Positions 1-64,000 of a stretch of 64,000 nt of DNA are shown one piece after another (positions within the stretch are counted from its first letter, which is position 1; each line of letters begins with the position of its first letter). The translations under genes were made by a program, and so were the position numbers. Source of the stretch: a virus. Location: positions 32,001-96,000 of the IMG/VR virus record IMGVR_UViG_3300008050_000022; one strand, given 5' to 3'. The notes below the pieces were generated by a model. It did no database searches and had not been told where the DNA came from. It was given only the letters and a program-made list of their open reading frames with translations.

Positions 1-2659
1 CCGTGTCGGGACCTTCTGACCACCGGAAGTCTTCGGAGGCAGACTTCGTGAGGATCGCAGCGTAGGGATCTACTACGTGAGTGTCCCACTTCTGGCTGAT
101 GCCGTAGTGCTCATCGACCTGGGTGAGCGCATCCGCGAGGTAGTCCGGGTCGGCGGTCGGGATCTCCTCGGCCAGCTTGATCAGCACCTCACGACCGTAG
201 TCGTCCACGTACTTGGCTCGAGCGTTCAGGTGCAGCACAGCTTCCGTAGAGACAGCGTCACCGGCGTACTTCGCGAGGTTCTCGGAGGTCGGGTAGACCC
301 CGTGAGCCAGGGCGGCCTTGACCAGGTTGGTCGCGTACGTTCGTCGATCAGAGGGATGGAGCCTCTGCCAGTGCTCGTCGAAGAAAGCCTCTGCCTGCTT
401 GATCTGCTCCGGGTTCTCTACCGGGTAGTCTCCTCGTAGAAGGGTAGACGGGGCCGCGGTCTTCGGCCTGTTGAAGAGCTTCTGCTGCAACATGCCGCTA
501 CCTGCCCCTAGAGCGGTGGTGCCTGCCGCCACAGCGCCGAGTCGACCGCCCTTCATCTTGCCGAGCAGACCGGTGTGCTTGGCGATTCCCGCCGCGCCCA
601 GTCCTCCAGCCGCACCTGCTGCACCAGCTTCGCCAGGAGTCCATCCACGATAGCTGAGCAAGCTCCGCTTTCGACCTTGTGGAGCAGTGGTACTGGTGTT
701 GGTGCCTGTCAGAGAGAAACCAGCGGCAGTCTTCTGGTTCTCTCGAGCCTGCTCAGCCTTGCGCTGTCGGTGCATCACGTAGGCACCTCCTGCCGCCAGG
801 GCTCCGGCGGCCGCCAGGGCTCCGCCAGTCGCTCGTGGGGAGGAAGATCTCGGGATCGGTCGAGACTTCGGGGAGTCCAACCGGGCCTTGATCTTCGGGG
901 TCTTGAAGAAGAGCTTGGATCTCTTCCTGGGAGCAGGAGGGGAAGAGGGGGCGCGTCTATCCGCTCTCGCGACTCTATCTATGTGCCTCGAGTCCTTCGC
1001 TCCCCCTGGCCGCAAGTAGTCTGCCGTGGCCGACGGGTCCATCAGCCCCCGAAACTTGAGCTCCTGGCGAAGTCTACGACCCTTGGACTTGTCGATGTCC
1101 TTGTTGATGAGCCTGGCACCCTCGCGGACATGACGGTTTTCGGAATTTCTCGAGATGTCGAAGAAGGACTTCTCCGCATTCTCCAGTCCCTTGCGCCTCT
1201 CTCGAGCCTTGTCGGCTGCCCTGGCCTTGAGCTCCTTGCTCAAGGCTTCCTTCGTCTGGCCGGCTTCAAGCCGCTTGATCCTCTGAACCATGGCAGCTCT
1301 CTGAGAGTGATCGGTGCCGAGCTGGTAGCCCTGCCGACGCCCACTCCAGTAGCCCTTTTGGCTACCCGAGCCGAATCCTGCGGAGAAGCCTTCAGCCTTC
1401 CCCTTCTTCTTGCCCCGCTTGTGGCCCAGCACAGCTCCGCCCATAGCGGTAGCGGCGGCGATGCCAGCGGTGGTCTTGGCACCTGCCTGCTTCCTCATAT
1501 CCTTGTTGAGCGACAAGAGGGCCTGAGCCTTGTTGACTCCAGGCTGAAGACTGACGTGGCCTACCTGCTTGAACGTACTGGGGTTCTGGAGAGCCTGCAC
1601 CGCCTGAGACTTCGACAAGGCCCTACCACCTAGCTCGAAGAACTCATTCTTGTTGTGGTACTCCTTGACCAGGGATCTCGCACCTGCCGCAGACTCAGGC
1701 CTCTTGTTACCTTTGAGGGCAGTGGACCAGTTGTATCCCTCCATAGAAGCCGACGCCCGCTTTCTACGTCCCATCATGTAGCCAGTACCTGCGACCCCTG
1801 CCTGCTTCGGCCGACCGAGCATCCTCTTGGCGCCGTAGGCACCCGCACCTAGGGCAGCAGCACCTCCAGCAGTAGCTGCACCGGCAGCGGCAAGGTTCGT
1901 TCCTGGGGCGTACTTCGCGTTCCTGGAGACATTGCCAACTGCCTTGGCCCAGTTTTGAGGGGCGGTACGGGTGACGTCCCTCTTCGCCAGCAAGTTCTTA
2001 CTCCTCGCCACACCCCTGCCAGCCTCCTGTAGACCCGCTCCGCTGGCTCTAGCGAACTGCCCGGCTGCTCCGCCCATGGCCTTGGCACCAGCTGCCATCT
2101 GACCGCCCCAACCTGCTCCCCCTTGGCCCGCTGCCGTAGCGGCTTGCCGCCCTGCCTGATAGGAGCCCTTGGCGGCCCGTCCCAGCATCTTGAAGCCTTC
2201 TCCGGCGGCTCGGAAGAACGCCTTCTTCTCGGCGCTAAGATCGGTGATGTCCACCACCGGAGTATCTCCGAAGTAGACGAGCTCTCCCTCACCGTGGAGA
2301 GACTCGTTCAGGGCAGACGCCACCTTCTCGACGAGCTCCATCGGGGGAGGCGTACTCGTGCCCTCGAGGACGTGCATCAGATTCGTGCCCGCCAGGACAG
2401 CCGCCGTCTTCGGCATGCGGTCCCAGGAGCCGAGCAGACACATCGTGTTGAGCCAGGCGGTCCCAGGACTCATACAGGCGAACTTCCTGAACCTCTCACT
2501 GCCATCGACCATGATGAGGGCGAAGTCCTCGTCGGGGTAGTTGTCCAGCTCGTCTTCCGACGGGAAGTGGCTGCTCCCGACCTCATCGGGAACGCCGATG
2601 CCGGCCTCCTTGACGAGGCCAGGTCCGAAGTCGTGAAGATCCAGGTACGTACGGTGCAT
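1..2659 (-). CDS. Large putative head/internal virion polyprotein with K-x-A-delimited modules (3' end outside window)
   Basis: Manual translation: ATG at 2659 after an AAGGAG RBS; frame open for 886 codons to the window edge (MHRTYLDLHDFGPGLVKEAG...DFALIMVDGSERFRKFA...YPVENPEQIKQAEAFFDEHW...WDTHVVDPY...). Absent from the ORF track because no stop lies in the window. Confidence 0.85.
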   Translation of the reverse strand, partial: MHRTYLDLHDFGPGLVKEAGIGVPDEVGSSHFPSEDELDNYPDEDFALIMVDGSERFRKFACMSPGTAWLNTMCLLGSWDRMPKTAAVLAGTNLMHVLEGTSTPPPMELVEKVASALNESLHGEGELVYFGDTPVVDITDLSAEKKAFFRAAGEGFKMLGRAAKGSYQAGRQAATAAGQGGAGWGGQMAAGAKAMGGAAGQFARASGAGLQEAGRGVARSKNLLAKRDVTRTAPQNWAKAVGNVSRNAKYAPGTNLAAAGAATAGGAAALGAGAYGAKRMLGRPKQAGVAGTGYMMGRRKRASASMEGYNWSTALKGNKRPESAAGARSLVKEYHNKNEFFELGGRALSKSQAVQALQNPSTFKQVGHVSLQPGVNKAQALLSLNKDMRKQAGAKTTAGIAAATAMGGAVLGHKRGKKKGKAEGFSAGFGSGSQKGYWSGRRQGYQLGTDHSQRAAMVQRIKRLEAGQTKEALSKELKARAADKARERRKGLENAEKSFFDISRNSENRHVREGARLINKDIDKSKGRRLRQELKFRGLMDPSATADYLRPGGAKDSRHIDRVARADRRAPSSPPAPRKRSKLFFKTPKIKARLDSPKSRPIPRSSSPRATGGALAAAGALAAGGAYVMHRQRKAEQARENQKTAAGFSLTGTNTSTTAPQGRKRSLLSYRGWTPGEAGAAGAAGGLGAAGIAKHTGLLGKMKGGRLGAVAAGTTALGAGSGMLQQKLFNRPKTAAPSTLLRGDYPVENPEQIKQAEAFFDEHWQRLHPSDRRTYATNLVKAALAHGVYPTSENLAKYAGDAVSTEAVLHLNARAKYVDDYGREVLIKLAEEIPTADPDYLADALTQVDEHYGISQKWDTHVVDPYAAILTKSASEDFRWSEGPDT

Positions 2660-2681
2660 TTGAGCTCCTTGGGACGGCTCG

Positions 2682-2711
2682 ATGATGCCGCTAGGGCGGC
2701 AAGAACGTCAA
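2682..2711 (-). promoter_or_regulatory. sigma70-like promoter candidate TTGACG-N18-CATCAT for the 1-2659 gene
   Basis: Read on the minus strand about 22 nt upstream of the ATG; a similar element precedes the 43025-43414 gene. Confidence 0.45.
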
Positions 2712-2740
2712 TGCAAGAACCCGTAGCAGGTCGGCATAAG
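2712..2740 (+). promoter_or_regulatory. Phage promoter motif TGCAAG-N18-ATAAG
   Basis: tgcaagaacccgtagcaggtcggcataag, at the head of the replication operon; the same bipartite motif recurs at several sites. Confidence 0.7.
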
Positions 2741-2770
2741 ACAGGTAATGGAGATTACTTAGGAGGTTCC

Positions 2771-3154
2771 ATGTCCGACATTCCCCGACTACGTAGAGTA
2801 CCAACCTGTTTCGGAGATGCCGAGGCTTACGACCCTGATCACAAGGAGTGTAAAGCCTGCGACGTCAGAGTGCGCTGCAAAGTGCGAGTCCGAAACGCAT
2901 CAAAGTTGAAGAAAGGCAAATCGTCGTCATCCTCGAACTCCGTGGCCGTTAGATCACGGAACAAGGTGTCCAAGCACGATGATGACGATGCGGCTGAGTT
3001 CCGCACAGCAAAGACCCGTACCAAGGGCTGGTGGGGCGCACTGAGCCACAACGCGTTCATCAGGATGTCTTCTACATTCCTGAGAGAAGCCGCGTTCGGA
3101 GTAGAGCAGATCCCTCTCGAACCTTACTCGGACGAGGAGCTAGAAGATGACTGA
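2771..3154 (+). CDS. Hypothetical protein with N-terminal Cys cluster (Zn-binding)
   Basis: AGGAGG RBS and ATG at 2771 (the track start at 2123 is an upstream extension); C-x13-C-x2-C-x5-C. Confidence 0.75.
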   Translation: MSDIPRLRRVPTCFGDAEAYDPDHKECKACDVRVRCKVRVRNASKLKKGKSSSSSNSVAVRSRNKVSKHDDDDAAEFRTAKTRTKGWWGALSHNAFIRMSSTFLREAAFGVEQIPLEPYSDEELEDD

Positions 3155-3593
3155 TGTCGGAGCCATGATCCGCACGCACCGCAAGCGGATGTTCAAATAC
3201 CGCAGCGATGCAGCCAAGCTGATCATGATCGACAGGGGCGGAGGAATCCGTACCCACATGAGTAGAGAAGGTCTCCGCAAGCTGGAGGAGAACCTCAACC
3301 TTCCCAGCGCAGAAGTCCTCAACGAGATCATCTCCAAGTGGGGGCTGGACTTGGCAGAGGCGGAGAATCTGAGGAGAGCAGTTCACGTACAACACCAGCG
3401 TCGGGCTGGATACGAGGAACCGACCACAATCAACCCGTTGGGGAACGACATCGAATCCCTGATCAACACGACCATAGGAGCCATCGTGCGAGACGTATCA
3501 GTAGTGCTCGAGAGTAGGGGGGTGGACGTCAAGGAGATCTCGCAAGACCTGTTCGAGATCGTAGAAGTCCACATCAAGTCCAGCTTCAGATGA
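3147..3593 (+). CDS. XRE-like helix-turn-helix DNA-binding protein
   Basis: G-x-x-I-R-x-x-R...SREGLRKLEENLNLPSAEVLNEI pattern typical of Cro/C1 HTH; coupled to its neighbours. Confidence 0.55.
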   Translation: MTDVGAMIRTHRKRMFKYRSDAAKLIMIDRGGGIRTHMSREGLRKLEENLNLPSAEVLNEIISKWGLDLAEAENLRRAVHVQHQRRAGYEEPTTINPLGNDIESLINTTIGAIVRDVSVVLESRGVDVKEISQDLFEIVEVHIKSSFR

Positions 3594-4930
3594 GCGACGA
3601 CGTACTGCAGTTCTGTCGTAGAGACCCGGGAGTCGCCTACCTGGACGCCGACCTCTGGTTGCCTCTCTCAGAGGTGCCAGTACGTGGAATCCAGCAGCGG
3701 CTCACCTTCACCATGTTCAGTGGGAGAAAGAGAGACATCCCCACCGACATCGAGATCTTCTCGATGGCGAAGCATCACATTCAGGTTCCTCGAAACCTGT
3801 TCACCCTCAAGTACGTAAGGCATGCGTACGGCATCGAGATCGTAGATCTCCGGCCTTCCTCTTACCCCCCCACAACAATCCTCCACTCCATCATCCCCAG
3901 AGACAACCAGACCGAGCCCCTGCGACTCATGGAGGAGCTGGGGGATGGGACGTTGAATCTAGCTTGCGGACTGGGGAAGACGGTGGTGGCGCTCTACCAC
4001 GCCGTGAGGCTAGGCGTCCCGACCCTGGTGATCTGCAACAACACGACCATCCTCGCCGGGTGGGAGAGGGAGATCATTGGAAAGCTGGACTTCGAGGGGA
4101 AAGTCGGCTGGGTCAAGCAGAACAAGTTCCCCGAGGACACTCCGATCTGCTTGGCCACGGTGCAGACCCTGGCGAGTAAGGCGGACGTGCTTCCCAGATC
4201 GTTCCTACGCCGGTGGGGCCTCGTCATCTTCGACGAGGGGCACCACATGTCGGCGAACTGGTTCTGCACGGTGGCCAACCTCTTCCCGGGGAAGCGGCTA
4301 GCCTTGACGGCTACCACGACCCGCAATGATGGGCTGGAAAAGGTCTACCAGTATCACCTGGGGAAGGTCTTCTACTCGGACCTGAGCCAGGATCTAGAGC
4401 CTGAGATCGAGTTCGTACACCTGCATGGACTCCGTCCAGCTAGGGAGTACTCGGAAGACGTGGCTCTGAAGAACTGGATCGCCAGGAACGCAGAGTTCAA
4501 CCAGGTCATCACTGAGGAAGTGAGGACGCTGCTTCAGGAAGGGCGGAGCATCCTCGCCCTGTCTCACCGGGTAGAGCAACTCGAGCTACTCCATCCGACG
4601 TTGCCTGGAAGCGGGCTGATTCACGGAGTGATCAAGGACTCCGCCAGGGAAGAAGCCTTGAGCGAAGCAAACCCCATTCTGGCGACCATGCAATTGGCGC
4701 AGGAAGGACTGGATAAGCCCTCACTGGACACCCTGCTCTGCCTGACGTTGTTCTCGAACGAGAATGCCTTCCAGCAGTGCGTGGGTAGAATTTTGAGGAC
4801 TTACGAGGACAAGAAACACCCACGAGCTCTGTTCTTCGTGCCGGATGTTCGTCGCTGCCAGAAGCAGGCTGCGAGGATCCGTCGGTTCGCGAAGATGCGG
4901 GGCTACAAGATCAAGGAGACGAGAAGATGA
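3590..4930 (+). CDS. Superfamily 2 DNA helicase (UvsW/XPB-like)
   Basis: Motif I CGLGKT, II DEGHH, III TAT, V EGLD, VI QCVGRILR. Confidence 0.92.
   Translation: MSDDVLQFCRRDPGVAYLDADLWLPLSEVPVRGIQQRLTFTMFSGRKRDIPTDIEIFSMAKHHIQVPRNLFTLKYVRHAYGIEIVDLRPSSYPPTTILHSIIPRDNQTEPLRLMEELGDGTLNLACGLGKTVVALYHAVRLGVPTLVICNNTTILAGWEREIIGKLDFEGKVGWVKQNKFPEDTPICLATVQTLASKADVLPRSFLRRWGLVIFDEGHHMSANWFCTVANLFPGKRLALTATTTRNDGLEKVYQYHLGKVFYSDLSQDLEPEIEFVHLHGLRPAREYSEDVALKNWIARNAEFNQVITEEVRTLLQEGRSILALSHRVEQLELLHPTLPGSGLIHGVIKDSAREEALSEANPILATMQLAQEGLDKPSLDTLLCLTLFSNENAFQQCVGRILRTYEDKKHPRALFFVPDVRRCQKQAARIRRFAKMRGYKIKETRR
4689..4717 (+). promoter_or_regulatory. Internal phage promoter motif TGCAAT-N18-ATAAG
   Basis: Same spacing as the other copies; inside the helicase 3' end, upstream of the 4927 gene. 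Confidence 0.45.
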
Positions 4931-5322
4931 GCAAGCGAGAATCAAAGCAGGCGATCGTTGCTAGTGGGGGCTCCCACTACATCGGCGAGATCTGGAAGGG
5001 GTCTACCCCGACGGAAATCCGCGACGCCACCCCCATCTTTGGGGGTCATGTGTCTACCCAGGATGGCCGTGTGGCGTTGCAGGTGATGACCCCTCCCTAC
5101 GGGTGTGCCGAAGGGGTCATCAAGACCCTGCACCTGGGCTCCGTGGACAACTGGGTCTTCGTAGAGGAGTTGAGCACTTACGATCAGCAGACCGTCAAGG
5201 ACTTCCTGGAGAGGAGGGCTGTGGCCGACGATGCTCGTAGGGCATCCGAGGCAGGACTCGTGCTTCCCAGAGACATGTCTCCGGAAGACATGTCCAAGGT
5301 AGTCCGTGGGGCTCGTGGGTGA
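4927..5322 (+). CDS. Hypothetical protein
   Basis: ATGA/GTGA coupling with both neighbours, AGGAG RBS, coding-like codon use. Confidence 0.75.
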   Translation: MSKRESKQAIVASGGSHYIGEIWKGSTPTEIRDATPIFGGHVSTQDGRVALQVMTPPYGCAEGVIKTLHLGSVDNWVFVEELSTYDQQTVKDFLERRAVADDARRASEAGLVLPRDMSPEDMSKVVRGARG

Positions 5323-6065
5323 AGTCCCTCGAGGTTCTGTACGAGACCTACGTCGAGGGTGAGTGCGATCTGTGTCCCAGACTAGTTGAGAGTCGGAGCT
5401 CCATCGTGTTCGGCGAGGGAGACACCGACGCTGACCTGGTGATCGTGGGAGAGGGTCCTGGAAGGATTGAGGATGAGATCTGTCGTACCTTTGCGGGTTC
5501 GGCAGGTCTCCTGCTCGACACCTTCCTGACCTACTTCGCAAGAGCCGATGAAGAATGGCTTCACGGCATGGGACGCAGGATGACCTCGGGCTACAAGCCC
5601 TCCGATGCAGAGTCAGACGAGATCAGGGACGCACTAGTGGCGTCCGAGAAGATCTTCTACCTCAATGCCGTCATGTGCCGGCCTCCCGAGAACGTGGATC
5701 CCACGGCAGCGGAGCTCCGAAACTGCGAAGAGCGGCTTCATCAGACGATCTACAACATCGATCCGCTTCTAGTCCTGGCTGTGGGCAAGGTCGCCTCCAA
5801 GGCGGTCCTTGGAAAGCAGCTTTCCATCACCAAGGACAGGGGACAGCTCTTCGACGTTGAAATCATGGGAGTGACCGGAGGCATCAGATACCCCCTACTG
5901 GTTACGCTCCATCCCGCCTACGTGGCGAGGGTGGGGAATTACACCAGTCCAACCAGTCCGGGCCAGAAGTTCGCTCAGGACATCGAGAAGGCGTTCGGCC
6001 TCCTGGACGAAGCCCGGCTTCTAACCAGGGATGAGCCCCTTCCCAAGAGGAGAAAATGGAAATGA
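5319..6065 (+). CDS. Uracil-DNA glycosylase, family 4 (Fe-S type)
   Basis: CxxC...VFGEG...IVGEGPG..ED, CRPPEN..P...E..NC and C-terminal HPA motif; roughly 40-aa insertion. Confidence 0.9.
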   Translation: MKSLEVLYETYVEGECDLCPRLVESRSSIVFGEGDTDADLVIVGEGPGRIEDEICRTFAGSAGLLLDTFLTYFARADEEWLHGMGRRMTSGYKPSDAESDEIRDALVASEKIFYLNAVMCRPPENVDPTAAELRNCEERLHQTIYNIDPLLVLAVGKVASKAVLGKQLSITKDRGQLFDVEIMGVTGGIRYPLLVTLHPAYVARVGNYTSPTSPGQKFAQDIEKAFGLLDEARLLTRDEPLPKRRKWK

Positions 6066-6523
6066 GTGATGATCTAGGTCGAGTAGCGGAGTCGGCAATC
6101 GAGGCCTTTGAAGAGGCCGATGAGGACCTGAGAGAGATCTCCGCAGAGGTACGAGAATGCCTGGGGGAGGATCTGTGGAACGCCTGGATGGAGTCCATCG
6201 ATCTGCGTCGGAGGCGCTGCAAGGATGCCCAGATGGCTGTGCGAGCAGCTGGGGACTCCATGGGGCCCTTCACCGTGACGAAGAGAGGGAAGAACGTCTG
6301 GGACAACAGCCGAGCTGTTCAGCTCTCGAGCGACCGAGACGAGTGGGATGACCTCGTAGAAGGCGGCGTCATCAAGCAGTCCTTCGACCACAAGCGTGCC
6401 CAGGCTGTGCTCGATCCCGCCGTCTTCGCTATCTACAAGGACCGCTGCCACAAGTACGAGGCGGGAGCCAGCACGGCTGTCAGCGGCCCGAAGGTCGATG
6501 ACGATGTCTTCTCCCTCCTCTAG
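6062..6523 (+). CDS. Hypothetical protein
   Basis: ATGA overlap with the UDG stop; GAGGAG RBS. Confidence 0.75.
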   Translation: MSDDLGRVAESAIEAFEEADEDLREISAEVRECLGEDLWNAWMESIDLRRRRCKDAQMAVRAAGDSMGPFTVTKRGKNVWDNSRAVQLSSDRDEWDDLVEGGVIKQSFDHKRAQAVLDPAVFAIYKDRCHKYEAGASTAVSGPKVDDDVFSLL

Positions 6524-6629
6524 CTACAGGTCTCCGTTAGTCAAAATCCAACTACGTCGTTGGGCTGTCGAGAAGGGTCTAGACCCTATCGAACAGGTCA
6601 GTGATGATGTTCAACCCTCGAGGAGCCAA

Positions 6630-6872
6630 ATGGACACTGCGAAGAAATTGCTGGGGGCCGGAGATGCCCGAGTCAGCGCTGGGGTCGACCTGGCGCTGAA
6701 GGACTTCGGGGACGGGTACGGAGTACACGTCTCGGTGAGTCTGAGCTGCGACCAGAAGGACAAGGTGCTGGAAGATGCGATGGAACTGGCCAAGGAGATT
6801 GCTCATGGCACAGCGGAGATCCACCTGGAGGAGGCAGCAGCCCTCTTCGAGCACATGACGGCCAAGAAGTAG
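6630..6872 (+). CDS. Hypothetical protein (80 aa)
   Basis: GAGGAG RBS before ATG 6630 (MDTAKKLLG...). Confidence 0.7.
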   Translation: MDTAKKLLGAGDARVSAGVDLALKDFGDGYGVHVSVSLSCDQKDKVLEDAMELAKEIAHGTAEIHLEEAAALFEHMTAKK

Positions 6873-7118
6873 ATGCCAATCTCGGTACAGGATCATGAGC
6901 TGTTCACCTCAGAGCTCCTGAACTTGACCGTTGACCGGACTCCGGGCGCTGATTTCTTCTCTCTAGAGATCAGCGTCCGGATCGTCAACAAATCCACCGG
7001 AGCCTCGGCGGTCATGAAACTTGTGGATCTCCCGACGGAGATCCAGGAGGATCTACGACTAGTGCTGGCAGGGATAGAACTCCACAGCGGATCGAGGTTC
7101 TTCGGTGATATCCAATAA
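6873..7118 (+). CDS. Hypothetical protein
   Basis: Abuts the previous stop and fills the operon gap. Confidence 0.65.
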   Translation: MPISVQDHELFTSELLNLTVDRTPGADFFSLEISVRIVNKSTGASAVMKLVDLPTEIQEDLRLVLAGIELHSGSRFFGDIQ

Positions 7119-7130
7119 CAGGAGGAGTAG

Positions 7131-8573
7131 ATGGGGCTGGAAGCCACGCTGATCAGTAACGTGCTCAAGCGGCACGAGTTCAAACCGCTGGTCAAGGCGG
7201 GTTTGACAGAGGAAGATTTCGAGACCCTCGAGGGCAAGGACTGGTTCCGGCATATCTCGAGGATCTACTTCTCTAGAACTACGTACGGGGAGGTTCCCTC
7301 CCTGGAGTCGTTCAAGAGGAAGTTCCGCAGTTTCGACTTCAGGCCGTCCAAGGACTCCTTGACCTCGCTGTGTCAGGAAATCATCAACCGCAACATGTCC
7401 AACGACGCCTCGCTTCTCTGCGAAGAGATGCTGGATGACCTGGACGCAGACGACCTCGACGACGCCATGTCCAAGGTAGCCGCCTTCCTGACCAGGTGGC
7501 AGACCCGGAAGGCGGAGGGCGGGGACATCGATCTATCTCAGAGCGTCAAGATGCTCCGGGAGCAATACGAGCGGGTAGCCAGTGCTGAAGGGATGCTCGG
7601 CATCCCTTGGCCTTGGGAGCCTGTGAACAGAGAGACCTTGGGGATGCAGTCCGGGCAGCTGGTCCTGCTGTATGGCAGACCGAAGCACATGAAGACGTGG
7701 GTGGCCCTGTACATCGCCATCAACGCCTATCTGTATCACCACGCGAGAGTCCTCTTCTACAGCCGAGAGATGAACAAGATGCAGCTTCTGCTGCGAGGTA
7801 CGTCGATCATCTGTGAGGTGGACTACGGGACGCTGAAACGGGGGGAGCTGCCTCCCTCCGTCAAGAAGGACGTCTTCGCCACCATGGAAGACCTGGCGGA
7901 GTCAGACGGTGACTTGAAGCGGGCAGACGGGCGCCGTAGCGCCTTCATCATCAGCAACGACCGGGGGCCCAACCACGGAGCCACCGTGCGAATGCTGGTG
8001 GAGAAAGCCAAGGAGGTGGATGCAGATCTGCTGGTAGTGGATGCGGTCTACAAGCTGGCTGACGGGAGAACGAAGAACAGGGACGCCAAGTGGACTACTC
8101 AGGTCAACATCATGCAGGACCTCAAGGATGCTGCTGTGGACCTGGAGATTCCGGTGATCGCTGTGACTCAGGCCAACCGGAAGGCAGCGAAGAGCGCGAA
8201 GAACGTGGACACGGATGAAGCAGCGTTCACGGACTCGGCCGGCATGGAGTGCGACTTCATGCTCAGGGTGATCAAGAGCAAGGACGCCGACACCGGTAAG
8301 TCCGAGCTCACCTTGTGCTGGCCTGCTGCTCGAGATGAGGAGCTTTACCCCATGCTGATCCACGGACAGCCAGGGAACAACTTCTCGGTCAAGCAGGAGC
8401 GTCTGACAGACGAGGACCTGGAGGACAGGGCCAAGGCAGCTGACGCTCAAGACGAGGAAGAGAACAAGAAGAACAAGCGGTCCTCTAGGGCCGGCCCTGG
8501 TAGGCGATCTGGTGGGGGCCGTGGAGCTCTCGCACAGGCAAGGACGGGGGCGAAGAGAAAGAAGAGTAAGTGA
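7131..8573 (+). CDS. dnaB: DnaB-like replicative DNA helicase
   Basis: AGGAGG RBS; Walker A GRPKHMKT, YSREM, Walker B LVVDAVY, TQANR motif. Confidence 0.88.
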   Translation: MGLEATLISNVLKRHEFKPLVKAGLTEEDFETLEGKDWFRHISRIYFSRTTYGEVPSLESFKRKFRSFDFRPSKDSLTSLCQEIINRNMSNDASLLCEEMLDDLDADDLDDAMSKVAAFLTRWQTRKAEGGDIDLSQSVKMLREQYERVASAEGMLGIPWPWEPVNRETLGMQSGQLVLLYGRPKHMKTWVALYIAINAYLYHHARVLFYSREMNKMQLLLRGTSIICEVDYGTLKRGELPPSVKKDVFATMEDLAESDGDLKRADGRRSAFIISNDRGPNHGATVRMLVEKAKEVDADLLVVDAVYKLADGRTKNRDAKWTTQVNIMQDLKDAAVDLEIPVIAVTQANRKAAKSAKNVDTDEAAFTDSAGMECDFMLRVIKSKDADTGKSELTLCWPAARDEELYPMLIHGQPGNNFSVKQERLTDEDLEDRAKAADAQDEEENKKNKRSSRAGPGRRSGGGRGALAQARTGAKRKKSK

Positions 8574-9556
8574 ATGTAGCGACCTTCGTTCAGCAGGTCG
8601 TAGATAAGCACATAGACGGCGCGAGGTTGGTGGGGGATGGGGAGTTCGCAGCTCCCTGTCCATTCCACCAAGACTCGTCGCCGTCTTTCTTCATCAACCG
8701 AAAGACCGGTCTCTGGATCTGCCACGCAGGGTGCGGCAGCGGGTCCTTGCCGTACTTGCTTCGCAAGCTCGGGTACGGACGAGGTCAGGTTGATAAGGCC
8801 CTAGCTCCCATAGCCGACGATCTGAAGTCGAAGAAGGAGGCGAGGCCACGTCTACGATCCCCCCTCAACCCGTTCATAGCCGCACACCCACTGCCCGAGG
8901 CACACCTCGGAGCCTACGACGTCAAGCAGCCTGTAGAGGAGTTGGTCAGGAAGGGGTTCGACCCCACGATCCTGACTGACTACGACGTAGGTTTCGACCG
9001 AGTCAACAAACGCATCACGTTCCCGGTGCGTGATCTGTACGGGAATCTATCTGGCATAAGTGGCAGGGCCACACTTCGTGGTCAGAAACCCAAATACAAG
9101 TTCTACGCATCCGAACTAGAGGAGGTCTATCCGGGCTACACGTTTGAGCGTCAGAGGCATCTTTGGAATGCCGATCGAATCTACCCCACCTTGTACTTTG
9201 CAGACGCGCCAGAAGAAGAAGAAATCCTTGTAGTAGAGGGATTCAAAGCGTGTCTGTGGCTGCTACAATGTGGCTTCAGTAATGCGGTGGCGACATTGGG
9301 ATCCTCCCTGTCGCGCACCCAGGCAGCGCTACTCCACAGGATGGGCTGCCGCATAACCCTGTTCATGGACAACGACCGTCCTGGTCGTGAGAAGACTCAA
9401 CACGCATTGAAGCAACTCTGGGGTGCGATCTCCGACATACGGGAGGTTGAATACCCGTACGACGCCTTCGCGCAACCAGACGACTTCGATGAAGAAGAGC
9501 TCCAAGAACTGATCGAAAATGCCGTGCCAATCATTCCACGGCGCAGGAGAGACTAG
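8570..9556 (+). CDS. dnaG: DNA primase (CHC2 Zn finger + TOPRIM)
   Basis: CPFHQDSSPSF...CHAGCG zinc finger; RITFPVRD, KYK, VVEG and MDND TOPRIM motifs. Confidence 0.9.
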   Translation: MNVATFVQQVVDKHIDGARLVGDGEFAAPCPFHQDSSPSFFINRKTGLWICHAGCGSGSLPYLLRKLGYGRGQVDKALAPIADDLKSKKEARPRLRSPLNPFIAAHPLPEAHLGAYDVKQPVEELVRKGFDPTILTDYDVGFDRVNKRITFPVRDLYGNLSGISGRATLRGQKPKYKFYASELEEVYPGYTFERQRHLWNADRIYPTLYFADAPEEEEILVVEGFKACLWLLQCGFSNAVATLGSSLSRTQAALLHRMGCRITLFMDNDRPGREKTQHALKQLWGAISDIREVEYPYDAFAQPDDFDEEELQELIENAVPIIPRRRRD

Positions 9557-10839
9557 TGGCTACGTTCCGCTCCAGAAACAGAAGAAACGAGAGCAACCGA
9601 AACCGTCGTCGGAATCGCGGTCCCACCGCGTTCTGGTCTGACGAGATCAAGATCCCCAAGAAGTCCCAGAAGGCGGATGGTGACCCCATCCTCTTCCTGG
9701 AGGCCAAGTACCCCAACCCCAAGGCCGACGGCTACCTGGAAGACGACTACCCCGCGTACATCTTCCTCCAGGGCAAGGTCGTGATCCGTGACAAGGCTGG
9801 CAAGTTCAAGAGCATGCGCTCGGACTGCCTCCCCGGGTGGCGTCGCCCCTGCGACGAGTACCCCTCGGACGATCCCCGTGTGTACGACTCCCGATCCGAT
9901 CGGCCGTTCACCATCTGGGATCACCTCAAGGCCCAGGGCGACCCCCGAGTCGGCAAGGCCGAGCAGTACGCTCTGAACGCCCTCGATCTCCGTATGCAGC
10001 ACCTGGTCGAGAAGACCGACCGGGACGGCAGGGTGATCAAGTACAGCAAGGGTGACCGCGCTGGTGAGGCCGTGATGGAGCGCCGTGCCTGCGAGGGCAA
10101 GGGCTGCGAGCACTGCGACGATGGCCTGGACCAGGTGGTGGCTCGCAAGGGCTACATGCAGCTGGGCTCGGGTCACTACGGAGAGCACGGAATCCTCGGT
10201 CTCGAGCAGACCATCGAGGACAACTGCCGATCCTGCCAGGAAGGCGAGATCACCCGAGTCGCCCTGACGTGCCCCGAGTGCGGGGAGGTCTGCGCCGACA
10301 GCCAGGTCTTCGACGCCGATGACCTGGAGGGGCTCTACAACGAGGGCATGAACTGCTCGGAGTGCAAGGCCAAGGGGATCTTCCCCATGGAGGAGCTCGA
10401 GTGCTCCGAGTGCAAGCAGCCGGCTCGTGCCGGGCTCTCCGACGTCGTGTGGTTCCTCCGCAAGACGGGAGAGGGCAAGGACAGCAAGGTGTCCGCGTAT
10501 CGGAAGAAGGAGCAGCCCTGGTGCTGGCTCAAGGACTTCGACATGTCGGGCGACGATGACTTCGTGGCCGAGGACTACGAGATCGAGGAGACGGACGACG
10601 GCAAGTTCGCCATCAAGTACGAGTTCCACAAGGACCTCCAGGACATGCTGAAGCCCTACGACTTCAACGCGGTCAAGGGGATCGGAGTCCCGAAGCTGTC
10701 GGCCGCCAAGGTCTGCGACTTCCTCGGGATGACGGTTCCGGACGGCGTTGACCCCGGTGACGACGATCCAGCCCCCTCCAGCGGTGGAGGTGGCTCTACC
10801 CGCAGCTCCTCCCGCCGTCGCGGTGGGGCTCGCAGGTAG
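9556..10839 (+). CDS. Putative single-stranded DNA-binding / replication protein with multiple Zn ribbons
   Basis: Lies between primase and polymerase; strongly biased (high-expression) codons; about five CxxC pairs; RKTGEGKDSKVS resembles gp32-type SSB loops. Function is inferred. Confidence 0.5.
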   Translation: MATFRSRNRRNESNRNRRRNRGPTAFWSDEIKIPKKSQKADGDPILFLEAKYPNPKADGYLEDDYPAYIFLQGKVVIRDKAGKFKSMRSDCLPGWRRPCDEYPSDDPRVYDSRSDRPFTIWDHLKAQGDPRVGKAEQYALNALDLRMQHLVEKTDRDGRVIKYSKGDRAGEAVMERRACEGKGCEHCDDGLDQVVARKGYMQLGSGHYGEHGILGLEQTIEDNCRSCQEGEITRVALTCPECGEVCADSQVFDADDLEGLYNEGMNCSECKAKGIFPMEELECSECKQPARAGLSDVVWFLRKTGEGKDSKVSAYRKKEQPWCWLKDFDMSGDDDFVAEDYEIEETDDGKFAIKYEFHKDLQDMLKPYDFNAVKGIGVPKLSAAKVCDFLGMTVPDGVDPGDDDPAPSSGGGGSTRSSSRRRGGARR

Positions 10840-10850
10840 CAACCCCTAAG

Positions 10851-10880
10851 GAGGGGAGGGGCCTTCGGGCCCCTCCCCTC
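10851..10880 (+). terminator. 13-bp GC hairpin with UUCG loop (terminator/attenuator or stability element)
   Basis: GAGGGGAGGGGCC-TTCG-GGCCCCTCCCCTC; no U-tract; directly before the polymerase RBS. Confidence 0.6.
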
Positions 10881-10889
10881 GGAGGCGTA

Positions 10890-12917
10890 ATGCTTAGACC
10901 TGTAGCCGAGTTCATCGACTCGGAGAAGAAAGCCAAAGACGTCCTGCGCTACGTGATGAAGCACACGGACGTGGGCGTGGACACGGAGACCACCGGTCTC
11001 AACATCTCCCGGGACTACGTTCTGTTCTGGGGACTGGCGACTGAAGATCGCCGCTTCTGTATCACCGACGACGTGCTCCCGATCTTCGAGCCCTTCTTCG
11101 TAGACAAGAAGATCGACAAGCACTTCACCAACGCCAAGTACGACCTGCACATCCTGGCGAACTCTGGCATCCCAACTGTCAACGGCCACATCATCTGCAC
11201 TCGTACCCTGGACTGGCTCCTGGACGAGAACCGCAGAGGCATGCACGGCCTCAAGGAGTGTGTCTGGGATCACCTAGGTGACCGGATGCTCAAGTTCGAC
11301 GAGGTCTTCGGCAAGAAGATGTCCGCCGAGAAGCAGCCTCGCTTCCTCCTGGACGTGTTGAACGACGTAGACGGAGGCGGACGAGAGAAGGCAGTAGAGT
11401 ACGCCTCCAGAGATCCGTGGGAGTCCCTACGACTGTCCCTGTACCTCCAGGAGGCGCTGGATGAGGTTCCTATGGGTGAGGAGGGCAGCTACACGCTGCT
11501 CGACCACTTCTGGGACGTGGAGGAGCCGTTTACCAGAGTCCTGTACCGCATGGAGCGGAGGGGAGTCATGGTGGACACCGGCTACCTGGATGAAATCTCC
11601 CCCGGCATCGCTAAGAGGGTCGAGGAGATCGAACGATCCTTCAACGCCGCCGCTGGGAAGCCCGTCAACATCCGCAGCTCCAAGCAGCTTGCAGCCCTCT
11701 TCTTCGACGAGCTCGGCGTGCGTCCCACCAAGTGGGGCAAGCCCAGCAAGGTGACGGGCCTGAAGAACCCGTCCTGTGACAAGGAGGTAGTGGAGGCCTG
11801 GCGGGGAGGAGACATCGCCTTCTGGGACGGGGATGAGGACGTACCTCCAGAGGACTGTGAGGAAGAGCGGGAGATGGTGCAGGAGCTCGCACAGTCGTTG
11901 GGGGATCATCGCAAGCTGGCGAAGTTCCTCAGCACCTACGTCTATGGGCTGGCGAAGTGGACTGACTCGAACTTCAGAGTCCATCCGACCTTGAACCAGA
12001 GTGTGACCGTCACTGGTCGCTTGTCCTGCGGCGATCCCAACCTGCAGAACATCCCCCGGAAGGAGAACGACGTGTTCAAAATCCGGGATGCCTTCATCGC
12101 TGACGGGGGGAACATCCTCTACGTGGCGGACTATGCCCAGCTCGAGATGCGCCTCATGGCTCACTTCAGCAGGGACGCCAACATGATCAAGTCCATCCTG
12201 GACGGCACGGACCTTCACGGGTTCACGGTGTCCGAGATGAACATGGGCTTCTCCTATGCGGACGTGGTCTCGGCAAGGAAGGTGAAGGACTCTGGGGGCA
12301 AGTTGACTCCTCACCAGGCAGACGCTCTCCGAACTCGTAGTGCGGCCAAGGCCGTTGGCTTCGGCTTGATCTACGGGATCGGTGAGGTGAAGCTGGGGAT
12401 GCAGCTGGGTCTGCCGATCATCATGCGGCAGGGACGTAACGGAAAACTGCGTCCCAGCTGCCCTGAGGCGGCGAAGATCACGAAAGCGTACTTCGGAGTG
12501 TTCCCAGGTGTGCAGGACTTCATCAAGGACACGCACAGGGCGTGTAGAGACATGGAGTACGTGCAGACCTACTTGGGGCGCTACCGTCGGCTGCCGACGA
12601 TCAACTCGGGTAACAGGATGCTGGCCTCTCAGGCTCGGCGACAGAGTGTGAACTCGATCATTCAGGGATCGGCCGCTGATGTGGCCCGACTTGCGATGAT
12701 CAAGTGTGAGTTTGATCCCGACCTCGAAGCTGCCGGAGTAAGGCAGCTGCTGCAGGTCCATGACGAGCTCATCTTCGAGATGCCAGATCACAAGGACATC
12801 CGCAGGGATGTTCAGGAGAGAATCCAGGGGCACATGGAGCACCCCTTTGAAGAGCCTCTACTAGTTCCACTCCCTGCAGACGGTGCGTTTGCTGTGGCGT
12901 GGGGAAATGCACATTAG
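10890..12917 (+). CDS. polA: DNA polymerase family A (3'-5' exonuclease + polymerase)
   Basis: ExoI DTETTG, ExoII NAKYD, ExoIII YASRD; TGRLS..PNLQNIP; motif A DYAQLEMR, B RSAAKAVGFGLIYG, C QVHDEL. Confidence 0.97.
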   Translation: MLRPVAEFIDSEKKAKDVLRYVMKHTDVGVDTETTGLNISRDYVLFWGLATEDRRFCITDDVLPIFEPFFVDKKIDKHFTNAKYDLHILANSGIPTVNGHIICTRTLDWLLDENRRGMHGLKECVWDHLGDRMLKFDEVFGKKMSAEKQPRFLLDVLNDVDGGGREKAVEYASRDPWESLRLSLYLQEALDEVPMGEEGSYTLLDHFWDVEEPFTRVLYRMERRGVMVDTGYLDEISPGIAKRVEEIERSFNAAAGKPVNIRSSKQLAALFFDELGVRPTKWGKPSKVTGLKNPSCDKEVVEAWRGGDIAFWDGDEDVPPEDCEEEREMVQELAQSLGDHRKLAKFLSTYVYGLAKWTDSNFRVHPTLNQSVTVTGRLSCGDPNLQNIPRKENDVFKIRDAFIADGGNILYVADYAQLEMRLMAHFSRDANMIKSILDGTDLHGFTVSEMNMGFSYADVVSARKVKDSGGKLTPHQADALRTRSAAKAVGFGLIYGIGEVKLGMQLGLPIIMRQGRNGKLRPSCPEAAKITKAYFGVFPGVQDFIKDTHRACRDMEYVQTYLGRYRRLPTINSGNRMLASQARRQSVNSIIQGSAADVARLAMIKCEFDPDLEAAGVRQLLQVHDELIFEMPDHKDIRRDVQERIQGHMEHPFEEPLLVPLPADGAFAVAWGNAH

Positions 12918-12929
12918 TCTATTTCCCCC

Positions 12930-13463
12930 ATGGGGGAAGACGGAGCCGTACCCATGGACGACCTAAAGACAGATAAGCAGGTGGTGGCTCTCATCGACGA
13001 GATCAAACACCGCCTCAAGGCAGGACAGCCTTACTCCCTACTGCGATCAGACTTCTGCATCGCCTTGAACCAGCTCATCGAGAAGCATGGACTGGACTGG
13101 GATCCCCACAGCTACGCCCGCCTACCAGAGAAGCCTCTCATCAAGTGGCAGTCCTGGGAGTACGTAGGGATCGAGGTATTCCTGTGGGTCGATGACCTGC
13201 CTGAACACGTCAACCCTCTCACGGACCTGCCGACCATCAAGGAGAGGGACGGCATCAAGGAGGGGGATCTGCTCATCGTGGGTAGCGTTTTCGGCTGGAC
13301 AAAGGCTCGAGCAGGAGCGGTGTTGGCTGACGGGAGCATCAACGCCAAGAGCACCGCAGGATCCATGTTGTGCTTCCTGGAGTTCGCCAAGGACGACAGG
13401 AAGTGCTGGATCTGTAGCGGTTCAGGCAACCTGGCCGCCATCAAGAAGCTGGAGCTGAAGTGA
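12930..13463 (+). CDS. Hypothetical protein
   Basis: Coding-like ORF; alternative start at 12954 with GGAG RBS. Confidence 0.7.
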   Translation: MGEDGAVPMDDLKTDKQVVALIDEIKHRLKAGQPYSLLRSDFCIALNQLIEKHGLDWDPHSYARLPEKPLIKWQSWEYVGIEVFLWVDDLPEHVNPLTDLPTIKERDGIKEGDLLIVGSVFGWTKARAGAVLADGSINAKSTAGSMLCFLEFAKDDRKCWICSGSGNLAAIKKLELK

Positions 13464-13942
13464 GTGATCTAGGACAATGCCCTAACGGGTGCGGCGAACT
13501 CGTTGCTAATGAGAGGCGGGCGTACTGCATCGAATGCGGAGCTACGCCAGGCTTCATTGTTGGTGACCGCATGCCGATCACCAAGGTGATCGAGTCTTCG
13601 TCGATGAAGGACTGGTTCGGGCTAGAGGAGGAGCACTTCTTCAAGCCCGAGGACGTCAAGAAGATGTGGGCCGACTGCGATGACATCGTTAGGAAGGCTG
13701 GAGTCGCTCACGGTGAGCGCTTTGACGTCCCCTACACCCCCGAGGAGCTGGCCAAGTGGGCGAAGGCGGATGAGGCATACAAGAGGGCAGTGCTCGACCC
13801 TCTATCTGAGATCTTCGAGGAGTTCGGGGAAGGGATCAGAGACGCGATGGCCAAGTACCTTCCCGCTGTAAGGGGGTGCCCCGGCTGTTACCAACTGCCC
13901 GACCACTGCATCTGCCCGGAGACCAACGATGACGAGAAGTGA
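13460..13942 (+). CDS. Hypothetical Zn-ribbon protein
   Basis: CPNGCG..CIECG at the N-terminus, CPGC..CIC at the C-terminus; GTGA coupling. Confidence 0.65.
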   Translation: MSDLGQCPNGCGELVANERRAYCIECGATPGFIVGDRMPITKVIESSSMKDWFGLEEEHFFKPEDVKKMWADCDDIVRKAGVAHGERFDVPYTPEELAKWAKADEAYKRAVLDPLSEIFEEFGEGIRDAMAKYLPAVRGCPGCYQLPDHCICPETNDDEK

Positions 13943-14240
13943 GCTGATCGAGAGGGTTCTTGTTCGACTAGGCGAGGACCCTCTCTGGAAGGAGAAAGTT
14001 CCTGGGAAAGCGTCTGGAAGACAGGTGATTTCCCAGGTACTCAAGGGTACAATCGCTGAGCTGGTTGACGCCGTTGAGGACAAGATCGACGTCCAGGTTC
14101 ACGGCCTCGGGACCTTCCTGGTCTCGAAGCAGAAGGTCCAGGGCTATGACTTCCGCAACGGCAAGCAGTTGCCTGTCGAGAAGAGGTACGTGCTTCGGTT
14201 CCGGCCCGGCAAAGCACTCATCGCAGCCTTGGAGAAATGA
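13929..14240 (+). CDS. HU/IHF-family DNA-binding protein
   Basis: MTRSELI..., VQVHGLGTF, GYDFRNG, LRFRPGKAL match the HU fold pattern. Confidence 0.85.
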   Translation: MTRSELIERVLVRLGEDPLWKEKVPGKASGRQVISQVLKGTIAELVDAVEDKIDVQVHGLGTFLVSKQKVQGYDFRNGKQLPVEKRYVLRFRPGKALIAALEK

Positions 14241-14419
14241 TGGACAAGTACGCAGTAGAGATCGAACCCGGCATCGAGAAGACCGCCCAGCGCGGGAACG
14301 TCAAGCACTGCCAGAAGTGCGGCAAGAAGCTCTCCCAGAGCTCCAATGTGCCGCACTGTGCCGACTGCGGAACTCAGCCCTTCGAGCGGCATAAGACTCC
14401 CGATACCAAGCGGCGTTAG
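14237..14419 (+). CDS. Small Zn-ribbon protein with EKTA motif
   Basis: MDKYAV...EKTA...CQKCG...CADCGTQPFE. Confidence 0.7.
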   Translation: MMDKYAVEIEPGIEKTAQRGNVKHCQKCGKKLSQSSNVPHCADCGTQPFERHKTPDTKRR

Positions 14420-14472
14420 CCGCAACTAATCAATTGCGTTTACAGGCGCTCAATGAGCGTCAGGGGATACCT

Positions 14473-15711
14473 ATGGCTAAAAGAAAGACTGCTGCCCGGA
14501 AGGAAGGGCCGAAGCTGTCCCGCAGGGACAGGATCCAGGAGCTGAAGGCGAGGATCAACAAGAACTACGGCGGCAAGGGCGTGATGATGTCTGGGGACGA
14601 GTACGAGGCACCGTTCCTGGTGCTACGTCGTCCCTCCGGAATCGTAGAGCTCGACATCGCTTGCGGTGGTGGCCTGCCTGCAGGTGGTCTGAGCGAGCTC
14701 ATCGGCAAGACCTCCTCCGGGAAGACGACGCTGATGAACCAGTACTTCCGTCGTCAGCAACAGCTGCGAGGGGATGACGCCACGCTCGCAATCGCCATGA
14801 CCGAGCACAAGTTCGACAAGGGACACGCGAAGTTCAACTGCGGCGTGGTTCTGCCTATCCACAAGCGAGAGATCGCTGCCTTCGAGAAGACCCATCGCCG
14901 CATCCTCGACGACGCCGAGAGGCTCAAGATGTCGGAGACGTTGGGGGTCTTCGAGGAGATCGGATCGGACATCGTTGACACGCTGTACGAGATCATTCTC
15001 GACTGCGTGGAGGACAAGACGTTCGACATCATCGGGATCGACTCTTGGGGTGCCGTGCTCACGAAGGTGGCCCAAGAGGCAGAGATGGACGCTCGCATCC
15101 CTGGTGGTGCGGCTCTCATCAACACCATGTTCGTCAACAAGATCGCCGGCCTGTTCGCTGTTCCTCGAGGGGGAGAGATGAACTACACCAGTGTCCTGGG
15201 CGTCAACCAGTACCGGGAGAAGATCGGCGGCAAGAACATGCGGGCCGGTGACATGACCAACATGAGCGTGCAGGGGGGCAACGCCCTCAAGCACCTCAAG
15301 CTCCTGTCGATCTACCTGGACTCCTCTGCCTACTGGAAGGAGGTCCAGGGGAAGAACAGGAGGATCGGCAAGAAGGTCAAGTGGACGATCTACAAGGGCA
15401 AAGCAGGGTGCCATGACGGTGCCTCCGGTGAGTTCAACCTGATCTACGGCAAGGGTCTGGACATTGCCGGAGCCAACATGATGTCGGCTCTCAAGCGAGG
15501 GATCATTCGTCAGAGGGGGGCCTGGCTGACCATCGTCGACTCGTCAGACGAGACGGAGATCCTCAAGGCCAACGGCAAGGTCAAGATGACTGAGGCCCTG
15601 GAGAACGACCCCGATGTCCACGAGTGGCTTGTGGACGAGGTGGTCAGGTACGCCATCAAAGAAGAGGGGGCGATCGTCAACACCAACTACCTGCCCCCGG
15701 AAGATGACTGA
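14473..15711 (+). CDS. recA: RecA-family recombinase
   Basis: PSGIVELDIACGGGLPAG, Walker A GKTSSGKTT, IGIDS, VNQYR, GGNALKH; start reassigned to ATG 14473 (AGGGG RBS). Confidence 0.93.
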   Translation: MAKRKTAARKEGPKLSRRDRIQELKARINKNYGGKGVMMSGDEYEAPFLVLRRPSGIVELDIACGGGLPAGGLSELIGKTSSGKTTLMNQYFRRQQQLRGDDATLAIAMTEHKFDKGHAKFNCGVVLPIHKREIAAFEKTHRRILDDAERLKMSETLGVFEEIGSDIVDTLYEIILDCVEDKTFDIIGIDSWGAVLTKVAQEAEMDARIPGGAALINTMFVNKIAGLFAVPRGGEMNYTSVLGVNQYREKIGGKNMRAGDMTNMSVQGGNALKHLKLLSIYLDSSAYWKEVQGKNRRIGKKVKWTIYKGKAGCHDGASGEFNLIYGKGLDIAGANMMSALKRGIIRQRGAWLTIVDSSDETEILKANGKVKMTEALENDPDVHEWLVDEVVRYAIKEEGAIVNTNYLPPEDD

Positions 15712-16207
15712 GTTCAAGCCGTGTCCTAGCTGTGGGGCAGAAGGCTCCTTCTCGCAGTACATGAGGAGGTACCTCTTCCAGTGCTCCGAGTGCTTCGGAG
15801 TCTTCAAGCAGAGCGTCCTCGAGAAGCCGAAGAAGCGCACCCGTGCCAGCCACAAGGCAAAGGCACAGGTGCGTAGGAGTCGGAAGAACGAGAACAAACG
15901 AGCTCGCAGCATCGGAGGGAAGGTGACTCCTGGATCAGGAAACCGGGAGCTGCCTTCCCTCAAGGGCGACGTCGTCGTGGAAAACGTCCTCCGTGAGGAG
16001 GATAAGGAAACCGAGGCCAAGAGCTTCGTACTGAAGGCTTCTGAGCTGGAGAAGATCCAGATAGAGGCTCGAGCTAACGGAGAACTCATGGCCTTCCGAG
16101 TCACTTTCCTGGGTGGCCGGAAACCGAAGTCCTACGTCCTGGTCACGGAGGACGTATTCGACACCTTCATAGACCTGTGGAGAGCAGATGCAGATCAAGA
16201 CGATTGA
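15704..16207 (+). CDS. PD-(D/E)xK nuclease / Holliday-junction-resolvase-like protein with N-terminal Zn ribbon
   Basis: CPSCG..CSEC; E..R...GG..TPGSG...KGDV...EDKET. Confidence 0.65.
   Translation: MTEFKPCPSCGAEGSFSQYMRRYLFQCSECFGVFKQSVLEKPKKRTRASHKAKAQVRRSRKNENKRARSIGGKVTPGSGNRELPSLKGDVVVENVLREEDKETEAKSFVLKASELEKIQIEARANGELMAFRVTFLGGRKPKSYVLVTEDVFDTFIDLWRADADQDD
15978..16006 (+). promoter_or_regulatory. Internal phage promoter motif TGGAAA-N18-ATAAG
   Basis: Same spacing as the other copies; upstream of the Cas4-like gene. Confidence 0.4.
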
Positions 16208-17027
16208 AGACGGGCTGCGGCTCGGCAAGGAGAAGCTAGTAGCGCTGGGCAAGACCGTCTCCTTTCGAGCGGACCTGCTCGACTGGATCGAAGAGAACAT
16301 GAACCGAAACAGCTCCGACCGAGAGGTGAAGGAGCTCGAATGTGGGACGTGCGAGGGATCAGGAGTCCTGATATCGCGACCTCGCTCACGAGGAAGACTT
16401 CACCCCTCTTCGTTCAAGCCGGATGCCTGCTTGCAGAAGCACTGGTACGACTTGATCGACGACGGGGACGAGGTAGAGGAGCGGGGGAACTTCGAGGCCG
16501 AGACCCTGATGATCTTCCAGACGGGGCACTGGGTCCATGATGGACTGCAAGGCTTCGCTGCCAAGATGTATGGGGACACGTTCGAGGCAGAGGTGCCTGC
16601 CCGCATCGACGACTACTTCATCAGCGGATCTGCTGACGGAGAGCGAACCGTTCCTCAGCTGCGGTACGGCTTCGAGTTCAAGACGATCAAGGAGCAGCGG
16701 TTCAACGAGCTCACAGGTGTGAAGGAAGATCACATCTGGCAGGGCACCGTGTACATGAAGGCGCTGGATCTCCCGGTGATGCTCTTCATCTACTTCAACA
16801 AGAACAACTCGCACCTCTTGGAGTTCGTGTCCCCCTTCAATCCTGCCGTATGGGAGGAGATCGAAGAGACCCTTATCACCCCCGTCCTGGAGGCGGGGAA
16901 TGACGGTCCTGGGGCAGTGACTCCTCGCGGTCGTGAGGTCACCAAGTGGACCTGCAGGGACTGCGGATACAACCACGGTTGCCCGCTCTCCAAGTTCAAG
17001 CCAGGCCGCAGGAGGCGTAAGCGATGA
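16188..17027 (+). CDS. Cas4-like / PD-(D/E)xK exonuclease
   Basis: HPS...C, GHWVH, GSADG, EFKT, WQ..VYM and C-terminal CRDCGY..GC cluster; no CRISPR context. Confidence 0.8.
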   Translation: MQIKTIEDGLRLGKEKLVALGKTVSFRADLLDWIEENMNRNSSDREVKELECGTCEGSGVLISRPRSRGRLHPSSFKPDACLQKHWYDLIDDGDEVEERGNFEAETLMIFQTGHWVHDGLQGFAAKMYGDTFEAEVPARIDDYFISGSADGERTVPQLRYGFEFKTIKEQRFNELTGVKEDHIWQGTVYMKALDLPVMLFIYFNKNNSHLLEFVSPFNPAVWEEIEETLITPVLEAGNDGPGAVTPRGREVTKWTCRDCGYNHGCPLSKFKPGRRRRKR

Positions 17028-17593
17028 GTCGACGACGAGAGCTAAAGGTCAGCCCCTCTGACTCTGATGACGTAGCCGCCGAGTACGAGGCTGCGTTTGA
17101 TGAGGCAGTGGATGAGCTGGAAGAGAAAGGAGTGGCCTTGTCTACCTCCGCCCCCAAGACCGACTTTTGTGGGATCTTGCCCTCGAACCTGCCTGCCCTG
17201 GATTCCAAGGACCTGGGGGAGCTCTTGGGCCAGACGCAGACCTGGAGGTCCTACGTGTCCGGCCTGATGGCGCTAGCCGACGGCCAGAGCACTGCCCTGG
17301 AGCACGCCTTGAAGGCGGCCGAGGCAGAGGCACGGAAGCGCTTCGCCCACAGCGACGACATGAAGAAGTACGAGAAGGACGATGACGTGAGGCTGGATCC
17401 TCGAGTGGTGGAGCTCCGTGCTCGCTTCCTCAAGGCCAAGATCATGTCGGACTTCCTCTCCAAGAGTGTGGTTCCTTCTGCCGAGGGCTCGTACGGAGCA
17501 GTCAGCAGAGAGATCTCCCGCCGAGAAGGCGACCTGAGTACTGGGATGCGTACCACCAACGCTACCGGCAGGCGCCGGGGGCGAGGACGTTGA
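17024..17593 (+). CDS. Coiled-coil protein, possibly a UvsY-like recombination mediator
   Basis: Helical; DDVRLDPRVVE...SREISRR; sits in the RecA/nuclease cluster. Confidence 0.45.
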   Translation: MSRRRELKVSPSDSDDVAAEYEAAFDEAVDELEEKGVALSTSAPKTDFCGILPSNLPALDSKDLGELLGQTQTWRSYVSGLMALADGQSTALEHALKAAEAEARKRFAHSDDMKKYEKDDDVRLDPRVVELRARFLKAKIMSDFLSKSVVPSAEGSYGAVSREISRREGDLSTGMRTTNATGRRRGRGR

Positions 17594-18078
17594 CCGTCGT
17601 ATTCGAGTACCCCGGCCTGCCCTTGTCCGAGAACCGTGCCTACTTCACCAAGGGGAAGATGCGGATCTTGAACAAGGACGGCCGGGCGTGGAAAAGCAGG
17701 CTGCGAAGTGATCTGTGGGAGGCCCTGGACAAGGAGTTGAACGAGCTCCTGGATCTGGCAGGCGATGACCTCTGGATCATGGTCGGATACGACATCTACT
17801 TCGACTCCTTAGTCAACAAAGGGTGGCTGAAAGGAAAGGCGAAGACTCGCTATAAGAAATGTGATGCACGGACCAGGGTTAAGCTACTCGAAGACGCGCT
17901 GTCCGAAGCCCTAGGCATTGACGATTCGCGCTTCCAAGTCGACCACATCTACAAGTGGCATGACCCCGACAACCCGCGTGTGCGGGTGGAACTGACCGTC
18001 ATCGATCCTGAGGACTTCGGCGTGCCAGAAGGATTCATCGATGTCGAAGGAGGAGGCGCCGTGCCCAGCGCACGGTAG
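17590..18078 (+). CDS. rusA: RusA-like Holliday junction resolvase
   Basis: PLSEN..Y, KCDARTRVKLLEDAL, IDDS...K, PRVRVEL. Confidence 0.75.
   Translation: MTVVFEYPGLPLSENRAYFTKGKMRILNKDGRAWKSRLRSDLWEALDKELNELLDLAGDDLWIMVGYDIYFDSLVNKGWLKGKAKTRYKKCDARTRVKLLEDALSEALGIDDSRFQVDHIYKWHDPDNPRVRVELTVIDPEDFGVPEGFIDVEGGGAVPSAR
17828..17856 (+). promoter_or_regulatory. Internal phage promoter motif TGAAAG-N18-ATAAG
   Basis: tgaaaggaaaggcgaagactcgctataag inside rusA, upstream of the 18041 gene. Confidence 0.5.
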
Positions 18079-18418
18079 CTACAAGGATCGTGACGGGGTC
18101 AAGAGGTACTACAGATCAGCTAGCCGAATGTTTTGTTTACTGGAGTCGTACGACGCCTGCAGGAAGTGTGAACACACGGAGTTCGAATTAGAGCTGATCA
18201 AGGCGGACACACTCGTCGAGTGTCCCGTCGTGGCTGCGGCCCAATGTGGTCCAGGAGCCACTGACGATCCCGTTAGGAACGCAGAAATAGACAAGCTACG
18301 AGAAGGAGACGGACCACCAGATGCACTGACCACACTAAACACCTGCGTATCGGACATGCCCTTCCCGGTATGTCCAGGATGCCTAACGAGGCGAAAATGG
18401 ACGAAGAAACCAAGCTGA
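18041..18418 (+). CDS. Cys-rich hypothetical protein
   Basis: CPAH, C..CRKC, CPVV, C..CPGC. Confidence 0.6.
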   Translation: MSKEEAPCPAHGSYKDRDGVKRYYRSASRMFCLLESYDACRKCEHTEFELELIKADTLVECPVVAAAQCGPGATDDPVRNAEIDKLREGDGPPDALTTLNTCVSDMPFPVCPGCLTRRKWTKKPS

Positions 18419-18711
18419 TCAACGTCACGGAACTTGTGACTTGCGGCGACGAGCAAGGTCTCGGAGTCCTGTCTCGAGGGGCCGGCAAGAAGCGACTGAA
18501 GGAGGTCGTCATCGAGGGCGAAGATCCGACAGAGAGCGACCTCTGTGGGACAACTTCTCTACGAGAGCGAACCACCTACTTCATCCGCAAGTATCGCCGC
18601 CAGATCACACTCCCCCCATCCGTGGGAGGCGGGCCCTGTAGCGGGGATTGCCGTACCTACGGGTGCCCTACCATCGTCGCGATCAACTGCTCTAGGAACA
18701 TGAGCAAGTGA
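18397..18711 (+). CDS. Cys-rich hypothetical protein
   Basis: GAGG RBS, MDEETK...; C-terminal CSGDC..GCP...C. Confidence 0.65.
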   Translation: MDEETKLINVTELVTCGDEQGLGVLSRGAGKKRLKEVVIEGEDPTESDLCGTTSLRERTTYFIRKYRRQITLPPSVGGGPCSGDCRTYGCPTIVAINCSRNMSK

Positions 18712-19511
18712 GGTTCAAGAAACAGAGTTGTGCAGGTTGTGCCCTCGTGGCCGCCTGTGACGAAGCCGAGAATGTCGGCGCGGGTGAGATCTCCAGGGGA
18801 CATTCCTGCTCTTCCTGGAAGGAGGCAACTGCTCCTACGATCGCAGCTCGCAAAGACGCCATAGAGACGCTGGGGATGATCGGACTCAAGGCCATCCTCG
18901 ACGTGCCAACCACCAAGATCCATAGCGGAGACATGATGAGCGACAAAGAGACACGAACGACAGAGCTGGGCGACCTGAGCCGTCCCCAGCTGAAGACCGA
19001 GCTGTACAACATCCTCGCGGAGCTGAAGGGCAAGGACCTCCAGGCCGCGTTGAAGGTGTACAACCCCGAGACGAAGTGGAACAGCGACGACGTGCTGGCC
19101 CTCAAGGAGGCGAAGCGTGCGGGCATCCGCACCAAGCCCGACCGTCTGATCGAGGTGATTCTCGGCCTCGAGTTCCCGGAGAAGCCCAAGACGACCCGTC
19201 GTCGCAAGGCCGCGGAGAAGGAGCCCGAGGAGACTGAGGAGGCTCCGAAGAAGACGACTCGCCGCCGCCGTACCACGAAGAAGGAAGAGCCGAAGGCGGA
19301 TCCGATCGAGGTCAGCTTCGACGCGGAGGCTTTCATGGATGCGCTCATCGAGAAGATCGGCCCGTCCCTGAACGGGATCGCCGACGCGGTCGAGGCGCTG
19401 CAGAAGGACGTGAGCGCGCTCAAGACGGGTCAGACCGTCCTGGGTGTGGCGACTGTCGATGAAGAGATCGAGAGCCACGACGACCTGAAGGCGTTCCTCG
19501 AGGAGGGGTAG
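18708..19511 (+). CDS. Hypothetical protein: N-terminal Cys domain plus a highly expressed K/R/E-rich C-terminal part (likely internal start at 18933/18936)
   Basis: GTGA coupling; internal GGAG-ac-ATGATG; histone-like KKTTRRRR stretches. Confidence 0.7.
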   Translation: MRFKKQSCAGCALVAACDEAENVGAGEISRGHSCSSWKEATAPTIAARKDAIETLGMIGLKAILDVPTTKIHSGDMMSDKETRTTELGDLSRPQLKTELYNILAELKGKDLQAALKVYNPETKWNSDDVLALKEAKRAGIRTKPDRLIEVILGLEFPEKPKTTRRRKAAEKEPEETEEAPKKTTRRRRTTKKEEPKADPIEVSFDAEAFMDALIEKIGPSLNGIADAVEALQKDVSALKTGQTVLGVATVDEEIESHDDLKAFLEEG

Positions 19512-19513
19512 AT

Positions 19514-19572
19514 ACCCGACCTGCTGGGAGGCCAGCCCTCCCCCCTAAGACGGGGGAGGGTTCAGGTCGGGT
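19514..19572 (+). other. Predicted three-way-junction RNA structure just after the stop codon
   Basis: ACCCGACCTG/CAGGTCGGGT outer stem enclosing CTGG/CCAG and CCCTCCCCC/GGGGGAGGG hairpins. Confidence 0.6.
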
Positions 19573-19603
19573 TAGGCCGCCTGGGGAAGGCGAGCTGATC
19601 GAG

Positions 19604-19786
19604 TTGACCTCTGAGGATCTCCGATCCATGACGGACTTGGAGCTCATCGACTTCTGCTCCAACGAAGTCGGGATGGTGCTGGAAGACGAGGACCTGGTTC
19701 GCCGAGGCGACAAGGTGATCGGCTGCAAGAGAAGCCGCCTGTACACCAGGCTGATGAGATTCGCGTACGACGTCCGGCCTCTCTAA
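19604..19786 (+). CDS. Small hypothetical protein (possibly a -1 frameshift extension of the upstream gene)
   Basis: Coding-like codons; frame open back to 19463; weak RBS. Confidence 0.55.
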   Translation: MTSEDLRSMTDLELIDFCSNEVGMVLEDEDLVRRGDKVIGCKRSRLYTRLMRFAYDVRPL

Positions 19787-19787
19787 G

Positions 19788-19818
19788 GGTCGGGCGTCTG
19801 CGCCCTCACCGCTTTTTA
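19788..19818 (+). terminator. Rho-independent terminator ending the replication operon
   Basis: GGGCG-TCTG-CGCCC stem followed by CTTTTTAG at the convergent junction. Confidence 0.55.
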
Positions 19819-20030
19819 GCTATTTCCGCGATCTTGTTCAGATGCTGTGCGTAGCTAGAGCTACGCCGGCGTACCTGCACACCCCGCTTACGAGCTCGGG
19901 CGGGCATGGCCGCCACGATGTCTGCTGGAGGAGAGCCCTTGTGCTTCGGAGCGGGGGCTTGTTCGGGCAGCACATGCTTCATGGCCTGAGCCGCAGCCTT
20001 AGCCAGCTTGATGGGGTCCGACACGATCAC
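19806..20030 (-). CDS. Small basic protein with KLA/KIA motifs
   Basis: GTGA coupling to the upstream stop; ..PIKLAKAAA...HLNKIAEIAKKR. Confidence 0.55.
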   Translation of the reverse strand: MIVSDPIKLAKAAAQAMKHVLPEQAPAPKHKGSPPADIVAAMPARARKRGVQVRRRSSSYAQHLNKIAEIAKKR

Positions 20031-23000
20031 GGGTTGATCCGGTTGTACTGGCAACCGAGCGTGGCTCCCAGGAACTTGAACCGAGTAATTTGCTTAACCG
20101 CTGTGAACACCGTCGCCGACGCAGCGTTCGCCGAGATATCGGACGCAAGCCCGATCCGCATACCCGAGGTCCCGTCGGGGTTATCGACCAGGTAATGATT
20201 CACGTCCTGGTTGACTCCACCGCCCTTACCCCAGCAACGAAGCACTAGGGCGTAAGAGAACTGCCGCCTGTCCACATGAGCAGGGTTGAGAACAGTGACC
20301 TGCGGATCCTCTACCTCGGTGTAGAGCTCCTCATGCAGATCAAGCTTCAGCAGATACTGTCGATCTGTTCGAACGTCCTGGTTGATCTCATTCCCATCGC
20401 ATTTTTGGTCTATGGACTTTGTAGTGGGAGCCACTCCCTCCATCCAAGGGATGTCGACCTCCTTGGAGAGGATCACTTCGGAGAAGCCGTGGGCAATGCT
20501 GCTCACTACTGCCGCCCCCACCTCTCGTTCCTCGTCAAAGGCGTTCTCCGTCGGGGAGACCCAGTACCTGTGGAGCTCTAGGAGGAAGCCGATATCACTT
20601 GCTGACGCCTGCGTCATCCCTCCCGGAGTGCAGGAGGTTCCGTAGAAAATTCCTCCGTCCGGAGTCCAGGAACCTTCCACATCCTTCCCCCCAGGACGGT
20701 AACCGAATCCGACTGTCAACGAGGACAGGATGGATCCGTGAGGGGGATCCAATCGGATGATGTGGCCCACCATCGGGGGGAAGCAACCCAGCCCGTCATC
20801 CAACGGGCTCTGCGGCATGAATCTGTCATGGACAAAGTTGAAGCACGCGGAGTGCTTGCCCCTTCTCCAGTACAGGTAAGGATCTGCTAGATCTAGGAAG
20901 TTCTCCCCCGTCAGCTTGACCTCACCGTCTAAATGCAGTACACGCCTTCCCGCCAGGAAGGCCATGTTCGGGGGGCTAATCTTCCCCTCATCTCCCGTGA
21001 CAGTGGCGCCGTAGGTCCTGGATCTATCATCCCATGGGACCTCATCACCGTAGCCGCCCTCTGAGTAACACTCTGCACTCTCGGGGCCGTAGGACTTGTA
21101 GTCCATGGCCGTGCCCGCGATGGAGAACCCTGCAGCCAACACCGGCCCCTCGTTCACCAGCACTCCGTGGTGAACGTCTACGGCTTCGGTATCCACTACT
21201 AGGCTGTAGATGAAGAGCTTCTCTTCTCCGGTTCCGGCCTCGTGCTCTACATCACGCATCCAGGTCTGCCCCAGGCCGAGGCGCACCATCACGGGGGTGC
21301 CGTCTGAGAGAGCGTCCGCCGCCGCCTCTCTCAGATCGTCAGGACTGTCGAAGAAGAGCTCCGTAAACGTAGTGACGTCAGGCAGCAGCTGGAACGTCTG
21401 TGCAGGGGCCGCCTCGTTCCAGGGAGCGAAGTTCTGTCCAACAAGGGCGACTGAGATCGTCTTCTCGTCGTCGAAGTTCTGCGTCCCTGACCACCGCAAC
21501 CCGATCTTCACTCGAATCCTGAAATGCCGCTGTCGGACCCACCTAGCTCCGCCAGTATATGCGTGCAGCGTCTCAGGGTCTGCCTCCGCCGTGCCGTTAG
21601 ACCAGTTGAGGAGGATTGCCCCTAGAGGTTCGGAGACGTCGTCGAAAAGGTTGTCTGGGTCCTTGAAATCTGTGCTGAGCCTGAATGTCCCACCGACGCC
21701 ATTGTCCCGGAACACCCACTCCGAGCTGTTAAAATTCAGGTCTCCAAGATCTCCAAGATCTAGGGGCTCGTAGAGGGGGTGCCAGGCCTGGTTAGCGATC
21801 GGCGGACGAGAGGCGTTCTGGAGCGCCCCGAGGAGAGCTTCCTCTTTCCTCGACATGCCTGCGGCGTAGTCATTCAGGAACAGGGTAGGGGGTGAAAGCG
21901 GCCCGTTCGGACCCAGCCCCATCGGGTAGCCCGCCATATCGCGCGCCTTGGAGTCCTTGTCCAGGAACCTGCCGAACGCCCCTAGCTGCTTGAACGCGAT
22001 GTCCGGGTCTTCCCCCGGTGTGGCGGTCATGTAGGTGCCGACAGTGAACCATGACTCGATATCGAGGTTCGCCCAGTGCCACCGGTTACCTAGAACCGTA
22101 ATCCTCTGGTTAGCAGAAGCGTCCGCAGTCAGGGCCGTAGCTCCTACGTAATCAGGGTGATACACCTCGAACAGGTGGTACCTGTAGCCTAGCCCAGTGA
22201 TCGACTCGTCCAGAGACACGTTGACGATCACGTAGTCCCCCGCCTTCGCGGCATTGGCTCCGGCTAGATCATAGAGTCTTGCGATCTGCCCGACGAATGC
22301 TGACGGATCCTCGACCGGCGTACCTGGATGCGTGTAGAAACGCACGAACCCGCTGGTTCTAGCTGATCTGGACGAGGCAGCGTCCGGAGCCTCGATAGTG
22401 CAGAGATGTCCTCCCGTACCTCGATACGGGAGAACCCGCCCTGGCTGACCCAATCGGGCCGAGATCCGCTCTTCCAGAACAGCGGGGTTCCCTTCTCGAG
22501 CCACATCGTGGTTGGTCTCCCAGTACCGCATCCACGGCTCAGACATGGGGGAGTTCGAGAACCTGGACGTGCTAGACAGCTCCGAGTACGTGCCTCCGTA
22601 CATCTCGTGCAGGTTTTCTCCGTCCGGCCAGGAGATCCGGGGATCCCACTGGTAGACGCCGCCCATGATTTCGAGGGCACCGCCCTGCATCATAGACCAC
22701 CTGTCCTCTCGAACGATGACGCCTGTAGCCTTGCCATCCACGAATGTGATGTCGTCTGGATTCGGAAGGTCGGCGTGGGCTCCACCGGTCTGCCAGCCCA
22801 CCGCTACGAACGCGGAGTCGGTGCCCACCTGCGCCAGGTATAGCGCGGTGCCCATCATGGAAGGACTGGCCTTAGTGCCGTCCATGGAGTACGTGTCTGC
22901 GATCAGAGCGCCGGCCCAGCCGCCCCTCTTAACCGTATCCGCGTCCTCAGAATCTCCGTAGTGCCGAGCAAGGAATCCTCTGGCCGGCTCGGTAGTCGCG

Positions 23001-25627
23001 ATGTCTGTAGCAGGACCTCGCGTCAGCCCCAGCCCCAGCCCCTTTGAGAGCAAGTCCGGGTCGTTCAGGCGCATGACGATGCCGGAGGACGTACCTCTCC
23101 AGTCAATCCCTACGACGCCCATGTGGGCAGAGTCGGCAGTGCGATCGTCTGACCACTCCTTCGCATCGTCGAAGAAGAGGTTGGCGATTCGGACATCTAG
23201 ATCGGCAGCGTAGCCGTCAGCTACCAGGTACTTCAGTAGCGCGAAGCCTTGAGTCGGCAAGTACAGGTGACCTCGAGCCGTGCTCGTAGCGTCGAAGTTC
23301 GGACGGGTGCCGTCGAAGTTCTGGAGGTACACCCGGAGAGGTACACCAGCGATTCGGTTGACGACGTACCAGCCATCATTCCCTTGCCCCTCTGTGATCC
23401 TGATGATCGACGGGGTGATCGACGGGTCCTTTACGTCATCCTCGAATGCTCGAATGTTCGACGTGGTGGTAGGGTTCATCCCTGCGGGGAACGTGACGCT
23501 GTTGTCTCCGCCGGCGAACTCCACATCGAACACATCCATCGGTAGTGCTGCGGCGTCCTCGTGAGTGCCGCACTCACGAAGGCCGAGCATGTGGTGCCCG
23601 TACTCCCTGCCCGCAACCCGATCCTCCTCATGGACGTAGCCCAGCCGACCGTAGCTGTTCGACTGCAGTACGTGGGTGCTCATCGATGCAGGGAAGCCGT
23701 TGAAACGGTCCTGCATGATCGAGTAGGAGTAGGAGCCTCCTGTGGGGATAGCCGGGTTGTTCTCTCCCGGCTCCACCACGACGTGTTCTGCGTCCAAGTA
23801 GTCGATGATGCAGAAGGACTGGTAGTTCCTCAGGGATCCACCGATCCCTCCAGGAATCACCATGAACTCTCGGCCAACATCGTCTAGAGAGAAGTTCTCT
23901 CCGGTGATGTAGACCACGTTGCCGGCCTGGATCGTAGCGGTGACTCCAGTCCTGTTGGACGTGCCTGCCTGCGGGGTCTTCGGCGTGAGGTTGTTCCACT
24001 CCGGGGCGTTCCAGTCCACGTTGACGAAGTACCCGCCACCACCGCCACGTCCCTGACCGTCGTAGGCGCCCTGGAGACTGATGCGTCTCCACAGGAGCTC
24101 CATGGTGACGTCGGCCTCACCTGCGTAACCGTTACCGCCAGGCAGAGTGTGGGCGAAGGGAGGCTGGGTGAAGTCGTCCGTGCTGTCCAGCAGCGGGCCC
24201 TTCATCTCCCGGATGACCTTCTGCACCAGGTCGTCTACCTCTTCCGAGGTGGAGAGAGCGATGCGGAGGAGGTGGTCTGTGGGCAGGCTGCAGAGGCTGT
24301 ATCCGCCACCCAGCATGAGCGTGAACTTCGCCGCTCCGGCAGTTGCAGGGATGGGCGGGTCGAAGGTCAGCCACACGTCCTCTGAGAAGAGGCCTCCCTG
24401 GAAGATCTCCACGTTGCCGAAGACTCCGGTACCGGGGTTGAGCTCCCCTCGGTCGCCAGCGTTCGTGGGCCGTAGGAGGATCGTCTCCTCGTCGAAGACC
24501 TGCTCGACCGTGTACGACCCGTCGTGGTTGAAGGGGACGTTGACGGTGGATCCACTGATGGTGGCTACGTCACCAGGTACGACTCCGTCAGTGAGGAACG
24601 TGGCACCTGCACATCGAATGGCAGAGCGGTACAGGATCTCCGAAATGCCGACCGAGGCAGTCTTCTTGACGTTGACGCCTAGCAGTCCCTTGCCGTCCGC
24701 CGGGAGCCACGGGGCGGTCGAGTCCGCCATCGCTACAATCGGAGGATCAGTGTCCGAGCTGCCGAAGTTTGGGGGCGCTCCATTTCTCTGTCCGTGTGTC
24801 ACAGCAGAGACTCTGACAGGGTACCCGCCTACAATGATCTCCACCCTGTTCGGGTCGGTGACCGCGAAGTAGTCGGCGATGTCCTGGAGGCTGGAGTCCT
24901 GATTGTCTAGGCCGATGCCCAGGTACACCCGGTCGGAGAGGCCGGCATTGATCGCAGAGAGTCCACCGACATTGATCTGGTCGATGTTCCCGTCAGACTG
25001 CTTGATTCGAGCGGGCAGCCAAGGGTTGCCTACGGCGACGGAGTCCACCTCCACGATCATCGGGAGGGCTACCTCCCGCTCGAGACAGGCGTTCAAGTAG
25101 TCTGCGTTGACCGACAACGCTCCAGCGACGCGGTTCAAGACGTCCGACGTGACATCCTCTCCGTCGGCGGCCATGTAGGTGCCGACGGGGTTGTTCTCAG
25201 AGCCTCCAGCAGGGGAGTAGGCTCGGTCTCCTCCCTCTACTAGCGCCAGGGGATCAGGACTGACCGGGAAGCCGAGTAGCGCAGAGGCGTCGTTGCCTCC
25301 AGCGTCAACGATCTCTACCGAGGCGCCGTCACCCGAGGCGTTGGAGAGGATGACTACGTAGCCCCCTCGATCCTCTGCACTACCTACAGCGCCTAGAGCG
25401 GTGTTGATGTCTGCGATGATCGTGTTGATCACCAAGCCGCTGAAGCTGAGCGGGATAGCCGCACCACCGTCGATCTTGATCGACATGTCCGCAGGTAGGG
25501 CCATGCCCGGGAACTGCAGAGTGGCGTCGCTGCGTCGGATGGACCCACGGATGGACGGCTGAGCCTGGATCAGCTCTCGGGCATTGCCGCCCAGAATGGG
25601 TCGTCTCGTGTATCGGAGGGACATCAA
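20027..25627 (-). CDS. Very large virion structural protein (baseplate/fibre-associated), 1866 aa
   Basis: Beta-rich G/D/T composition; N-terminal sheath/baseplate-like segment (INTALG...ASALLGF); copies of the GD..I.G..G.Y.V repeat; downstream of baseplate genes. Confidence 0.7.
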   Translation of the reverse strand: MMSLRYTRRPILGGNARELIQAQPSIRGSIRRSDATLQFPGMALPADMSIKIDGGAAIPLSFSGLVINTIIADINTALGAVGSAEDRGGYVVILSNASGDGASVEIVDAGGNDASALLGFPVSPDPLALVEGGDRAYSPAGGSENNPVGTYMAADGEDVTSDVLNRVAGALSVNADYLNACLEREVALPMIVEVDSVAVGNPWLPARIKQSDGNIDQINVGGLSAINAGLSDRVYLGIGLDNQDSSLQDIADYFAVTDPNRVEIIVGGYPVRVSAVTHGQRNGAPPNFGSSDTDPPIVAMADSTAPWLPADGKGLLGVNVKKTASVGISEILYRSAIRCAGATFLTDGVVPGDVATISGSTVNVPFNHDGSYTVEQVFDEETILLRPTNAGDRGELNPGTGVFGNVEIFQGGLFSEDVWLTFDPPIPATAGAAKFTLMLGGGYSLCSLPTDHLLRIALSTSEEVDDLVQKVIREMKGPLLDSTDDFTQPPFAHTLPGGNGYAGEADVTMELLWRRISLQGAYDGQGRGGGGGYFVNVDWNAPEWNNLTPKTPQAGTSNRTGVTATIQAGNVVYITGENFSLDDVGREFMVIPGGIGGSLRNYQSFCIIDYLDAEHVVVEPGENNPAIPTGGSYSYSIMQDRFNGFPASMSTHVLQSNSYGRLGYVHEEDRVAGREYGHHMLGLRECGTHEDAAALPMDVFDVEFAGGDNSVTFPAGMNPTTTSNIRAFEDDVKDPSITPSIIRITEGQGNDGWYVVNRIAGVPLRVYLQNFDGTRPNFDATSTARGHLYLPTQGFALLKYLVADGYAADLDVRIANLFFDDAKEWSDDRTADSAHMGVVGIDWRGTSSGIVMRLNDPDLLSKGLGLGLTRGPATDIATTEPARGFLARHYGDSEDADTVKRGGWAGALIADTYSMDGTKASPSMMGTALYLAQVGTDSAFVAVGWQTGGAHADLPNPDDITFVDGKATGVIVREDRWSMMQGGALEIMGGVYQWDPRISWPDGENLHEMYGGTYSELSSTSRFSNSPMSEPWMRYWETNHDVAREGNPAVLEERISARLGQPGRVLPYRGTGGHLCTIEAPDAASSRSARTSGFVRFYTHPGTPVEDPSAFVGQIARLYDLAGANAAKAGDYVIVNVSLDESITGLGYRYHLFEVYHPDYVGATALTADASANQRITVLGNRWHWANLDIESWFTVGTYMTATPGEDPDIAFKQLGAFGRFLDKDSKARDMAGYPMGLGPNGPLSPPTLFLNDYAAGMSRKEEALLGALQNASRPPIANQAWHPLYEPLDLGDLGDLNFNSSEWVFRDNGVGGTFRLSTDFKDPDNLFDDVSEPLGAILLNWSNGTAEADPETLHAYTGGARWVRQRHFRIRVKIGLRWSGTQNFDDEKTISVALVGQNFAPWNEAAPAQTFQLLPDVTTFTELFFDSPDDLREAAADALSDGTPVMVRLGLGQTWMRDVEHEAGTGEEKLFIYSLVVDTEAVDVHHGVLVNEGPVLAAGFSIAGTAMDYKSYGPESAECYSEGGYGDEVPWDDRSRTYGATVTGDEGKISPPNMAFLAGRRVLHLDGEVKLTGENFLDLADPYLYWRRGKHSACFNFVHDRFMPQSPLDDGLGCFPPMVGHIIRLDPPHGSILSSLTVGFGYRPGGKDVEGSWTPDGGIFYGTSCTPGGMTQASASDIGFLLELHRYWVSPTENAFDEEREVGAAVVSSIAHGFSEVILSKEVDIPWMEGVAPTTKSIDQKCDGNEINQDVRTDRQYLLKLDLHEELYTEVEDPQVTVLNPAHVDRRQFSYALVLRCWGKGGGVNQDVNHYLVDNPDGTSGMRIGLASDISANAASATVFTAVKQITRFKFLGATLGCQYNRINP

Positions 25628-26268
25628 ACCACCCGGAGTTCGTAGATGACCTCTAGCGTACGCCCAGTCGTCTTGGTGAAGGGGTCGAAGGTCTTGTAGC
25701 CAACCGGAGCGGTCAGCTTAGCCGTGTCGAATGCCGTAGGACGCGGAGGGATGTTGCTGTTGGCTGGATCACCGTCCGTGAAGCAGCCGAATTCAGTGAG
25801 TACGACTGGGCCGGCCAGGCTGATCTCTGTCTCGGCGTATTCTCGGATGAGCTGCACCGAGGTCTTCGGGGTACCCAGACTGACGGAGGGGAAAGTGGCA
25901 GGGACCTGAGCCGCTGCCAGGAACTCTCCTGCGACGTAGGGAACAGGATCCACCAGGCGAGCTACCGCAGCTACCTCAGGGGTAGAGCCGGTGCCTAGGC
26001 CGAAGTACAACAGAGCGTCATCACGATTCTTGGTACGCGTAGGAACCAGCGAGGCCAGGCTGATGGTCTCGACGATGTACTCACGACCCGTCAGGGTCCA
26101 GATGTTGTGTCCTTCCCGGCGGCTACCGGGAACGATCTTCCCCCGTTCCCGCATAAGGCACGAGAAGTGGCCCCCGATGGTGGGGCCGTCGTGGGGCGGG
26201 GTGTCAGGCGACGGACCACGGCCACCGAAGAAGAGCCTGTCTGCGATCCTTGCGAAGTCTTTGAACAT
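25624..26268 (-). CDS. Tail-collar/baseplate structural protein
   Basis: HNIWT..GR, GLGTG, LTEFGCF, YKTF.PFTKT...L.V.YELR pattern of tail-fibre N-terminal/collar domains. Confidence 0.6.
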   Translation of the reverse strand: MFKDFARIADRLFFGGRGPSPDTPPHDGPTIGGHFSCLMRERGKIVPGSRREGHNIWTLTGREYIVETISLASLVPTRTKNRDDALLYFGLGTGSTPEVAAVARLVDPVPYVAGEFLAAAQVPATFPSVSLGTPKTSVQLIREYAETEISLAGPVVLTEFGCFTDGDPANSNIPPRPTAFDTAKLTAPVGYKTFDPFTKTTGRTLEVIYELRVV

Positions 26269-26270
26269 TC

Positions 26271-29200
26271 TTACCTCACTACGCGGAGAAGCCTACCAGT
26301 TACCGCTCCAGCCGGAGCCGGAGCGTTCGTCAGGTCGAAGGTCGTGGCTGCGGTCACAGTAGAGATCACGTACTGCCCCGCATCGACTCCGTCCAAGATC
26401 TCAAAGAGATCCCCTGGATTCAGCTGGTTGTTCACTAGATCGCCTCCCAAGTACGTTACCGTATCTCCTGCGATGGTGAACGCCAAGTCGTCATCCAGCA
26501 CCTCTACCGTGGCCGGAACCACGGACGTCTGCAGATCAGTCTCGAGGGTAAGGTCGTTCCCGGACACGCCAGCGATCTTGTATACACCGGAGTTGTCCCC
26601 TACGACCTGCACATAGTGGCCTATCGCAGCGCCGCCAGCCTGGAAGTCGGTACCGGCAGAGGAAAGCACTCTGCCGCTGGCTGTGACGTCAGCGATGCCT
26701 GTCAAGGCACCTACTACTGCTCGAGGGCGCTCCATCACCAGCGTCAGCTGATCCTTCAGGGACCAGTGCTTGAGCTGGTTGAGTAGCATGCCACCGCCCT
26801 CACCCAGACCCTTAGTACGTCGGATCTCCCAGTCTGCTCCGCCGTAGTTGGCAGGTGGGGGAGGGCGAACGTACAGCTCGGTAGCGCTAATCACGTCCAA
26901 GACCTGATACGTGCCAGCACTGGGCCCGTCCAGGATGCGGAGCTCGTCGAAGGTCTGTAGTAGCTCGAGGTCGAAGTTCTGGGCAGCGACGGAGACCTGG
27001 TTGCTCCCAGCCACCGTTGCCATGTTCTTCTGGCCGCTGAGGATGGGGTTGGTGCGGAGACACTCCCTCACGATGCTGTACACGGCAGATGAAGACGCTG
27101 CGGGAGTCGGGTCGATGCGGAGAGTGGTCCAAGGGAATACGCCGCTAGTAGTCTCCCAAGGATTCGGCCCAATTCCTGGATTGATCATCTCCGTGATCGT
27201 GTAGACCTCCCGGTTAGCGGTGTCCCAGATGATCAGCTTGTCACCTACCGCGACCCCCTCCGTGTAGAAGCCGTTCAGCCCGTCCACCACGGTGTTGACA
27301 CCTGCTGACATGGTGAGCTTCGACCCATTCGTGATCTCGTACCCGGTGGGCCGGTACACGAAGAAGGTCTGAGCCGTGTCCGCCTGAAGCCCATCGACAC
27401 CCGGAGCTGCGAAGGGGTAGGTGGTGTGCTGCTTGATCACCAGGTCGGTGTCGGAGCTAACGCTGTCTACCTCGTACCAGCCCGCGTTCTGCCCTAGAGG
27501 GATGTACAGCAGGTCACCTGCACGTACCAGGGGATCGTTGTGCCACACCGTCAATGCCGAGTAGGCGGGGTGAGGGGCGTTCGCTAGCGGGGCCTGGAAC
27601 CCTCCTCGCACGGAGGACACGGTGGCCGTGGCTCCGGCACCGTCAGGCGTCACCAGGTCCCAGCCTGCGAACATCTGCCGAGACATGAGGGGAGGGGCCC
27701 CTAGGAAGTTCAGGTGGAAGCCTAGCCCGTTGTGGGCATCCAGCTGAGCGGTGGCCTCGATGGGGAAGATGTCGTCGGTGAGGTACTGCTTACCGTGGGT
27801 GTAGAGCGTGTCCTGGATCTCCATGTCATCGGTGAGCGGCTTCACCATCTTGGCGACCACATCGACCCAAGCAGGGTCGAACACCTTGACGAACTGGGCC
27901 GCCAGATCCAAGTCATCTGGGTTCACTACGTCGATGCTCGCTCGCAGAGACCACCGGTGGTACTTCTGAAGCTCTGCGGACGAGGCGCCCTGGTGATACT
28001 CCCCCTTCCACCAGTCGGGATCGTTCACGTAATCCGAGACGACGACCCCCTTGGACAGGGCAGCAAACCGCTCCACCGTATCCCCGACCTTGTATGTCTC
28101 CCCTGTCGCAGGATTGGTCTCGAGCCCTGCAAAGTCAACTACGTCGTCAGCATTCAGGGGCGGGAAGAAGTAGATCCTCACCAGCCCTGTGCCCACCCCA
28201 TCATCATCCAGGTCTTCTACAAGGATCCTTCCCAACGAGGGCAGCCCGGTGTCGGGGTCCAGGGAGTAGTCCTCCTTGATGTCCAGGATCTGCCCCCGCA
28301 CGTCAGCGACCGGCAGCCCTAGAAGGATCTGCACACCGAGGCGGATGTTGCCCTCCTTGGGTCCATTGGCCCAGGCGTACATGAGGCCCAGTACCGCTTC
28401 TCGGTAGGTGGTAGAGCTGGTGTTCCTGGAACTGAGATCCTCCTCGGAGAAGGAGACCATCATTCCGAAGTTGTCTTCGATGACCTCTGAGTTGTCCAGG
28501 AAGGTCACCTCCGCCCACAGCCGGTCAGGGGCAGGGGCAGTCACTGAAAACGTGCCAGGAACGAAGCGAATGAACGTGCCAGACGTGCTCCGCTCCAGTG
28601 TGTACGGCAACGCAGTGTCAGTGAACAGGAAGGCGGCCCCCGTAAGAGAGTTCAACACCTGCAGCTGCGTCTCTGACAACACCTGGACTATGGTGTAGTC
28701 GAGCTCCAACACCTTCAACGTGTCGCCTATTCGGACGTTCCGGCTGAGGAATCTTCCGGCTGCCGAGGTGAATGTCGGAGACCCTAGAGTGGTCGCACCA
28801 TCTCGTCCGGAGAAGTCCATCTCCCCGTCAACTACGTACTCCAGGTTCTCCGTGAGCGACACCGGGATGTTGGGCACCTGTGTAAGCGCCCCATCCCGAC
28901 TTGCCACGTGCACGTCTCCGTCCTGGAGCGACACGAAGGGGGTAGCGATGTACTCCCGCAGGCCGGGGATAGCTCGAGTCTTTTCGTCTACGAGGATGAG
29001 AGAGTTCCGAATGATTCCCTGAGCAGCGACGTAGAAAGTGTGCCCCGCAATCGTAACGGGCTCCCCGAACTCGACGGGGATGTTGTGGTACATGGCAGAG
29101 AACTGGTAGCTGCGAACTCCAGTATTCAGGGACGCAGCATCCCCCTCCAGGACCAGGTCCCCCAGCCCATTCCGAGTGGCTCCTGCTACCCCCAAGCTCT

Positions 29201-30986
29201 CCGCAAGCGCCTCAATCTCTACATCGGTAAGATCGAGTACAGCTCCGGGAGACACCGTGCCCGTAGTGATCTCGAACCCCAAACGGTTTCGATCCACGCC
29301 CACCACAGTACATAGAACCTCGGCCACCTTGCCTGTCGCGAGGTAAGTCACCTCCGCGATCAACACATCGCCTGAGGAGACCCCAAGCTCTTCGAAGTTC
29401 AGGGAAGTGGACACCAACGTGTGAGGGATTCGCCATTCGGCCGCCGAAAGCCCTCCTGTGATCTCCTCACGATCTAGAAGAGCTAGAGACAGCGGACCCG
29501 GTCCTACAGGGGGAGCAGGCTGCGCTTCAGAATTCTTGACCCGACGGATCGTGTACGCCTTCCCATTGACTAGCAGGACTCGGCCCTCTGCAGTGCTGAT
29601 GGTGGGAAGGGCGAAGGTCACCGATTGGGGGAAGGGGCCTCTCAGGGGCTGATCCAGGTAGTATCCGTCCCCTGCGGGGGTGATTCCGCTGATCGTGAAA
29701 CGGCCCGAGTTCGGCGAACCGTACACGTCAATAGTCCTACCGATTGCCGAGGTGAAAGCGAACCTCTCCCCGGTACGGATCTCGTACGTTCCTAGAACGG
29801 TGCCCACCCCTCCCAGACTCTCTGTCCGCAAGGTCGTGAAGTCCTCGTCAGGTAGGGGCACGGCCACTACATCAGTGAAGGGGGAGTCGTCCTCGTCTTC
29901 TACGACCGCATTGGATGCGGAGATCAGGGTGAATGCGTGCGAGCCCGAAGCACTGAACGTCTGGGAAAGGCGCAATGAGTTGTTGTTGGGGAGTCCTCCG
30001 GCAACGCCGATAGCCTCGATACGGAACACGCCGCCGCCCACTCCGGAGGGCAATCGGATTCCGTCACCCACATCCAGACCTACGACAGCGCTGAAGTCCA
30101 CTGTTGCTGACAGGGCCACGTCGCTACCCAGAACGACTGACAGGTCTCCTACAGGTCCGGAGCCCAACACCTCTACTGCTGGCGCGGGGAACACTGTGGA
30201 CCTTCGCAGGACGTAGCTCTGTAGATCGTTGCCTACTCGATCTATGACGTAGTTCCCAGCGTTGGTCCCGAGGCTGGTAAGCACTTGTAGGGTGCGGCCT
30301 GCATTCTCCTCTCTAACCGCACCCTGCAGAGCTACGAAGATACGGGAGTCCAGCACCACCCCGATCAAGGGCTCCCCTACTGCACCGGTAATGGCTGTAG
30401 ACCCGTCCGCCCGGTTCCCGAAGTGGAAGTAGTGCTGCGAGGGTTCCAGATCCAGTCGGGGCTCGTAGGCCTCCCATCGCCTCTGGTAGAGATCTTGAAT
30501 GGAAACGATCGACTTGTTGTAGTCGGTCTGGAATACGTCGAGGAGCTCCGCAGCAGCTTGCTGCATGTAAGACGACCAGAGAACTGTCAGGGCGTCGGCG
30601 TCCTCTATCCCTGACCAAAAATCCCCCAACACCCGGAAGAAGAACTTGCCGTCGGGAAGAATGTCCGTGCTGGTGGGAGCCTGGATCAGACCTACGTTGA
30701 CAACACTCTCTGCTCTAACACTGTCAAGGGTGCCGTCATTGACGACTAGTCCGACTACGTAAGGACCTCGGATGTCAGGCGAGTACGTGGCTACCCCATC
30801 CAGGATCTCTACCAGGTCTGCGTCTACCAGCCTCGAGCCCAGGGGGCGAGACACGAATGACCAGGAGTACGTGAGCGCGTCACCGTCAGGGTCTACGCTG
30901 GCTCGGCCGTCCAGCCGGACGGTCACCCCCGTCACAGCACGCTGCTCGGCTGGACGGATTACGGCGGTGGGAGGTAGTCCAGGCAC
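26271..30986 (-). CDS. Large baseplate wedge-like protein with N-terminal PKD/Ig domain and tandem beta repeats, 1571 aa
   Basis: LDGRASVDPDGDALTYSW..G.Y.V.LVVNDG (PKD); LMYAWANGP...I..G...LGLP (gpI/gp7-like); many repeats. Confidence 0.7.
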   Translation of the reverse strand: MPGLPPTAVIRPAEQRAVTGVTVRLDGRASVDPDGDALTYSWSFVSRPLGSRLVDADLVEILDGVATYSPDIRGPYVVGLVVNDGTLDSVRAESVVNVGLIQAPTSTDILPDGKFFFRVLGDFWSGIEDADALTVLWSSYMQQAAAELLDVFQTDYNKSIVSIQDLYQRRWEAYEPRLDLEPSQHYFHFGNRADGSTAITGAVGEPLIGVVLDSRIFVALQGAVREENAGRTLQVLTSLGTNAGNYVIDRVGNDLQSYVLRRSTVFPAPAVEVLGSGPVGDLSVVLGSDVALSATVDFSAVVGLDVGDGIRLPSGVGGGVFRIEAIGVAGGLPNNNSLRLSQTFSASGSHAFTLISASNAVVEDEDDSPFTDVVAVPLPDEDFTTLRTESLGGVGTVLGTYEIRTGERFAFTSAIGRTIDVYGSPNSGRFTISGITPAGDGYYLDQPLRGPFPQSVTFALPTISTAEGRVLLVNGKAYTIRRVKNSEAQPAPPVGPGPLSLALLDREEITGGLSAAEWRIPHTLVSTSLNFEELGVSSGDVLIAEVTYLATGKVAEVLCTVVGVDRNRLGFEITTGTVSPGAVLDLTDVEIEALAESLGVAGATRNGLGDLVLEGDAASLNTGVRSYQFSAMYHNIPVEFGEPVTIAGHTFYVAAQGIIRNSLILVDEKTRAIPGLREYIATPFVSLQDGDVHVASRDGALTQVPNIPVSLTENLEYVVDGEMDFSGRDGATTLGSPTFTSAAGRFLSRNVRIGDTLKVLELDYTIVQVLSETQLQVLNSLTGAAFLFTDTALPYTLERSTSGTFIRFVPGTFSVTAPAPDRLWAEVTFLDNSEVIEDNFGMMVSFSEEDLSSRNTSSTTYREAVLGLMYAWANGPKEGNIRLGVQILLGLPVADVRGQILDIKEDYSLDPDTGLPSLGRILVEDLDDDGVGTGLVRIYFFPPLNADDVVDFAGLETNPATGETYKVGDTVERFAALSKGVVVSDYVNDPDWWKGEYHQGASSAELQKYHRWSLRASIDVVNPDDLDLAAQFVKVFDPAWVDVVAKMVKPLTDDMEIQDTLYTHGKQYLTDDIFPIEATAQLDAHNGLGFHLNFLGAPPLMSRQMFAGWDLVTPDGAGATATVSSVRGGFQAPLANAPHPAYSALTVWHNDPLVRAGDLLYIPLGQNAGWYEVDSVSSDTDLVIKQHTTYPFAAPGVDGLQADTAQTFFVYRPTGYEITNGSKLTMSAGVNTVVDGLNGFYTEGVAVGDKLIIWDTANREVYTITEMINPGIGPNPWETTSGVFPWTTLRIDPTPAASSSAVYSIVRECLRTNPILSGQKNMATVAGSNQVSVAAQNFDLELLQTFDELRILDGPSAGTYQVLDVISATELYVRPPPPANYGGADWEIRRTKGLGEGGGMLLNQLKHWSLKDQLTLVMERPRAVVGALTGIADVTASGRVLSSAGTDFQAGGAAIGHYVQVVGDNSGVYKIAGVSGNDLTLETDLQTSVVPATVEVLDDDLAFTIAGDTVTYLGGDLVNNQLNPGDLFEILDGVDAGQYVISTVTAATTFDLTNAPAPAGAVTGRLLRVVR

Positions 30987-31011
30987 TAGATGCTCGTGCT
31001 AGCCTTCAGGA

Positions 31012-31290
31012 ATGCTGGTTGAAATGACTGAAGAGGAGTTGTTGGCCGCCCTTGAGGGAGAGGAGTGCATCCTAGACCAGGTGGCTCAGCCCGGACTAGA
31101 CGCTGTGAAGTCGGCAACCTGCCCGGAGTGCGGGGCTCGCCCCCTCCCCATGGTTGATCCGCACAACCCTCTGCATGCATTCTTGCCGACATTCAACTAC
31201 GTCGCCAACTGCCCGGACTGCGGGTGCCAGTTCAGCCCACAGAGTGGAGTGATACGGAAAGTAGGAGGGTTCAGCCCGATCATCACCTGA
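31012..31290 (+). CDS. Small Zn-ribbon protein, antisense to the structural operon
   Basis: CPECG...CPDCG; fills the gap between two minus-strand genes; TAGCCT 6 nt before ATG. Confidence 0.7.
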   Translation: MLVEMTEEELLAALEGEECILDQVAQPGLDAVKSATCPECGARPLPMVDPHNPLHAFLPTFNYVANCPDCGCQFSPQSGVIRKVGGFSPIIT

Positions 31291-34200
31291 ACCTTGCTGC
31301 CGTGGTCTCTTGCGTGAGCTTCAACTGCTCCCCCGGCTCCGCCGCATCGCCCGAGCCAGAAGCTATCACAGTCCCTGGAATGAAGAAGCTGATCCGGTTG
31401 CTGCCGTTGAAGAAGTAAGGCTCGTCCCCTCCCAGGCGGTCCCGAGACCTGTTCCCTACCAGCCGCCGGTTGATGTCGTGCGTAACGGCTACCAGGTAGA
31501 TGTCGTGCGCCCAGTCGTTCGCCCCGTTGTTGTCCAACACCTTCTCGATCTGCGTTGCCAGGCTCAGCGGGTCTACAGGCGAGAGAAGGTTGATCGCTGA
31601 CTGAATCTTCTCCCCCATCACTGACGGCGCGCTTCCACCGGTGTAGCGGATCTCCGCACTGATGTACGACGGCAGGAAGTGCCTTCCTACAGGGTTGGCA
31701 CAGACCGTTCGCTCCTTGGGAGAGATGAGGAATCTGTGGATCTGGTTCACTAGTGGGGAGTGATCGTACTGAATCTGCAGGCTCTGTCCGTGCAGCGGAA
31801 TCGTCTGGGTCAGACGATCTTCTCTTCCTATCGGCAAGAAGCTGGGGGAGAGCATGAGCTTCACTCTCTCGAGGGTGGAGAAGGTGAAGTTGGGATCCTC
31901 GACTTCGTAGTAGTACCCGTCTGCCTGGTACGTGCCGAACACTGCCTCGAACCGCTGCTCGGCTGGGACGTTGTGCACCTCGTCGGTTCCGAGAGCCCGA
32001 ACGGCCACGTCGAAGTAGTACAGGGCCCCTTCCCGCTGCGCCTCCATGCGGGTGGAGGAGATCCTCTGTACACCTGGACGCACAATGCGGAAAGGCTGGG
32101 TAGTCCCTGCCCGAGGTGTAGCTGCCGGGGCAGTGGGGCTCCACACGGAGAAGGTGGTGCCTGCCGTGAGAGAGGAGCCTACGCCCACTACCGTAAACCG
32201 CTTTGCCGAGCCCTCGTAGATCCGCACGGCCCTTGCTGCGACGAGCTCCGTGCCTCCAGCAGTGGTGGAGGGAGGATCGACTAGTGGGGCGGCGGTGATG
32301 GCCCAGATCACTGCATTGTCGTCAACGGTGAAACTGCCTGCAGGGATGTCAAGGTCTACATAGTTCCCGCCTGCGTGTACAGCGGTGATCTCATATGACC
32401 CGTTGGACTGGGGCTCGTCCGACATCATGATCGTCAGGAACTTGCCCACGTCCGTGGACTGGAAGGGGTTCGAGTTGTCCCAGAACCGGGAAGGGAGCGC
32501 TCCTGAGCCAGCGTAGAAGCCTACGCCGCCACTCTTCTCGATCGACAGGGTCGTCTCCGTGAGAGGTCGGTCGAGCTCGAGCTGATAGGCATTGACGATC
32601 TTGGTGACGACGTAGCCGCCCTTGTCTGCTCCACCCTCGATGAAGAAGAGGTCACCTACCTCCACCAGATCCCGCAGGTCTACAGTGGGGATCAGCGTAC
32701 GCAGAGCAAGGGTGACGACATTGCTCCCGAAACGTGTGGTGAAGGCCGGAATGTGGTCGGTGTCGTCAGTAGACGGGGCACTGGGTAGTACAAACACCTC
32801 CTCATGAATCTCGATCTCGTCTCGGTACTGCCGAATGCCCTCGAGGATGGGAGCGTCTCGGTCCGCCCCTATCAAGGTTAGCGCCGTGAAGGTGTTGTCT
32901 CCGTTGATCGTTGCTGTTCCTACTGCCAAATCTCGAGGGTACGCCTGCGGCTGAGTAACTGCTGCCTCGTCTTGGGAAGGGATCACGGGATGCGGGTCGG
33001 CGTCGGGGTCGGCGCCGAACAGCACCTCCAACGCGCCTACCGTGGTGGTGAAGAGGGTGGGTCTAGAGGCTGGTAGGACTACAGGGGTGGGATCTGGAGA
33101 CGTGGTGGGATCGTAGAAGACGACGCACCTACCGCCGCTATCCACCTCTACCGAGGTGGGCTCGGTGAAGTACAGCCGCATCGTGCCAGCACAAGTGGAT
33201 GGACCAACGCAATACGGGACGCTAGACCCGTTCATGAGACCTGCGAAGAACTCCGATGCCGTGAGGTCGAACGTCCCTGAGATGTCCATCCCCAAGGATT
33301 CCAGCGCCTCTAGGATCCACTTGAAGAATTCAACCAACACGTCGAAGGGGTCTGTGGGATCGCCATAGCTGTCGTAGCAGACGTCGAAGTCGGGAGCCTC
33401 GGGCGGAGAGGGAACGAGCGGGAACCCAAACGCGAACAGATCGCAGAAGGGCTTCCACGGGTCCACAGGGAACTGCCCTCGGATACCTACGGCGCACAGC
33501 TTCAGCACGGAGCGGAAGGCGTCCATGCCGTCTTCAAGCGAGCTGGTCAAGCTGATGAACTTCGCCTGATCTGCTGGCGACATGTTGACTAGGTCAGCCC
33601 TCGCAAAGCCCGTCACTGCCGCAGACAGGTCTACCGAATCCTCATCACCCGCCAAGGCGATCAGCAGGTTGATGAGACCGAAGACGTCCTGACCTTCCGC
33701 AGCTCCGGCAAGCATGGCCAAGCCGACGCCGCTTCCCAGAGGAGTGGTGTCGAGGGAAAGCTCGTAGACGCTAGCAACATCATAGCCCCCCGCATTCGGC
33801 CCATCAGTGAGCACGAGAGTGTCTCCCACCAGAGAGGAACACAGAGCCGGACCGGTGCGGGGCAGCATGTTCAGGATGTCTGCCACCAGCTGCTGGGCTT
33901 CAGCGCTGTCTAGCGTGTCCGGCGTGCCCGACTTGATGAGCTTGAACCAGTCCGACAGCGCCCTGAACAACTTGACCAGGTCCACATCGGGCATGGCCAT
34001 GAACAGGTTACTGCAGCAGCCGATCAGCTCCTTGGGAACACAGATCTCGAACTGCACGAAGGGGGTGAGGCCATCGGTGAGGAAGTCCCCTGTGAGCAGG
34101 GTCATGTTCCAGTTGATGACCATCTTGTCGTCTTCGACTTGGAAGATGGGCGGAGTACCTGCGATGAAGGAGGGGAAGAAGGCTGCGATGGTCGTGGTGA

Positions 34201-36529
34201 GCCAGTCAGCTATCTCGTTGACGTAGTCCTGCCCCGTCGATGGAAGGCCCCAGTTGACGGAGATCTCATCCGGATGGACCGTCACACAGAAGATGTACCC
34301 GTCGCAGTCCAAGCACTCCGACGTGTAGTAGTCCTGCCGCCCCAGCATGGACGCCGCGATGACTTCGAAGTCGGGGGCAGCTGGGTTCAAGGCCAGGAAG
34401 GAGCTCAGGCTGGGAGGGCAAGCCGCTCCCATGTTCTCGAACGCTAGCCCGAGGCTCGGAACCGTGAACCCCAGCGTTCCACATGCCGTGGTGTCCGCTC
34501 CCGTGAACGCCTGGTTAGTACGAGCCTCTACAGGCAGGGCGTAGGGCACGTTGATGTCGGAGGGCTGCCCGGTGCTATCCAGAAGCGTTACGCCCTTGGG
34601 AGGGATACGTACTAGGGGAAGCTGGATCCCCGACTGGGAGGTGTAGACCTCGTAAGTCAGGTTCGACGCGCTGTCCGTCAGTGTCCGGTCTACGATCGGG
34701 GTGGCCCCGCCGCCCAGGGTATCGAACCCCCGGATGACGTAGTCTCCGGCGTCGTCCCCGTCCTTGATCTTGATGATGTCGCCTACCGCTACTCCGTACG
34801 AGATCAGATTGACCGTGACGATGAGAACACTCGAACCGATCACCGTACTCAGATCTGCTCCGCCGACTCCTCCGAAGGGGATCTTCAAGATCTTGGGCTC
34901 GATCGGGTCGAACTCGAGGTCGGTTACGACGGAGAAGGGGAGACCGATCTCGTCAGCAACCAGATCGACGTCCAGCACTAGCTGGAGGGGTGTGACATCG
35001 AGGATGCGGTACACGCCTGCGTCAGCACCGCCCTTCAGGACTAGGTACATCCCGATCTGAACACCCAAATCCTCCCAATCCACCGTGATGTCCGAGGACG
35101 TGACGATGTTGGGGAACGCCCCAGACCCTGCAGTTACGAGCGTGGTCATGGACACTAGAGGCGACTCGTCACTGATGTTGGTGACGGACATCGTGCTTCG
35201 CACATCCTTGGTAGGCCGCACGAATACGTCGTGGTGTCCACCGATATGAACTACCTCATCTAGTATTTCGAGCTCCCCTGAGCCGGTATTGGGGGCCTGG
35301 ATCCCTCCCGGTATGTCAGAGATCGTCAGCTTTCCTGGGCCCGTAATGATCGCGTTCACGGCTGGTAGGAACCCGGGCAACGAGCCCAAGATGGCAGAGG
35401 TCGGAGTCGGAGACTTGTCCAGCCGGAACAGCAAGATGTTGGGGAGGTTGGCGATCACGTCCTGACTGTCGAAGACGATCGAGTCGATTTCGAACTTCTC
35501 TTTACTGGACGCCGGCGGCAGGCCGTACAGGAGCTTCCCGTAGTTGAGGACCACCTCCATACCTACAGCGACCTTGTCCGTCCCCAGCAGGCCCCGGTCT
35601 TCCCAACCTGCGAAGAAGAGGACGAAGGTACCAAATACGAACGCCTTGCCAGCTGCCCGTACTGACCCCTGCCCGCCCCCGGTCATGCGGTCTCGCTGCA
35701 TCTCGGGGTCGTTGTACCCAACCACCTGCACGCTGTTGATCGTAGGGAAGGATCCCGCTAGCCGGGACTCGATGCCCCTGGCGTTGGTAGTAGATCGCTC
35801 AGTCAGGGACTTCCTACCTCGAGCCACTAGCTGCGCGTTGGTCTCCCTGGACCGCCCAGTCGAGGCTCTGGCCGGGTTAGTGACTCTCACCACGTTGGGG
35901 ATGTCTTGCACCCGCACCAGTTGACCAGGAGTGATCTCGTACTGCGGTCCGGTCTGTTCTGCCCTCAGATGGAAGTCGGCGTAGTACAGGTCGCCGAACC
36001 GCTGGGCGGCCATCGTTGCCGCTGTAACAGCCTGAGGCTCGGGCGGGAAGAAGTTCAGACCGTTCGTTGTGGAGAACTGCGTGACAGGGGCCACGGAAAC
36101 GAACGTCGGGTTCGAGAAGAAGACTCGCCCGGTCACAGAAGCATACTGCCCCGTCCGCCTCTCAACGAACCAGTTCGCCATGAGGTCGTCTGCGTCGTGC
36201 TCGGTCAGTAGCTCCGACCGTCGGACAGACTGTCGCTGCTTGGAGCGGAGGATCTGCTCCTTGAGGGCCCCAAGAGTCAGAGCCAGCGGCTTCGTCACCA
36301 TGTCTGCGAAGGGACTGCCCTCGTCCACGTTGAGGCTGGGGTACTCCTGGCGGATGCGATCCTCTACGAAGGTACGCGTAGGAGTAGTGAGGGGGTCCGG
36401 CCCGAGAGCGTCCAGGATGGGGGAGATCACCTGGGAGTAGAAAGGCGACCCCTCAGCCACGTCCATAGTGGCGTCGAAGCGGAGAGCGTTGAGCTGTAGA
36501 AGCTCCTTGATGTCTTGTCGAAGAGCCAT
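31283..36529 (-). CDS. Baseplate J-like (gp6-type) wedge protein with large insertions, 1748 aa
   Basis: D.LMANWFVERR.G..A, A...G.QY.I, VTNP.....G..RETN..L..R, VVGYND.EM.RD; adjacent to the gp25-like gene. Confidence 0.8.
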   Translation of the reverse strand: MALRQDIKELLQLNALRFDATMDVAEGSPFYSQVISPILDALGPDPLTTPTRTFVEDRIRQEYPSLNVDEGSPFADMVTKPLALTLGALKEQILRSKQRQSVRRSELLTEHDADDLMANWFVERRTGQYASVTGRVFFSNPTFVSVAPVTQFSTTNGLNFFPPEPQAVTAATMAAQRFGDLYYADFHLRAEQTGPQYEITPGQLVRVQDIPNVVRVTNPARASTGRSRETNAQLVARGRKSLTERSTTNARGIESRLAGSFPTINSVQVVGYNDPEMQRDRMTGGGQGSVRAAGKAFVFGTFVLFFAGWEDRGLLGTDKVAVGMEVVLNYGKLLYGLPPASSKEKFEIDSIVFDSQDVIANLPNILLFRLDKSPTPTSAILGSLPGFLPAVNAIITGPGKLTISDIPGGIQAPNTGSGELEILDEVVHIGGHHDVFVRPTKDVRSTMSVTNISDESPLVSMTTLVTAGSGAFPNIVTSSDITVDWEDLGVQIGMYLVLKGGADAGVYRILDVTPLQLVLDVDLVADEIGLPFSVVTDLEFDPIEPKILKIPFGGVGGADLSTVIGSSVLIVTVNLISYGVAVGDIIKIKDGDDAGDYVIRGFDTLGGGATPIVDRTLTDSASNLTYEVYTSQSGIQLPLVRIPPKGVTLLDSTGQPSDINVPYALPVEARTNQAFTGADTTACGTLGFTVPSLGLAFENMGAACPPSLSSFLALNPAAPDFEVIAASMLGRQDYYTSECLDCDGYIFCVTVHPDEISVNWGLPSTGQDYVNEIADWLTTTIAAFFPSFIAGTPPIFQVEDDKMVINWNMTLLTGDFLTDGLTPFVQFEICVPKELIGCCSNLFMAMPDVDLVKLFRALSDWFKLIKSGTPDTLDSAEAQQLVADILNMLPRTGPALCSSLVGDTLVLTDGPNAGGYDVASVYELSLDTTPLGSGVGLAMLAGAAEGQDVFGLINLLIALAGDEDSVDLSAAVTGFARADLVNMSPADQAKFISLTSSLEDGMDAFRSVLKLCAVGIRGQFPVDPWKPFCDLFAFGFPLVPSPPEAPDFDVCYDSYGDPTDPFDVLVEFFKWILEALESLGMDISGTFDLTASEFFAGLMNGSSVPYCVGPSTCAGTMRLYFTEPTSVEVDSGGRCVVFYDPTTSPDPTPVVLPASRPTLFTTTVGALEVLFGADPDADPHPVIPSQDEAAVTQPQAYPRDLAVGTATINGDNTFTALTLIGADRDAPILEGIRQYRDEIEIHEEVFVLPSAPSTDDTDHIPAFTTRFGSNVVTLALRTLIPTVDLRDLVEVGDLFFIEGGADKGGYVVTKIVNAYQLELDRPLTETTLSIEKSGGVGFYAGSGALPSRFWDNSNPFQSTDVGKFLTIMMSDEPQSNGSYEITAVHAGGNYVDLDIPAGSFTVDDNAVIWAITAAPLVDPPSTTAGGTELVAARAVRIYEGSAKRFTVVGVGSSLTAGTTFSVWSPTAPAATPRAGTTQPFRIVRPGVQRISSTRMEAQREGALYYFDVAVRALGTDEVHNVPAEQRFEAVFGTYQADGYYYEVEDPNFTFSTLERVKLMLSPSFLPIGREDRLTQTIPLHGQSLQIQYDHSPLVNQIHRFLISPKERTVCANPVGRHFLPSYISAEIRYTGGSAPSVMGEKIQSAINLLSPVDPLSLATQIEKVLDNNGANDWAHDIYLVAVTHDINRRLVGNRSRDRLGGDEPYFFNGSNRISFFIPGTVIASGSGDAAEPGEQLKLTQETTAARFR

Positions 36530-37173
36530 TACGCCACCAGGTTCACTAGGGCAGCATCTCCTGCCATTGAGATCAGCTCGACCCGTCCCTGCAAGGTTCC
36601 GGACTGCGGTTCGAAGCTTACAGATACCACCCGGGCAGCGGCCAGCCTTTCATCCGCTGGGAGGGTGACGCGATTAGCCTGCAGTTCCAGGATCTGGCTC
36701 TTTGTTCGAGCGACGGCTTGAACGAACGAGGTCTTGAGGTCAGGGCGAGTTGGGGCCCCTGCTACCTGGCCCACCAGGGCCAGCAAGTTCCCTCCGATGT
36801 CGGGGCGGTACACGTCCCGGCCAGGCGTGGTCAACAGCACCTTCGTGAAGAGCTGCGCTAGAGACATGAGCCCCGACAGGAGTCCTGTCTCTAGCTTCGG
36901 CTTGATGATGCTTCGCTCCGTGAGGGTAAACGTGCTGCTAAGTACTTGGATCGTACGAAGGCGATCATCCCGAAGCTGTTCGGGACGATCAACTAGCAGC
37001 ACGGAAGAAGAGAAGATCGCAAAGGTGGTCACTACGCCGTTGAGCAGCACTTCGGTGACTTTTCGGAAGTCTACTCCGGTGACTTTGTAGAGGACGGGGT
37101 ACGTACTAGCGATCACCTCCACCCTGCTGACAGGGACTATGTCCTGGACCGAGATGATTTGCAGATCGCTCAT
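36529..37173 (-). CDS. gp25/GpW-like baseplate wedge protein
   Basis: GL..LAQ.F.KVLLTTPG.D..RP..GG.L ... ERL motif. Confidence 0.7.
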   Translation of the reverse strand: MSDLQIISVQDIVPVSRVEVIASTYPVLYKVTGVDFRKVTEVLLNGVVTTFAIFSSSVLLVDRPEQLRDDRLRTIQVLSSTFTLTERSIIKPKLETGLLSGLMSLAQLFTKVLLTTPGRDVYRPDIGGNLLALVGQVAGAPTRPDLKTSFVQAVARTKSQILELQANRVTLPADERLAAARVVSVSFEPQSGTLQGRVELISMAGDAALVNLVA

Positions 37174-37535
37174 TGTTCCTGAGTCTCCAGCTGCCGAGCG
37201 CTCTCCTTCTGCTCGGCAGCGTCCCGCAGAACCCCCCGCACTGCAGCGATTGCCCCGGTGTCCGGATCCAGCAATCGCTCTTCCAGGCTATCTAGCTTCT
37301 GTAGCACCCCTACTCCCCAAGACCCCACCGTGCGAGTGTTCTGAGACTGGGCGGTGTTTCCCTGTGCTTCCTGGTCGCTGTCTAGGAAGAGGAGCTGTTC
37401 CACGATGAGCTCCTCCATCGTAACGGCGGACAGGGCTTCAGCGGTCTCGCGGCCTCGAACAAAGGAGTACCCGTCACTGAGGGCACGTCGTACCTCCCGG
37501 GGAATGGGATCGTCATCCGACGTTTGCTCAGCCAC
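37170..37535 (-). CDS. Hypothetical protein
   Basis: Coupled within the structural operon. Confidence 0.6.
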   Translation of the reverse strand: MAEQTSDDDPIPREVRRALSDGYSFVRGRETAEALSAVTMEELIVEQLLFLDSDQEAQGNTAQSQNTRTVGSWGVGVLQKLDSLEERLLDPDTGAIAAVRGVLRDAAEQKESARQLETQEQ

Positions 37536-40333
37536 TAGAATCGCTCCTTGCTGGTCGGACGGGTTGTCGCCATCACGTCTCCCAGCCGCTGACTCTTCGG
37601 CATGCCTCGAGCCGCCCTTCGGAAGGAGCTGGAGACGGCCTTAGTACTCGAAGCTCCGTCCGCTGTCAGCTCCTTCAACTCTGTGTACCTGCCCTCCATC
37701 AGAAGACTGGCCGCACGATCATACCCCTTCTCCTCCAGAGAGGAGAGCGCTGCCTCAGCCACCTCAGCCGAAGCTGTCGGCAAGGTCGGAGAGTACTGCT
37801 TCAGCACGTCATCCGCAGCCGTCCCAGACGCAGTCAGAGACACCCCAAGCCGCTGGAGAGAGATCGCTACAGACGTGGAGGACCTGTGGGACGCGGAGAT
37901 GAGGAAGAGCAGCTTCGCCAAGTCCTTAGCAGCGGACACCAGGGAGGCTGACCGCGTGCCGGATCTCAGGGCCTCGACTACTCTTCGCAGCACAGGCTTG
38001 TGCCTCGACAACAGGGCGTACCGATCCTCTCGCTGGAGCACTCGTAGCGCCGCCTGTACACCGACGTACCCCGAGTACCCTGCAGGTAGGATGTCTATCT
38101 GGTACGTACCGGGATCATCTAGGGGGGTGGCCACGTCGAAGTAGGTCCCGCCCGGGTCCACCGATTCAATACTCGTCGTGACTCCATCGGCTAGGCGGAT
38201 AGAGCACTCGGCCGTAACTCCCAACAGTCGAAGATCCTGCACCTTCGACTTGGTGTCCCCCTTCTTAGTGCCCGTGATCTGGAATCGAGAGGACTTCGAC
38301 AACACGGACGTGTCGCTAGGAATCCCTAGAGGGGTGTGGGCGGTGCCTGTGCCGAGGTTGATCGAGTTCCCTTCCAGGGCTTTGGAAACCACCTTCAACA
38401 CGGTTCGCGCCAGTTCCACCTCCATCAAGATCCCGGCACCAGGCACATCACCTGCCAGCTGAGTCACCCCGTACTCCGTAGGGGAAGTCACAGAGGTCAC
38501 GACGAAGCTGCCCTTGCTGCCAGCCTTCGCGATGTCTCCTGCTTGCACTGGAGATGATGGAGCTTCGTACAAGTACAGCACTCCTGCAGACACGGAAGCT
38601 TCCCCAGTGAACAACACGGTTTCGACAGTGGATATGGCGGCCCACGTGCCGATGGCTGCCTCGAGTTCCATCACTACTTCCGAGATCGGGTAGTAGTTCC
38701 CGGACACCTGCCCCTTACCGAACCCGAGCTCCGTTCCCGCGCTGTCGTCCTCGAACTTGGCCCCCAATCCCACATCTCCCCACAGGAAGGGGATCGGGAG
38801 GGCAAGAGCTTGGAAGGGCGGGGGAGGCAGGAGAGCCGTAGACGTGTCCGACAAGGTCAAGACGTTGGAGATGCTCAACGACGTCGAGGACACCACGAGG
38901 ACGTCTCCGTCAGCAGCAAAGGTGAAGTCTGCTCCCAGACCTCCGCCCTCCAACTCCGTGATGAGGGAGGCCATGTCTGAGAAGAGGCCGCCTACCGCAT
39001 TGAAGGTGTGCGTGAACTCGGCAACCCCGCTCTCATCCTGCAGCCGCAGAACCAGCGTCAGGCCTCCTGCGGGAATGAGCAGCGGTATTGTGAACGGCAT
39101 GGAGTCCGTTCGCAGTACGGCCGGCTGAGCCGTCAGCCCAGACGAGGGGAGGCCTATCTCTCCCGGACCCTTCAAGTACAGTCGATCGTGCTTGATCAGA
39201 GCCTCATACCCAAGAGGGTCGAGGAAGGAATCTAGTTCTGCCACCACCTGAGCAGCTGTTCTCGACCCTACGGTCAGCGGAGCTGTGTAAGTGGTGTCTG
39301 CGATCCGCACTAGTAGGTGAGGAACTGTGACCGTGTAAGGATCGGTCGCCAGTTCGGCAGACTTCAGAAAGTGCTGTCCTGAGCCTGTCAGCACCACCGG
39401 ACCGGCCCCAGGTCCATTGTCGATCTGGATCTCGGCATCTACCGGGAAGGAGACGGGCTGCTGAGTACCTGTGAACTCCGCCGGGGTCATTGGTGGTAGT
39501 GCGTCAACGACGAGCTTAGACCCCGCAGGGAAGGCCGCTCTGCTGGAGTGGTGGGACAAGCCTCGAAGAACGTGGCCTGTGGGGTGCCGAGCGCTACTCA
39601 ATGCGTCTACGGCTGCCTCAGGAGCTAGCAGCGTGACCAGGCTGTCCTGGGCAGACCCGCTGAGTGTTCCCTCATCTGCCGCCCTACTGACCTTGGTGAG
39701 CATGTCCTGAGCACGCTGCAGAAGGAGGGGAGACAGGTAGGTCCTGATCGCAACGGGATCGAAGGAGGTGCTCGCCTCCAGGAAGCTGGTCAGTCGGCGA
39801 TGTAGCCGAGGCAGCGACTTCTCGAGCCGCTCCAGCTCCTCAACTGCATCCTGGAGAGCCTCAGGTCGAGCCCGTCCCGTACTGCCGCTAGCTGCCCCTC
39901 GCAGGTCTGGGAGCAGCGCAGCCTTGGCGTACCGACGTGCGCCATTCAGCGCAGTACGAACCCTCTCCACCTCCCGCACGTCGGCAATAGTGCCCAGGTC
40001 CAACGAAGTCTGCAGCTTCGCCGTGGCCGTAGTCAGCTGGGTAGAGGCACTTGCCCTACTGCGTTCTAGGGAATCGGCTAGATCAACGAGAAGCTGCTCC
40101 AGATCAGTGGCTAGGGAGGCGAGATCCTGAAGTATGACATTCCGCTGCAGGAGCAGCAGGTGAAAGAACGCTCCGGGCTCCAGCAACAGCCCAGTCAACA
40201 ACGCTTCCAGGACTCTCGAGAACTGTGTGTGCTCCTTCCGTGTTCCCGCTAGGGACTTCTGAAAGGAGTTTGGTCGCTGGATCGCTTGAGACGCTCGAGC
40301 TCGGAGGGTTTCGGCGTTGAGGGGCTTGGACAT
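37535..40333 (-). CDS. Large virion structural protein (helical termini, beta-rich core), 932 aa
   Basis: AAGGA RBS; operon context. Confidence 0.7.
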   Translation of the reverse strand: MSKPLNAETLRARASQAIQRPNSFQKSLAGTRKEHTQFSRVLEALLTGLLLEPGAFFHLLLLQRNVILQDLASLATDLEQLLVDLADSLERSRASASTQLTTATAKLQTSLDLGTIADVREVERVRTALNGARRYAKAALLPDLRGAASGSTGRARPEALQDAVEELERLEKSLPRLHRRLTSFLEASTSFDPVAIRTYLSPLLLQRAQDMLTKVSRAADEGTLSGSAQDSLVTLLAPEAAVDALSSARHPTGHVLRGLSHHSSRAAFPAGSKLVVDALPPMTPAEFTGTQQPVSFPVDAEIQIDNGPGAGPVVLTGSGQHFLKSAELATDPYTVTVPHLLVRIADTTYTAPLTVGSRTAAQVVAELDSFLDPLGYEALIKHDRLYLKGPGEIGLPSSGLTAQPAVLRTDSMPFTIPLLIPAGGLTLVLRLQDESGVAEFTHTFNAVGGLFSDMASLITELEGGGLGADFTFAADGDVLVVSSTSLSISNVLTLSDTSTALLPPPPFQALALPIPFLWGDVGLGAKFEDDSAGTELGFGKGQVSGNYYPISEVVMELEAAIGTWAAISTVETVLFTGEASVSAGVLYLYEAPSSPVQAGDIAKAGSKGSFVVTSVTSPTEYGVTQLAGDVPGAGILMEVELARTVLKVVSKALEGNSINLGTGTAHTPLGIPSDTSVLSKSSRFQITGTKKGDTKSKVQDLRLLGVTAECSIRLADGVTTSIESVDPGGTYFDVATPLDDPGTYQIDILPAGYSGYVGVQAALRVLQREDRYALLSRHKPVLRRVVEALRSGTRSASLVSAAKDLAKLLFLISASHRSSTSVAISLQRLGVSLTASGTAADDVLKQYSPTLPTASAEVAEAALSSLEEKGYDRAASLLMEGRYTELKELTADGASSTKAVSSSFRRAARGMPKSQRLGDVMATTRPTSKERF

Positions 40334-40634
40334 TCCTTCTTCTACTCCCCTCCAGCTTCATCTGCCGAAGCTCGTCTTTGGAGAGTCTCAGAGCTGCTGC
40401 CCTGATCTTCTCCGGAGGCATGTCTAACATCGCGCACAAGGCAAGAAAGGAGTTCTCTCTTCCCGAGATGTCCTCGAACAGCCACCACTCCGCGCTGTAG
40501 AACAGCCTTCTATTAGACCGCCCAGTAGCGCCCTTGTTGTACACGTAATCGACCAGAGCTTGGAGGATGACGCAAATCCACATGTTGCGGCACGGCCCCG
40601 CATCCGAGGGGACAAGGTAGTCGTCCTCCATCAC
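40104..40634 (-). CDS. Phage-type small helical protein (possible regulator)
   Basis: MW..VI.QA..D...A..WLF...SF...C..LD..PE.IR pattern; the last ~75 codons overlap the next gene and may be a non-functional tail. Confidence 0.55.
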   Translation of the reverse strand: MMEDDYLVPSDAGPCRNMWICVILQALVDYVYNKGATGRSNRRLFYSAEWWLFEDISGRENSFLALCAMLDMPPEKIRAAALRLSKDELRQMKLEGSRRRNVQAPQRRNPPSSSVSSDPATKLLSEVPSGNTEGAHTVLESPGSVVDWAVAGARSVLSPAAPAAECHTSGSRLPSH

Positions 40635-41527
40635 GTCACAGTCACTGCGACCGGAGTCACTGTGAGAACTGTGGCGGGTACTCGAGGAAGTGCGACCCCT
40701 GCCCGAATCGTCGCAGTAATCGTAGTATTGCCTGCAGCTACGCCGTGAGCAATGAAGCTACCTGCTGACGGAGTGACCGTAGCTATGGCCTCATTCGCCG
40801 ACTCGATGTCGATGTACTGCGACCACGCAGGATCGGTTGTGCCTGTCAGTACTCTCCCGTCCGACATGGTGAGGGCCACGGCCACGGCAGCAGCGTCTGC
40901 ATCAGCTGCCACACTGATCGCGGTCGCGGGAGTGAACGTCACTGATGCTGGCACAGGGAAGAGGAGATCTACCAGGTTCTGATTGGTCAGAGCCGGGATC
41001 GCTACGTCGAAGGAACGGTCCATGTAGCCTTCAAGGCTTACATCGAACTCTGCCCCTCTGGGAAGGTCCACCTGCACATACCCGTTGCTATCGGTGATCA
41101 GTTGCTCAGGCTGCTGACCTAGTCCCACAGCGACTGGGTACATGCCCACAGGGTCCATCTTCGGTGCCAGGCGGATGTACTGATCTGCGAGGGGTCGACC
41201 GGAAGCGGTGCGGAAGAAGGCCCAGCACCTGCACATGTTGGGATTGGAGGCGACAGGGATCGTAAACGTAGCGGCCGTGAACTGCCATGCATTCGCCGGC
41301 GGAGGAGTCCGTACGTTGATCTGCTGAGGAGAAGTCACCGAGGCCAGGATGTGCTCTCCGTAGAAGCGGAGTTGGTATCGGCCCGCTACTTCATCGAAGG
41401 CTGCGTCACCTAGGGCGTCGGTCATCCCTGAGTCCAGCAGGACAGTGTTCGCTTCGTTGTAAATCTGTACGACCATGCCCTGGACGGGGACTGCATTGGC
41501 GTCCACCACGTTGACTGCGATGATCAT
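40631..41527 (-). CDS. Virion protein with transthyretin/Ig-like domains (C-terminal Big_2-like)
   Basis: ATGA coupling at 41527; TDALG, TDSNGY, SANEAIATV...GVAAGNTTITA. Confidence 0.65.
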   Translation of the reverse strand: MIIAVNVVDANAVPVQGMVVQIYNEANTVLLDSGMTDALGDAAFDEVAGRYQLRFYGEHILASVTSPQQINVRTPPPANAWQFTAATFTIPVASNPNMCRCWAFFRTASGRPLADQYIRLAPKMDPVGMYPVAVGLGQQPEQLITDSNGYVQVDLPRGAEFDVSLEGYMDRSFDVAIPALTNQNLVDLLFPVPASVTFTPATAISVAADADAAAVAVALTMSDGRVLTGTTDPAWSQYIDIESANEAIATVTPSAGSFIAHGVAAGNTTITATIRAGVALPRVPATVLTVTPVAVTVT

Positions 41528-41922
41528 CGGTGTTCTCCCGACAGTGCTAGCGTATCGACCAAGTAGCAGAAGCCGGCAGAGATCAAGCACCAACTGCCCA
41601 CAGCTAACCACTGAGAGTAGTCGTTAATCTCTACGTAAAGAAGCCTGTGATCGGCGGTCTTCCAGATCAAGAGCCAGCTCACCCACCCCGCATGGAAACC
41701 CATGCAGTACGGGCAGGTGAAGAGCTGACCGAAGAACTCCCGGAGAAATTTCTTGATGCGTGAGTCCGAGACGGGCTCCAGGTACGGCTCACCCTCCTCG
41801 TCCAGCTCGATCTTCGTGCCCGCTTGTAGCAACCAGGTGACTGGGGGCACCTGCGACAGCTTGTTCATGGCCCCGTAGCAAAGGCCGTAAGCAAGCAGAA
41901 GGGCGATCAAGTAAAGGGACAC
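41524..41922 (-). CDS. DUF1360-like membrane protein
   Basis: Three hydrophobic segments and an LFTCPYCMGFH motif. Confidence 0.65.
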   Translation of the reverse strand: MSLYLIALLLAYGLCYGAMNKLSQVPPVTWLLQAGTKIELDEEGEPYLEPVSDSRIKKFLREFFGQLFTCPYCMGFHAGWVSWLLIWKTADHRLLYVEINDYSQWLAVGSWCLISAGFCYLVDTLALSGEHR

Positions 41923-41971
41923 GCGGGAATCCTACACGAAGACGTGTCCGTACGAGGTTGGTAGAGTGAGG

Positions 41972-42727
41972 CTAGTCCTGAGGGTAGACGGTCAGGGGGC
42001 GCGTGATGCCCACCTCTCTGTAGTAGTCCAGAGCAGGCAGCTCGAACCCCTCGGGAGCCGTGCCGTTCTTCACCGCTTCCTTGTCCGTCAGGAAGGCGTC
42101 CAGGATCTCCAAGGAGTTCGCGGTCCTGCTGATCTGCTCGACCTGCTCGACCACGACGACCTGCATCTGCTCCATCACCGCCTGCATGTCCCCCTCGGCC
42201 CTCATGACGGTCTCGAGGTTCTGCTGGTCCATCAAGGTCAGGTCGGACTCCCGGTACTCGGGCCGTACCTCGAAGCCTCGCTCTGCGAAATAGGCCGCCA
42301 GGTCGGCATCCCCGAAGTCGAATCCGTGACGAGCGAACACGGTGTTGCGGAGATAGCGGAGCTCTTCATCGTTCAGACCGGCCAGGTCCTCAGCTGACAC
42401 CTCGAGCCCTGCCTTGATCAGCTCGTCGGCCCGGACCGGGGCTGCGTCTAGATCTGCTAGAAGCGGGACGTCTTCGACCAGTGGCAGGTCTGCCATCGGG
42501 TCAGCGTCGACCCACTGCGCCTCTGCCGGGATGCACCCGTTGAGCACCGTCATGGTGCCTAGAGCGATGATGAACAGGTAGCCTGCCAGCAGGAAACCGG
42601 TAGCCACGGGGTGTCGCATGATGAGGTTCATGCGAGGGGGCAGAACAGTATCCATGCCGACCTCTGCTTCCGGCGCCTGCTGCTCCCGCTGAAGATGTAC
42701 TTCGTCTACGAGAGCCAGGTGTGGCAC
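41972..42727 (-). CDS. YARHG-domain membrane/lipoprotein
   Basis: ELRYLRNTVFARHGFDF.D.DL..YF...Y; hydrophobic segment ending VLNGC; possible start at 42655. Confidence 0.8.
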   Translation of the reverse strand: MPHLALVDEVHLQREQQAPEAEVGMDTVLPPRMNLIMRHPVATGFLLAGYLFIIALGTMTVLNGCIPAEAQWVDADPMADLPLVEDVPLLADLDAAPVRADELIKAGLEVSAEDLAGLNDEELRYLRNTVFARHGFDFGDADLAAYFAERGFEVRPEYRESDLTLMDQQNLETVMRAEGDMQAVMEQMQVVVVEQVEQISRTANSLEILDAFLTDKEAVKNGTAPEGFELPALDYYREVGITRPLTVYPQD

Positions 42728-42729
42728 GG

Positions 42730-43023
42730 CTACTCCGCCCCAGCCAGGCGGAGAAGCGATCCCTCCACACGAGTCATCGTCTCGCCGATCTTCTTCAGCT
42801 CAGCACGCAGCTCTACGAGGCTGATGTCTCGCTCGTGCTTGACTGCCTCGAGGACTACTACCCGGGCCTCTAGCTTGACCGCTTTGGTCTGCTCGGCGGC
42901 GAAGTCTCGCTGTAGATCGTGGAACGCCAAATAGCCGCTCAAGACGATGGGCAACAATCCGATGATGTACCAGCCGATCTTGCCGGCCCAGCTGGGAATC
43001 TTGATCGTAGTCGGCTCGGACAT
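42730..43023 (-). CDS. Small membrane-anchored coiled-coil protein
   Basis: GGAGG RBS; N-terminal TM (IGWYIIGLLPIVLSGYLAF) followed by a heptad region. Confidence 0.7.
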   Translation of the reverse strand: MSEPTTIKIPSWAGKIGWYIIGLLPIVLSGYLAFHDLQRDFAAEQTKAVKLEARVVVLEAVKHERDISLVELRAELKKIGETMTRVEGSLLRLAGAE

Positions 43024-43024
43024 C

Positions 43025-43414
43025 TCAGCCTCCCTTGAGCAGCACGGCTGCAGCTGCCGTAAGGATTGCTCCCACAGTACCGCCCGCAACTAGTCTGGAA
43101 AACCACTTTTGCCAATCGGCCTGCTGCTCTAGGCGATCTAGGCGGGTGGGTAGGTCCTGTTTTTCGGCGGCCTCTGCTGCCTTCTTGAGGGCAGCGACAG
43201 CTCCTACCAGGCCGACTTCCCCGTTGCCCAGCAGAATCTTCCTCACGGACGCTGCGTCAGTCGCTCCCTGCTTCGAAAGTGCTTTGACTTCTGCGAGCTC
43301 TCGGGGTAGCGCACGAATGTCCTTCAGTTCTGGGGCGGACAAGGAATGTCCACTGTCTTGCTGCTCCCTGACCGCCTCCAGAAGGGAGATAATTCGTTCC
43401 TCGGACTCGGTCAT
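43025..43414 (-). CDS. Coiled-coil protein with C-terminal TM helix (holin/XhlA-like architecture)
   Basis: LLGNGEVGLV...RLDRLE...W..LVAGGTVGAILTAAAAVLL. Confidence 0.65.
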   Translation of the reverse strand: MTESEERIISLLEAVREQQDSGHSLSAPELKDIRALPRELAEVKALSKQGATDAASVRKILLGNGEVGLVGAVAALKKAAEAAEKQDLPTRLDRLEQQADWQKWFSRLVAGGTVGAILTAAAAVLLKGG

Positions 43415-43461
43415 CCTGTCCCCGTGAGTAGTCCCCGGATTGCCTACGTGCGTGCGACCAA

Positions 43462-43490
43462 ATGATGGACGGCTGAGCCGTCTAGGGCAA
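43462..43490 (-). promoter_or_regulatory. sigma70-like promoter candidate TTGCCC-N17-CATCAT
   Basis: Intergenic, upstream of the membrane-protein cassette. Confidence 0.4.
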
Positions 43491-43498
43491 TCACGAAG

Positions 43499-43927
43499 TC
43501 AGGGGGTGAAGCGAGGGGTGTCTACTGGGACTATTCGGGCAACCGTGAACTGGTCCTGAGCTGCCCCAACCAGGTCCAGGAGATCCGCAGAATGTGCGTT
43601 GGGGACGGTGATTCTTCTGGTGATGCCAGTGCCCGTCAGAGTTACCTCAAAGGTGCTGCCCCGCAGAAGGAAGATTTCCGCCTCACCTCGAGCATCTGTG
43701 ACTGTGGCTACTCGCCCGCCAGACAAGAAGGCCAGGCCCCCAACTCCGAGGTGCTGAAGGTTCCCCAGGGTACTGTCGAAGGCGATTGTCCTGCCCACCG
43801 CAGGCTGACCATCTCCGCCCAGCCACCGAACGAACACACGGCATAGCTCCTCCCTAGGGGCCCGAGCAGAGCTGCGAGCGCCTAGGACCAGGCCGTTGAG
43901 TGCGTAGCCGGTGTAGCTCGGCATCAA
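43499..43927 (-). CDS. Virion protein, paralogous to the middle domain of 40631-41527
   Basis: CRVF..GQP..TDARG....L.RG..F.V.L.G....I.VP.....L.DL shared with the other gene. Confidence 0.65.
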   Translation of the reverse strand: MMPSYTGYALNGLVLGARSSARAPREELCRVFVRWLGGDGQPAVGRTIAFDSTLGNLQHLGVGGLAFLSGGRVATVTDARGEAEIFLLRGSTFEVTLTGTGITRRITVPNAHSADLLDLVGAAQDQFTVARIVPVDTPRFTP

Positions 43928-44964
43928 GTCACCTCGAGCGCTACGAAGTCCGAACTGTCAGCGAAGACTCTCAGAACCGTCGTCCCGAGCGTGATGTCGT
44001 CCAGAGCGATGAGAGTCCCGGTTGGCACACGTCGAAACCGCTGCAAGGTGCCGACTAGCTGCCTTACCCCCGCCGTGCCGTTGTAGACGAAGATGTCGGA
44101 GACGGGCACCGAGCCGTAGTCATCACTCGGGAGGACCGACGTACCGAGCAGGTCGATCAGGGAAGTCCACAGCAGGACGTGGTTGAGTGCTCCCAAATAC
44201 GCATCCGTGCTGTGCAGGGCATGCGGGACTGCATCCTCCAGCACCCCACCAGAGTCTCCCCAGAGGATCACGGGCTGAGGATCGACTGCCACTAGCGCCA
44301 GCGTGTCGTATGTCTCTGCCAGAGCGACGACCAGGTTGATCTCGCGATCAGGGATGTTGACCGAGGCGACCTGCACCCTCTCCACGTTCGCCGGCCCGTT
44401 GGCGTTCTGGTTCACTACCCAGAGGTACTGACCTGCCTCCAGGTTCGTGAAGTCCGTTCCAGCTCGGAAGTACAGCCGGGTAGAGGCCGTGGTGTTCGTC
44501 CCCGTCTTCGGGCCGTCTAGGAGACCGAAGAAGTCTCGCTGGGCAGGGATGGCTGGAGGTAGGGCTCCGAAGTAGCCCTTGTTGTAGTCCGCCCCTACCA
44601 GACAGCAGATCGCGACGCCGTCAGCGTCAGCGTTGAGCCACCCCGTCATCGCCCCGTTGGTTAGCTGGATGCACGATCCGCCGACCAGGTCACCAACCTC
44701 GTTGTACCCGGTGCCTGCGGACCAGTACGAGTACGCACGGAAGTCGATCTTCTCTCCGGCCGAGTCGTGCGTAGCCCTAAGCCACAGCCCCTTACGCTGA
44801 TCAGAGCCAGCGCTGTAGTACACGCGATCCTGCGCTCCCAGGGCCGCACTGACCTCTTGGGCGAGGGTCCAGCCCGCTGCTAGAAGAGCTTGGCGAAGTC
44901 CGTTCGCGGAGTCGATCAGATCATCGATGTCCGCAAAGGCCTGATTGGTAACGATCGCGGGCAT
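43924..44964 (-). CDS. Putative virion structural / fibre-associated protein
   Basis: L.AAGWT N-terminus, beta-rich, operon context. Confidence 0.6.
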   Translation of the reverse strand: MPAIVTNQAFADIDDLIDSANGLRQALLAAGWTLAQEVSAALGAQDRVYYSAGSDQRKGLWLRATHDSAGEKIDFRAYSYWSAGTGYNEVGDLVGGSCIQLTNGAMTGWLNADADGVAICCLVGADYNKGYFGALPPAIPAQRDFFGLLDGPKTGTNTTASTRLYFRAGTDFTNLEAGQYLWVVNQNANGPANVERVQVASVNIPDREINLVVALAETYDTLALVAVDPQPVILWGDSGGVLEDAVPHALHSTDAYLGALNHVLLWTSLIDLLGTSVLPSDDYGSVPVSDIFVYNGTAGVRQLVGTLQRFRRVPTGTLIALDDITLGTTVLRVFADSSDFVALEVT

Positions 44965-44967
44965 GCA

Positions 44968-45282
44968 TCACGCCGATCTAACCACCCGCACCAGCACCTT
45001 GCGCTCGGCGTCGTACGAGTAGCTACGGACAGCCGTTTCCGGATCTGCCAGGTTCATGTCGTCCAGAGCCGTCCGCATCAGCTCGAGCTGAGCACGGGCG
45101 CTCTCTGCTACTTCTCTCTGGCAGTCTCGCAGATGGCCTCGGGCCAGGTCCACGCGTAGTGCAGCGTTCTCGATTCGGAGCTGCGTGAGCTCGTCCAGGG
45201 GGATGATGGGAGGTAGCTCCGTCGTCCGGGCTACTACAGCCTCTTCTACCTGGGCATCTACGCTCTTCTTCGCTGCGGTCAT
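44968..45282 (-). CDS. Hypothetical coiled-coil protein
   Basis: AGGAG RBS; operon context. Confidence 0.65.
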   Translation of the reverse strand: MTAAKKSVDAQVEEAVVARTTELPPIIPLDELTQLRIENAALRVDLARGHLRDCQREVAESARAQLELMRTALDDMNLADPETAVRSYSYDAERKVLVRVVRSA

Positions 45283-45284
45283 CG

Positions 45285-45482
45285 TTACTCCTGTAGGAAG
45301 GTCTCTAGCTTGTCCACCAAGAAGATCTCGGCGGTTTGGGCATTCAGCCGGCGCAGTGTACTCGACCCCGACCTGCCTTCGAGCACGGCCTTCAAGAACT
45401 TGACCTCGTTGTTCACGCGGTCACGCTCTTTATCGATCCACTCTCGAGCGGACGATTCTAGGTCGTCTAGGCTAGATGCCAC
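45285..45482 (-). CDS. Small hypothetical protein
   Basis: Overlaps the sigma stop; coding-like. Confidence 0.6.
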   Translation of the reverse strand: MASSLDDLESSAREWIDKERDRVNNEVKFLKAVLEGRSGSSTLRRLNAQTAEIFLVDKLETFLQE

Positions 45483-46263
45483 CGCCGTACTCCCGGAACT
45501 TCTTCTCTACTTTGTTCTTTATACGGGAGACAGTGGGGGCCGACACGCCAATCCTCTTAGCAATCTCACCGGTTCCCAGCGTGGGCTTACCGTTGAGACC
45601 GAGCGAGTACTCGAGGACAGTGTACTCACGGGGAGCCAGCTCGTACTTGATCAGCCGAATGATCTCCAAGTCCTTGGGAGGGATCATGGAGGAAGGATTT
45701 GAGAGCTCTACTGCTCCCTCGTAGCCTGACGTCAGGAGATCCCTCCGCATCTCCAACTGCATGCGGTTCACCTCTGCAGGCGCCCACTGCAGCTTGTCCG
45801 AGATCTCCATGGAAGTGGGCTCTCGACCGAAGTCCTCAGACAGCTGACTCAGCGCCCCCTTGTACTCCGTGATCTTGTTGATCCGCTTCTCGGGAATCGC
45901 TCCGACGTTCTGGTACTTCTTGATGAAGCGGCCGGACTTTCGAAGAAGTCCGTAGACGTGAGTGCTGAGCGCAGCAGGCTTGCCGGACTTCTTACCGACG
46001 TAGTTCGGATCGTAGGTACGGAAGGCGTTGAGCAGCTGCTGGTTCACCTCCGCCTCGATCACGGGGGTAGGCAAGGGCACCCGTCCAGAGAACTTCCTAA
46101 CCTGACTCTGTGCCAGGTTCTGGAAGGAGGCTACGAGGGGTTCCAGCTTGACCGGATCCTCTCCCGATGCCTTCCACTGGTTCCACATCTCCATCTCTGC
46201 CTGCCGACGGGCAGACAAGCCGGGCCTCTTGGCGGCCAGCTTGTGGAGGATGTCCTCGTCCAT
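45472..46263 (-). CDS. RNA polymerase sigma factor, sigma70 family (FliA/SigF-like, regions 2-3-4)
   Basis: Region 2 LLNAFRTYDP...LSTH...IPE; region 3 FGREPTSMEI; region 4 LAPREY.VL...GLNG...EIAKRIGVSAPTVSRI. Confidence 0.88.
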   Translation of the reverse strand: MDEDILHKLAAKRPGLSARRQAEMEMWNQWKASGEDPVKLEPLVASFQNLAQSQVRKFSGRVPLPTPVIEAEVNQQLLNAFRTYDPNYVGKKSGKPAALSTHVYGLLRKSGRFIKKYQNVGAIPEKRINKITEYKGALSQLSEDFGREPTSMEISDKLQWAPAEVNRMQLEMRRDLLTSGYEGAVELSNPSSMIPPKDLEIIRLIKYELAPREYTVLEYSLGLNGKPTLGTGEIAKRIGVSAPTVSRIKNKVEKKFREYGGGI

Positions 46264-46793
46264 TACCTGAAGCCGGGGTTAGGGAGCGGTACCGTAGTGG
46301 CTTGAGCGTTAGAGGGAGGGGTAGGTACTCCAGATCTACCAGCGTTGAACCTGAACGCCGACTGATCCGCCTTCAAGGAGCTTTTAGCCGCCGTCAGGGT
46401 GCTAGGAGGAGAGAAGGCGGGGCGCTTGATCTTCGCCAGACCGTTCCTACGGAGATCGACTCCAATGTCTGCCGCAGTCTTCTCAGCCGACTCGCGGTAG
46501 TTCTTCAGGACGCCCTTGTACCCCCGGCGGGTGGACAGCTCTTCCAGGTACTTGTCCCCTGCAGCGACAGCCCCTCCGATAGCCGCCCCTGCAAGGTGGT
46601 GCTTACGGCCAGGGTTCTTGGCCCCGAAGCTGGCCAGCATGCCTCCCGGGATGGCCCCGATCACTCCTCGATGAGCGTACGGGCGCGCAGAGTCGATCTT
46701 TCGCAAGACCCTCTTCTTCCGCTCACGCGACTTCGCGTTCTCTGCCAACTTCAGCAGCTCGAGTCCGAATGCCTGGTAGACGAGGTGGTTCAT
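46263..46793 (-). CDS. Basic Gly-zipper protein with AFxxELxKLA leader and internal EKTA (putative internal virion protein)
   Basis: MNHLVYQAFGLELLKLA...GAAIGGAVAAG...EKTAA. Confidence 0.7.
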   Translation of the reverse strand: MNHLVYQAFGLELLKLAENAKSRERKKRVLRKIDSARPYAHRGVIGAIPGGMLASFGAKNPGRKHHLAGAAIGGAVAAGDKYLEELSTRRGYKGVLKNYRESAEKTAADIGVDLRRNGLAKIKRPAFSPPSTLTAAKSSLKADQSAFRFNAGRSGVPTPPSNAQATTVPLPNPGFR

Positions 46794-47017
46794 CCGCCGT
46801 ATCGCTGCATCATCCTCTGGGCCTTGAGCTGCCGCCTCTGCTGCTTCCGCACCCTGTGGCCCACGGAGATGTCCTTAGCTGCCTGCTGCGCTCCTACGGT
46901 GCCTACAGCGCCGGCTAGGAGGCCTTGCTGGACCTTGCTGAAGCGAGCCTCCTTGGTCCACGGGGCGGACTTGCTCACCGCGATCTTGATCATCTCTTCA
47001 CCGAAAGCACTGAACAT
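46790..47017 (-). CDS. Small basic protein with AFxEExxKIA leader and TKEA (putative internal virion protein)
   Basis: GGAGG RBS; MFSAFGEEMIKIA...TKEA...GLLAGAVGTVGA...KQQRRQLK. Confidence 0.7.
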   Translation of the reverse strand: MFSAFGEEMIKIAVSKSAPWTKEARFSKVQQGLLAGAVGTVGAQQAAKDISVGHRVRKQQRRQLKAQRMMQRYGG

Positions 47018-47021
47018 CTGT

Positions 47022-50000
47022 CTATCCCTCCAAGCCTCGACCAAGATCGCCGCCTCGGCCTAACAATTCTCTGCGGTACGCCAGAACCTTAGCGCGTCTG
47101 GCTTGCCGAGGGTCCATATCCGGATTCAGCTGAATCGGCGTTCCCATGGAGACCTTGGGCATTCTCTTGTTCGGGTCGTTGATCAACCCTTTCAGTCCGG
47201 TTAGCTCTGCTACTGCCCGACTATGGAACCCTTCTTCCCCTTTGGTCAACGCGCCATCCTTGTCGAACTCGACATGACGGCCCAGCACCTCATCCATCCT
47301 AGCAACTGGGCGGAAGGTGTAGTTCTGAATGAACTTGGTCAGGTCCAGGTGATCTCCTTGAGAGGACTTCAAGTGCCCGTAAACGGTCGCTAGTGCGTCA
47401 ACTGCCTGAGCAATAGACACACTCTGCTCCACCTTGATCTTGACTGCCTCAGACTTCTCCGCCGCCGCCGTACCGTCTGTGGATGGGACAGTGACGTCCA
47501 CATCCACGTAGACATGGCCCGACCTCAAAGAGCCTAGACGATCCGCTTCGCTCAGCTGGAACACCTGATCGTCTACTACCGACCCGGTACCGAATAGCGG
47601 CTCGTACACCTTCTTGCCGATCTTGTCGTTGTAGTACACGTCGGAGAACCAGGGAGGGAACAACGCCATCTCTACAGGCGTTTGGATCTTCGTAGTAGCG
47701 AAGGCCTCCTTGTCCTCTCTGCTGAACGTGACTCTTTCCTCAATAATGATGTCGGAGAAGAACACTGCACCGTGATCAGCTGGGTGCTCTTCAGGCACTC
47801 CGGCCGGCACGGCGCCCGCACCCCATGATTCTATATAGGGGCCCACACCCCCAACCGTAACGGAAGTGATCGTCCCTCCATTGATCCCGACCGTATCGAG
47901 TAACCGTATCTCTGCGTCCCCCTGCAGATCCTCTAGAGAGGGGAGTTCTACTGACATTGAGGCGCTGACGGATCTTCCGTACAGGAACTTCGCAGCTTCT
48001 GGAGAGTCCGTGATGTTTGACGTGACGTGATCGAAGTGGGTGATCATGGTCACGCCAGCCAGCGCCCTTTCCCGCGCCCCGATGAAGAGGTTGAGGAACT
48101 CATCATCAGATCCGTCAGCCGTTCTATGTGAGCGGGCCTGCGTGAACGAGACTGACGAGGTCCCTCCGGACTGACTAATGGAGTGGGACAGGGAGCTGAC
48201 CAGTCCGAGCATGGCAGTAGGCAGGTACGTGATGCCCCCCTCTAGCTCAAAGCCGGTGACGGACTCCTTAATCTTGCTGAAGACCTGCTGCACGGTCATG
48301 TCCCCTGGAGGAGTGAACCCCCTCTGGATCACTACGCCGGGGAACCCCAAAGCCAGGTACGGGTTGAAGTAGCAGCTCACCTCCATCGATCTAGACGAGA
48401 AGCGGTGCCGAAAGAAGTTGAAGTCTGCGACATGCTTCCTCAGAGCGTCCGCGTCCGAGGAGAGTCCTTGCGCTGCTCGAGCCTCCGTCAACGTCTTGTT
48501 GGCGAAGAAGTTGACCTGGCCCATGCGCTCGAAGCGAGGAACGATTCCTGTGAACCGCTCGTGCTGCATCGTGAAGTTCTTGGTGAGATGGCCGCCTGCC
48601 TCAAACTCCTTCCGGAACTCCTCGACCCGGGGGGAGTAGTTGAAGGACGCTAGTAGGGCGTTCTCCTCCGATCCGAGGATCTCCAGGTTTGTTCGCAGCT
48701 GGATGCGAGAGACCTCTCGCATGTACCCACGGGCGTAGTTCACGCTGAGCTGCTGCTCTGGGAAGATCACGTTGCATCGTGGAGGGGCCACGAACCAGAC
48801 GTCCGGCCGGATGATCTGCGTGAGCAGGCGCGCTGCTCGCCTCTTCTCCGCGAAGCTCGAGGCCTCCCTGGTAGGGATGTCAGCCAGTCCGCTGCCCCTG
48901 CCCCGCACCAGCTTCGGCACCACTAGAGCCGTGTACTCATCCGGTGTAGTGAAGGGAGGAGAATCGCGCTTACCCTGCTGCTGTGCGATGACGTCGTCAG
49001 GGAATTTCGTATTCCCTGGTTCGTTGACGTAAGCCGGGTAAAAGACCTTCATCAGGAGACTGCGAAGGCTCCACCCTTCGGCGGGTGGGCGAGCGCCCCT
49101 AGTGAAGTACTGGTACATGAGCTCGAAGTGCTCCTCTGGGGTGAGCTCCAGGATCAGAGTACCGACCTCCCGCCTAGCCCGCTGGGTCTTACCGAGCTGG
49201 ATATCGAGATCATCCGCACTGTGGCCCCCCTCTATCGTCCCCTTTTCCCACTTCTTCCTCCAGACGACGTTCCTCTTCTGGAAGTGGCTCACCTTCGCTG
49301 CCAGCAAGGGGAGGTCGTACACATTCGCTGGAGTGAACTGAATCAGTCCTGTAGCGAAGGTCCCTGGAGGCGGCTCTGTTACGTCCTCCCAGTTCTTTGT
49401 GTTCTGGCTGGCGATGTTCCACTCAGACTCTTTTTGGATGATGGCTGCCAGGTCGTAAGGATCTGCGCCGATCTTGCGGGCCAAGGCCACGCACCTCTGC
49501 GCGAGATCCAGGTTGCACCCACCTATCCGGCCATGATGATCAGCGATCTCCCGCGCGGCCAACTCGTCTGACACCGCCGAGGTGGCGACTATCTCATCCG
49601 ACAGACCCGAAACCCGCTCCCCTAGAATGTATCGCGGCGTCGGATTGGGGCAGATGTTGTGGTACGTGTGCGAGTTGAAGAGCCCTACGACATCTCGGAA
49701 GCTCACGAGATCGCCCATGCCTCCTAGTGAGTTCTCCAACCACTGGGTAAACGCCTTCGCCTTGAAGAGCTCTCCGGCAGTGACGTCGTCCTCCACTGCC
49801 CCGACCTGGTGAGTGTTCTTGACTCGGAGTTCGGCGATTGTGTTGTACAGATTCGCCCCAGCCCGAATACCGGGAACCCCTCCCACTGCTTCAAGTGTGT
49901 GAATTACTCCTCCTAGAAGTCCTGTGGCGTTCTGCAGATCAGGAGTCAAGGGAGTCTTGGTCAGCATCCCCGCCAGCACTGTGGAGGGGTTGTTCACCAC

Positions 50001-50456
50001 GTCATCGAAGAGGTTGTCACTAGCGCCCAAGTACGCGGCGGGACGCTCTGCGAGCTTGTCGCTAGACACACTCATCATGTACTGGAAGGTGGTGTCCCAG
50101 TAGGAGCTGGTGTCCAAGCACTGGAACGTCACCGACCTGCTGCCAGGCGACTTGCTCATGCTTACGGAAACGATCTCCCCGCAGAACATGAGTCGATACT
50201 GTCCCCGATCCTTGGCCTCTCCCCACTCATCTTCAGGGATCGTCCACCTAGCCGGACCTGCTCCCTCGTCTAGGTAAAACAGATGAACCAACGTCCTTGG
50301 CTTGAGCTCCAGAGCGCGATCAGTCGGAACTACCTGGACGTTGGCGGATGCTCCGCTCCCTATGGAGGCGTTGACGGAAGCGCCTACTACAGGAACTTCG
50401 ATTCCTTCGAGGAACAGCCGCAGGTGGATCTTACGTCCTTGGCCGTGCGCCGCCAT
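47022..50456 (-). CDS. Baseplate hub-like protein with inserted lysozyme/lytic-transglycosylase-like domain, 1144 aa
   Basis: LRLFLEGIEVPV, PP.CNVIFP, FNPY...GFPG hub-like motifs; insert AAIIQKES.WN...ATGLIQF.P. Confidence 0.7.
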   Translation of the reverse strand: MAAHGQGRKIHLRLFLEGIEVPVVGASVNASIGSGASANVQVVPTDRALELKPRTLVHLFYLDEGAGPARWTIPEDEWGEAKDRGQYRLMFCGEIVSVSMSKSPGSRSVTFQCLDTSSYWDTTFQYMMSVSSDKLAERPAAYLGASDNLFDDVVNNPSTVLAGMLTKTPLTPDLQNATGLLGGVIHTLEAVGGVPGIRAGANLYNTIAELRVKNTHQVGAVEDDVTAGELFKAKAFTQWLENSLGGMGDLVSFRDVVGLFNSHTYHNICPNPTPRYILGERVSGLSDEIVATSAVSDELAAREIADHHGRIGGCNLDLAQRCVALARKIGADPYDLAAIIQKESEWNIASQNTKNWEDVTEPPPGTFATGLIQFTPANVYDLPLLAAKVSHFQKRNVVWRKKWEKGTIEGGHSADDLDIQLGKTQRARREVGTLILELTPEEHFELMYQYFTRGARPPAEGWSLRSLLMKVFYPAYVNEPGNTKFPDDVIAQQQGKRDSPPFTTPDEYTALVVPKLVRGRGSGLADIPTREASSFAEKRRAARLLTQIIRPDVWFVAPPRCNVIFPEQQLSVNYARGYMREVSRIQLRTNLEILGSEENALLASFNYSPRVEEFRKEFEAGGHLTKNFTMQHERFTGIVPRFERMGQVNFFANKTLTEARAAQGLSSDADALRKHVADFNFFRHRFSSRSMEVSCYFNPYLALGFPGVVIQRGFTPPGDMTVQQVFSKIKESVTGFELEGGITYLPTAMLGLVSSLSHSISQSGGTSSVSFTQARSHRTADGSDDEFLNLFIGARERALAGVTMITHFDHVTSNITDSPEAAKFLYGRSVSASMSVELPSLEDLQGDAEIRLLDTVGINGGTITSVTVGGVGPYIESWGAGAVPAGVPEEHPADHGAVFFSDIIIEERVTFSREDKEAFATTKIQTPVEMALFPPWFSDVYYNDKIGKKVYEPLFGTGSVVDDQVFQLSEADRLGSLRSGHVYVDVDVTVPSTDGTAAAEKSEAVKIKVEQSVSIAQAVDALATVYGHLKSSQGDHLDLTKFIQNYTFRPVARMDEVLGRHVEFDKDGALTKGEEGFHSRAVAELTGLKGLINDPNKRMPKVSMGTPIQLNPDMDPRQARRAKVLAYRRELLGRGGDLGRGLEG

Positions 50457-51727
50457 CAGAGAGCCGGATTAACCGCTGACAGGCCGCCCATGACATTGTC
50501 CTCCCTAGGAGCGCCTGTCGTCGTGGGTAGCATCATATCTCGAACTACGAAGGCCCCGTGGGTAGGCGGATCATCTACGGACCCGGCGGACATCTCACCG
50601 TTGGCTGCAAGCATCTGCCCACCCACCACAGTCATGGCCCCCTGCAGATTGCCGGACAGGTTCTTCTTCAGAACCCCAAAGCTCTTGTCGTGTACCTCGG
50701 TCGGGTTCTCGGGGGTGCTGCCTTGCTGCCTCAGCTCAGCCCACATTTGATCTTGCCGAGCCGTCGCCTCTGCCTCGGCATCGAACTCCCCTCCTCCTGC
50801 CCCGTACACGTACTCATCCACGTTGTCGTAGATGTTGCTCCTGATGGAGTCCCTGTCTCTTCCCTCGTAGACTGTCCCCGAAACTGGGGGCACGGTGTAG
50901 TAGGTGCCGTCGGCGTCCTGGTAGTACTCCTTCTCGGGATCTGTCCACAGCTGCAGGGCATCCACCTTGTAGGGTTCGTTGAGCGCGTCAGCAATCTCCT
51001 GAGTCCGCCTACTCCTGATGTCGGCCACCTTGTCCTCGGCAGCGCGTAGAGCGGAGTGTCCAGGGAACTCCGCAGCTCCAATGTCGCTGCTGTCGTGGTA
51101 CCCCGTCACCCACATCGAGAAGTTGAGGGACACCAGGTTGGGGTTCGCTTCTGCCTGCTGCCCGATCGCGGAGTTCAGCATGTACCCCTCAACGACGATG
51201 TCGTCGTAGGAGATGTACAGCCGAGCATTCCGCTCCACCAGCTTCGTGCCCCGAAAGATGTTCTCGTAGTTCTCCCACCACTCCGATCGCCAGTTGAAGT
51301 CAGCGGTGTTCACCAGCACTCCACTGAACTGCACTACTCGAGGTCGCTCCCCAAAGAAGAAGCCGTAGGCCTGGCCGAAGGTCTCCAACAACTGCAGCTT
51401 CTCGTCTCTCGATTCGCTGACGGACTGGAGAATGTAGTTGGCCGACATGTCGGCGCTCTTTGTCTCGTTCGGCGGGGCACTGGAGTTGATGAGTCCTACA
51501 GGAGCTCCCCCTGCATCCAGCACCCGCATGGTCGAGTACGTGTTCGGCGTCACCTGGATGCCTCGAGTAGGTCTACGGACGTAGAGCCCTCCGTACGAGC
51601 TCTCCCCAACGGTCACCTTCCTCCGATACGCGGTTGAGCGAGTCGTACTGTGCTCCCGACCCACAGTAGCGGCTACCTCCTCCGGCGAAGCGTGGAATAC
51701 TTCTTCCTCTAAGGTGATGATCGTCAC
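50456..51727 (-). CDS. Tail-tube-fold baseplate/tail initiator-like protein
   Basis: NYILQSVSE.R.EK.QL.ETFG..FFGERPR...SG.L; lies between the tape measure and hub genes. Confidence 0.55.
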   Translation of the reverse strand: MTIITLEEEVFHASPEEVAATVGREHSTTRSTAYRRKVTVGESSYGGLYVRRPTRGIQVTPNTYSTMRVLDAGGAPVGLINSSAPPNETKSADMSANYILQSVSESRDEKLQLLETFGQAYGFFFGERPRVVQFSGVLVNTADFNWRSEWWENYENIFRGTKLVERNARLYISYDDIVVEGYMLNSAIGQQAEANPNLVSLNFSMWVTGYHDSSDIGAAEFPGHSALRAAEDKVADIRSRRTQEIADALNEPYKVDALQLWTDPEKEYYQDADGTYYTVPPVSGTVYEGRDRDSIRSNIYDNVDEYVYGAGGGEFDAEAEATARQDQMWAELRQQGSTPENPTEVHDKSFGVLKKNLSGNLQGAMTVVGGQMLAANGEMSAGSVDDPPTHGAFVVRDMMLPTTTGAPREDNVMGGLSAVNPAL

Positions 51728-51957
51728 ATTCTCACCCTTCCGCGTGCCAGCAGGTAGTCCGTGACGTCTCTGCCGTACTCTGGCGTTCCGCCAGAACCTG
51801 TCTTGACCTTCGCGGCGTAAGCCTTGATCGCGTTCACCATGAAGTCGTCAACGATCGCCTCACTCAGGATGCGGATCCGCTTGATCCGCACACCTCGACC
51901 TACCGTGAACTCCTCGACCCTCTCTTCTCGGGATCGGATCTCGTCGAACTGACTCAT
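51724..51957 (-). CDS. Small hypothetical protein
   Basis: ATGA coupling on both sides. Confidence 0.6.
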   Translation of the reverse strand: MSQFDEIRSREERVEEFTVGRGVRIKRIRILSEAIVDDFMVNAIKAYAAKVKTGSGGTPEYGRDVTDYLLARGRVRM

Positions 51958-54900
51958 GGATGCTTCTCCAGCTCGATGAGCTTCTTGTCGTGCCCCTCCA
52001 CCACCTTGTCCATAGACTCTATCGCGAGCGTCTGACTTGTGATCAAGGTGTCCATACCCCCTATCAGACCCTCCATCTTCGTCATGAGGGCCGTCTCTAC
52101 GTGCATGGAGCGAACACGCGTACCTCCGGATTGTGCGATCGAGGCAGCACTGCTCAAGCCGACGCCTCCCGCCGCTACCTCTGCAAGTTCGCTGGGGCTG
52201 AGGTCTCCCGATACGGTGTCGGAGATCTTACCTCCCAACGCATCGACGAGCCCTTCCTCCACTCCGGCCCTCTCCAGAGCCCCGGTGATGTCGGCTTCAT
52301 CTGACCCGGGACCTAGAGCAGAGACGGCATCGTAGGCTTCGAGCTGTGCTTTGAGCGTGGCTCCTGCCCCTCGCCCCAGATTACCGATGGCGCGGAGCAT
52401 GGCTTTACGCTTCACCTTGTCCGGGGGCAGTGCCGCTACGATGTCAGCCAAGAAGTTGGTGGCGTCTCTACCACTGGCCCGCTCTTCAGCGTACTTCACA
52501 ATAGCGTCCTTGAGATCGCCCTTGACGCGCGAGGTACTCTTCAGCGCACCCAACAACTTAGATCCTTCATCTGCTAGGGCGGAGGAGATCCTGGTCCCGC
52601 CAACAGCCGTGAGGTACTTGTCCACTCGAGTCAGGTTCCCACGGATGGCCGCGGCCGAGTTCGGGCTGGCCCGCGACATGCTGACCACCGCAGCGGCCAT
52701 TGCCTGCGCCTGCTCTCCTCCAGCCTCCCCAAAGACGGCCGACAATTCGGGGTTGTCTCCGCCTCCGCCGAAGTCCTTCCAGGCGTCTACATCCGTCTCA
52801 AGTATGTCCCCCTTCAGGATCCGCATTATGGCTTCCCGCTTAGCAGGGTCATCCATCATCCGTTCCAGCGTACTGGCCTGTTTGTCAGTCACATCCAGGG
52901 AACCTCTCTTATCGCGCTGCATAGCTCCCCAAGAGAGTCCCCCTGCAGCCCCGAGCCCCATACCCGCCAGAATCCCGGACCCCATCCATGCGAGCGGTGC
53001 GGCAACCGCACCAGCGATGCCTCCGAGCGCTATCCCACCTGTGTTCATGACTGCCCTCTCAGCCCAGGCCCCCTTCCCCCTGTTGAACAGATCTGACATG
53101 GACGCATCTACGCCCCCCTGTGCAAGCTCCTCTAGAGCATTGGCTCGGAAGGTGCCTCCGCCGAAGTCCTCACGCCCCCCTCCCCGCATGATCGCTGTAA
53201 CGGCTTCCAGAGCTCGCCCCTTAGACGCAGGATCAATGGCGTTCGCCCCGATACGATCTGTGCCGATGTGAGCAAGCCCCGACCCCTCCTTCACGCCTAT
53301 CTCTCGAATGATCGCAAGCGCCTCGCGCTGTCCAGCGGTGCGACTCCCCTCCTTGGAGTACATCAGTGCGTCCAAGACCTGCTCTGCGGACTTTTTCTTG
53401 TCCCCCTTGATGCCCTTGTCGTACATCAAAGCACCGAGGCCCCGAGATGCGGTCGTGACTCGGTCCTGGTCAACGTGCTGGAGAACCCCTACTCCAGCCC
53501 CCATCCCCGTCTCTCGAGCAACAAGATCCATGATCTTGTCTACGTTATCTTCAGTGATCTTGACGGATCCTGAGGGAGAGAACGCCTTCATCTGCAAGCG
53601 GGTGGCCTCGGAGAAGTTGTCGGTGTCCAGGACCTGACCGATCAACGCTCCCCGCATCAAGTCAGACCGCTCCGACTGTGACATGGTTTGGAGTCGCCTC
53701 ATCTGATCGTCAGAGAGTGATGACGACTCGTATCGGCCGTAGATCGTGTTGGCAATGCTCTCCACGCCCATCTCGATATCCGTGCCGATGTCTCCACCAA
53801 CTCCCTTGATCGGGTCGGAAACGCTCTCCTTCCACCCCTGCTTGATGCGTCTCTTCACCCCTCCCCACGATCGGTAGTGCTCCCGCTCGTACTCTCTGGC
53901 CCGGGACTGGATCAGCTGCCGAGCTTCCTGACCCTGCTCCCGACGAATGTCGTCGTACTCTCCCGACATCTTGACCAGGAACGCTGCCGTCTGACGGTCC
54001 ACGCCGGCGATCTTGTCCATGACTAGAGTGATCATGTCGTTCTTATCGGCACCCGGCTCGAGCTTGTCTACGATGCTCCGGACGATCGCCATCATCGCCT
54101 CGTTACCCCCACCCTGAGCAAAGTTGCCGGACATTTCGTGGGACTTGGCCGCGAAGGATGCCTTCCCTCGCACATCTTGAGTTCTCTCTCCTGCTACGGA
54201 GAGCATCTTGTCTATGCCCACGCGGCCCGAAAGGATGTCGTCCATGGCACCGGCGTTCATGCGGCCTGTAAACCGACCGTCCTTCATCTCGCCGGCGTAG
54301 ATCATTGCAGCTTGGCCAGCCTGCCCTTGCGTGAACTGCATGGAGGCTTCGCCCAGCCGCTGCCCCATAGCCGCGTATGCGTCAGCCCCCTCCATGCCAG
54401 TTGCCTCAATCAGATCCTCGGAGGAGATGACCCCCATTCGAGCAGCGGTACCCACTGCAGCAGCGAGTCCGGTATTCAGCCTGGCTCCCGTACCTCTCCG
54501 AGCCCCTATTTGGGCAGCCGTAGCAGCTCCAGATCTCTCGAGCCCCGTGACCTGTTGAGCGCTCAACCCGTGCGTACCCAGTACCTGCCGCTGCAGGGTT
54601 CCTCCTAGGACGTCTTGGGCGGTGTACAGGCCCGAGGAACGCATAGATCCCAGGAGCTCCGCTGCCTCTGTCATTGACGTGCTGAACGTATGAGAGATCT
54701 TCTTGACGGAGTCGATCATGCCCTTGAACTTCTTCTCGAAGTCCTGGGCACTGCGGACGGTCTGCATCATCCCCATGTCGCTCATCGACTGGAAGGTCTG
54801 CATGATGTCGTCCATGCCGGTCTGCGAGGTGGTAGCCACACTCCGCATGGTCTTAGCGATCTGACTGACGTCCTTCGGGTTGAACCCCTGCCCCGAGAAG

Positions 54901-55370
54901 GCGTTGGGGTTCGCGAAGGAGTAGTTCTGGGACATCATGTTGCCGACTTGGGCGGTCTCCCGGTACCCCGACACCATCTGGTTGGCTCCGTAAGCCAGAG
55001 CACCTACCCCTGCAAAAGCAGGGAGACTGGCAAGGGCACCTAGAGAACCTCCTCCCAGTCCTCCCACAGAGCCCATCAGTCCCCTTCCGGTGACTCCGAG
55101 ACCCATCTTGCCTCCGGCCCAGCCTCCTAGCCCGACCCCCATCATTCCCATTCCGGCGAACCCTGTGACCTTGTTGGCCAGGTTCAGTGGCGCGGCTGCC
55201 GCCGACAACGCGTTGCCAGCTGCCCCTCGACCAAGGCCGTGAATTCCTGGATGGACGGGCATAGGCATGTGTAGCCCCGCCCCGACGGACTGGGCCATCT
55301 GCTGGCCCTGCATCGCCATTTGCTGCTGCTGACCGATCAGCGCGGCTGTTTGATCAGATGTCCAGACCAC
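51954..55370 (-). CDS. Tape-measure-like protein, 1138 aa
   Basis: AGGAG RBS; A/G/M-rich helical sequence with Gly-rich hydrophobic stretches; upstream of hub/baseplate genes. Confidence 0.7.
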   Translation of the reverse strand: MVWTSDQTAALIGQQQQMAMQGQQMAQSVGAGLHMPMPVHPGIHGLGRGAAGNALSAAAAPLNLANKVTGFAGMGMMGVGLGGWAGGKMGLGVTGRGLMGSVGGLGGGSLGALASLPAFAGVGALAYGANQMVSGYRETAQVGNMMSQNYSFANPNAFSGQGFNPKDVSQIAKTMRSVATTSQTGMDDIMQTFQSMSDMGMMQTVRSAQDFEKKFKGMIDSVKKISHTFSTSMTEAAELLGSMRSSGLYTAQDVLGGTLQRQVLGTHGLSAQQVTGLERSGAATAAQIGARRGTGARLNTGLAAAVGTAARMGVISSEDLIEATGMEGADAYAAMGQRLGEASMQFTQGQAGQAAMIYAGEMKDGRFTGRMNAGAMDDILSGRVGIDKMLSVAGERTQDVRGKASFAAKSHEMSGNFAQGGGNEAMMAIVRSIVDKLEPGADKNDMITLVMDKIAGVDRQTAAFLVKMSGEYDDIRREQGQEARQLIQSRAREYEREHYRSWGGVKRRIKQGWKESVSDPIKGVGGDIGTDIEMGVESIANTIYGRYESSSLSDDQMRRLQTMSQSERSDLMRGALIGQVLDTDNFSEATRLQMKAFSPSGSVKITEDNVDKIMDLVARETGMGAGVGVLQHVDQDRVTTASRGLGALMYDKGIKGDKKKSAEQVLDALMYSKEGSRTAGQREALAIIREIGVKEGSGLAHIGTDRIGANAIDPASKGRALEAVTAIMRGGGREDFGGGTFRANALEELAQGGVDASMSDLFNRGKGAWAERAVMNTGGIALGGIAGAVAAPLAWMGSGILAGMGLGAAGGLSWGAMQRDKRGSLDVTDKQASTLERMMDDPAKREAIMRILKGDILETDVDAWKDFGGGGDNPELSAVFGEAGGEQAQAMAAAVVSMSRASPNSAAAIRGNLTRVDKYLTAVGGTRISSALADEGSKLLGALKSTSRVKGDLKDAIVKYAEERASGRDATNFLADIVAALPPDKVKRKAMLRAIGNLGRGAGATLKAQLEAYDAVSALGPGSDEADITGALERAGVEEGLVDALGGKISDTVSGDLSPSELAEVAAGGVGLSSAASIAQSGGTRVRSMHVETALMTKMEGLIGGMDTLITSQTLAIESMDKVVEGHDKKLIELEKHP

Positions 55371-55383
55371 CTACGGCTCCTGG

Positions 55384-55412
55384 TGAAAGAATCGGGGAGG
55401 CGCTGGGATAAG
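55384..55412 (+). promoter_or_regulatory. Phage promoter motif TGAAAG-N18-ATAAG
   Basis: tgaaagaatcggggaggcgctgggataag, intergenic, divergent from the tape measure gene. Confidence 0.65.
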
Positions 55413-55413
55413 A

Positions 55414-55692
55414 CTACTGTCTAGATGCAGTCGTGGGGTCAACAGAGGCACCGTTGGTGACCATGGAGTTGACTCCTTCCCGGGACGACTGACCATCGAG
55501 GCAACCCCGAATTTTCTGTACCAGGTACGTCCGTACCATGGCGTCTTCGAAGCTCGTCAGAGCGCCGGCGCCCTGAGACCTCAGCCATTCATTTAGCAAT
55601 TCAGTCTCGGAGTCTAACAGTTCCTTCATCTCCGCCTGGGAAGAAGGGACGGGGACGCCATCCACTAGAGACAGAGAGAAACGGGACTTCAT
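55414..55692 (-). CDS. Small hypothetical protein
   Basis: AGGAGG RBS; TGn-TAGCGT -10-like element at 55714-55719. Confidence 0.65.
   Translation of the reverse strand: MKSRFSLSLVDGVPVPSSQAEMKELLDSETELLNEWLRSQGAGALTSFEDAMVRTYLVQKIRGCLDGQSSREGVNSMVTNGASVDPTTASRQ
55421..55500 (+). ncRNA. Candidate long-hairpin small RNA or structured 5' leader
   Basis: Nested stems GATG/CATC, CAGTCGT/ACGACTG, GGGGTCAAC/GTTGACTCC and CACC/GGTG beginning about 9 nt after the promoter motif. Confidence 0.35.
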
Positions 55693-55757
55693 GAGGACCT
55701 CCTAAGGTCCCGCACGCTACCACGCTGCCCGATCCGGGCGTAACAAGGAGATGAGTG

Positions 55758-56288
55758 ATGCCGAATTGGTGTGAGAACAAGCTGGGGATCAGCGGCCCAG
55801 AAGGAGAGTTGAACCTCTTCCTGCTCAGGGCGAAGGGGGAGGAAGGGAAGCCGCTGAGCTTCCAGAGTCTGTACCCCATGCCTGAAGAGCTGGCGGGCAC
55901 CTCCAGTCCGGGGGACAGCCCCAACTGGTACGACTGGAGGGTTCAACACTGGGGGACGAAGTGGGACGTCGGGGACGTGCACGCTGCCGAAGGCTCTGCC
56001 ACCTCGGTTGAGTTCAGCTTCGACACCGCGTGGGCCCCTCCCACGGCCCTGATCGAGAAGGTCTCGGAGGACTTCCCAGGTCTCCGATTCCGGCTCGACT
56101 ACGCGGAGATGGGCATGTGCTTTGCCGGCTTCGAGGAACGCCAGGCAGGCGAGCTCCTCGAGGGGTCTCAAGGAACGCCGGAGGACTACGAGTGGAGCAG
56201 GAAGCTCATCTGGAACTGGTGCGAGGACTGCGATGAGGACTACCAGCCCTACGTCAATGGGCACACGTGCGAGAAGGAGGAGAAGTAA
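55758..56288 (+). CDS. YubB/DUF1281 ferredoxin-like domain protein
   Basis: MPNWCEN, WYDWRVQHWGTKWD, FDTAWAPP, YAEMG..FAG. Confidence 0.8.
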   Translation: MPNWCENKLGISGPEGELNLFLLRAKGEEGKPLSFQSLYPMPEELAGTSSPGDSPNWYDWRVQHWGTKWDVGDVHAAEGSATSVEFSFDTAWAPPTALIEKVSEDFPGLRFRLDYAEMGMCFAGFEERQAGELLEGSQGTPEDYEWSRKLIWNWCEDCDEDYQPYVNGHTCEKEEK

Positions 56289-56908
56289 TGGGAACGAGGC
56301 ATTTGATCTGCATCGTCGTGGACGGCAGGTTCGCCACGGCACAGTACGGACAGTGGGACGGCTATCCCGGCGGACAGGGCGCCGACATCGTGAAGTGGTT
56401 GCGAGGCACAACTCCTGAGGAGATGGAGGTCTTCAAGACGCATGCACGTGCCGCCAAGGTGCTCGATCCCAAGGAGTACGACCGGCGCTGGACGGCCTGC
56501 GGGCACGATGGCGGTCGATTCGTCAGCATGGACATCTCTGGTCGCTTCAAGGGGCAGTGGCCGCACCTGTCCAGGGATCATGGCAGCAACGTGCTGAACT
56601 ACTTCCTGGAGACGGCGGAGCCGGAGGCCTTGGACCAGGATCCCAGCTTTGCGGCCGACAGCCTGTTCTGTGAGTGGGCCTACGTCCTGGACTTGGACAA
56701 CCTGGCCTTGGAGGTGTACGCGGGATTCCAGAAGGAAGCGCACACCGAGGGCCGCTTCCACGACCTGCCCTACCTCCCTCCCGAGCACCGCAAGGATGCG
56801 GAGCAGGAGTACTTCCCCGTCAGGCTGGTCGGGAAGTGGAAGTTCGACGACATCCCGGAGGACTGGCAGAAGCAAGTCAGTCCTCCTGATGAGGAGGATG
56901 AGGAGTAA
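56288..56908 (+). CDS. Phage-type hypothetical protein
   Basis: MGTRHL...AQYGQWDGYP.G.G...DSLFCEWAYVLDLD. Confidence 0.75.
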   Translation: MGTRHLICIVVDGRFATAQYGQWDGYPGGQGADIVKWLRGTTPEEMEVFKTHARAAKVLDPKEYDRRWTACGHDGGRFVSMDISGRFKGQWPHLSRDHGSNVLNYFLETAEPEALDQDPSFAADSLFCEWAYVLDLDNLALEVYAGFQKEAHTEGRFHDLPYLPPEHRKDAEQEYFPVRLVGKWKFDDIPEDWQKQVSPPDEEDEE

Positions 56909-57294
56909 TGGGGGCAGACCTGATCTTGGCCTACGCCGAAGTCCCTGAGCCCTTCACCGATGGCACGGTGGGGGAGCTCCGGGCACTAGCAGCGAATCCA
57001 CCGAACCTCCTGTTCGACATGGTGGCGGATAGGTTGGAGTACGACGACGAAGCTGACTCGAGAGCAGATGTGACGGACAGGCTTCGTACTGCCGTCGACG
57101 TCGTGTTCGTCGAGTATTACCACCGAGGAGGTATGCACCGAGAGCTGGCCACCATTGCCATCCGCGATCGTGAGTACATCTTCACTGGCGGTATGTCGTG
57201 GGGAGATCTGCCCTCGGACGTCTACGAGGACGTCTGTATGGCAGCGATGCTGTCGGAGATGTTGATCAAACGAAACGAACAGTCAGGGTCGTAG
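56908..57294 (+). CDS. Hypothetical protein
   Basis: TAATG coupling; MGAD..., TGGMSWGD.PS. Confidence 0.7.
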   Translation: MGADLILAYAEVPEPFTDGTVGELRALAANPPNLLFDMVADRLEYDDEADSRADVTDRLRTAVDVVFVEYYHRGGMHRELATIAIRDREYIFTGGMSWGDLPSDVYEDVCMAAMLSEMLIKRNEQSGS

Positions 57295-57308
57295 GGATCC
57301 TGGCTTCC

Positions 57309-57336
57309 GGGATCCCCTTCTTCGGAGGGGGATCCC
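57309..57336 (+). terminator. GC hairpin with UUCG loop
   Basis: GGGATCCCCTTC-TTCG-GAGGGGGATCCC after the gene cluster. Confidence 0.5.
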
Positions 57337-57515
57337 ATAACGGGCATGTAGACGCTGAAGGAGGAAAGATGCCGAATCTCAAAGCCCTAAATCGAGTGTC
57401 AGAAAAAGAGGATAAACCACTGAAATACCTCAGTTAAATAGGTACCTCAACAGAGGACAATAGTAGCCTGTGTCCGGCGGAGCCGGGCACCAATACTTAG
57501 CCCTAAAAACCCGCC

Positions 57516-57543
57516 TGAAAGACTGCACCATCTAGGGGATAAG
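57516..57543 (+). promoter_or_regulatory. Phage promoter motif TGAAAG-N17-ATAAG
   Basis: tgaaagactgcaccatctaggggataag, upstream of the ligase-rIIA-rIIB operon. Confidence 0.7.
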
Positions 57544-57590
57544 GACTCTGTGGAGACACAGGGACCTACCCCTGAAGGAGGTATCTACAA

Positions 57591-59054
57591 ATGGCGTGGA
57601 ATGGATCGACAAGAGAGTTTAGACAGACGGGTCGCAAGCACACTCTGGTGTGGAAGATCCGGGTAGTCAGCGCGACTGAGACTACCTGGCACGGAACCTT
57701 GGACGGGCAGCTGCAGAAGACGTCCCACACTTACGGCGGTGTGAACAGGGGCAAGGCGAACGCGCTTTCCCCCTCCGAGAACGCCGTACTGAAGGCGGAG
57801 AGGAAGATCACTCTGAAGACTCGCTCCGGGTACCTGGAGTACGAGGACGGTCGACCCCTTCGAGGGGGTCGAGCAGACAAGATCGACCCCGAGCGGCCCC
57901 TCCCCAGCAACCTCTGCTTCTACAAGCCCGACAACTCCTTGGGGGCGGGGCTGAAGAAGAAGGCTCGTTCCGGCGACGCACTCTTCTTCAGGAAGCGGGA
58001 CGGCATGATGTACGTCCTCCGCACCACGGAGGATGACGTGGAGTTCTACTCCCGCCGCATGATGCCCAGCATGGACAAGGAGCCCGAGCGGGACTGGGCA
58101 GAGAGGCTTCCGTACATCTACGAGGAGGCCGTTCAGGCGCTCTACGATGGAACTCTGGCCCCGAACAGCATCGTGCTGGGAGAGCTCGTAGCGGATCGTG
58201 ACGGACAGGACGACTTCAAGGGAGTGGCTGAAGTCATCAAGTCCTCCACGGGCAAGGCTCTCTCCCGTCAGCAGACGAGCGGGTTCCTCAAGTTCTACCC
58301 GTGGGACATCGCACTGTGGGACGGAGAGCCTGTAGTCAAGACCCGTCCGTTCAGCGAGCGGCTGGGAACCTTGCAGGGGCTCGTAGCCCGGAGCACGGAG
58401 GGGTTCGCAGAGCCCGAAGTCTTCACTGGCAAGGACATCTGGGATGACGGCATCCCTGCCGTGATCTCCCTAGCCGCAGAAGACGGGATTGAGCTCCACT
58501 TTCGAAAGACGCTCTCCGAGTACCCGGTGGCCAAGTTCGAGGACTCCTCTGGGACGATCCGAGAGGTGCTGTTGGACGGCATCGCCAAGAGCCTGGCTTC
58601 TCAGTTCGACTGGGAGGGGTGGGTAGTAGTCGATCCCAAGGGAGTCTACGGCGAGAAGGGCTTCAACTTCCGAGGCAAGGCAGATCGTCCCGGCAGGTTC
58701 GTCGGGAAGCTGAAGCCTTCCTACGAGGACGACTTCGTAGGTCTGTGGGAGCCCGACAAGGGAATCGGTACGTGGGGTACGGGCCGACACCAGAAGCAGG
58801 TAGGCAGCCTGGGCCTCTACCAGCTGGACAGGAACGATGAGCTGGTTTTCATCTGCAACTGCGGGGGAGGGCTAACCGACGCCATGAAGGCGAGGCTGAT
58901 CGATCCAGACGAGTACCCGGTGGTGGTGCGGGCGGAGTACGACTCCCGCACCTACATCACGCAAGGAGGCAAGACGAACGCTCTCAGGTTCCCCCGTGTG
59001 GTGGCCCTGAGAGACGACAAGACCGCTGAAGAGTGCATCAACATGAAGCTGTAG
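57591..59054 (+). CDS. ATP-dependent DNA ligase with N-terminal WGR-like domain
   Basis: Motif I RKRDG, III LGEL, IIIa FYPWDI, IV WEGWVV, V KLKP, VI LRFPR..LRDDK; AAGGAGG RBS. Confidence 0.88.
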   Translation: MAWNGSTREFRQTGRKHTLVWKIRVVSATETTWHGTLDGQLQKTSHTYGGVNRGKANALSPSENAVLKAERKITLKTRSGYLEYEDGRPLRGGRADKIDPERPLPSNLCFYKPDNSLGAGLKKKARSGDALFFRKRDGMMYVLRTTEDDVEFYSRRMMPSMDKEPERDWAERLPYIYEEAVQALYDGTLAPNSIVLGELVADRDGQDDFKGVAEVIKSSTGKALSRQQTSGFLKFYPWDIALWDGEPVVKTRPFSERLGTLQGLVARSTEGFAEPEVFTGKDIWDDGIPAVISLAAEDGIELHFRKTLSEYPVAKFEDSSGTIREVLLDGIAKSLASQFDWEGWVVVDPKGVYGEKGFNFRGKADRPGRFVGKLKPSYEDDFVGLWEPDKGIGTWGTGRHQKQVGSLGLYQLDRNDELVFICNCGGGLTDAMKARLIDPDEYPVVVRAEYDSRTYITQGGKTNALRFPRVVALRDDKTAEECINMKL

Positions 59055-59064
59055 GAGAGCATCG

Positions 59065-61146
59065 GTGATACCGAGCAGAAAGACTAGAGCCGTCACTAGT
59101 GGCGGAGTGATGACCCAGGGGGTCTTCGGGATCAGCGACCAGGATCAAGCCCACATCCTGCAGATTCTCCGAGACCGCCTCTACACCAACAAGATCCTGG
59201 CCGTCCTAAGGGAGTACGGCTCCAATGCGTGGGATGAGCACCGTGATGCGGGCACCCCCGACCGACCGATCAAGGTCGTCCTTCCGACCAGGCTGGTTCC
59301 CGCCCTAGTCATTCGTGACTACGGGCGGGGGCTGTCGGAGGACGACGTCCTCAACGTCTACGTCAAGTACGGTGCCTCTACCAAGAGGGATGCGGACGTG
59401 GCCGTAGGCATGTTGGGGATCGGGGCCAAGTCCGCGTTCGCTTACGCAGACAGCTTCACCGTCACCTCCTTCCAGGCGGGCGTGAAGTCTATCTACGTGG
59501 CGGTCCTGGACGAGTCCGACGTGGGCGTGATCAACAAGCTGGGCGAGGCTCCGTGCAAGGCGGACGAAACTGGCGTCGAGATCAAGGTTCAGGTCGATCC
59601 GAAGGACATCTGGGACTTCCAGCGGGAAGCTGCTGCCCTGTTCCCCTTCTTCAACCCGCAGCCCGTCATCAACCTGGAACTGCCGAAGCTCGAGCTGGAC
59701 AAGAACAGCGCGGGGTTCGTCTACGCAGAGCAGTTCGACGGACTGGATCAGTGGGTAGCTGTGATGGGCTGCGTCCCGTACCGAATCGACTTCACCTCGG
59801 TGAGTGATCGGCTTCGGGACGCAGGACTCCTAGGCTTCTCGCGTGCTGCAAGAGGCGGCCTGCTCTTCGACATCGGAGATGTGGACGTTGCGGCCAACCG
59901 GGAAGGTCTCGAGTACACCGAGGACACGAAGAACGGGATCGTAGAGAGGCTAGGAGATCTCAGAGACGAGATCATCAAGGACCTCGCCAAGTCGGTAGAC
60001 GATCCAACCCTGTCGCACTGGGAACGGCGCCACAAAGTACTCCGGCTGATGACTGCTAGAGGACTGAGCGGGTTGCGAGAGGCCGCCAAGGGCTACGAAT
60101 CCAGCTCCGTGACCATCATTCCGGCGGATCCAAAGGAGGCTCCCAAGGAGTTTCGTCTCCGTCACCTCCAGAAGCCTGGGTACAAGAAGCGAGCATGGAC
60201 CCTGGAGAGCATTCGCAGAATCGAAGTTGATGTGGGCACCCGTTTCATCATCCGAGACAACGCGAAGAACTCCAGGGGGTACTACGAGTCGAACAGCGAT
60301 CGGTTCATCCTCCCCATCAACGGAGTGGATGATGCAGAGAAGGAGCTGCTGGAAGTACTGGAGAAGCACAAGCTGACAGGGGTTCCGGTTCTCCGGGCCT
60401 CCAAGATGACCTACGTGCCCTTCTCGACATCCTCCCGTAACTACGGGCCGTCGAACTCCAAGTACAACCAGCGAACCTTCGTACTGAGCCGTGACGAGTA
60501 CTTCTCCTACGACTCCAAGGACTGGAGTAAGGCGGAGATCCCTCTGGACAAGGACGATGTGTTCGTGATCTTGGAGAAGTTCAAGTCCTGCACCGCAAGG
60601 TTCTACCAGCGCGTCGACATAGCTCGAGATCTGGCGAAGCTCTTCAAGGAGCCCCTGCCAGACTTCTACGGACTGCGGAGCACGCAGACCAAGCCTGTCT
60701 ATGCGGACGACGTAGACGCGATCCCGTTCACAGAGTGGTACGAGTCGTACCTGGATGACCTTCTCCGGCTACCCAGGGCAAAGTACCTGGCACGGGCCTA
60801 CGCCTGGACCAGCTCCGTCGGATCCACTGCCGACACTACGGGGGTCGAGAAGCTCCTAGGCAAGAAGCATCGGATATCGAAGTTCCTCCGCACTGATAGG
60901 GAGTACAGAAAGGCTCTCTACGCAGCACAGAACGTCAACGCTGGCGCACTGTGGGAGCGGTCCAAGCAAGCCCACCCCAAGTCTGCTCCAGGCGAAGCAG
61001 GGCGGGACCTCGTTCGGGACATCAAGCAGCGCTACCCGCTGCTCCAGGTAAACAACCCCGCCTTCAACATGGATCAGCTCACCAGTCGGCACGCGGCTGA
61101 CTGGATTGAGTACATCCAACTAGTCGACAGCCAGAGGAAGAAATGA
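59065..61146 (+). CDS. rIIA: rIIA-like protein (GHKL/Hsp90-type ATPase N-domain)
   Basis: LYTNKILAVLREYGSNAWD, IRDYGRGLS, YGASTKR, GMLGIGAKS, NREGLEYT. Confidence 0.85.
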   Translation: MIPSRKTRAVTSGGVMTQGVFGISDQDQAHILQILRDRLYTNKILAVLREYGSNAWDEHRDAGTPDRPIKVVLPTRLVPALVIRDYGRGLSEDDVLNVYVKYGASTKRDADVAVGMLGIGAKSAFAYADSFTVTSFQAGVKSIYVAVLDESDVGVINKLGEAPCKADETGVEIKVQVDPKDIWDFQREAAALFPFFNPQPVINLELPKLELDKNSAGFVYAEQFDGLDQWVAVMGCVPYRIDFTSVSDRLRDAGLLGFSRAARGGLLFDIGDVDVAANREGLEYTEDTKNGIVERLGDLRDEIIKDLAKSVDDPTLSHWERRHKVLRLMTARGLSGLREAAKGYESSSVTIIPADPKEAPKEFRLRHLQKPGYKKRAWTLESIRRIEVDVGTRFIIRDNAKNSRGYYESNSDRFILPINGVDDAEKELLEVLEKHKLTGVPVLRASKMTYVPFSTSSRNYGPSNSKYNQRTFVLSRDEYFSYDSKDWSKAEIPLDKDDVFVILEKFKSCTARFYQRVDIARDLAKLFKEPLPDFYGLRSTQTKPVYADDVDAIPFTEWYESYLDDLLRLPRAKYLARAYAWTSSVGSTADTTGVEKLLGKKHRISKFLRTDREYRKALYAAQNVNAGALWERSKQAHPKSAPGEAGRDLVRDIKQRYPLLQVNNPAFNMDQLTSRHAADWIEYIQLVDSQRKK

Positions 61147-62147
61147 CAGCAACACCGGCATACACGCAGACCAACGAGTCCATCACGGTGGTTCTCGAGG
61201 GCACCCCGTACACCATCAAGCGAGAACAGAAGAACTGGGACGCGGTGAAGACCGCGGTCTTCCACGAGGACTGGGAGGAGCTCGCTCGCATGATCTCCCC
61301 CAAGATCCCCATCGAGCAGTGGGCTTCGGGCGAGTTCACCGTGCAGGACAACCTGATCTTCTACAACAGCGAGCCCATCGACCAGAGGCTCAACGAGCGC
61401 ATCCTGGAGATGGCAGAGGCGGGAGATGATCCCAGCTTCATGTTCGCCTTCTGGAAGCGGCTCCAGCTGAACCCGTCCTCCCGATCGGTGGCCCAGCTCT
61501 ACCCCTTCATGGCCCACCAGGGCATCCCGATCGTCGAAGGTGGGTACTTCCTGGCCTACAAGGGCGTCAAGGATGACTACACCGACTGCCACACTGGGAA
61601 GGTGGACAACAAGCCTGGCACGGTCAACGAGATGCGGCGCAACCGCATCAGCGATGACCCGAACTACGCATGCCACTACGGCTTCCACGTCGGAGACGAG
61701 AGCTACGCCACCTCCTTCGGGAGCCGCACCGTGGTGGTCAAGGTCGATCCGGCCGACGTGGTCTGCATCCCCTACGACTCCGGCCAGCGCAAGATGCGGG
61801 TCTGTAAGTACGAGGTGGTTGGGCACTACGGAGGTCAGCTCCTGCCCAGCACCACGTTCGAGGAGGGGAAGGTCGAGGAGATGGACTCCTCTGGTGTGGA
61901 CGAGGCCGATGTGGTCGACGAGTCGGAAGCAGAGCCAGTCAGGTTCTGGGTGGCCGGTGTGGCGGTGAGCGGGTGGGAGGACTTCCACAAGCTCTCCGAC
62001 GGAGTCCTGGCTACTCAGAAGCTGGGAGACCTGCGGAAGTACGCCTCCAAGGTGTGCCAGATCGTAGGTGCCAGCAAGCTGCGGGGAGGCAAGTCTGCTC
62101 TCCTGGAGAAGCTGTATCAGGTCCGTGCTGATCTCGGAGTCAGCTAG
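61143..62147 (+). CDS. rIIB: rIIB-like protein
   Basis: NPS.RSV.QLY.F, GYFLAYKGV..DYTD, M.R..ISDDP..AC..GFHVG, VKVDPADVV.IP.D...KMRVC.YEV; follows rIIA. Confidence 0.88.
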   Translation: MTATPAYTQTNESITVVLEGTPYTIKREQKNWDAVKTAVFHEDWEELARMISPKIPIEQWASGEFTVQDNLIFYNSEPIDQRLNERILEMAEAGDDPSFMFAFWKRLQLNPSSRSVAQLYPFMAHQGIPIVEGGYFLAYKGVKDDYTDCHTGKVDNKPGTVNEMRRNRISDDPNYACHYGFHVGDESYATSFGSRTVVVKVDPADVVCIPYDSGQRKMRVCKYEVVGHYGGQLLPSTTFEEGKVEEMDSSGVDEADVVDESEAEPVRFWVAGVAVSGWEDFHKLSDGVLATQKLGDLRKYASKVCQIVGASKLRGGKSALLEKLYQVRADLGVS

Positions 62148-62154
62148 AACGTGA

Positions 62155-62195
62155 GATAGGGGAGGGGCTTCGGCCCCTCCCCTATCCTCTTTCTT
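62155..62195 (+). terminator. Rho-independent terminator
   Basis: GATAGGGGAGGGGC-TTCG-GCCCCTCCCCTATC followed by CTCTTTCTT. Confidence 0.75.
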
Positions 62196-62211
62196 AGCTT
62201 ACGCTGCCCTC

Positions 62212-62673
62212 ATGTCACGACGACCCTATGTCTCGACCTACTTCTCCCCGAACCGTGGCTCTGCGGCCACTATCGAGGGATTCATCCGGAACACTCAGTC
62301 CACTCTGGACATAGCCATCTACGCCCTGACGCATGAGAGCATCGGGAAGGCAGTCGTAGCAGCGCACAAACGAGGGGTCGCTGTCCGCCTCCTAGTGGAC
62401 AAGGTGCAGGCTGCCGGCAGGTACTCCATCGTCGCCAGGATGATGGTCGAAGGAGTACCTACCAGGCTGGACCACCAGAGCGGTTCGATGCACCACAAGA
62501 TGGCGATCTCCGATGCTCTGCTCCCCTCTCGAGCGGTCGCCCTTGGCAGCTTCAACTGGACCAAGAACGCCGACGAGAGGAACGCAGAGTCACTAGTGAT
62601 CGTCCGACTACGTGCCGTGACCAGTGCGTGTACCAAGGAGTACGAGCAGCTCTGGGAGGCGAACTCCCCTTAG
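62212..62673 (+). CDS. Phospholipase D-family (Nuc-like) nuclease, single HKD domain
   Basis: YFSP, LDIAIY.LT, A.KRGV.VR, MHHKMAISD, GSFNWT..A...N.E. Confidence 0.85.
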   Translation: MSRRPYVSTYFSPNRGSAATIEGFIRNTQSTLDIAIYALTHESIGKAVVAAHKRGVAVRLLVDKVQAAGRYSIVARMMVEGVPTRLDHQSGSMHHKMAISDALLPSRAVALGSFNWTKNADERNAESLVIVRLRAVTSACTKEYEQLWEANSP

Positions 62674-62691
62674 GCCGCCTCACCAACCGAG

Positions 62692-62871
62692 CTACAGGGG
62701 CGTCTCTGTCCGACACGAGCCACACTTGCCACACCGCAAGGAGTTGTCGTGCTTCTGCCGAACCAGCGTGCCTCCGCACTTGCACCGCAGGTTGTTCAGG
62801 CCGCCCTTGGGAGCCTGCACGATCCCAGTACGACCGTTGTTCACCACCTTGACGATTCGCCTCTTCTTCAT
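62692..62871 (-). CDS. 59-aa basic Zn-ribbon protein (below the ORF-track cutoff)
   Basis: GGAGG RBS; MKKRRIVKVVNNGRTGIVQAPKGGLNNLRCKCGGTLVRQKHDNSLRCGKCGSCRTETPL. Confidence 0.65.
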   Translation of the reverse strand: MKKRRIVKVVNNGRTGIVQAPKGGLNNLRCKCGGTLVRQKHDNSLRCGKCGSCRTETPL

Positions 62872-62872
62872 C

Positions 62873-63340
62873 TCAACCTCCGAAGACTTCTGCCGCTGGG
62901 GGATGCGAGCCTAGCGCAGACAGGTCGTGCGGGGCGTCGTCTACTGCGCCCATCGCCTTCAGGACAGCATCGCCCTTCTCGGCCCGCTCTGCCTCGAGCT
63001 GAGCCTCGGCCTCGGCCAACTTCTTCTTGGCCTCTCGCTCCTCGCGGAAGACTCTGATGGCCTCCTCTCGTCGCTCCCTCTGAGACGTGGCGAACTGGAG
63101 GAACTCTTCCTCGGTGAGGAGGTTCTTGTCGATCAGGACATCGACCACGGCGTTGACTCGATCGTTCTGGGCATCAACCACAGCTGCCGAAGCTTGAACG
63201 ATCTGTCCGAGCCTCGCCATGTTGATTTCCATCGATTCGTTCACGGCGTTGCGGAACTTGTCCAGCGCCTCCGTGACGAAGACGAACATCCGCTTCTCGA
63301 GCCTCGCCAGTAGGTCCTTCTTCGTACCCTTGCTCATCAC
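62873..63340 (-). CDS. Hypothetical coiled-coil protein
   Basis: Coding-like codons; coupled to the upstream gene. Confidence 0.7.
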   Translation of the reverse strand: MMSKGTKKDLLARLEKRMFVFVTEALDKFRNAVNESMEINMARLGQIVQASAAVVDAQNDRVNAVVDVLIDKNLLTEEEFLQFATSQRERREEAIRVFREEREAKKKLAEAEAQLEAERAEKGDAVLKAMGAVDDAPHDLSALGSHPPAAEVFGG

Positions 63341-63570
63341 ACGTCCCGGTTCAGTAGTTCTTCCAGGGCCTCTTGCAGCTCCTGGAGGGCGGAGTCCAGC
63401 TCCTCAGCTACCTCATTCACATGAGCCAGCTCGACGTCTCGGAGATTCACGATCGGATCATCGTCTCCGGTGGGGAGGAGATCCGAATCGAGCTTCTCTC
63501 GAAGGTGTGACCATACGCCGATCAGCCCTTCAAGGTGCGCGATCTCTTCTAGAAGTTCTTTTGCCTTCAC
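63337..63570 (-). CDS. Small acidic helical hypothetical protein
   Basis: AAGGGG RBS, GTG start. Confidence 0.65.
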   Translation of the reverse strand: MKAKELLEEIAHLEGLIGVWSHLREKLDSDLLPTGDDDPIVNLRDVELAHVNEVAEELDSALQELQEALEELLNRDV

Positions 63571-63599
63571 CGCAAATCCCCTTGGTGCTCAGGTATAAG
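63571..63599 (+). promoter_or_regulatory. Phage promoter motif CGCAAA-N18-ATAAG
   Basis: cgcaaatccccttggtgctcaggtataag, immediately before a structured non-coding stretch. Confidence 0.55.
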
Positions 63600-63605
63600 T
63601 GGAAT

Positions 63606-63714
63606 GGTCGGTAACGCGCTGGGCGGAGGTACCCCAACCGGCAAGAGCGCAGACTCTGGAACCGACCGACGCGACCTGGTGAGCACTCCAACCTGAGTGT
63701 GAAGGGGTCGCGTC
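63606..63714 (+). ncRNA. Candidate two-hairpin non-coding RNA
   Basis: Stems GGTCGGT/ACCGACC (inner GCGCT/AGCGC) and GACGCGACC/GGTCGCGTC (inner CACTC/GAGTG); begins 6 nt after the promoter motif, in an intergenic gap. Confidence 0.55.
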
Positions 63715-63727
63715 TCTGTAAGTAGGC

Positions 63728-63991
63728 TCATCCATGGCGATTCTCGGTATCGACGATAGTTCGATGAATAGTCCCTTGGAAGTCCACTGAACAAACGTGC
63801 CAAGAGCAGTAAGAGTCGTACCGCCACAAGAATCGGTCGCCAGGTCTTCCATGTTCGGGGCACGGTCCTTCTTCCTTACGTAGCCCGAACATCTGATCAG
63901 TTCCAGGTAACGGCGAGGCATGCCTCGTCTTCTTAAGCCAGAAGGCTGCCAGGGCAGCGACTACGACAGCCGAGACGATTAACCAAGGCAC
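63728..63991 (-). CDS. Small membrane-anchored protein with Cys/His cluster
   Basis: GGAG RBS, GTG start; N-terminal TM WLIVSAVVVAALAAFWL; CPEHG...C...C. Confidence 0.55.
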   Translation of the reverse strand: MPWLIVSAVVVAALAAFWLKKTRHASPLPGTDQMFGLRKEEGPCPEHGRPGDRFLWRYDSYCSWHVCSVDFQGTIHRTIVDTENRHG

Positions 63992-64000
63992 GATCTCTCC

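What the first reader, a model, noticed from the sequence alone, without database searches (positions are those of the whole stretch)
2712..63599. Strand-specific bipartite promoter motif YGNAAR-N17/18-ATAAG
Copies seen by eye on the plus strand: TGCAAG 2712/ATAAG 2736; TGCAAT 4689/4713; TGGAAA 15978/16002; TGAAAG 17828/17852; TGAAAG 55384/55408; TGAAAG 57516/57539; CGCAAA 63571/63595. There is also a -10-only copy, CGGCATAAGAC at 14387, before recA. About half of the plus-strand ATAAG pentamers I noticed have the hexamer at this fixed distance. Intragenic copies use AT-rich codons unusual for this genome. I found no complete copy on the minus strand.
Basis: seen in the sequence. Interest (0 to 1): 0.75.

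Follow-up and report, generated by a model that had tools for sequence, protein, structure and literature searches.

The report
Phage-private two-box ATAAG promoter
The repeated word is a real two-part transcription start signal that this large uncultured phage and its relatives (as far as Salmonella phage Arash) place before their replication and accessory genes. It is most likely read by the phage's own sigma factor and own bacterial-type RNA polymerase, not by the host's.

Summary
Observation confirmed. TGNAA-N18/19-ATAAG occurs 6 times on the + strand and 0 times on the - strand of the 106-kb contig; shuffles give 0.11. All 9 are co-directional with non-virion genes.

In promoter coordinates the motif is a sigma70-family promoter:
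- -35 hexamer YGNAAR;
- 17±1 bp spacer;
- extended -10 (C)GG-N-ATAAG, which is TATAAT with G at -7;
- a conserved T/purine 7 nt downstream, the likely -1/+1.

The same signal recurs in 11 of 16 other related IMG/VR records plus two whole relatives, and in cultured phage Arash (36 vs 7 by strand). It co-occurs with a divergent sigma factor (window 45472-46263, -) and a single-chain beta-beta' RNA polymerase.

Arash virions carry the homologous sigma, beta and beta', so delivery of the enzyme in the virion is plausible but not shown.

Corrections:
- The motif follows gene direction, not strand.
- The recA copy has a -35 box.
- The 4689 copy is doubtful.

No paper with this consensus was found. 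This scan has already reported the same promoter type on other phage genomes.

The parts
2712..2740 (+). Promoter copy TGCAAG-N18-(GGC)ATAAG. It lies in the divergent gap between the minus-strand head operon and the + strand replication module, 31 nt before gene 2771-3154.
   Evidence: Cross-genome matrix score 24.0. The head of the replication module carries a copy in G014 (17539) and G002 (155192) as well.
4689..4717 (+). Doubtful copy TGCAAT-N18-(TGG)ATAAG inside the SNF2/ResIII helicase gene, 210 nt before gene 4927.
   Evidence: The -35 block scores 8.2 but the -10 block scores -5.6, total 2.6. It has T at -14, a C-rich discriminator and C at the predicted +1.
14368..14395 (+). Promoter copy CGGAAC-N17-(GGC)ATAAG in the 3' end of a 59-codon gene, 78 nt before recA (14473-15711).
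   Evidence: Score 17.4. Both boxes are unchanged in two metagenome contigs whose RecA is 80-81% identical, with one synonymous change in the spacer. RecA by Pfam.
15978..16006 (+). Intragenic promoter copy TGGAAA-N18-(AGG)ATAAG, 182 nt before gene 16188-17027.
   Evidence: Score 14.6; the null gives 0.7 hits per genome at 14 or above. Uses minor codons GAA and GAT.
17828..17856 (+). Intragenic promoter copy TGAAAG-N18-(GCT)ATAAG inside a RusA-like gene, 185 nt before ORF 18041-18418.
   Evidence: Score 24.0. Minor codons AAA 0.06 and TAT 0.07. ORF listed.
26128..26157 (+). Weak look-alike GGGAAC-N19-(CGC)ATAAG, antisense inside a minus-strand gene. Probably chance.
   Evidence: Score 8.8, below the level reached about 3 times per random genome.
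55384..55412 (+). Promoter copy TGAAAG-N18-(GGG)ATAAG, 14 nt upstream of the start (55370) of the 1138-aa minus gene. Its transcript would run antisense through the conserved 92-aa minus gene 55414-55692 before reaching gene 55758.
   Evidence: Score 21.5. The same junction carries a copy in G014 (92798) and G002 (10369). The 92-aa gene has homologues in L005, L009 and L012.
57516..57543 (+). Promoter copy TGAAAG-N17-(GGG)ATAAG, 48 nt before the ATP-dependent DNA ligase gene (57591-59054) and about 180 nt after a strong hairpin.
   Evidence: Score 17.8. Ligase identified. GTCAAG-N18-ATAAG lies directly before the ligase in L001, L010 and L011.
63571..63599 (+). Best-scoring copy CGCAAA-N18-(GGT)ATAAG. 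It has no + strand gene behind it and points into the 3' end of a conserved 256-aa minus gene, as an antisense or orphan promoter.
   Evidence: Score 28.8. The same arrangement and the same first transcribed bases (ATAAGTGGARTGGTCGG) occur in G002 at 40895. G014 has a copy at 96410 beside the homologous gene. No Rfam family or tRNA lies downstream.
45472..46263 (-). Phage sigma factor gene, the candidate reader of the motif. It sits inside a tightly packed minus-strand virion-type operon that has no ATAAG promoter.
   Evidence: Pfam Sigma70_r3 above its cut-off and a weak r4 match. PHROG 351 sigma factor, E 3.6e-13. A family profile matches RpoS, SigA, SigB and FliA chains over regions 2-4, E 6e-12. 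30.6% identical to Arash Gp10. No motif lies upstream in G000 or G014.
2771..19786 (+). Target unit 1, the replication and recombination module: SNF2 helicase, UDG, DnaB, primase, PolA, RecA, RusA-like.
   Evidence: Pfam results. Gene map.
55758..62673 (+). Target unit 2: Api92-like protein, small ORFs, DNA ligase, rIIA-like HATPase protein, PLD nuclease.
   Evidence: Gene map.
57309..57336 (+). GC-rich hairpin closing the unit upstream of the ligase promoter. Similar hairpins lie at 10851-10880, 19514-19572 and 62153-62189.
   Evidence: RNAfold energies of -28 to -55 kcal/mol for the four regions. None is followed by a T run, so the terminator scan did not list them.

Best explanation
The motif is the promoter of a phage-private transcription system. 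Each good copy is a sigma70-family two-box promoter.

If the conserved purine 7 nt after ATAAG is taken as +1, the parts fall as follows:
- YGNAAR occupies -35 to -30.
- The spacer is 17±1 bp.
- The -10 region reads (C)G(-14)G(-13)N(-12)A(-11)T A A G(-7). This is the extended -10 TGnTATAAT with G in place of the near-invariant T at -7.

The copies head the + strand, non-virion units of this genome: replication, recombination and accessory genes. A few internal copies boost expression within the long replication operon.

The sigma and polymerase genes sit in virion-type operons that lack the motif. In the cultured relative Arash, the homologous sigma, beta and beta' are abundant virion proteins. 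The holoenzyme is therefore probably packaged and injected, and fires these promoters early in infection. The G at -7 would keep the phage and host promoter sets apart.

Shown here: the motif, its statistics, geometry, placement and conservation, and its co-occurrence with the sigma and polymerase genes.

Inferred, with my odds:
- that these sites start transcription: about 0.9;
- that the phage sigma reads them: about 0.75;
- that the core enzyme is the phage polymerase: about 0.55;
- that the enzyme is delivered in the virion and acts early: about 0.45.
For: **Enrichment and strand purity**
- 6 copies on +, 0 on -, against 0.11 expected.
- A matrix trained on G002 and G014 finds 9 sites at 13.6 bits or more in this contig, all on +. 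Random sequence gives 0.7 per genome at 14 or more.

**Features I did not search for**
- G at -14 in 37 of 41 sites and at -13 in 36 of 41.
- T at -1 in 26 of 41 and a purine at +1 in 39 of 41.
- Anchoring on GGNATAAG alone recovers A at -32 and -31 in 33 and 30 of 43 sites. ATAAG without the GG shows no -35 box, and GGNATAA followed by a base other than G is rare, 7 against 43.
- Sixteen further loci repeat this: 25 against 6 by strand, and A in 19 and 21 of 25.

**Placement**
- In G014 there are 21 copies on + and 2 on -. Nearly all are intergenic, 40-85 nt before start codons.
- GGATAAG is the top 7-mer in G014 upstream regions, enriched 32-fold.

**Family-wide counts**
- The strict pattern GNAA-N15-17-GGNATAAG gives 63 hits in 16 other records, on a single strand in all matching records except G018 (13/2).
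- The reversed-pattern control gives 7. Shifting the spacing by +3 gives 4.
- Arash has GGNATAAG 36 times on its early-gene strand against 7 on the other. Its consensus is tGGTATAAGtaaaGTGTA, followed by a ribosome site.

**Link to the phage enzyme**
- Sigma homologues occur in 15 of 18 records and in 8 of 8 complete ones.
- The polymerase occurs in 16 of 19 records and in 8 of 8 complete ones.
- G017 has neither and shows only chance-level hits.
- G002 and G014 have only this one detectable sigma.
- Arash virion proteomics found Gp10 sigma, Gp206 beta and Gp216 beta' (PMC10585845).

**Against host promoters**
- sigma70-type promoter matches are not enriched: 4 against 3.9, 0 against 4.0, and 3 against 4.2 expected.
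Against: - No transcription start, binding or expression data exist for this phage or for any relative.
- The link between sigma and motif rests on co-occurrence, not on a test.
- Nothing here shows that the phage sigma binds the phage polymerase and not the host core enzyme.
- Four sigma- and polymerase-bearing records (G003, G005, G008, G012) have no strict-pattern hit, so the extended -10 varies within the family.
- Intragenic sites are not conserved in position in G002 or G014.
- I found no promoter for the operons that hold the sigma and polymerase genes, so how the system starts up is unresolved.
- Earlier notes of this scan say that in some relatives the sigma gene itself lies behind an ATAAG promoter (not checked by me). 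That would weaken the virion-delivery argument.
Confidence: 0.75

Rival explanations
1. The phage sigma reads the motif but recruits the host core RNA polymerase, as SPO1 gp28 or T4 gp55 do. The phage's own polymerase would then serve another gene class, or use no sigma.
For: - All well-studied phage sigma factors work with host core enzyme (established knowledge).
- Recent reviews state that known phage multisubunit polymerases lack sigma (PMC13282480, PMC7824862).
- No test here shows a contact between the phage sigma and the phage polymerase.
Against: - Sigma and polymerase co-occur in 8 of 8 complete relatives.
- Both are abundant in Arash virions.
- The sigma is very divergent from host sigmas: NCBIfam scores of 26-31 bits against cut-offs of 190-234.
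Confidence: 0.2
2. The sites are host promoters read by a host alternative sigma of the FliA/sigma28 type, whose promoters share A(-32)A(-31)G(-30) and A(-11)TAA(-8).
For: The geometry equals (-36)TCTAAAG(-30) ... (-15)GCCGATAA(-8) of sigma28 promoters (PMC12784957).
Against: - The -15 to -12 part is (C)GGN, not GCCG.
- In Arash, whose host is Salmonella, the base before ATAA is T in 30 of 36 sites, not the G of CGATAA.
- G at -7 is conserved and -34 is G, not T.
- The motif tracks the phage sigma across relatives of 47-67% GC and is at chance level in a record that lacks that sigma.
Confidence: 0.04
3. The word is not a promoter. It would be an operator for a phage DNA-binding regulator, or a replication or packaging signal that happens to lie upstream of genes.
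For: - No start site has been mapped.
- Three copies (26128, 55384, 63571) face minus-strand genes and not an adjacent + gene.
Against: - There are two boxes at exactly the sigma70-family distance.
- The conserved pyrimidine/purine pair sits 7 nt downstream.
- Orientation is constant relative to the downstream genes, and sites lie 28-80 nt before start codons in four genomes.
- Shifting the spacing by 3 nt abolishes the signal.
Confidence: 0.03

Closest known systems
Extended -10 promoters of bacterial sigma70-family holoenzymes (TGnTATAAT, with or without TTGACA)
   Same: - Hexamers at -35 to -30 and -12 to -7 with a 17±1 bp spacer.
- G at -14 and A at -11.
- A start about 7 nt after the -10 hexamer at a pyrimidine/purine step.
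- Arash's consensus tGGTATAAG differs from TGnTATAAT only at the last base.
   Different: - G replaces the near-invariant T at -7.
- -13 is also G.
- The -35 box is YGNAAR, not TTGACA.
Sigma28 (FliA/WhiG, group 3) promoters: (-36)TCTAAAG(-30) ... (-15)GCCGATAA(-8) (PMC12784957)
   Same: - ATAA at -11 to -8.
- AA(G) at -32 to -30.
- The same box-to-box distance.
- A long -10 that extends upstream.
- The phage sigma is group-3-like in size and domains.
   Different: - GGN in place of CCG at -14 to -12.
- A conserved extra G at -7.
- G instead of T at -34.
- The sigma does not reach the FliA/WhiG model cut-off (26 against 190 bits).
Promoters of phage-encoded sigma factors that use the host core enzyme (SPO1 gp28 and gp33/34, phiEco32 gp36, T4 gp55); named from my own knowledge and from the abstracts listed
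   Same: A phage-encoded sigma-family protein gives a phage gene class its own promoter word, distinct from the host's.
   Different: - Those phages have no RNA polymerase of their own.
- Their sigma-dependent classes are middle or late genes.
- Here the class is the non-virion genes, and the phage also encodes beta-beta'.
Virion and non-virion multisubunit RNA polymerases of phiKZ-like and AR9-like jumbo phages and their promoters (PMC7598289, PMC5449584, PMC13282480)
   Same: The phage encodes a bacterial-type polymerase. Relatives of the present phage package it in the virion (Arash). Transcription would not depend on host sigma70.
   Different: - Those enzymes are split into 4-5 polypeptides and have no sigma70-family subunit. 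They use gp68 or gp226 instead.
- Their promoters are short AT-rich or uracil-dependent single elements, not two-box sigma-type promoters.

Membership tests
sigma70-family two-box promoter | Two conserved boxes centred near -35 and -10, separated by 16-18 bp | tested here: met
   Gaps of 17, 18 or 19 nt between the hexamer and ATAAG occur in 9, 21 and 11 of 41 sites. This equals a 16-18 bp spacer to the hexamer NATAAG. Shifting the spacing by +3 removes the signal.
sigma70-family two-box promoter | -10 hexamer with A at -11 and T at -7 | tested here: not met
   A at -11 is invariant, but -7 is G. GGNATAA followed by G occurs 43 times; followed by any other base, 7 times.
sigma70-family two-box promoter | Transcription starts 6-8 nt after the -10 hexamer, usually at a purine | not testable with these tools
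   Indirect only: T at the sixth and a purine at the seventh base after ATAAG in 26 and 39 of 41 sites, and in 28 and 34 of 36 Arash sites.
sigma70-family two-box promoter | Lies upstream of, and points the same way as, the genes it serves | tested here: met
   All + strand units of the contig are headed by a copy, including contig positions 11390 and 27165 outside the window.
Extended -10 promoter (TGn) | G at -14 (with T at -15) directly upstream of the -10 hexamer | tested here: met
   G at -14 in 37 of 41 sites. -15 is C in 24 of 41 here and T in 19 of 36 in Arash.
Sigma28 (FliA) promoter | -10 element GCCGATAA with the GC extended -10 pair and G at -12 | tested here: not met
   -14/-13 are GG. 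-12 is G 22, C 10, T 9 of 41 here, and T in 30 of 36 in Arash. The reference sequence comes from PMC12784957.
Sigma28 (FliA) promoter | -35 element TCTAAAG, including T at -34 | tested here: not met
   Only AA(R) at -32 to -30 is shared. With the -10 as the only anchor, -34 is G in 21 of 43 sites and T in 2 of 43.
Sigma70 protein family (the presumed reader) | Regions 2, 3 and 4 in order | tested here: met
   - Pfam r3 at 27.1 bits, above its 25.3 cut-off. r4 is weak at 16.6 bits.
- A profile of 14 family members aligns to RpoS, SigA, SigB and FliA chains over profile positions 45-236 of 238, E 6e-12.
- PHROG 351, E 3.6e-13.
FliA/WhiG or SigB/F/G subfamilies (the presumed reader) | Score above the curated NCBIfam cut-off | tested here: not met
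   SigBFG 30.9 bits against 234. FliA_WhiG 26.2 bits against 189.6.
Virion-delivered RNA polymerase system | Polymerase and specificity factor present in the particle and injected | not testable with these tools
   Known only for the relative Arash, by mass spectrometry. Here there is only gene position inside virion-type operons that lack the motif.

The most novel reading that the evidence does not exclude
These sites are the early promoters of a fully self-contained, particle-delivered bacterial-type holoenzyme: a single-chain beta-beta' plus a true sigma70-family factor, with no alpha or omega. Its promoter code is kept apart from the host's by one base, G instead of T at -7. This would be the first phage multisubunit polymerase shown to use a genuine sigma factor.
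Probability: 0.4. Interest if true: 0.8.

Novelty: new variant of a known kind. Interest (0 to 1): 0.62.

Why it matters
Reviews of phage transcription describe two groups: phages with their own multisubunit polymerase and no sigma, and phages with a sigma and no polymerase. This lineage has both. It also has a clear, conserved promoter word that ties the system to a gene class.

The consensus makes the system directly testable, because a cultured member exists. Arash on Salmonella carries about 30 near-identical tGGTATAAG-N5-GTGTA sites.

If the G at -7 is the discriminating base, it offers three things:
- a natural example of how a sigma factor re-tunes recognition of the -10 element;
- an orthogonal promoter and sigma pair;
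- a simple rule for annotating transcription units in many uncultured 100-200 kb phages.

Tried and rejected
- **Close relatives.** The contigs with 82% and 74% identical ligases could not be fetched. The only close-relative footprint is the recA site, in two short metagenome contigs.
- **Single-protein locus searches.** megablast against phages and a single-protein scan of viral contigs found nothing. An alignment-based scan was needed.
- **A non-coding RNA or small ORF behind the 63571 copy.** There is no Rfam family or tRNA. The 30-codon ORF is not conserved in G002. Only the first 12 or so transcribed bases are shared, and these match the general start-region consensus.
- **A second, late promoter for the minus-strand virion, sigma and polymerase operons.**
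  - The sigma70-type scan shows no enrichment.
  - k-mer enrichment gives only ribosome-site words.
  - A Gibbs sampler gives 4.2-4.7 bits against 4.1-4.4 in shuffled controls.
  - A TAGCGG-like word seen by eye before three operons was not pursued, because it was chosen after the fact.
- **Positional conservation of the intragenic copies in G002 and G014.** Not found.
- **ATAAG avoidance in genes.** Observed counts are 16 sense and 2 antisense, against 42.8 and 16.2 in synonymous shuffles. The effect is real but not specific, because other pentamers of the same composition are equally rare.
- **A homologue of Arash's second sigma, gp196.** None in G000, G002 or G014.

Full report
**Setting**

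The window is bases 32001-96000 of a single 105,937-bp virus contig with 60% GC. CheckV rates the contig 56% complete. My own gene calls give these blocks:
- long minus-strand blocks of large, mostly unannotatable proteins;
- a 2067-aa gene that carries both Rpb2 (beta) and Rpb1 (beta') Pfam domains (contig 20912-27115);
- a sigma-factor gene (window 45472-46263, minus);
- + strand blocks that hold an SNF2 helicase, UDG, DnaB, primase, PolA, RecA, a RusA-like protein, an ATP-dependent ligase, an rIIA-like ATPase and a PLD nuclease.

**The observation**

Counts in the whole contig are:

| Pattern | + strand | - strand | Expected |
|---|---|---|---|
| TGNAA-N18/19-ATAAG | 6 | 0 | mean 0.11, maximum 3, in 300 dinucleotide shuffles |
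| GNAA-N18-20-ATAA | 10 | 0 | about 2.1 per strand |

All ten hits of the looser pattern are followed by G, which I had not required.

Four copies are intergenic. The intragenic ones exceed the synonymous-codon null of 0.18.

**What the motif looks like when it is not imposed**

I pooled 41 sites from this contig and two complete relatives. Positions I had not searched for are conserved:
- G at the third base before ATAAG in 37 of 41 sites, and at the second in 36 of 41;
- C at the fourth base before ATAAG in 24 of 41;
- T at the sixth base after ATAAG in 26 of 41;
- a purine at the seventh base after ATAAG in 39 of 41.

Anchoring on GGNATAAG alone gives 38 sites on the gene strand against 5 on the other. 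It recovers A at 21 and 20 nt upstream in 33 and 30 of 43 sites. ATAAG without the GG shows no upstream box. GGNATAA followed by a base other than G is rare, 7 against 43.

If the conserved purine is +1, the parts fall at canonical sigma70-family positions:
- the hexamer YGNAAR at -35 to -30;
- a spacer of 17±1 bp;
- the -10 region (C)G(-14)G(-13)N A(-11)TAA G(-7).

This is the extended -10 consensus TGnTATAAT with G in place of T at -7. It also shares A(-32)A(-31)G(-30) and A(-11)TAA(-8) with sigma28 promoters, whose elements I checked in PMC12784957. It differs from sigma28 promoters at -34, at -14 to -12 and at -7.

**Which copies in the window are good**

A two-block matrix trained only on G002 and G014 finds nine sites of 13.6 bits or more in this contig, all on the + strand. 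Random Markov sequence gives 0.7 per genome at 14 or more.

| Site (window, except where noted) | Score (bits) |
|---|---|
| 63571 | 28.8 |
| 2712 | 24.0 |
| 17828 | 24.0 |
| 55384 | 21.5 |
| 57516 | 17.8 |
| 14368 (the recA copy, which does have a -35 box) | 17.4 |
| contig 27165 | 17.0 |
| 15978 | 14.6 |
| contig 11390 | 13.6 |

The two contig sites outside the window have TGACA(A/G) one base further upstream, and each heads a short + strand unit. So every + strand unit of the contig starts with a copy.

A look-alike at 26128 scores 8.8. Both are doubtful.

Strong GC-rich hairpins without T runs close the + strand units, at 10851-10880, 19514-19572, 57309-57336 and 62153-62189.

**Relatives**

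An alignment of ligase homologues brought in 18 IMG/VR loci. These are 94-340 kb records apart from one 50-kb fragment, with GC from 47 to 67%.
- Fifteen of the 18 records, and 8 of the 8 that are at least 90% complete, encode a homologue of the sigma at 33-46% identity.
- Sixteen of 19 records, Arash included, and 8 of 8 complete ones encode the polymerase as one chain or split.

I fetched two complete relatives whole. Counts of NGNAAN-N17-19-ATAAG are:
- G002: 10 on one strand, 0 on the other;
- G014: 21 and 2. Nearly all are intergenic and 40-85 nt before start codons, many in a region of small ORFs that each have their own copy. The two copies on the other strand precede genes on that strand.

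Without any prior motif, GGATAAG and GGGATAA are the most enriched 7-mers in G014 upstream regions, at 32-fold.

In the 16 remaining records the strict pattern GNAA-N15-17-GGNATAAG gives 63 hits, on a single strand in all matching records except G018 (13/2). The reversed-pattern control gives 7, and the same pattern with the spacing shifted by three bases gives 4. G017 has neither the sigma nor the polymerase and is at chance level. Four sigma-bearing records have no strict hit, and L008 shows GTCATAAG or CGCATAAG instead. The -14/-13 pair therefore drifts within the family.

Three positions are kept across G000, G002 and G014:
- the head of the replication module;
- the divergent junction beside the 1138-aa gene;
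- a copy that points into the 3' end of a conserved 256-aa gene.

In two short metagenome contigs whose RecA is 80-81% identical, both boxes of the recA site are unchanged. The only difference is one synonymous change in the spacer, while the 20 nt after it differ at about half the positions.

**The cultured relative**

Salmonella phage Arash (OQ632216, 53% GC) has a sigma, Gp10, that is 30.6% identical to this one. As here, the gene lies among structural genes.

Arash carries GGNATAAG 36 times on the strand of its non-structural genes and 7 times on the other. The consensus is tGGTATAAG-taaa-GTGTAaac, usually followed by a ribosome site about 25 nt later. Its -35 region is looser and A-rich, CCAATAA-like.

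The Arash paper reports Gp10 sigma, Gp206 beta and Gp216 beta' among the most abundant virion proteins. It does not mention promoters (PMC10585845).

Arash has a second sigma, gp196. It has no detectable homologue in G000, G002 or G014. The only sigma shared by all genomes that share the motif is therefore the Gp10 type.

**Mechanism**

The best-supported reading is a phage-private promoter class read by the phage sigma. Which core enzyme it uses is not shown.

Three points favour the phage polymerase:
- sigma and polymerase co-occur;
- both are found in Arash virions;
- the sigma is very far from host sigmas.

One point favours host core: every characterised phage sigma uses it.

The sigma and polymerase genes sit in packed operons without the motif, in both G000 and G014. 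If the enzyme is not delivered in the particle, something else must transcribe those operons first. I found no candidate promoter for them.

Host FliA is unlikely. In Arash, whose host's FliA consensus is known, the base before ATAA is T and not G. The GCC of the long -10 is replaced by GG, and the motif follows the phage sigma across very different GC contents.

**Literature and earlier scan notes**

Searches found no paper that describes this consensus or a sigma-dependent phage multisubunit polymerase. Two reviews state that phage polymerases of this kind lack sigma.

Notes of this scan show that the same promoter type has already been reported by other follow-ups on at least seven other phage genomes, with the same reading. 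I reached the -7 G and sigma28 comparisons from my own alignments. I checked the one paper those notes named.

Some notes say that in other relatives the sigma gene lies behind an ATAAG promoter, or that virion genes use host-type promoters. Neither holds in this contig.

**Verdict**

This is a new variant of a known kind, a sigma70-family promoter with a phage-specific code. It belongs to a transcription system that has not been tested at the bench.

Noticed in passing
window 63571-64005 (also G002 40895 and G014 96410): The best-scoring promoter copy has no gene behind it. It points into the 3' end of a conserved 256-aa minus-strand gene of unknown function. The arrangement is the same in three genomes, which suggests a conserved antisense transcript.
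   Followed up: partly
window 55413-55757: A transcript from the 55384 promoter must cross about 340 nt antisense to a conserved 92-aa minus gene (55414-55692) before it reaches the first + gene. That minus gene is the first in the operon that also holds the sigma gene. Early transcription could therefore interfere with the sigma and virion operon.
   Followed up: partly
L041-L044 (Arash record positions 26768, 66515, 100271, 138618, 173392, minus strand): Five identical copies of a repeat of at least 104 nt lie 34-40 kb apart on the early-gene strand. Each contains TTATATAAG and several TATATA words. Their function is unknown.
   Followed up: partly
L041-L044 (Arash, for example record 109207-109281, 137585-137659, 139330-139440): A word ccTAAAATA lies 20-30 nt before several + strand structural genes. 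In three divergent gaps it directly abuts the reverse complement of GGTATAAG. It is a candidate late promoter arranged back to back with the early one. I saw no equivalent in G000 or G014.
   Followed up: partly
L043:20656-21693 (Arash gp196): Arash has a second, RpoS-like sigma (Pfam r2 at 42 bits). It is absent from the virion protein list excerpted from the paper and has no homologue in G000, G002 or G014.
   Followed up: partly
window 10851-10880, 19514-19572, 57309-57336, 62153-62189: Very stable GC-rich hairpins (-28 to -55 kcal/mol for the folded regions) end the + strand units. None is followed by a T run. The one at 62153 is followed by ctctttcTTAGC, and TTAGCC also precedes several promoters in G002 and G014 and the 57516 copy. 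This may be a phage-specific terminator signal.
   Followed up: partly
whole contig: ATAAG is strongly avoided inside genes, above all in antisense: 2 observed against 16.2±3.9 in synonymous shuffles, and 16 against 42.8 in sense. Other A/T-rich pentamers of the same composition are about as rare, so this is not specific evidence.
   Followed up: yes
window 18041-18418: A 125-aa Cys-rich ORF (CxxC pairs) that my gene caller missed fills most of the 'gap' after the RusA-like gene. It is the first gene behind the 17828 copy.
   Followed up: no
window 20001-40000: No sigma70-type promoter match at all, against 4.0±1.9 expected, in the block of giant minus-strand genes.
   Followed up: no

Follow-up and report, generated by a model that had tools for sequence, protein, structure and literature searches.

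Virion-delivered RNA polymerases occur in N4, phiKZ/AR9 and crAss-like phages; the phiKZ/AR9 enzymes are highly diverged and made of 4-5 pieces, and that of N4 is a single-subunit, T7-like polymerase. To our knowledge, none of these virion polymerases uses a true sigma-70-family factor, and the phage sigma factors that we know of act on the host enzyme and are not packaged: T4 gp55 and SPO1 gp28 and gp33/34 are made in early or mid infection, act on the host core and are not components of the virion. In phiKZ/AR9 and N4, a polymerase made from late genes is packaged and later injected, the early promoters form a class of their own, and early transcription does not depend on the host (PMC7598289). 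All phiKZ-type jumbo phages (group 1) are reported to lack a sigma factor (Iyer et al. 2021, PMC7824862).

The phage considered here appears to depart from both arrangements. Compared with phiKZ/AR9 and N4, it has a readily recognisable bacterial-type beta-beta' polymerase with a true sigma-70-family partner; and whereas T4 gp55 and SPO1 gp28 and gp33/34 are also phage-encoded sigma-70 members or relatives that set a phage-specific promoter class, the sigma gene of this phage lies in a virion operon, and the phage brings a polymerase of its own. We propose that the sigma factor is the specificity subunit of this polymerase and that both would be packaged and injected for phage transcription, a proposal that in our judgement stands in even balance; its working principle would be the same as that of the phiKZ/AR9-type and N4 virion polymerases. 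Multisubunit bacterial-type polymerase genes are also carried by the mReC lineage of uncultured Caudovirales, whose beta/beta' subunits branch apart from the cellular enzymes (Weinheimer and Aylward 2020, PMC7481178). The paper on that lineage makes no mention of sigma, virions or promoters (PMC7481178), and mReC capsid proteins match Pfam PF07068, whereas the capsid protein of this phage matches no Pfam family.

The stretch of DNA that we analysed (the window; 64,000 nucleotides) covers positions 32,001-96,000 of IMG/VR record IMGVR_UViG_3300008050_000022, a 106-kb contig representing ~56% of the genome of an uncultured large phage; coordinates are window positions unless marked as contig (Table 1). 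Three plus-strand blocks lie in the window, one of replication genes, one ligase/rIIA-like, and one of small genes without known function. Further sigma or transcription factors may be encoded in the missing part of the genome, outside the contig.

Table 1. Positions of the sigma gene, its neighbours, the phage polymerase and the promoter-like motifs.
Feature	Position	Strand	Basis or context
Motif 1, TGCAAG-N17-CATAAG	2712..2740	+	~30 nt before first gene of replication block
Gene for a Cys-rich 127-aa protein (phrog_13400), the first after motif 1	2771..3154	+	heads helicase/UDG/DnaB/primase/PolA/RecA block
Baseplate wedge genes, J-like (1748 aa) and W-like (214 aa)	31283..37173	-	phrog_6 1.7e-16; phrog_43 5e-6
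Two small acidic proteins, 65 aa (pI 4.9) and 104 aa (pI 5.2)	44968..45482	-	ORFs after sigma
Sigma-70-family factor, divergent, 263 aa	45472..46263	-	ORF, Pfam, PHROG, profile, Foldseek
Sigma leader MDEDILHKLA, codons 1-10, ending in K-x-A	46234..46263	-	ORF, model
Small basic protein, 176 aa, pI 10.8, Gly/Ala-rich hydrophobic stretch	46263..46793	-	ORF
Small basic protein, 75 aa from ATG 47017, pI 11.4	46790..47017	-	ORF, open to TTG 47044
1144-aa virion protein, weak lytic-transglycosylase (SLT) match	47022..50456	-	Pfam SLT E 0.0013, below cut-off
Motif 2, TGAAAG-N17-GATAAG	55384..55412	+	within the 43 nt that separate two minus-strand virion genes
Motif 3, TGAAAG-N16-GATAAG	57516..57543	+	before ligase/rIIA-like block
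Fused beta-beta' RNA polymerase, one chain, 2067 aa	contig 20912-27115	-	Pfam, PHROGs; 4.9 kb before window

The translated sigma ORF begins MDEDILHKLA, as the initial annotation had stated, and its assignment to the sigma-70 family is borne out by several searches. The Sigma3 domain (region 3) is present, with Pfam PF04539 (Sigma70_r3) matching residues 130-171 at 27.1 bits against a cut-off of 25.3 (24.9 bits, slightly below that cut-off, when the same search is made in six frames); the match of PF04545, for region 4, is weak by itself (16.6 bits vs a cut-off of 24.1), and there is no Pfam match to region 2. The PHROG family phrog_351, 'RNA polymerase sigma factor', matches at 3.6e-13, and its alignment to the protein, like that of TIGR02980, begins at residues 42-43. 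A profile built from 17 orthologues matches PDB chains of RpoS, SigA, FliA and SigF (1e-6 to 1e-3, residues 77-260) and aligns through region 4 of RpoS, SigA and FliA, by which, together with the structural matches below, the Sigma4 domain is recognised. In sigma factors, the helix-turn-helix of Sigma4 (region 4.2) reads the -35 element, and Sigma2 binds the core and reads the -10 element. The AlphaFold model (pLDDT 81.9) retrieves only sigma factors among its top 50 Foldseek matches, with 250-290 columns aligned to whole sigma chains at a probability of 1.0 and nearly the full query chain spanned. FliA (sigma-28) and the group 3 factors SigB/F/G, whose layout of sigma2-sigma3-sigma4 without region 1.1 this protein probably shares, are the best curated-family matches; however, the scores fall far below the cut-offs (26-31 vs 190-234 bits), and the family to which this protein belongs is phage-specific. 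Membership of the FliA/WhiG (sigma-28) subfamily was rejected (TIGR02479, 26.2 bits vs 189.6), as was that of the SigB/SigF/SigG subfamily (TIGR02980, 30.9 bits vs 234.35), so that the earlier description 'FliA/SigF-like' can be kept as a loose label only. The factor is group-3-like and outside every curated subfamily.

In the phage database, matches to the sigma are confined to Salmonella phage Arash (OQ632216) and Vibrio phages D69, D181 and D148; these four also give the polymerase its widest-covering matches and the capsid protein likewise its only matches. All of them have a homologous sigma (~31-34% identity; gp10 in Arash), polymerase (gp206, beta, and gp216, beta', in Arash) and capsid protein, although protein identities to this phage are just 24-34%, and beta and beta' are separate genes in Arash rather than a single chain. 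Arash and D69 share an order of genes (large structural protein, small protein, ~470-aa protein, ~225-aa protein, cell-wall hydrolase, small protein, sigma, small protein, structural genes), and the order around the sigma gene of this phage is the same.

The coupling of the sigma gene into the minus-strand virion operon, which had been noted from the sequence, is confirmed: its ATG shares TAATG with the stop of the preceding gene, and the gene that follows overlaps its end by 11 nt. Between 43000 and 56000, matches to sigma-70-type promoters and terminators do not exceed shuffled expectation. Directly before the sigma gene lie, again as described, the genes of two small basic proteins with K-x-A leaders, ..YQAFGLELLKLA.. 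in the 176-aa protein and, from its start, MFSAFGEEMIKIA.. in the 75-aa protein; the F-x-x-E-x-x-K-x-A form of this leader is kept in same-position proteins of related loci L006, L009 and L013, and L024 has the variant K-I-S. Related loci were found with a 17-sequence sigma alignment; the closest sigma relatives, P0002 and P0003, have 87% and 84% identity. In 59 IMG/VR loci the sigma gene stands between same-strand homologues of the hydrolase and of baseplate J/W. In most of these, a homologue of the 1144-aa protein lies upstream, and the baseplate J/W homologues lie 2.5-3.5 kb downstream on the same strand; homologues of the small acidic proteins follow the sigma gene in L006, L007, L013, L015 and L024. 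The 1144-aa protein has its positional counterpart in gp8 of Arash, which is annotated as 'cell wall hydrolase, structural protein' (777 spectra, PMC10585845). Because the baseplate J/W genes of this phage lie further along the same minus-strand block, the sigma gene belongs to the tail/baseplate module. Both sigma and polymerase genes are thus found among late or virion genes, the former between hub and wedge genes and the latter by terminase/capsid genes, and the placement of the sigma within the virion gene module is kept across a deep phage lineage (59 contigs, Arash and D69).

The polymerase is encoded by a single ORF with Pfam matches to Rpb2_6 (1.6e-57), Rpb1_2 (1.9e-28) and Rpb1_5 (9e-24) and with further matches to several 'RNA polymerase beta subunit' PHROGs; terminase/capsid (head) genes lie on one side of it, and large proteins without known function on the other. 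An alpha subunit was found neither in the contig nor in four complete relatives. The beta domain is present in 20 of 21 sigma-bearing viral genomes, including all 18 that are at least 90% complete, mostly in open frames of ~2030-2400 aa, and one polymerase was found per genome. No second full-length sigma was found in the clade nearest this phage, and the factor is therefore probably the general initiation factor of the phage polymerase. Because the phage encodes this enzyme, and because it accompanies the sigma in 18/18 near-complete relatives, it is a likelier partner than the host core; we consider the partnership highly probable. The initial annotation, which had allowed for another phage RNA polymerase encoded outside the window, had the sigma redirect the host enzyme, and the presence of just such a polymerase on the contig speaks against that view. 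Nor is the usual sequence of host sigma early and phage sigma late inverted, as had been suggested: since the phage encodes its own polymerase, the arrangement is nearer to what is known of N4 and phiKZ, which deliver a polymerase in the virion. Two features run against packaging, in that the sigma gene is situated among tail/baseplate genes and not head genes, and the polymerase has no K-x-A leader at its N-terminus.

Sigma and polymerase subunits have been seen in particle preparations of the relative Arash. By LC-MS of Arash particles, beta (Gp206) yielded 3516 spectra, the highest count, beta' (Gp216) 1210 and the capsid protein 1333, and the sigma (Gp10) yielded 467 spectra with 24 unique peptides and 100% sequence coverage (PMC10585845). 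The metabolic enzymes in the preparation scored lower than the sigma by a factor of 2-4, and the authors propose a role in early transcription for the polymerase and sigma of the particle (PMC10585845). In the same preparation, 116 of 272 proteins were detected, ribonucleotide reductases and kinases among them, and carry-over of abundant late proteins is possible according to its authors (PMC10585845). The polymerase genes of Arash adjoin its portal and head genes. Besides the Arash paper (PMC10585845), we found no study of a packaged sigma in the literature. The orthologue in Arash particles agrees, for a relative, with the earlier claim of a virion protein, and virion association of the sigma of this phage is, in our estimate, rather probable.

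In the AlphaFold model, the leader of the sigma forms a separate short helix (residues 3-10) at low confidence. Among distinct extended sigma orthologues, 32 of 41 carry K-x-[AG], against 16.2 in shuffles, and none of 2000 shuffles reached 32. Two unrelated families, that of the sigma and that of a small head-module protein, have a longer leader, P-[AVL]-x-[DE]-[FYW]-[LI]..K-x-[AGS], at the very N-terminus, and they account for 11 of the 17 distinct matches in 1.6 million residues. In this phage, the capsid protein and the 631-aa protease-domain protein (contig 5329-7224) have K-x-A close to the N-terminus; an N-terminal K-x-A is conserved in the orthologues of both and of other head proteins, and Arash head proteins carry such motifs as well (e.g., the MCP, gp226, GLVKEAGAA, and gp222, LTKQAAAA). 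A cargo-type leader is therefore common to the sigma, the two basic proteins and the head-module family; plain K-x-A, a low-information motif, shows no genome-wide excess at N-termini (20 proteins vs 17 expected), nor does its conservation differ clearly by strand (11/34 minus-strand vs 4/22 plus-strand families, p = 0.2). Because these tests of the plain motif are negative, the argument for the leader is based on its conservation and on the longer form shared across families. A leader motif obtained by Gibbs sampling was dropped, the sampler having settled on a conserved sigma helix.

The leader does not occur throughout the family. The sigmas of Arash and D69 have none, and neither do 27 distinct orthologues; Arash-type and AT-rich relatives lack it. 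It is therefore dispensable for the function of the sigma family. Nor, contrary to what had been implied, is it needed for virion association: the Arash and Vibrio-phage sigmas are leaderless, and that of Arash was nevertheless recovered from particles in full, a coverage that also argues against its being processed. The K-x-A leader is most simply read as a site that the prohead protease recognises or cuts, as a capsid-targeting peptide, or as both; that the sigma of this phage would be cut after KLA is a possible prediction, somewhat short of an even one. In T4, the internal proteins IPI-III and Alt, together with the gp21 protease, likewise comprise small basic proteins and an enzyme with leaders of ~10-17 residues, and the short motif that ends the leader in this phage is, in T4-like fashion, common to the capsid protein and other head proteins. 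The T4 motif is (L/I)-x-E and that of herpesvirus assemblin is (V/L/I)-x-A; we take K-x-A to be nearer to the herpesvirus motif than to that of T4, and the putative cargo genes of this phage lie in the tail module.

Three promoter-like sites with the consensus TG[AC]AAG-N16-17-[CG]ATAAG lie one before each plus-strand block in the window. The pattern TG[AC]A[AC][GA]-N16-18-[CG]ATAAG, which was derived from the same three sites that it then counts, occurs 3 times in the 106-kb contig (2712, 55384 and 57516), always on the plus strand and between genes, against 0.16-0.3 in shuffles. Motif 1 precedes genes for an SNF2 helicase, UDG, a DnaB-like helicase, primase, PolA, a RecA-like protein, a Cas4-like exonuclease and RusA; after the other motifs come the genes for a ligase and for an rIIA-like ATPase, as well as those for small proteins without known function, the small plus-strand genes at 55755-57294 being those towards which motif 2 points. 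No copy was found on the minus strand before the virion operons of the contig, in keeping with the earlier claim that the motif marks replication and accessory genes and not virion genes, and for the virion operons themselves no class of promoter emerged.

Conservation was compared for motif 1, in genomes more distant than the 84-87% sigma relatives. Relative G001 (~55% protein identity) retains it at the orthologous site (GTCAAYGCAAGAACCC..TCGGCATAAG) between diverged flanks; similar AAGAAC-N13-GG[GC]ATAAG sites occur in G004, G008, G021 and G024, and G022 has a looser AGGAA-N13-GGGATAAG site directly before its SNF2-helicase homologue. Searches for related loci around motifs 2 and 3 returned 0 loci with the ligase query and 1 locus with the helicase query. 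Across 17 complete relatives, a relaxed promoter pattern gave 20 matches, several possibly inside genes, vs 14 for a reversed control; because of this, the exact motif is not a group-wide feature. The -10-like GG[GC]ATAAG and the spacing fit promoters of group-3 sigma factors (sigma-28 and sigma-B consensus), and the geometry, GAAA-N15-..GATAA, is like that of the sigma-28 promoter, TAAA-N15-GCCGATAA. The three motifs are candidate promoters of the sigma, with the chances about equal on either side.

What the initial annotation had observed, namely the sigma gene, its coupling, the small basic proteins and the motif, thus held up as a whole, and its interpretation held in part: module placement, leader, Arash orthologue and motif 1 favour it, whereas the roles given to the host polymerase, to an inverted sigma order and to the leader as a requirement do not stand. 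From the sum of these features we infer the following course of events. The sigma and polymerase genes would be expressed alongside the virion genes; their products would become part of the particle and pass with the DNA into the next host; and the pair would then start transcription at TG[AC]AAG-N16-17-[CG]ATAAG before the replication and accessory genes, without the host polymerase. In this clade, the K-x-A leader that the sigma and the two basic proteins share with head-module proteins would act as a protease or targeting signal.

A possible explanation for the same observations is that the sigma serves the phage polymerase but is not a virion component, being co-expressed with the late genes to sustain or boost late transcription, for example; its detection in Arash particles would then reflect lysate carry-over, and its leader would be a clade-specific extension concerned with regulation, stability or partner binding. 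The many metabolic enzymes in the Arash preparation (PMC10585845), the many leaderless orthologues, the weakness of K-x-A as a motif and the position of the gene in the tail rather than the head module all fit this explanation, which we regard as unlikely but deserving of serious weight. However, the only polymerase found and the only full-length sigma found in the clade both sit in virion operons, and transcription would face a start-up problem unless the enzyme is packaged or an unseen host-dependent route exists. Moreover, beta was the most-detected protein of the Arash particles, and the sigma there exceeded the metabolic enzymes (PMC10585845); the position of the sigma gene between hub and wedge genes has been kept over very deep divergence; and its leader matches those of head-module proteins.

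If instead a packaged or late sigma were to bind the host core RNA polymerase and redirect it to phage early promoters, as first proposed, the phage would resemble most known phage sigma systems (T4 gp55, SPO1 gp28 and gp34), which use the host core, and what is probably an ordinary sigma2-sigma3-sigma4 architecture would suit that role. The complete beta-beta' of the same phage, found with the sigma in every near-complete relative, and the restriction of sigma matches to the four cultured phages with the widest-covering polymerase matches render it highly improbable. The motifs could also be unrelated to the sigma gene, being either operators or other non-promoter sites, or sites read by a host sigma (one that is sigma-28-like or otherwise of group 3, or through variant housekeeping promoters). 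Their likeness to TAAA-N15-GCCGATAA is real, there are only three copies, and the pattern is not enriched across the 17 complete relatives; yet each of the three sites stands, correctly oriented, where a plus-strand block begins, motif 1 is kept in G001 amid diverged flanks, and similar sites occur in relatives with a G+C of ~0.55-0.67, which probably infect different hosts. We consider such an origin of the motifs improbable. For the phage group as a whole, we suggest, tentatively and with more doubt than confidence, that a widespread lineage of phages of ~175-215 kb would package a complete, sigma-dependent polymerase of bacterial type, made of single-chain beta-beta' and sigma without alpha, that in one clade a cleavable K-x-A leader, common to the sigma and head proteins, would target the sigma to the capsid, and that the holoenzyme, once ejected with the DNA, would fire the phage promoters of the TG[AC]AAG-N16-17-[CG]ATAAG class before the replication genes.

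If sigma and polymerase are indeed packaged together, they would represent a third arrangement beside virion polymerases and host-directed phage sigmas, in which infection starts independently of the host polymerase by the canonical sigma mechanism. Such a phage would possess a minimal bacterial-type holoenzyme of two polypeptides without alpha, which would be useful for defining what sigma and core require of each other, and K-x-A could be tested as a cleavage or targeting code by which foreign proteins are loaded into capsids. Because a relative, Arash, is in culture and its particle proteome is published, the main claims are directly testable. If they hold, they would explain how a little-studied group of phages that includes phages of Salmonella and Vibrio could start infection and evade host control of transcription or defences that target the polymerase.

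A fused, bacterial-type beta-beta' RNA polymerase is encoded by this phage itself, in an open reading frame of 2067 aa just outside the window (Table). The window falls within one IMG/VR contig (105,937 bp; ~56% complete by CheckV), in which genes for the capsid protein, the large terminase and a protease-domain protein lie to the same side as the polymerase gene. A search for an RNA polymerase alpha domain (PF01000) was negative for this contig and for four complete relatives (G006, G007, G008 and G011); the phage polymerase may need nothing beyond beta-beta' and sigma, or may recruit alpha from the host. The polymerase has no K-x-A leader at its N-terminus; its single K-x-A-[AGS] site (residue 1465, ..GLREKTAATAATTAG..; ~3.7 expected) falls ~40 residues past the end, at ~1427, of the one-piece alignment to gp206 of the cultured Salmonella phage Arash, and might be a protease cut separating the two halves.

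Several comparisons identify the sigma gene. Its product scores 27.1 bits for Pfam region 3 (cut-off 25.3), with a weak match to region 4; residues 43-261 match phrog_351, 'RNA polymerase sigma factor' (3.6e-13); a profile from 17 orthologues aligns residues 77-260 with RpoS, SigA, FliA and SigF chains from holoenzyme structures; and for the AlphaFold model (pLDDT 81.9) the top 50 Foldseek matches are sigma factors only, over 250-290 aligned columns. Membership of the FliA or SigB/F/G subfamilies was rejected, the curated models giving 26-31 bits against cut-offs of 190-234, and 'group-3-like' is a description of this protein, with no assignment implied. Its ATG overlaps the stop of the gene before (TAATG), its end is overlapped by 11 nt by the next gene, and the proteins encoded by the two genes before it have basic pI values (10.8 and 11.4) and start ..YQAFGLELLKLA and MFSAFGEEMIKIA. 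Given this identity and operon context, the initial annotation was correct in all that it had read from the sequence. Matches to sigma-70-type promoters and to terminators in window 43000-56000 were in no excess over shuffled expectation. Each of the small leader-bearing proteins contains a hydrophobic stretch rich in Gly and Ala (e.g., GVIGAIPGGMLASFGA, GLLAGAVGTVGAQQAA, AGAGSVGALALGSAMATVL); such stretches might insert into a membrane, a property that would be fitting for ejection or channel proteins.

Coordinates and content of the features discussed
Feature	Position	Strand	Content
Sigma-70-family ORF, 263 aa	window 45472-46263	-	begins MDEDILHKLA
Fused beta-beta' RNA polymerase, 2067 aa	contig 20912-27115 (L002:3912-10115, a part of this contig), 4.9 kb before window	-	Rpb2 domains 3, 6 then Rpb1 domains 1-5; PHROG matches
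1144-aa protein	sigma's minus-strand block	-	weak lytic-transglycosylase match
Baseplate J-like and W-like genes	sigma's minus-strand block	-	
Small leader-bearing proteins	window 46263-47017; contig 7232-7759		Gly/Ala-rich stretches
Motifs 1, 2, 3	window 2712, 55384, 57516	+	TG[AC]AAG-N16-17-[CG]ATAAG
Replication block	behind one motif	+	SNF2 helicase, UDG, DnaB-like helicase, primase, PolA, RecA-like protein, Cas4-like exonuclease, RusA
Small genes of unknown function	behind one motif	+	
Ligase and rIIA-like ATPase	behind one motif	+	
Family-A DNA polymerase	window 10890-12917	+	begins MLRPVAEFIDSEKKAKDV
939-aa protein	window 1-2659 (contig 31840-34659)	-	starts ..HDFGPGLVKEAG
Palindrome	contig 13131-13163 (L001:13131-13163, a part of this contig)		GAATGAGGGGAGAGGT.ACCTCTCCCCTCATTC

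Sigma and polymerase occur together across related viruses. Matches to the sigma and to the capsid protein in the phage database are limited to four cultured phages (Arash and the Vibrio phages D69, D181 and D148), the same four that give the widest-covering polymerase matches, and gene order around sigma is identical in Arash and D69. The sigma alignment, run against IMG/VR, gave 59 loci; most have hydrolase homologues upstream and, 2.5-3.5 kb downstream, baseplate genes that share the sigma's strand. One polymerase beta domain is present in 20 of 21 sigma-bearing viral genomes (18/18 of those at least 90% complete), in most of them within open frames of ~2030-2400 aa, and the tail-module sigma is present in all 17 complete genomes tested. 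Among 17 complete genomes, a second full-length, divergent sigma is confined to an AT-rich clade and is missing from the GC-rich clade to which this phage is closest, where G023 has one partial match. This paralogue is encoded outside the tail module (E 1e-8 to 1e-20 in G009, G010, G013, G015, G016 and G019; e.g., G013:C1:75293-76012). The tail-module sigma of the AT-rich clade is without the K-x-A leader, which the sigma of the GC-rich clade bears, and this split may reflect a two-sigma versus a one-sigma transcription scheme.

The simplest reading is that the sigma serves the phage's own polymerase as its initiation factor; that it is a device redirecting the host core enzyme is unlikely. 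The promoters on which it would act are less certain. Three plus-strand gene blocks occur in the window, each with one motif copy ahead of it, and the 0.16-0.3 sites expected by chance are a circular figure because the pattern was derived from these same sites. Independent support comes from G001, a collinear relative with ~50-60% protein identity, in which the orthologous gap keeps GTCAAYGCAAGAACCC-N-TCGGCATAAGGACAG between diverged flanks. Similar sites (AAGAAC-N13-GG[GC]ATAAG) occur in G004, G008, G021 and G024, and a looser one (AGGAA-N13-GGGATAAG) directly ahead of the helicase homologue in G022; a relaxed pattern was not enriched across 17 complete relatives (20 matches vs. 14 for the control), and for the virion operons no class of promoter emerged. 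Promoters of sigma-28 and sigma-B have a similar geometry and GATAA core, and the motif fits a group-3-like sigma, a fit that does not settle which sigma reads it; we put the chance that this sigma reads the three candidate promoters at about even.

Two virion genes on the minus strand are separated by a gap of 43 nt that holds motif 2 (window 55384), and the transcript predicted from this motif would run ~340 nt antisense across a 92-aa gene (55414-55692) before the first plus-strand gene (from 55755). Elsewhere, the perfect G+C-rich palindrome between convergent genes looks like a two-way terminator, and plus-strand genes near window 10850 and 62170 are followed by hairpins of a similar kind (GGGGAGGGGC..GCCCCTCCCC).

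Among 68 distinct sigma orthologues, 27 (including Arash, D69 and the AT-rich clade) begin directly at the conserved ELxLW helix and 41 have an N-terminal extension. K-x-[AG] occurs in 32 of these 41 against 16.2 in composition-preserving shuffles (32 reached in 0 of 2000), a test that overstates independence because the orthologues are related. Examples include LHKVAA, LEKLAA, FAKVAM, EFLKLQEKTA, DFLNYSSKEA and EFLGHEKQAA. In other phages, F-x-x-E-x-x-K-x-A or W-L-A-K-E-A is retained by the proteins encoded upstream of sigma. An N-terminal K-x-A persists among capsid-protein orthologues (EG[KR]EK[ILV]A..GG) and among those of the protease-domain protein and four other head-module proteins, and is present in Arash head proteins. 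As evidence against a signal function, plain K-x-A was not enriched at N-termini genome-wide, and the polymerase itself lacks such a leader. A longer pattern, P-[AVL]-x-[DE]-[FYW]-[LI] with K-x-[AGS] no more than 12 residues further on, gave 17 distinct matches when open frames totalling 1.6 million residues were scanned; 11 of these lie at the very start of proteins from two families with no relation to each other, namely the sigma and a small protein of the head module. In the predicted model the leader is a separate short helix (residues 3-10) joined by a linker to the sigma body. We read the leader, from these sequence comparisons, as a putative head-protease or capsid-targeting signal shared with head proteins and added to sigma by one clade; its predicted cleavage is a tentative proposal, somewhat short of even odds. 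The family-A DNA polymerase also fits the long pattern, perhaps by chance, since the K-x-[AG] part is not kept in the orthologues compared. The 939-aa protein heading the other minus-strand operon has a start resembling a distant sigma leader (..EFGPNMVKVAD, locus L060) and the Arash capsid protein (..QGLVKEAGAA).

Evidence on particle content comes from Arash. LC-MS of particle preparations detected polymerase beta (Gp206) most often, with 3516 spectra, together with beta' (Gp216; 1210), capsid protein (1333) and the sigma Gp10 (467 spectra, 24 unique peptides, 100% coverage) (PMC10585845). The preparation contained 116 of 272 proteins, including reductases and kinases at ~110-170 spectra each, and its authors, while suggesting a role in early transcription, noted possible carry-over of abundant late proteins (PMC10585845). 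The idea is not wholly new: early transcription by packaged polymerase and sigma was raised there in one paragraph (PMC10585845). In the present clade, virion operons contain the genes for both the sole polymerase and the sole full-length sigma that were found; because of this location and the Arash proteomics, we consider that they are probably packaged, if by a modest balance of evidence.

The initial interpretation is supported in part. The proposal of a virion-delivered sigma is a good hypothesis, with comparative support and published support from Arash. Its partner is likely the phage beta-beta' polymerase; with that partner, the arrangement would be a sigma-dependent variant of the N4/phiKZ strategy and not the proposed inversion of the usual order of host sigma and phage sigma.
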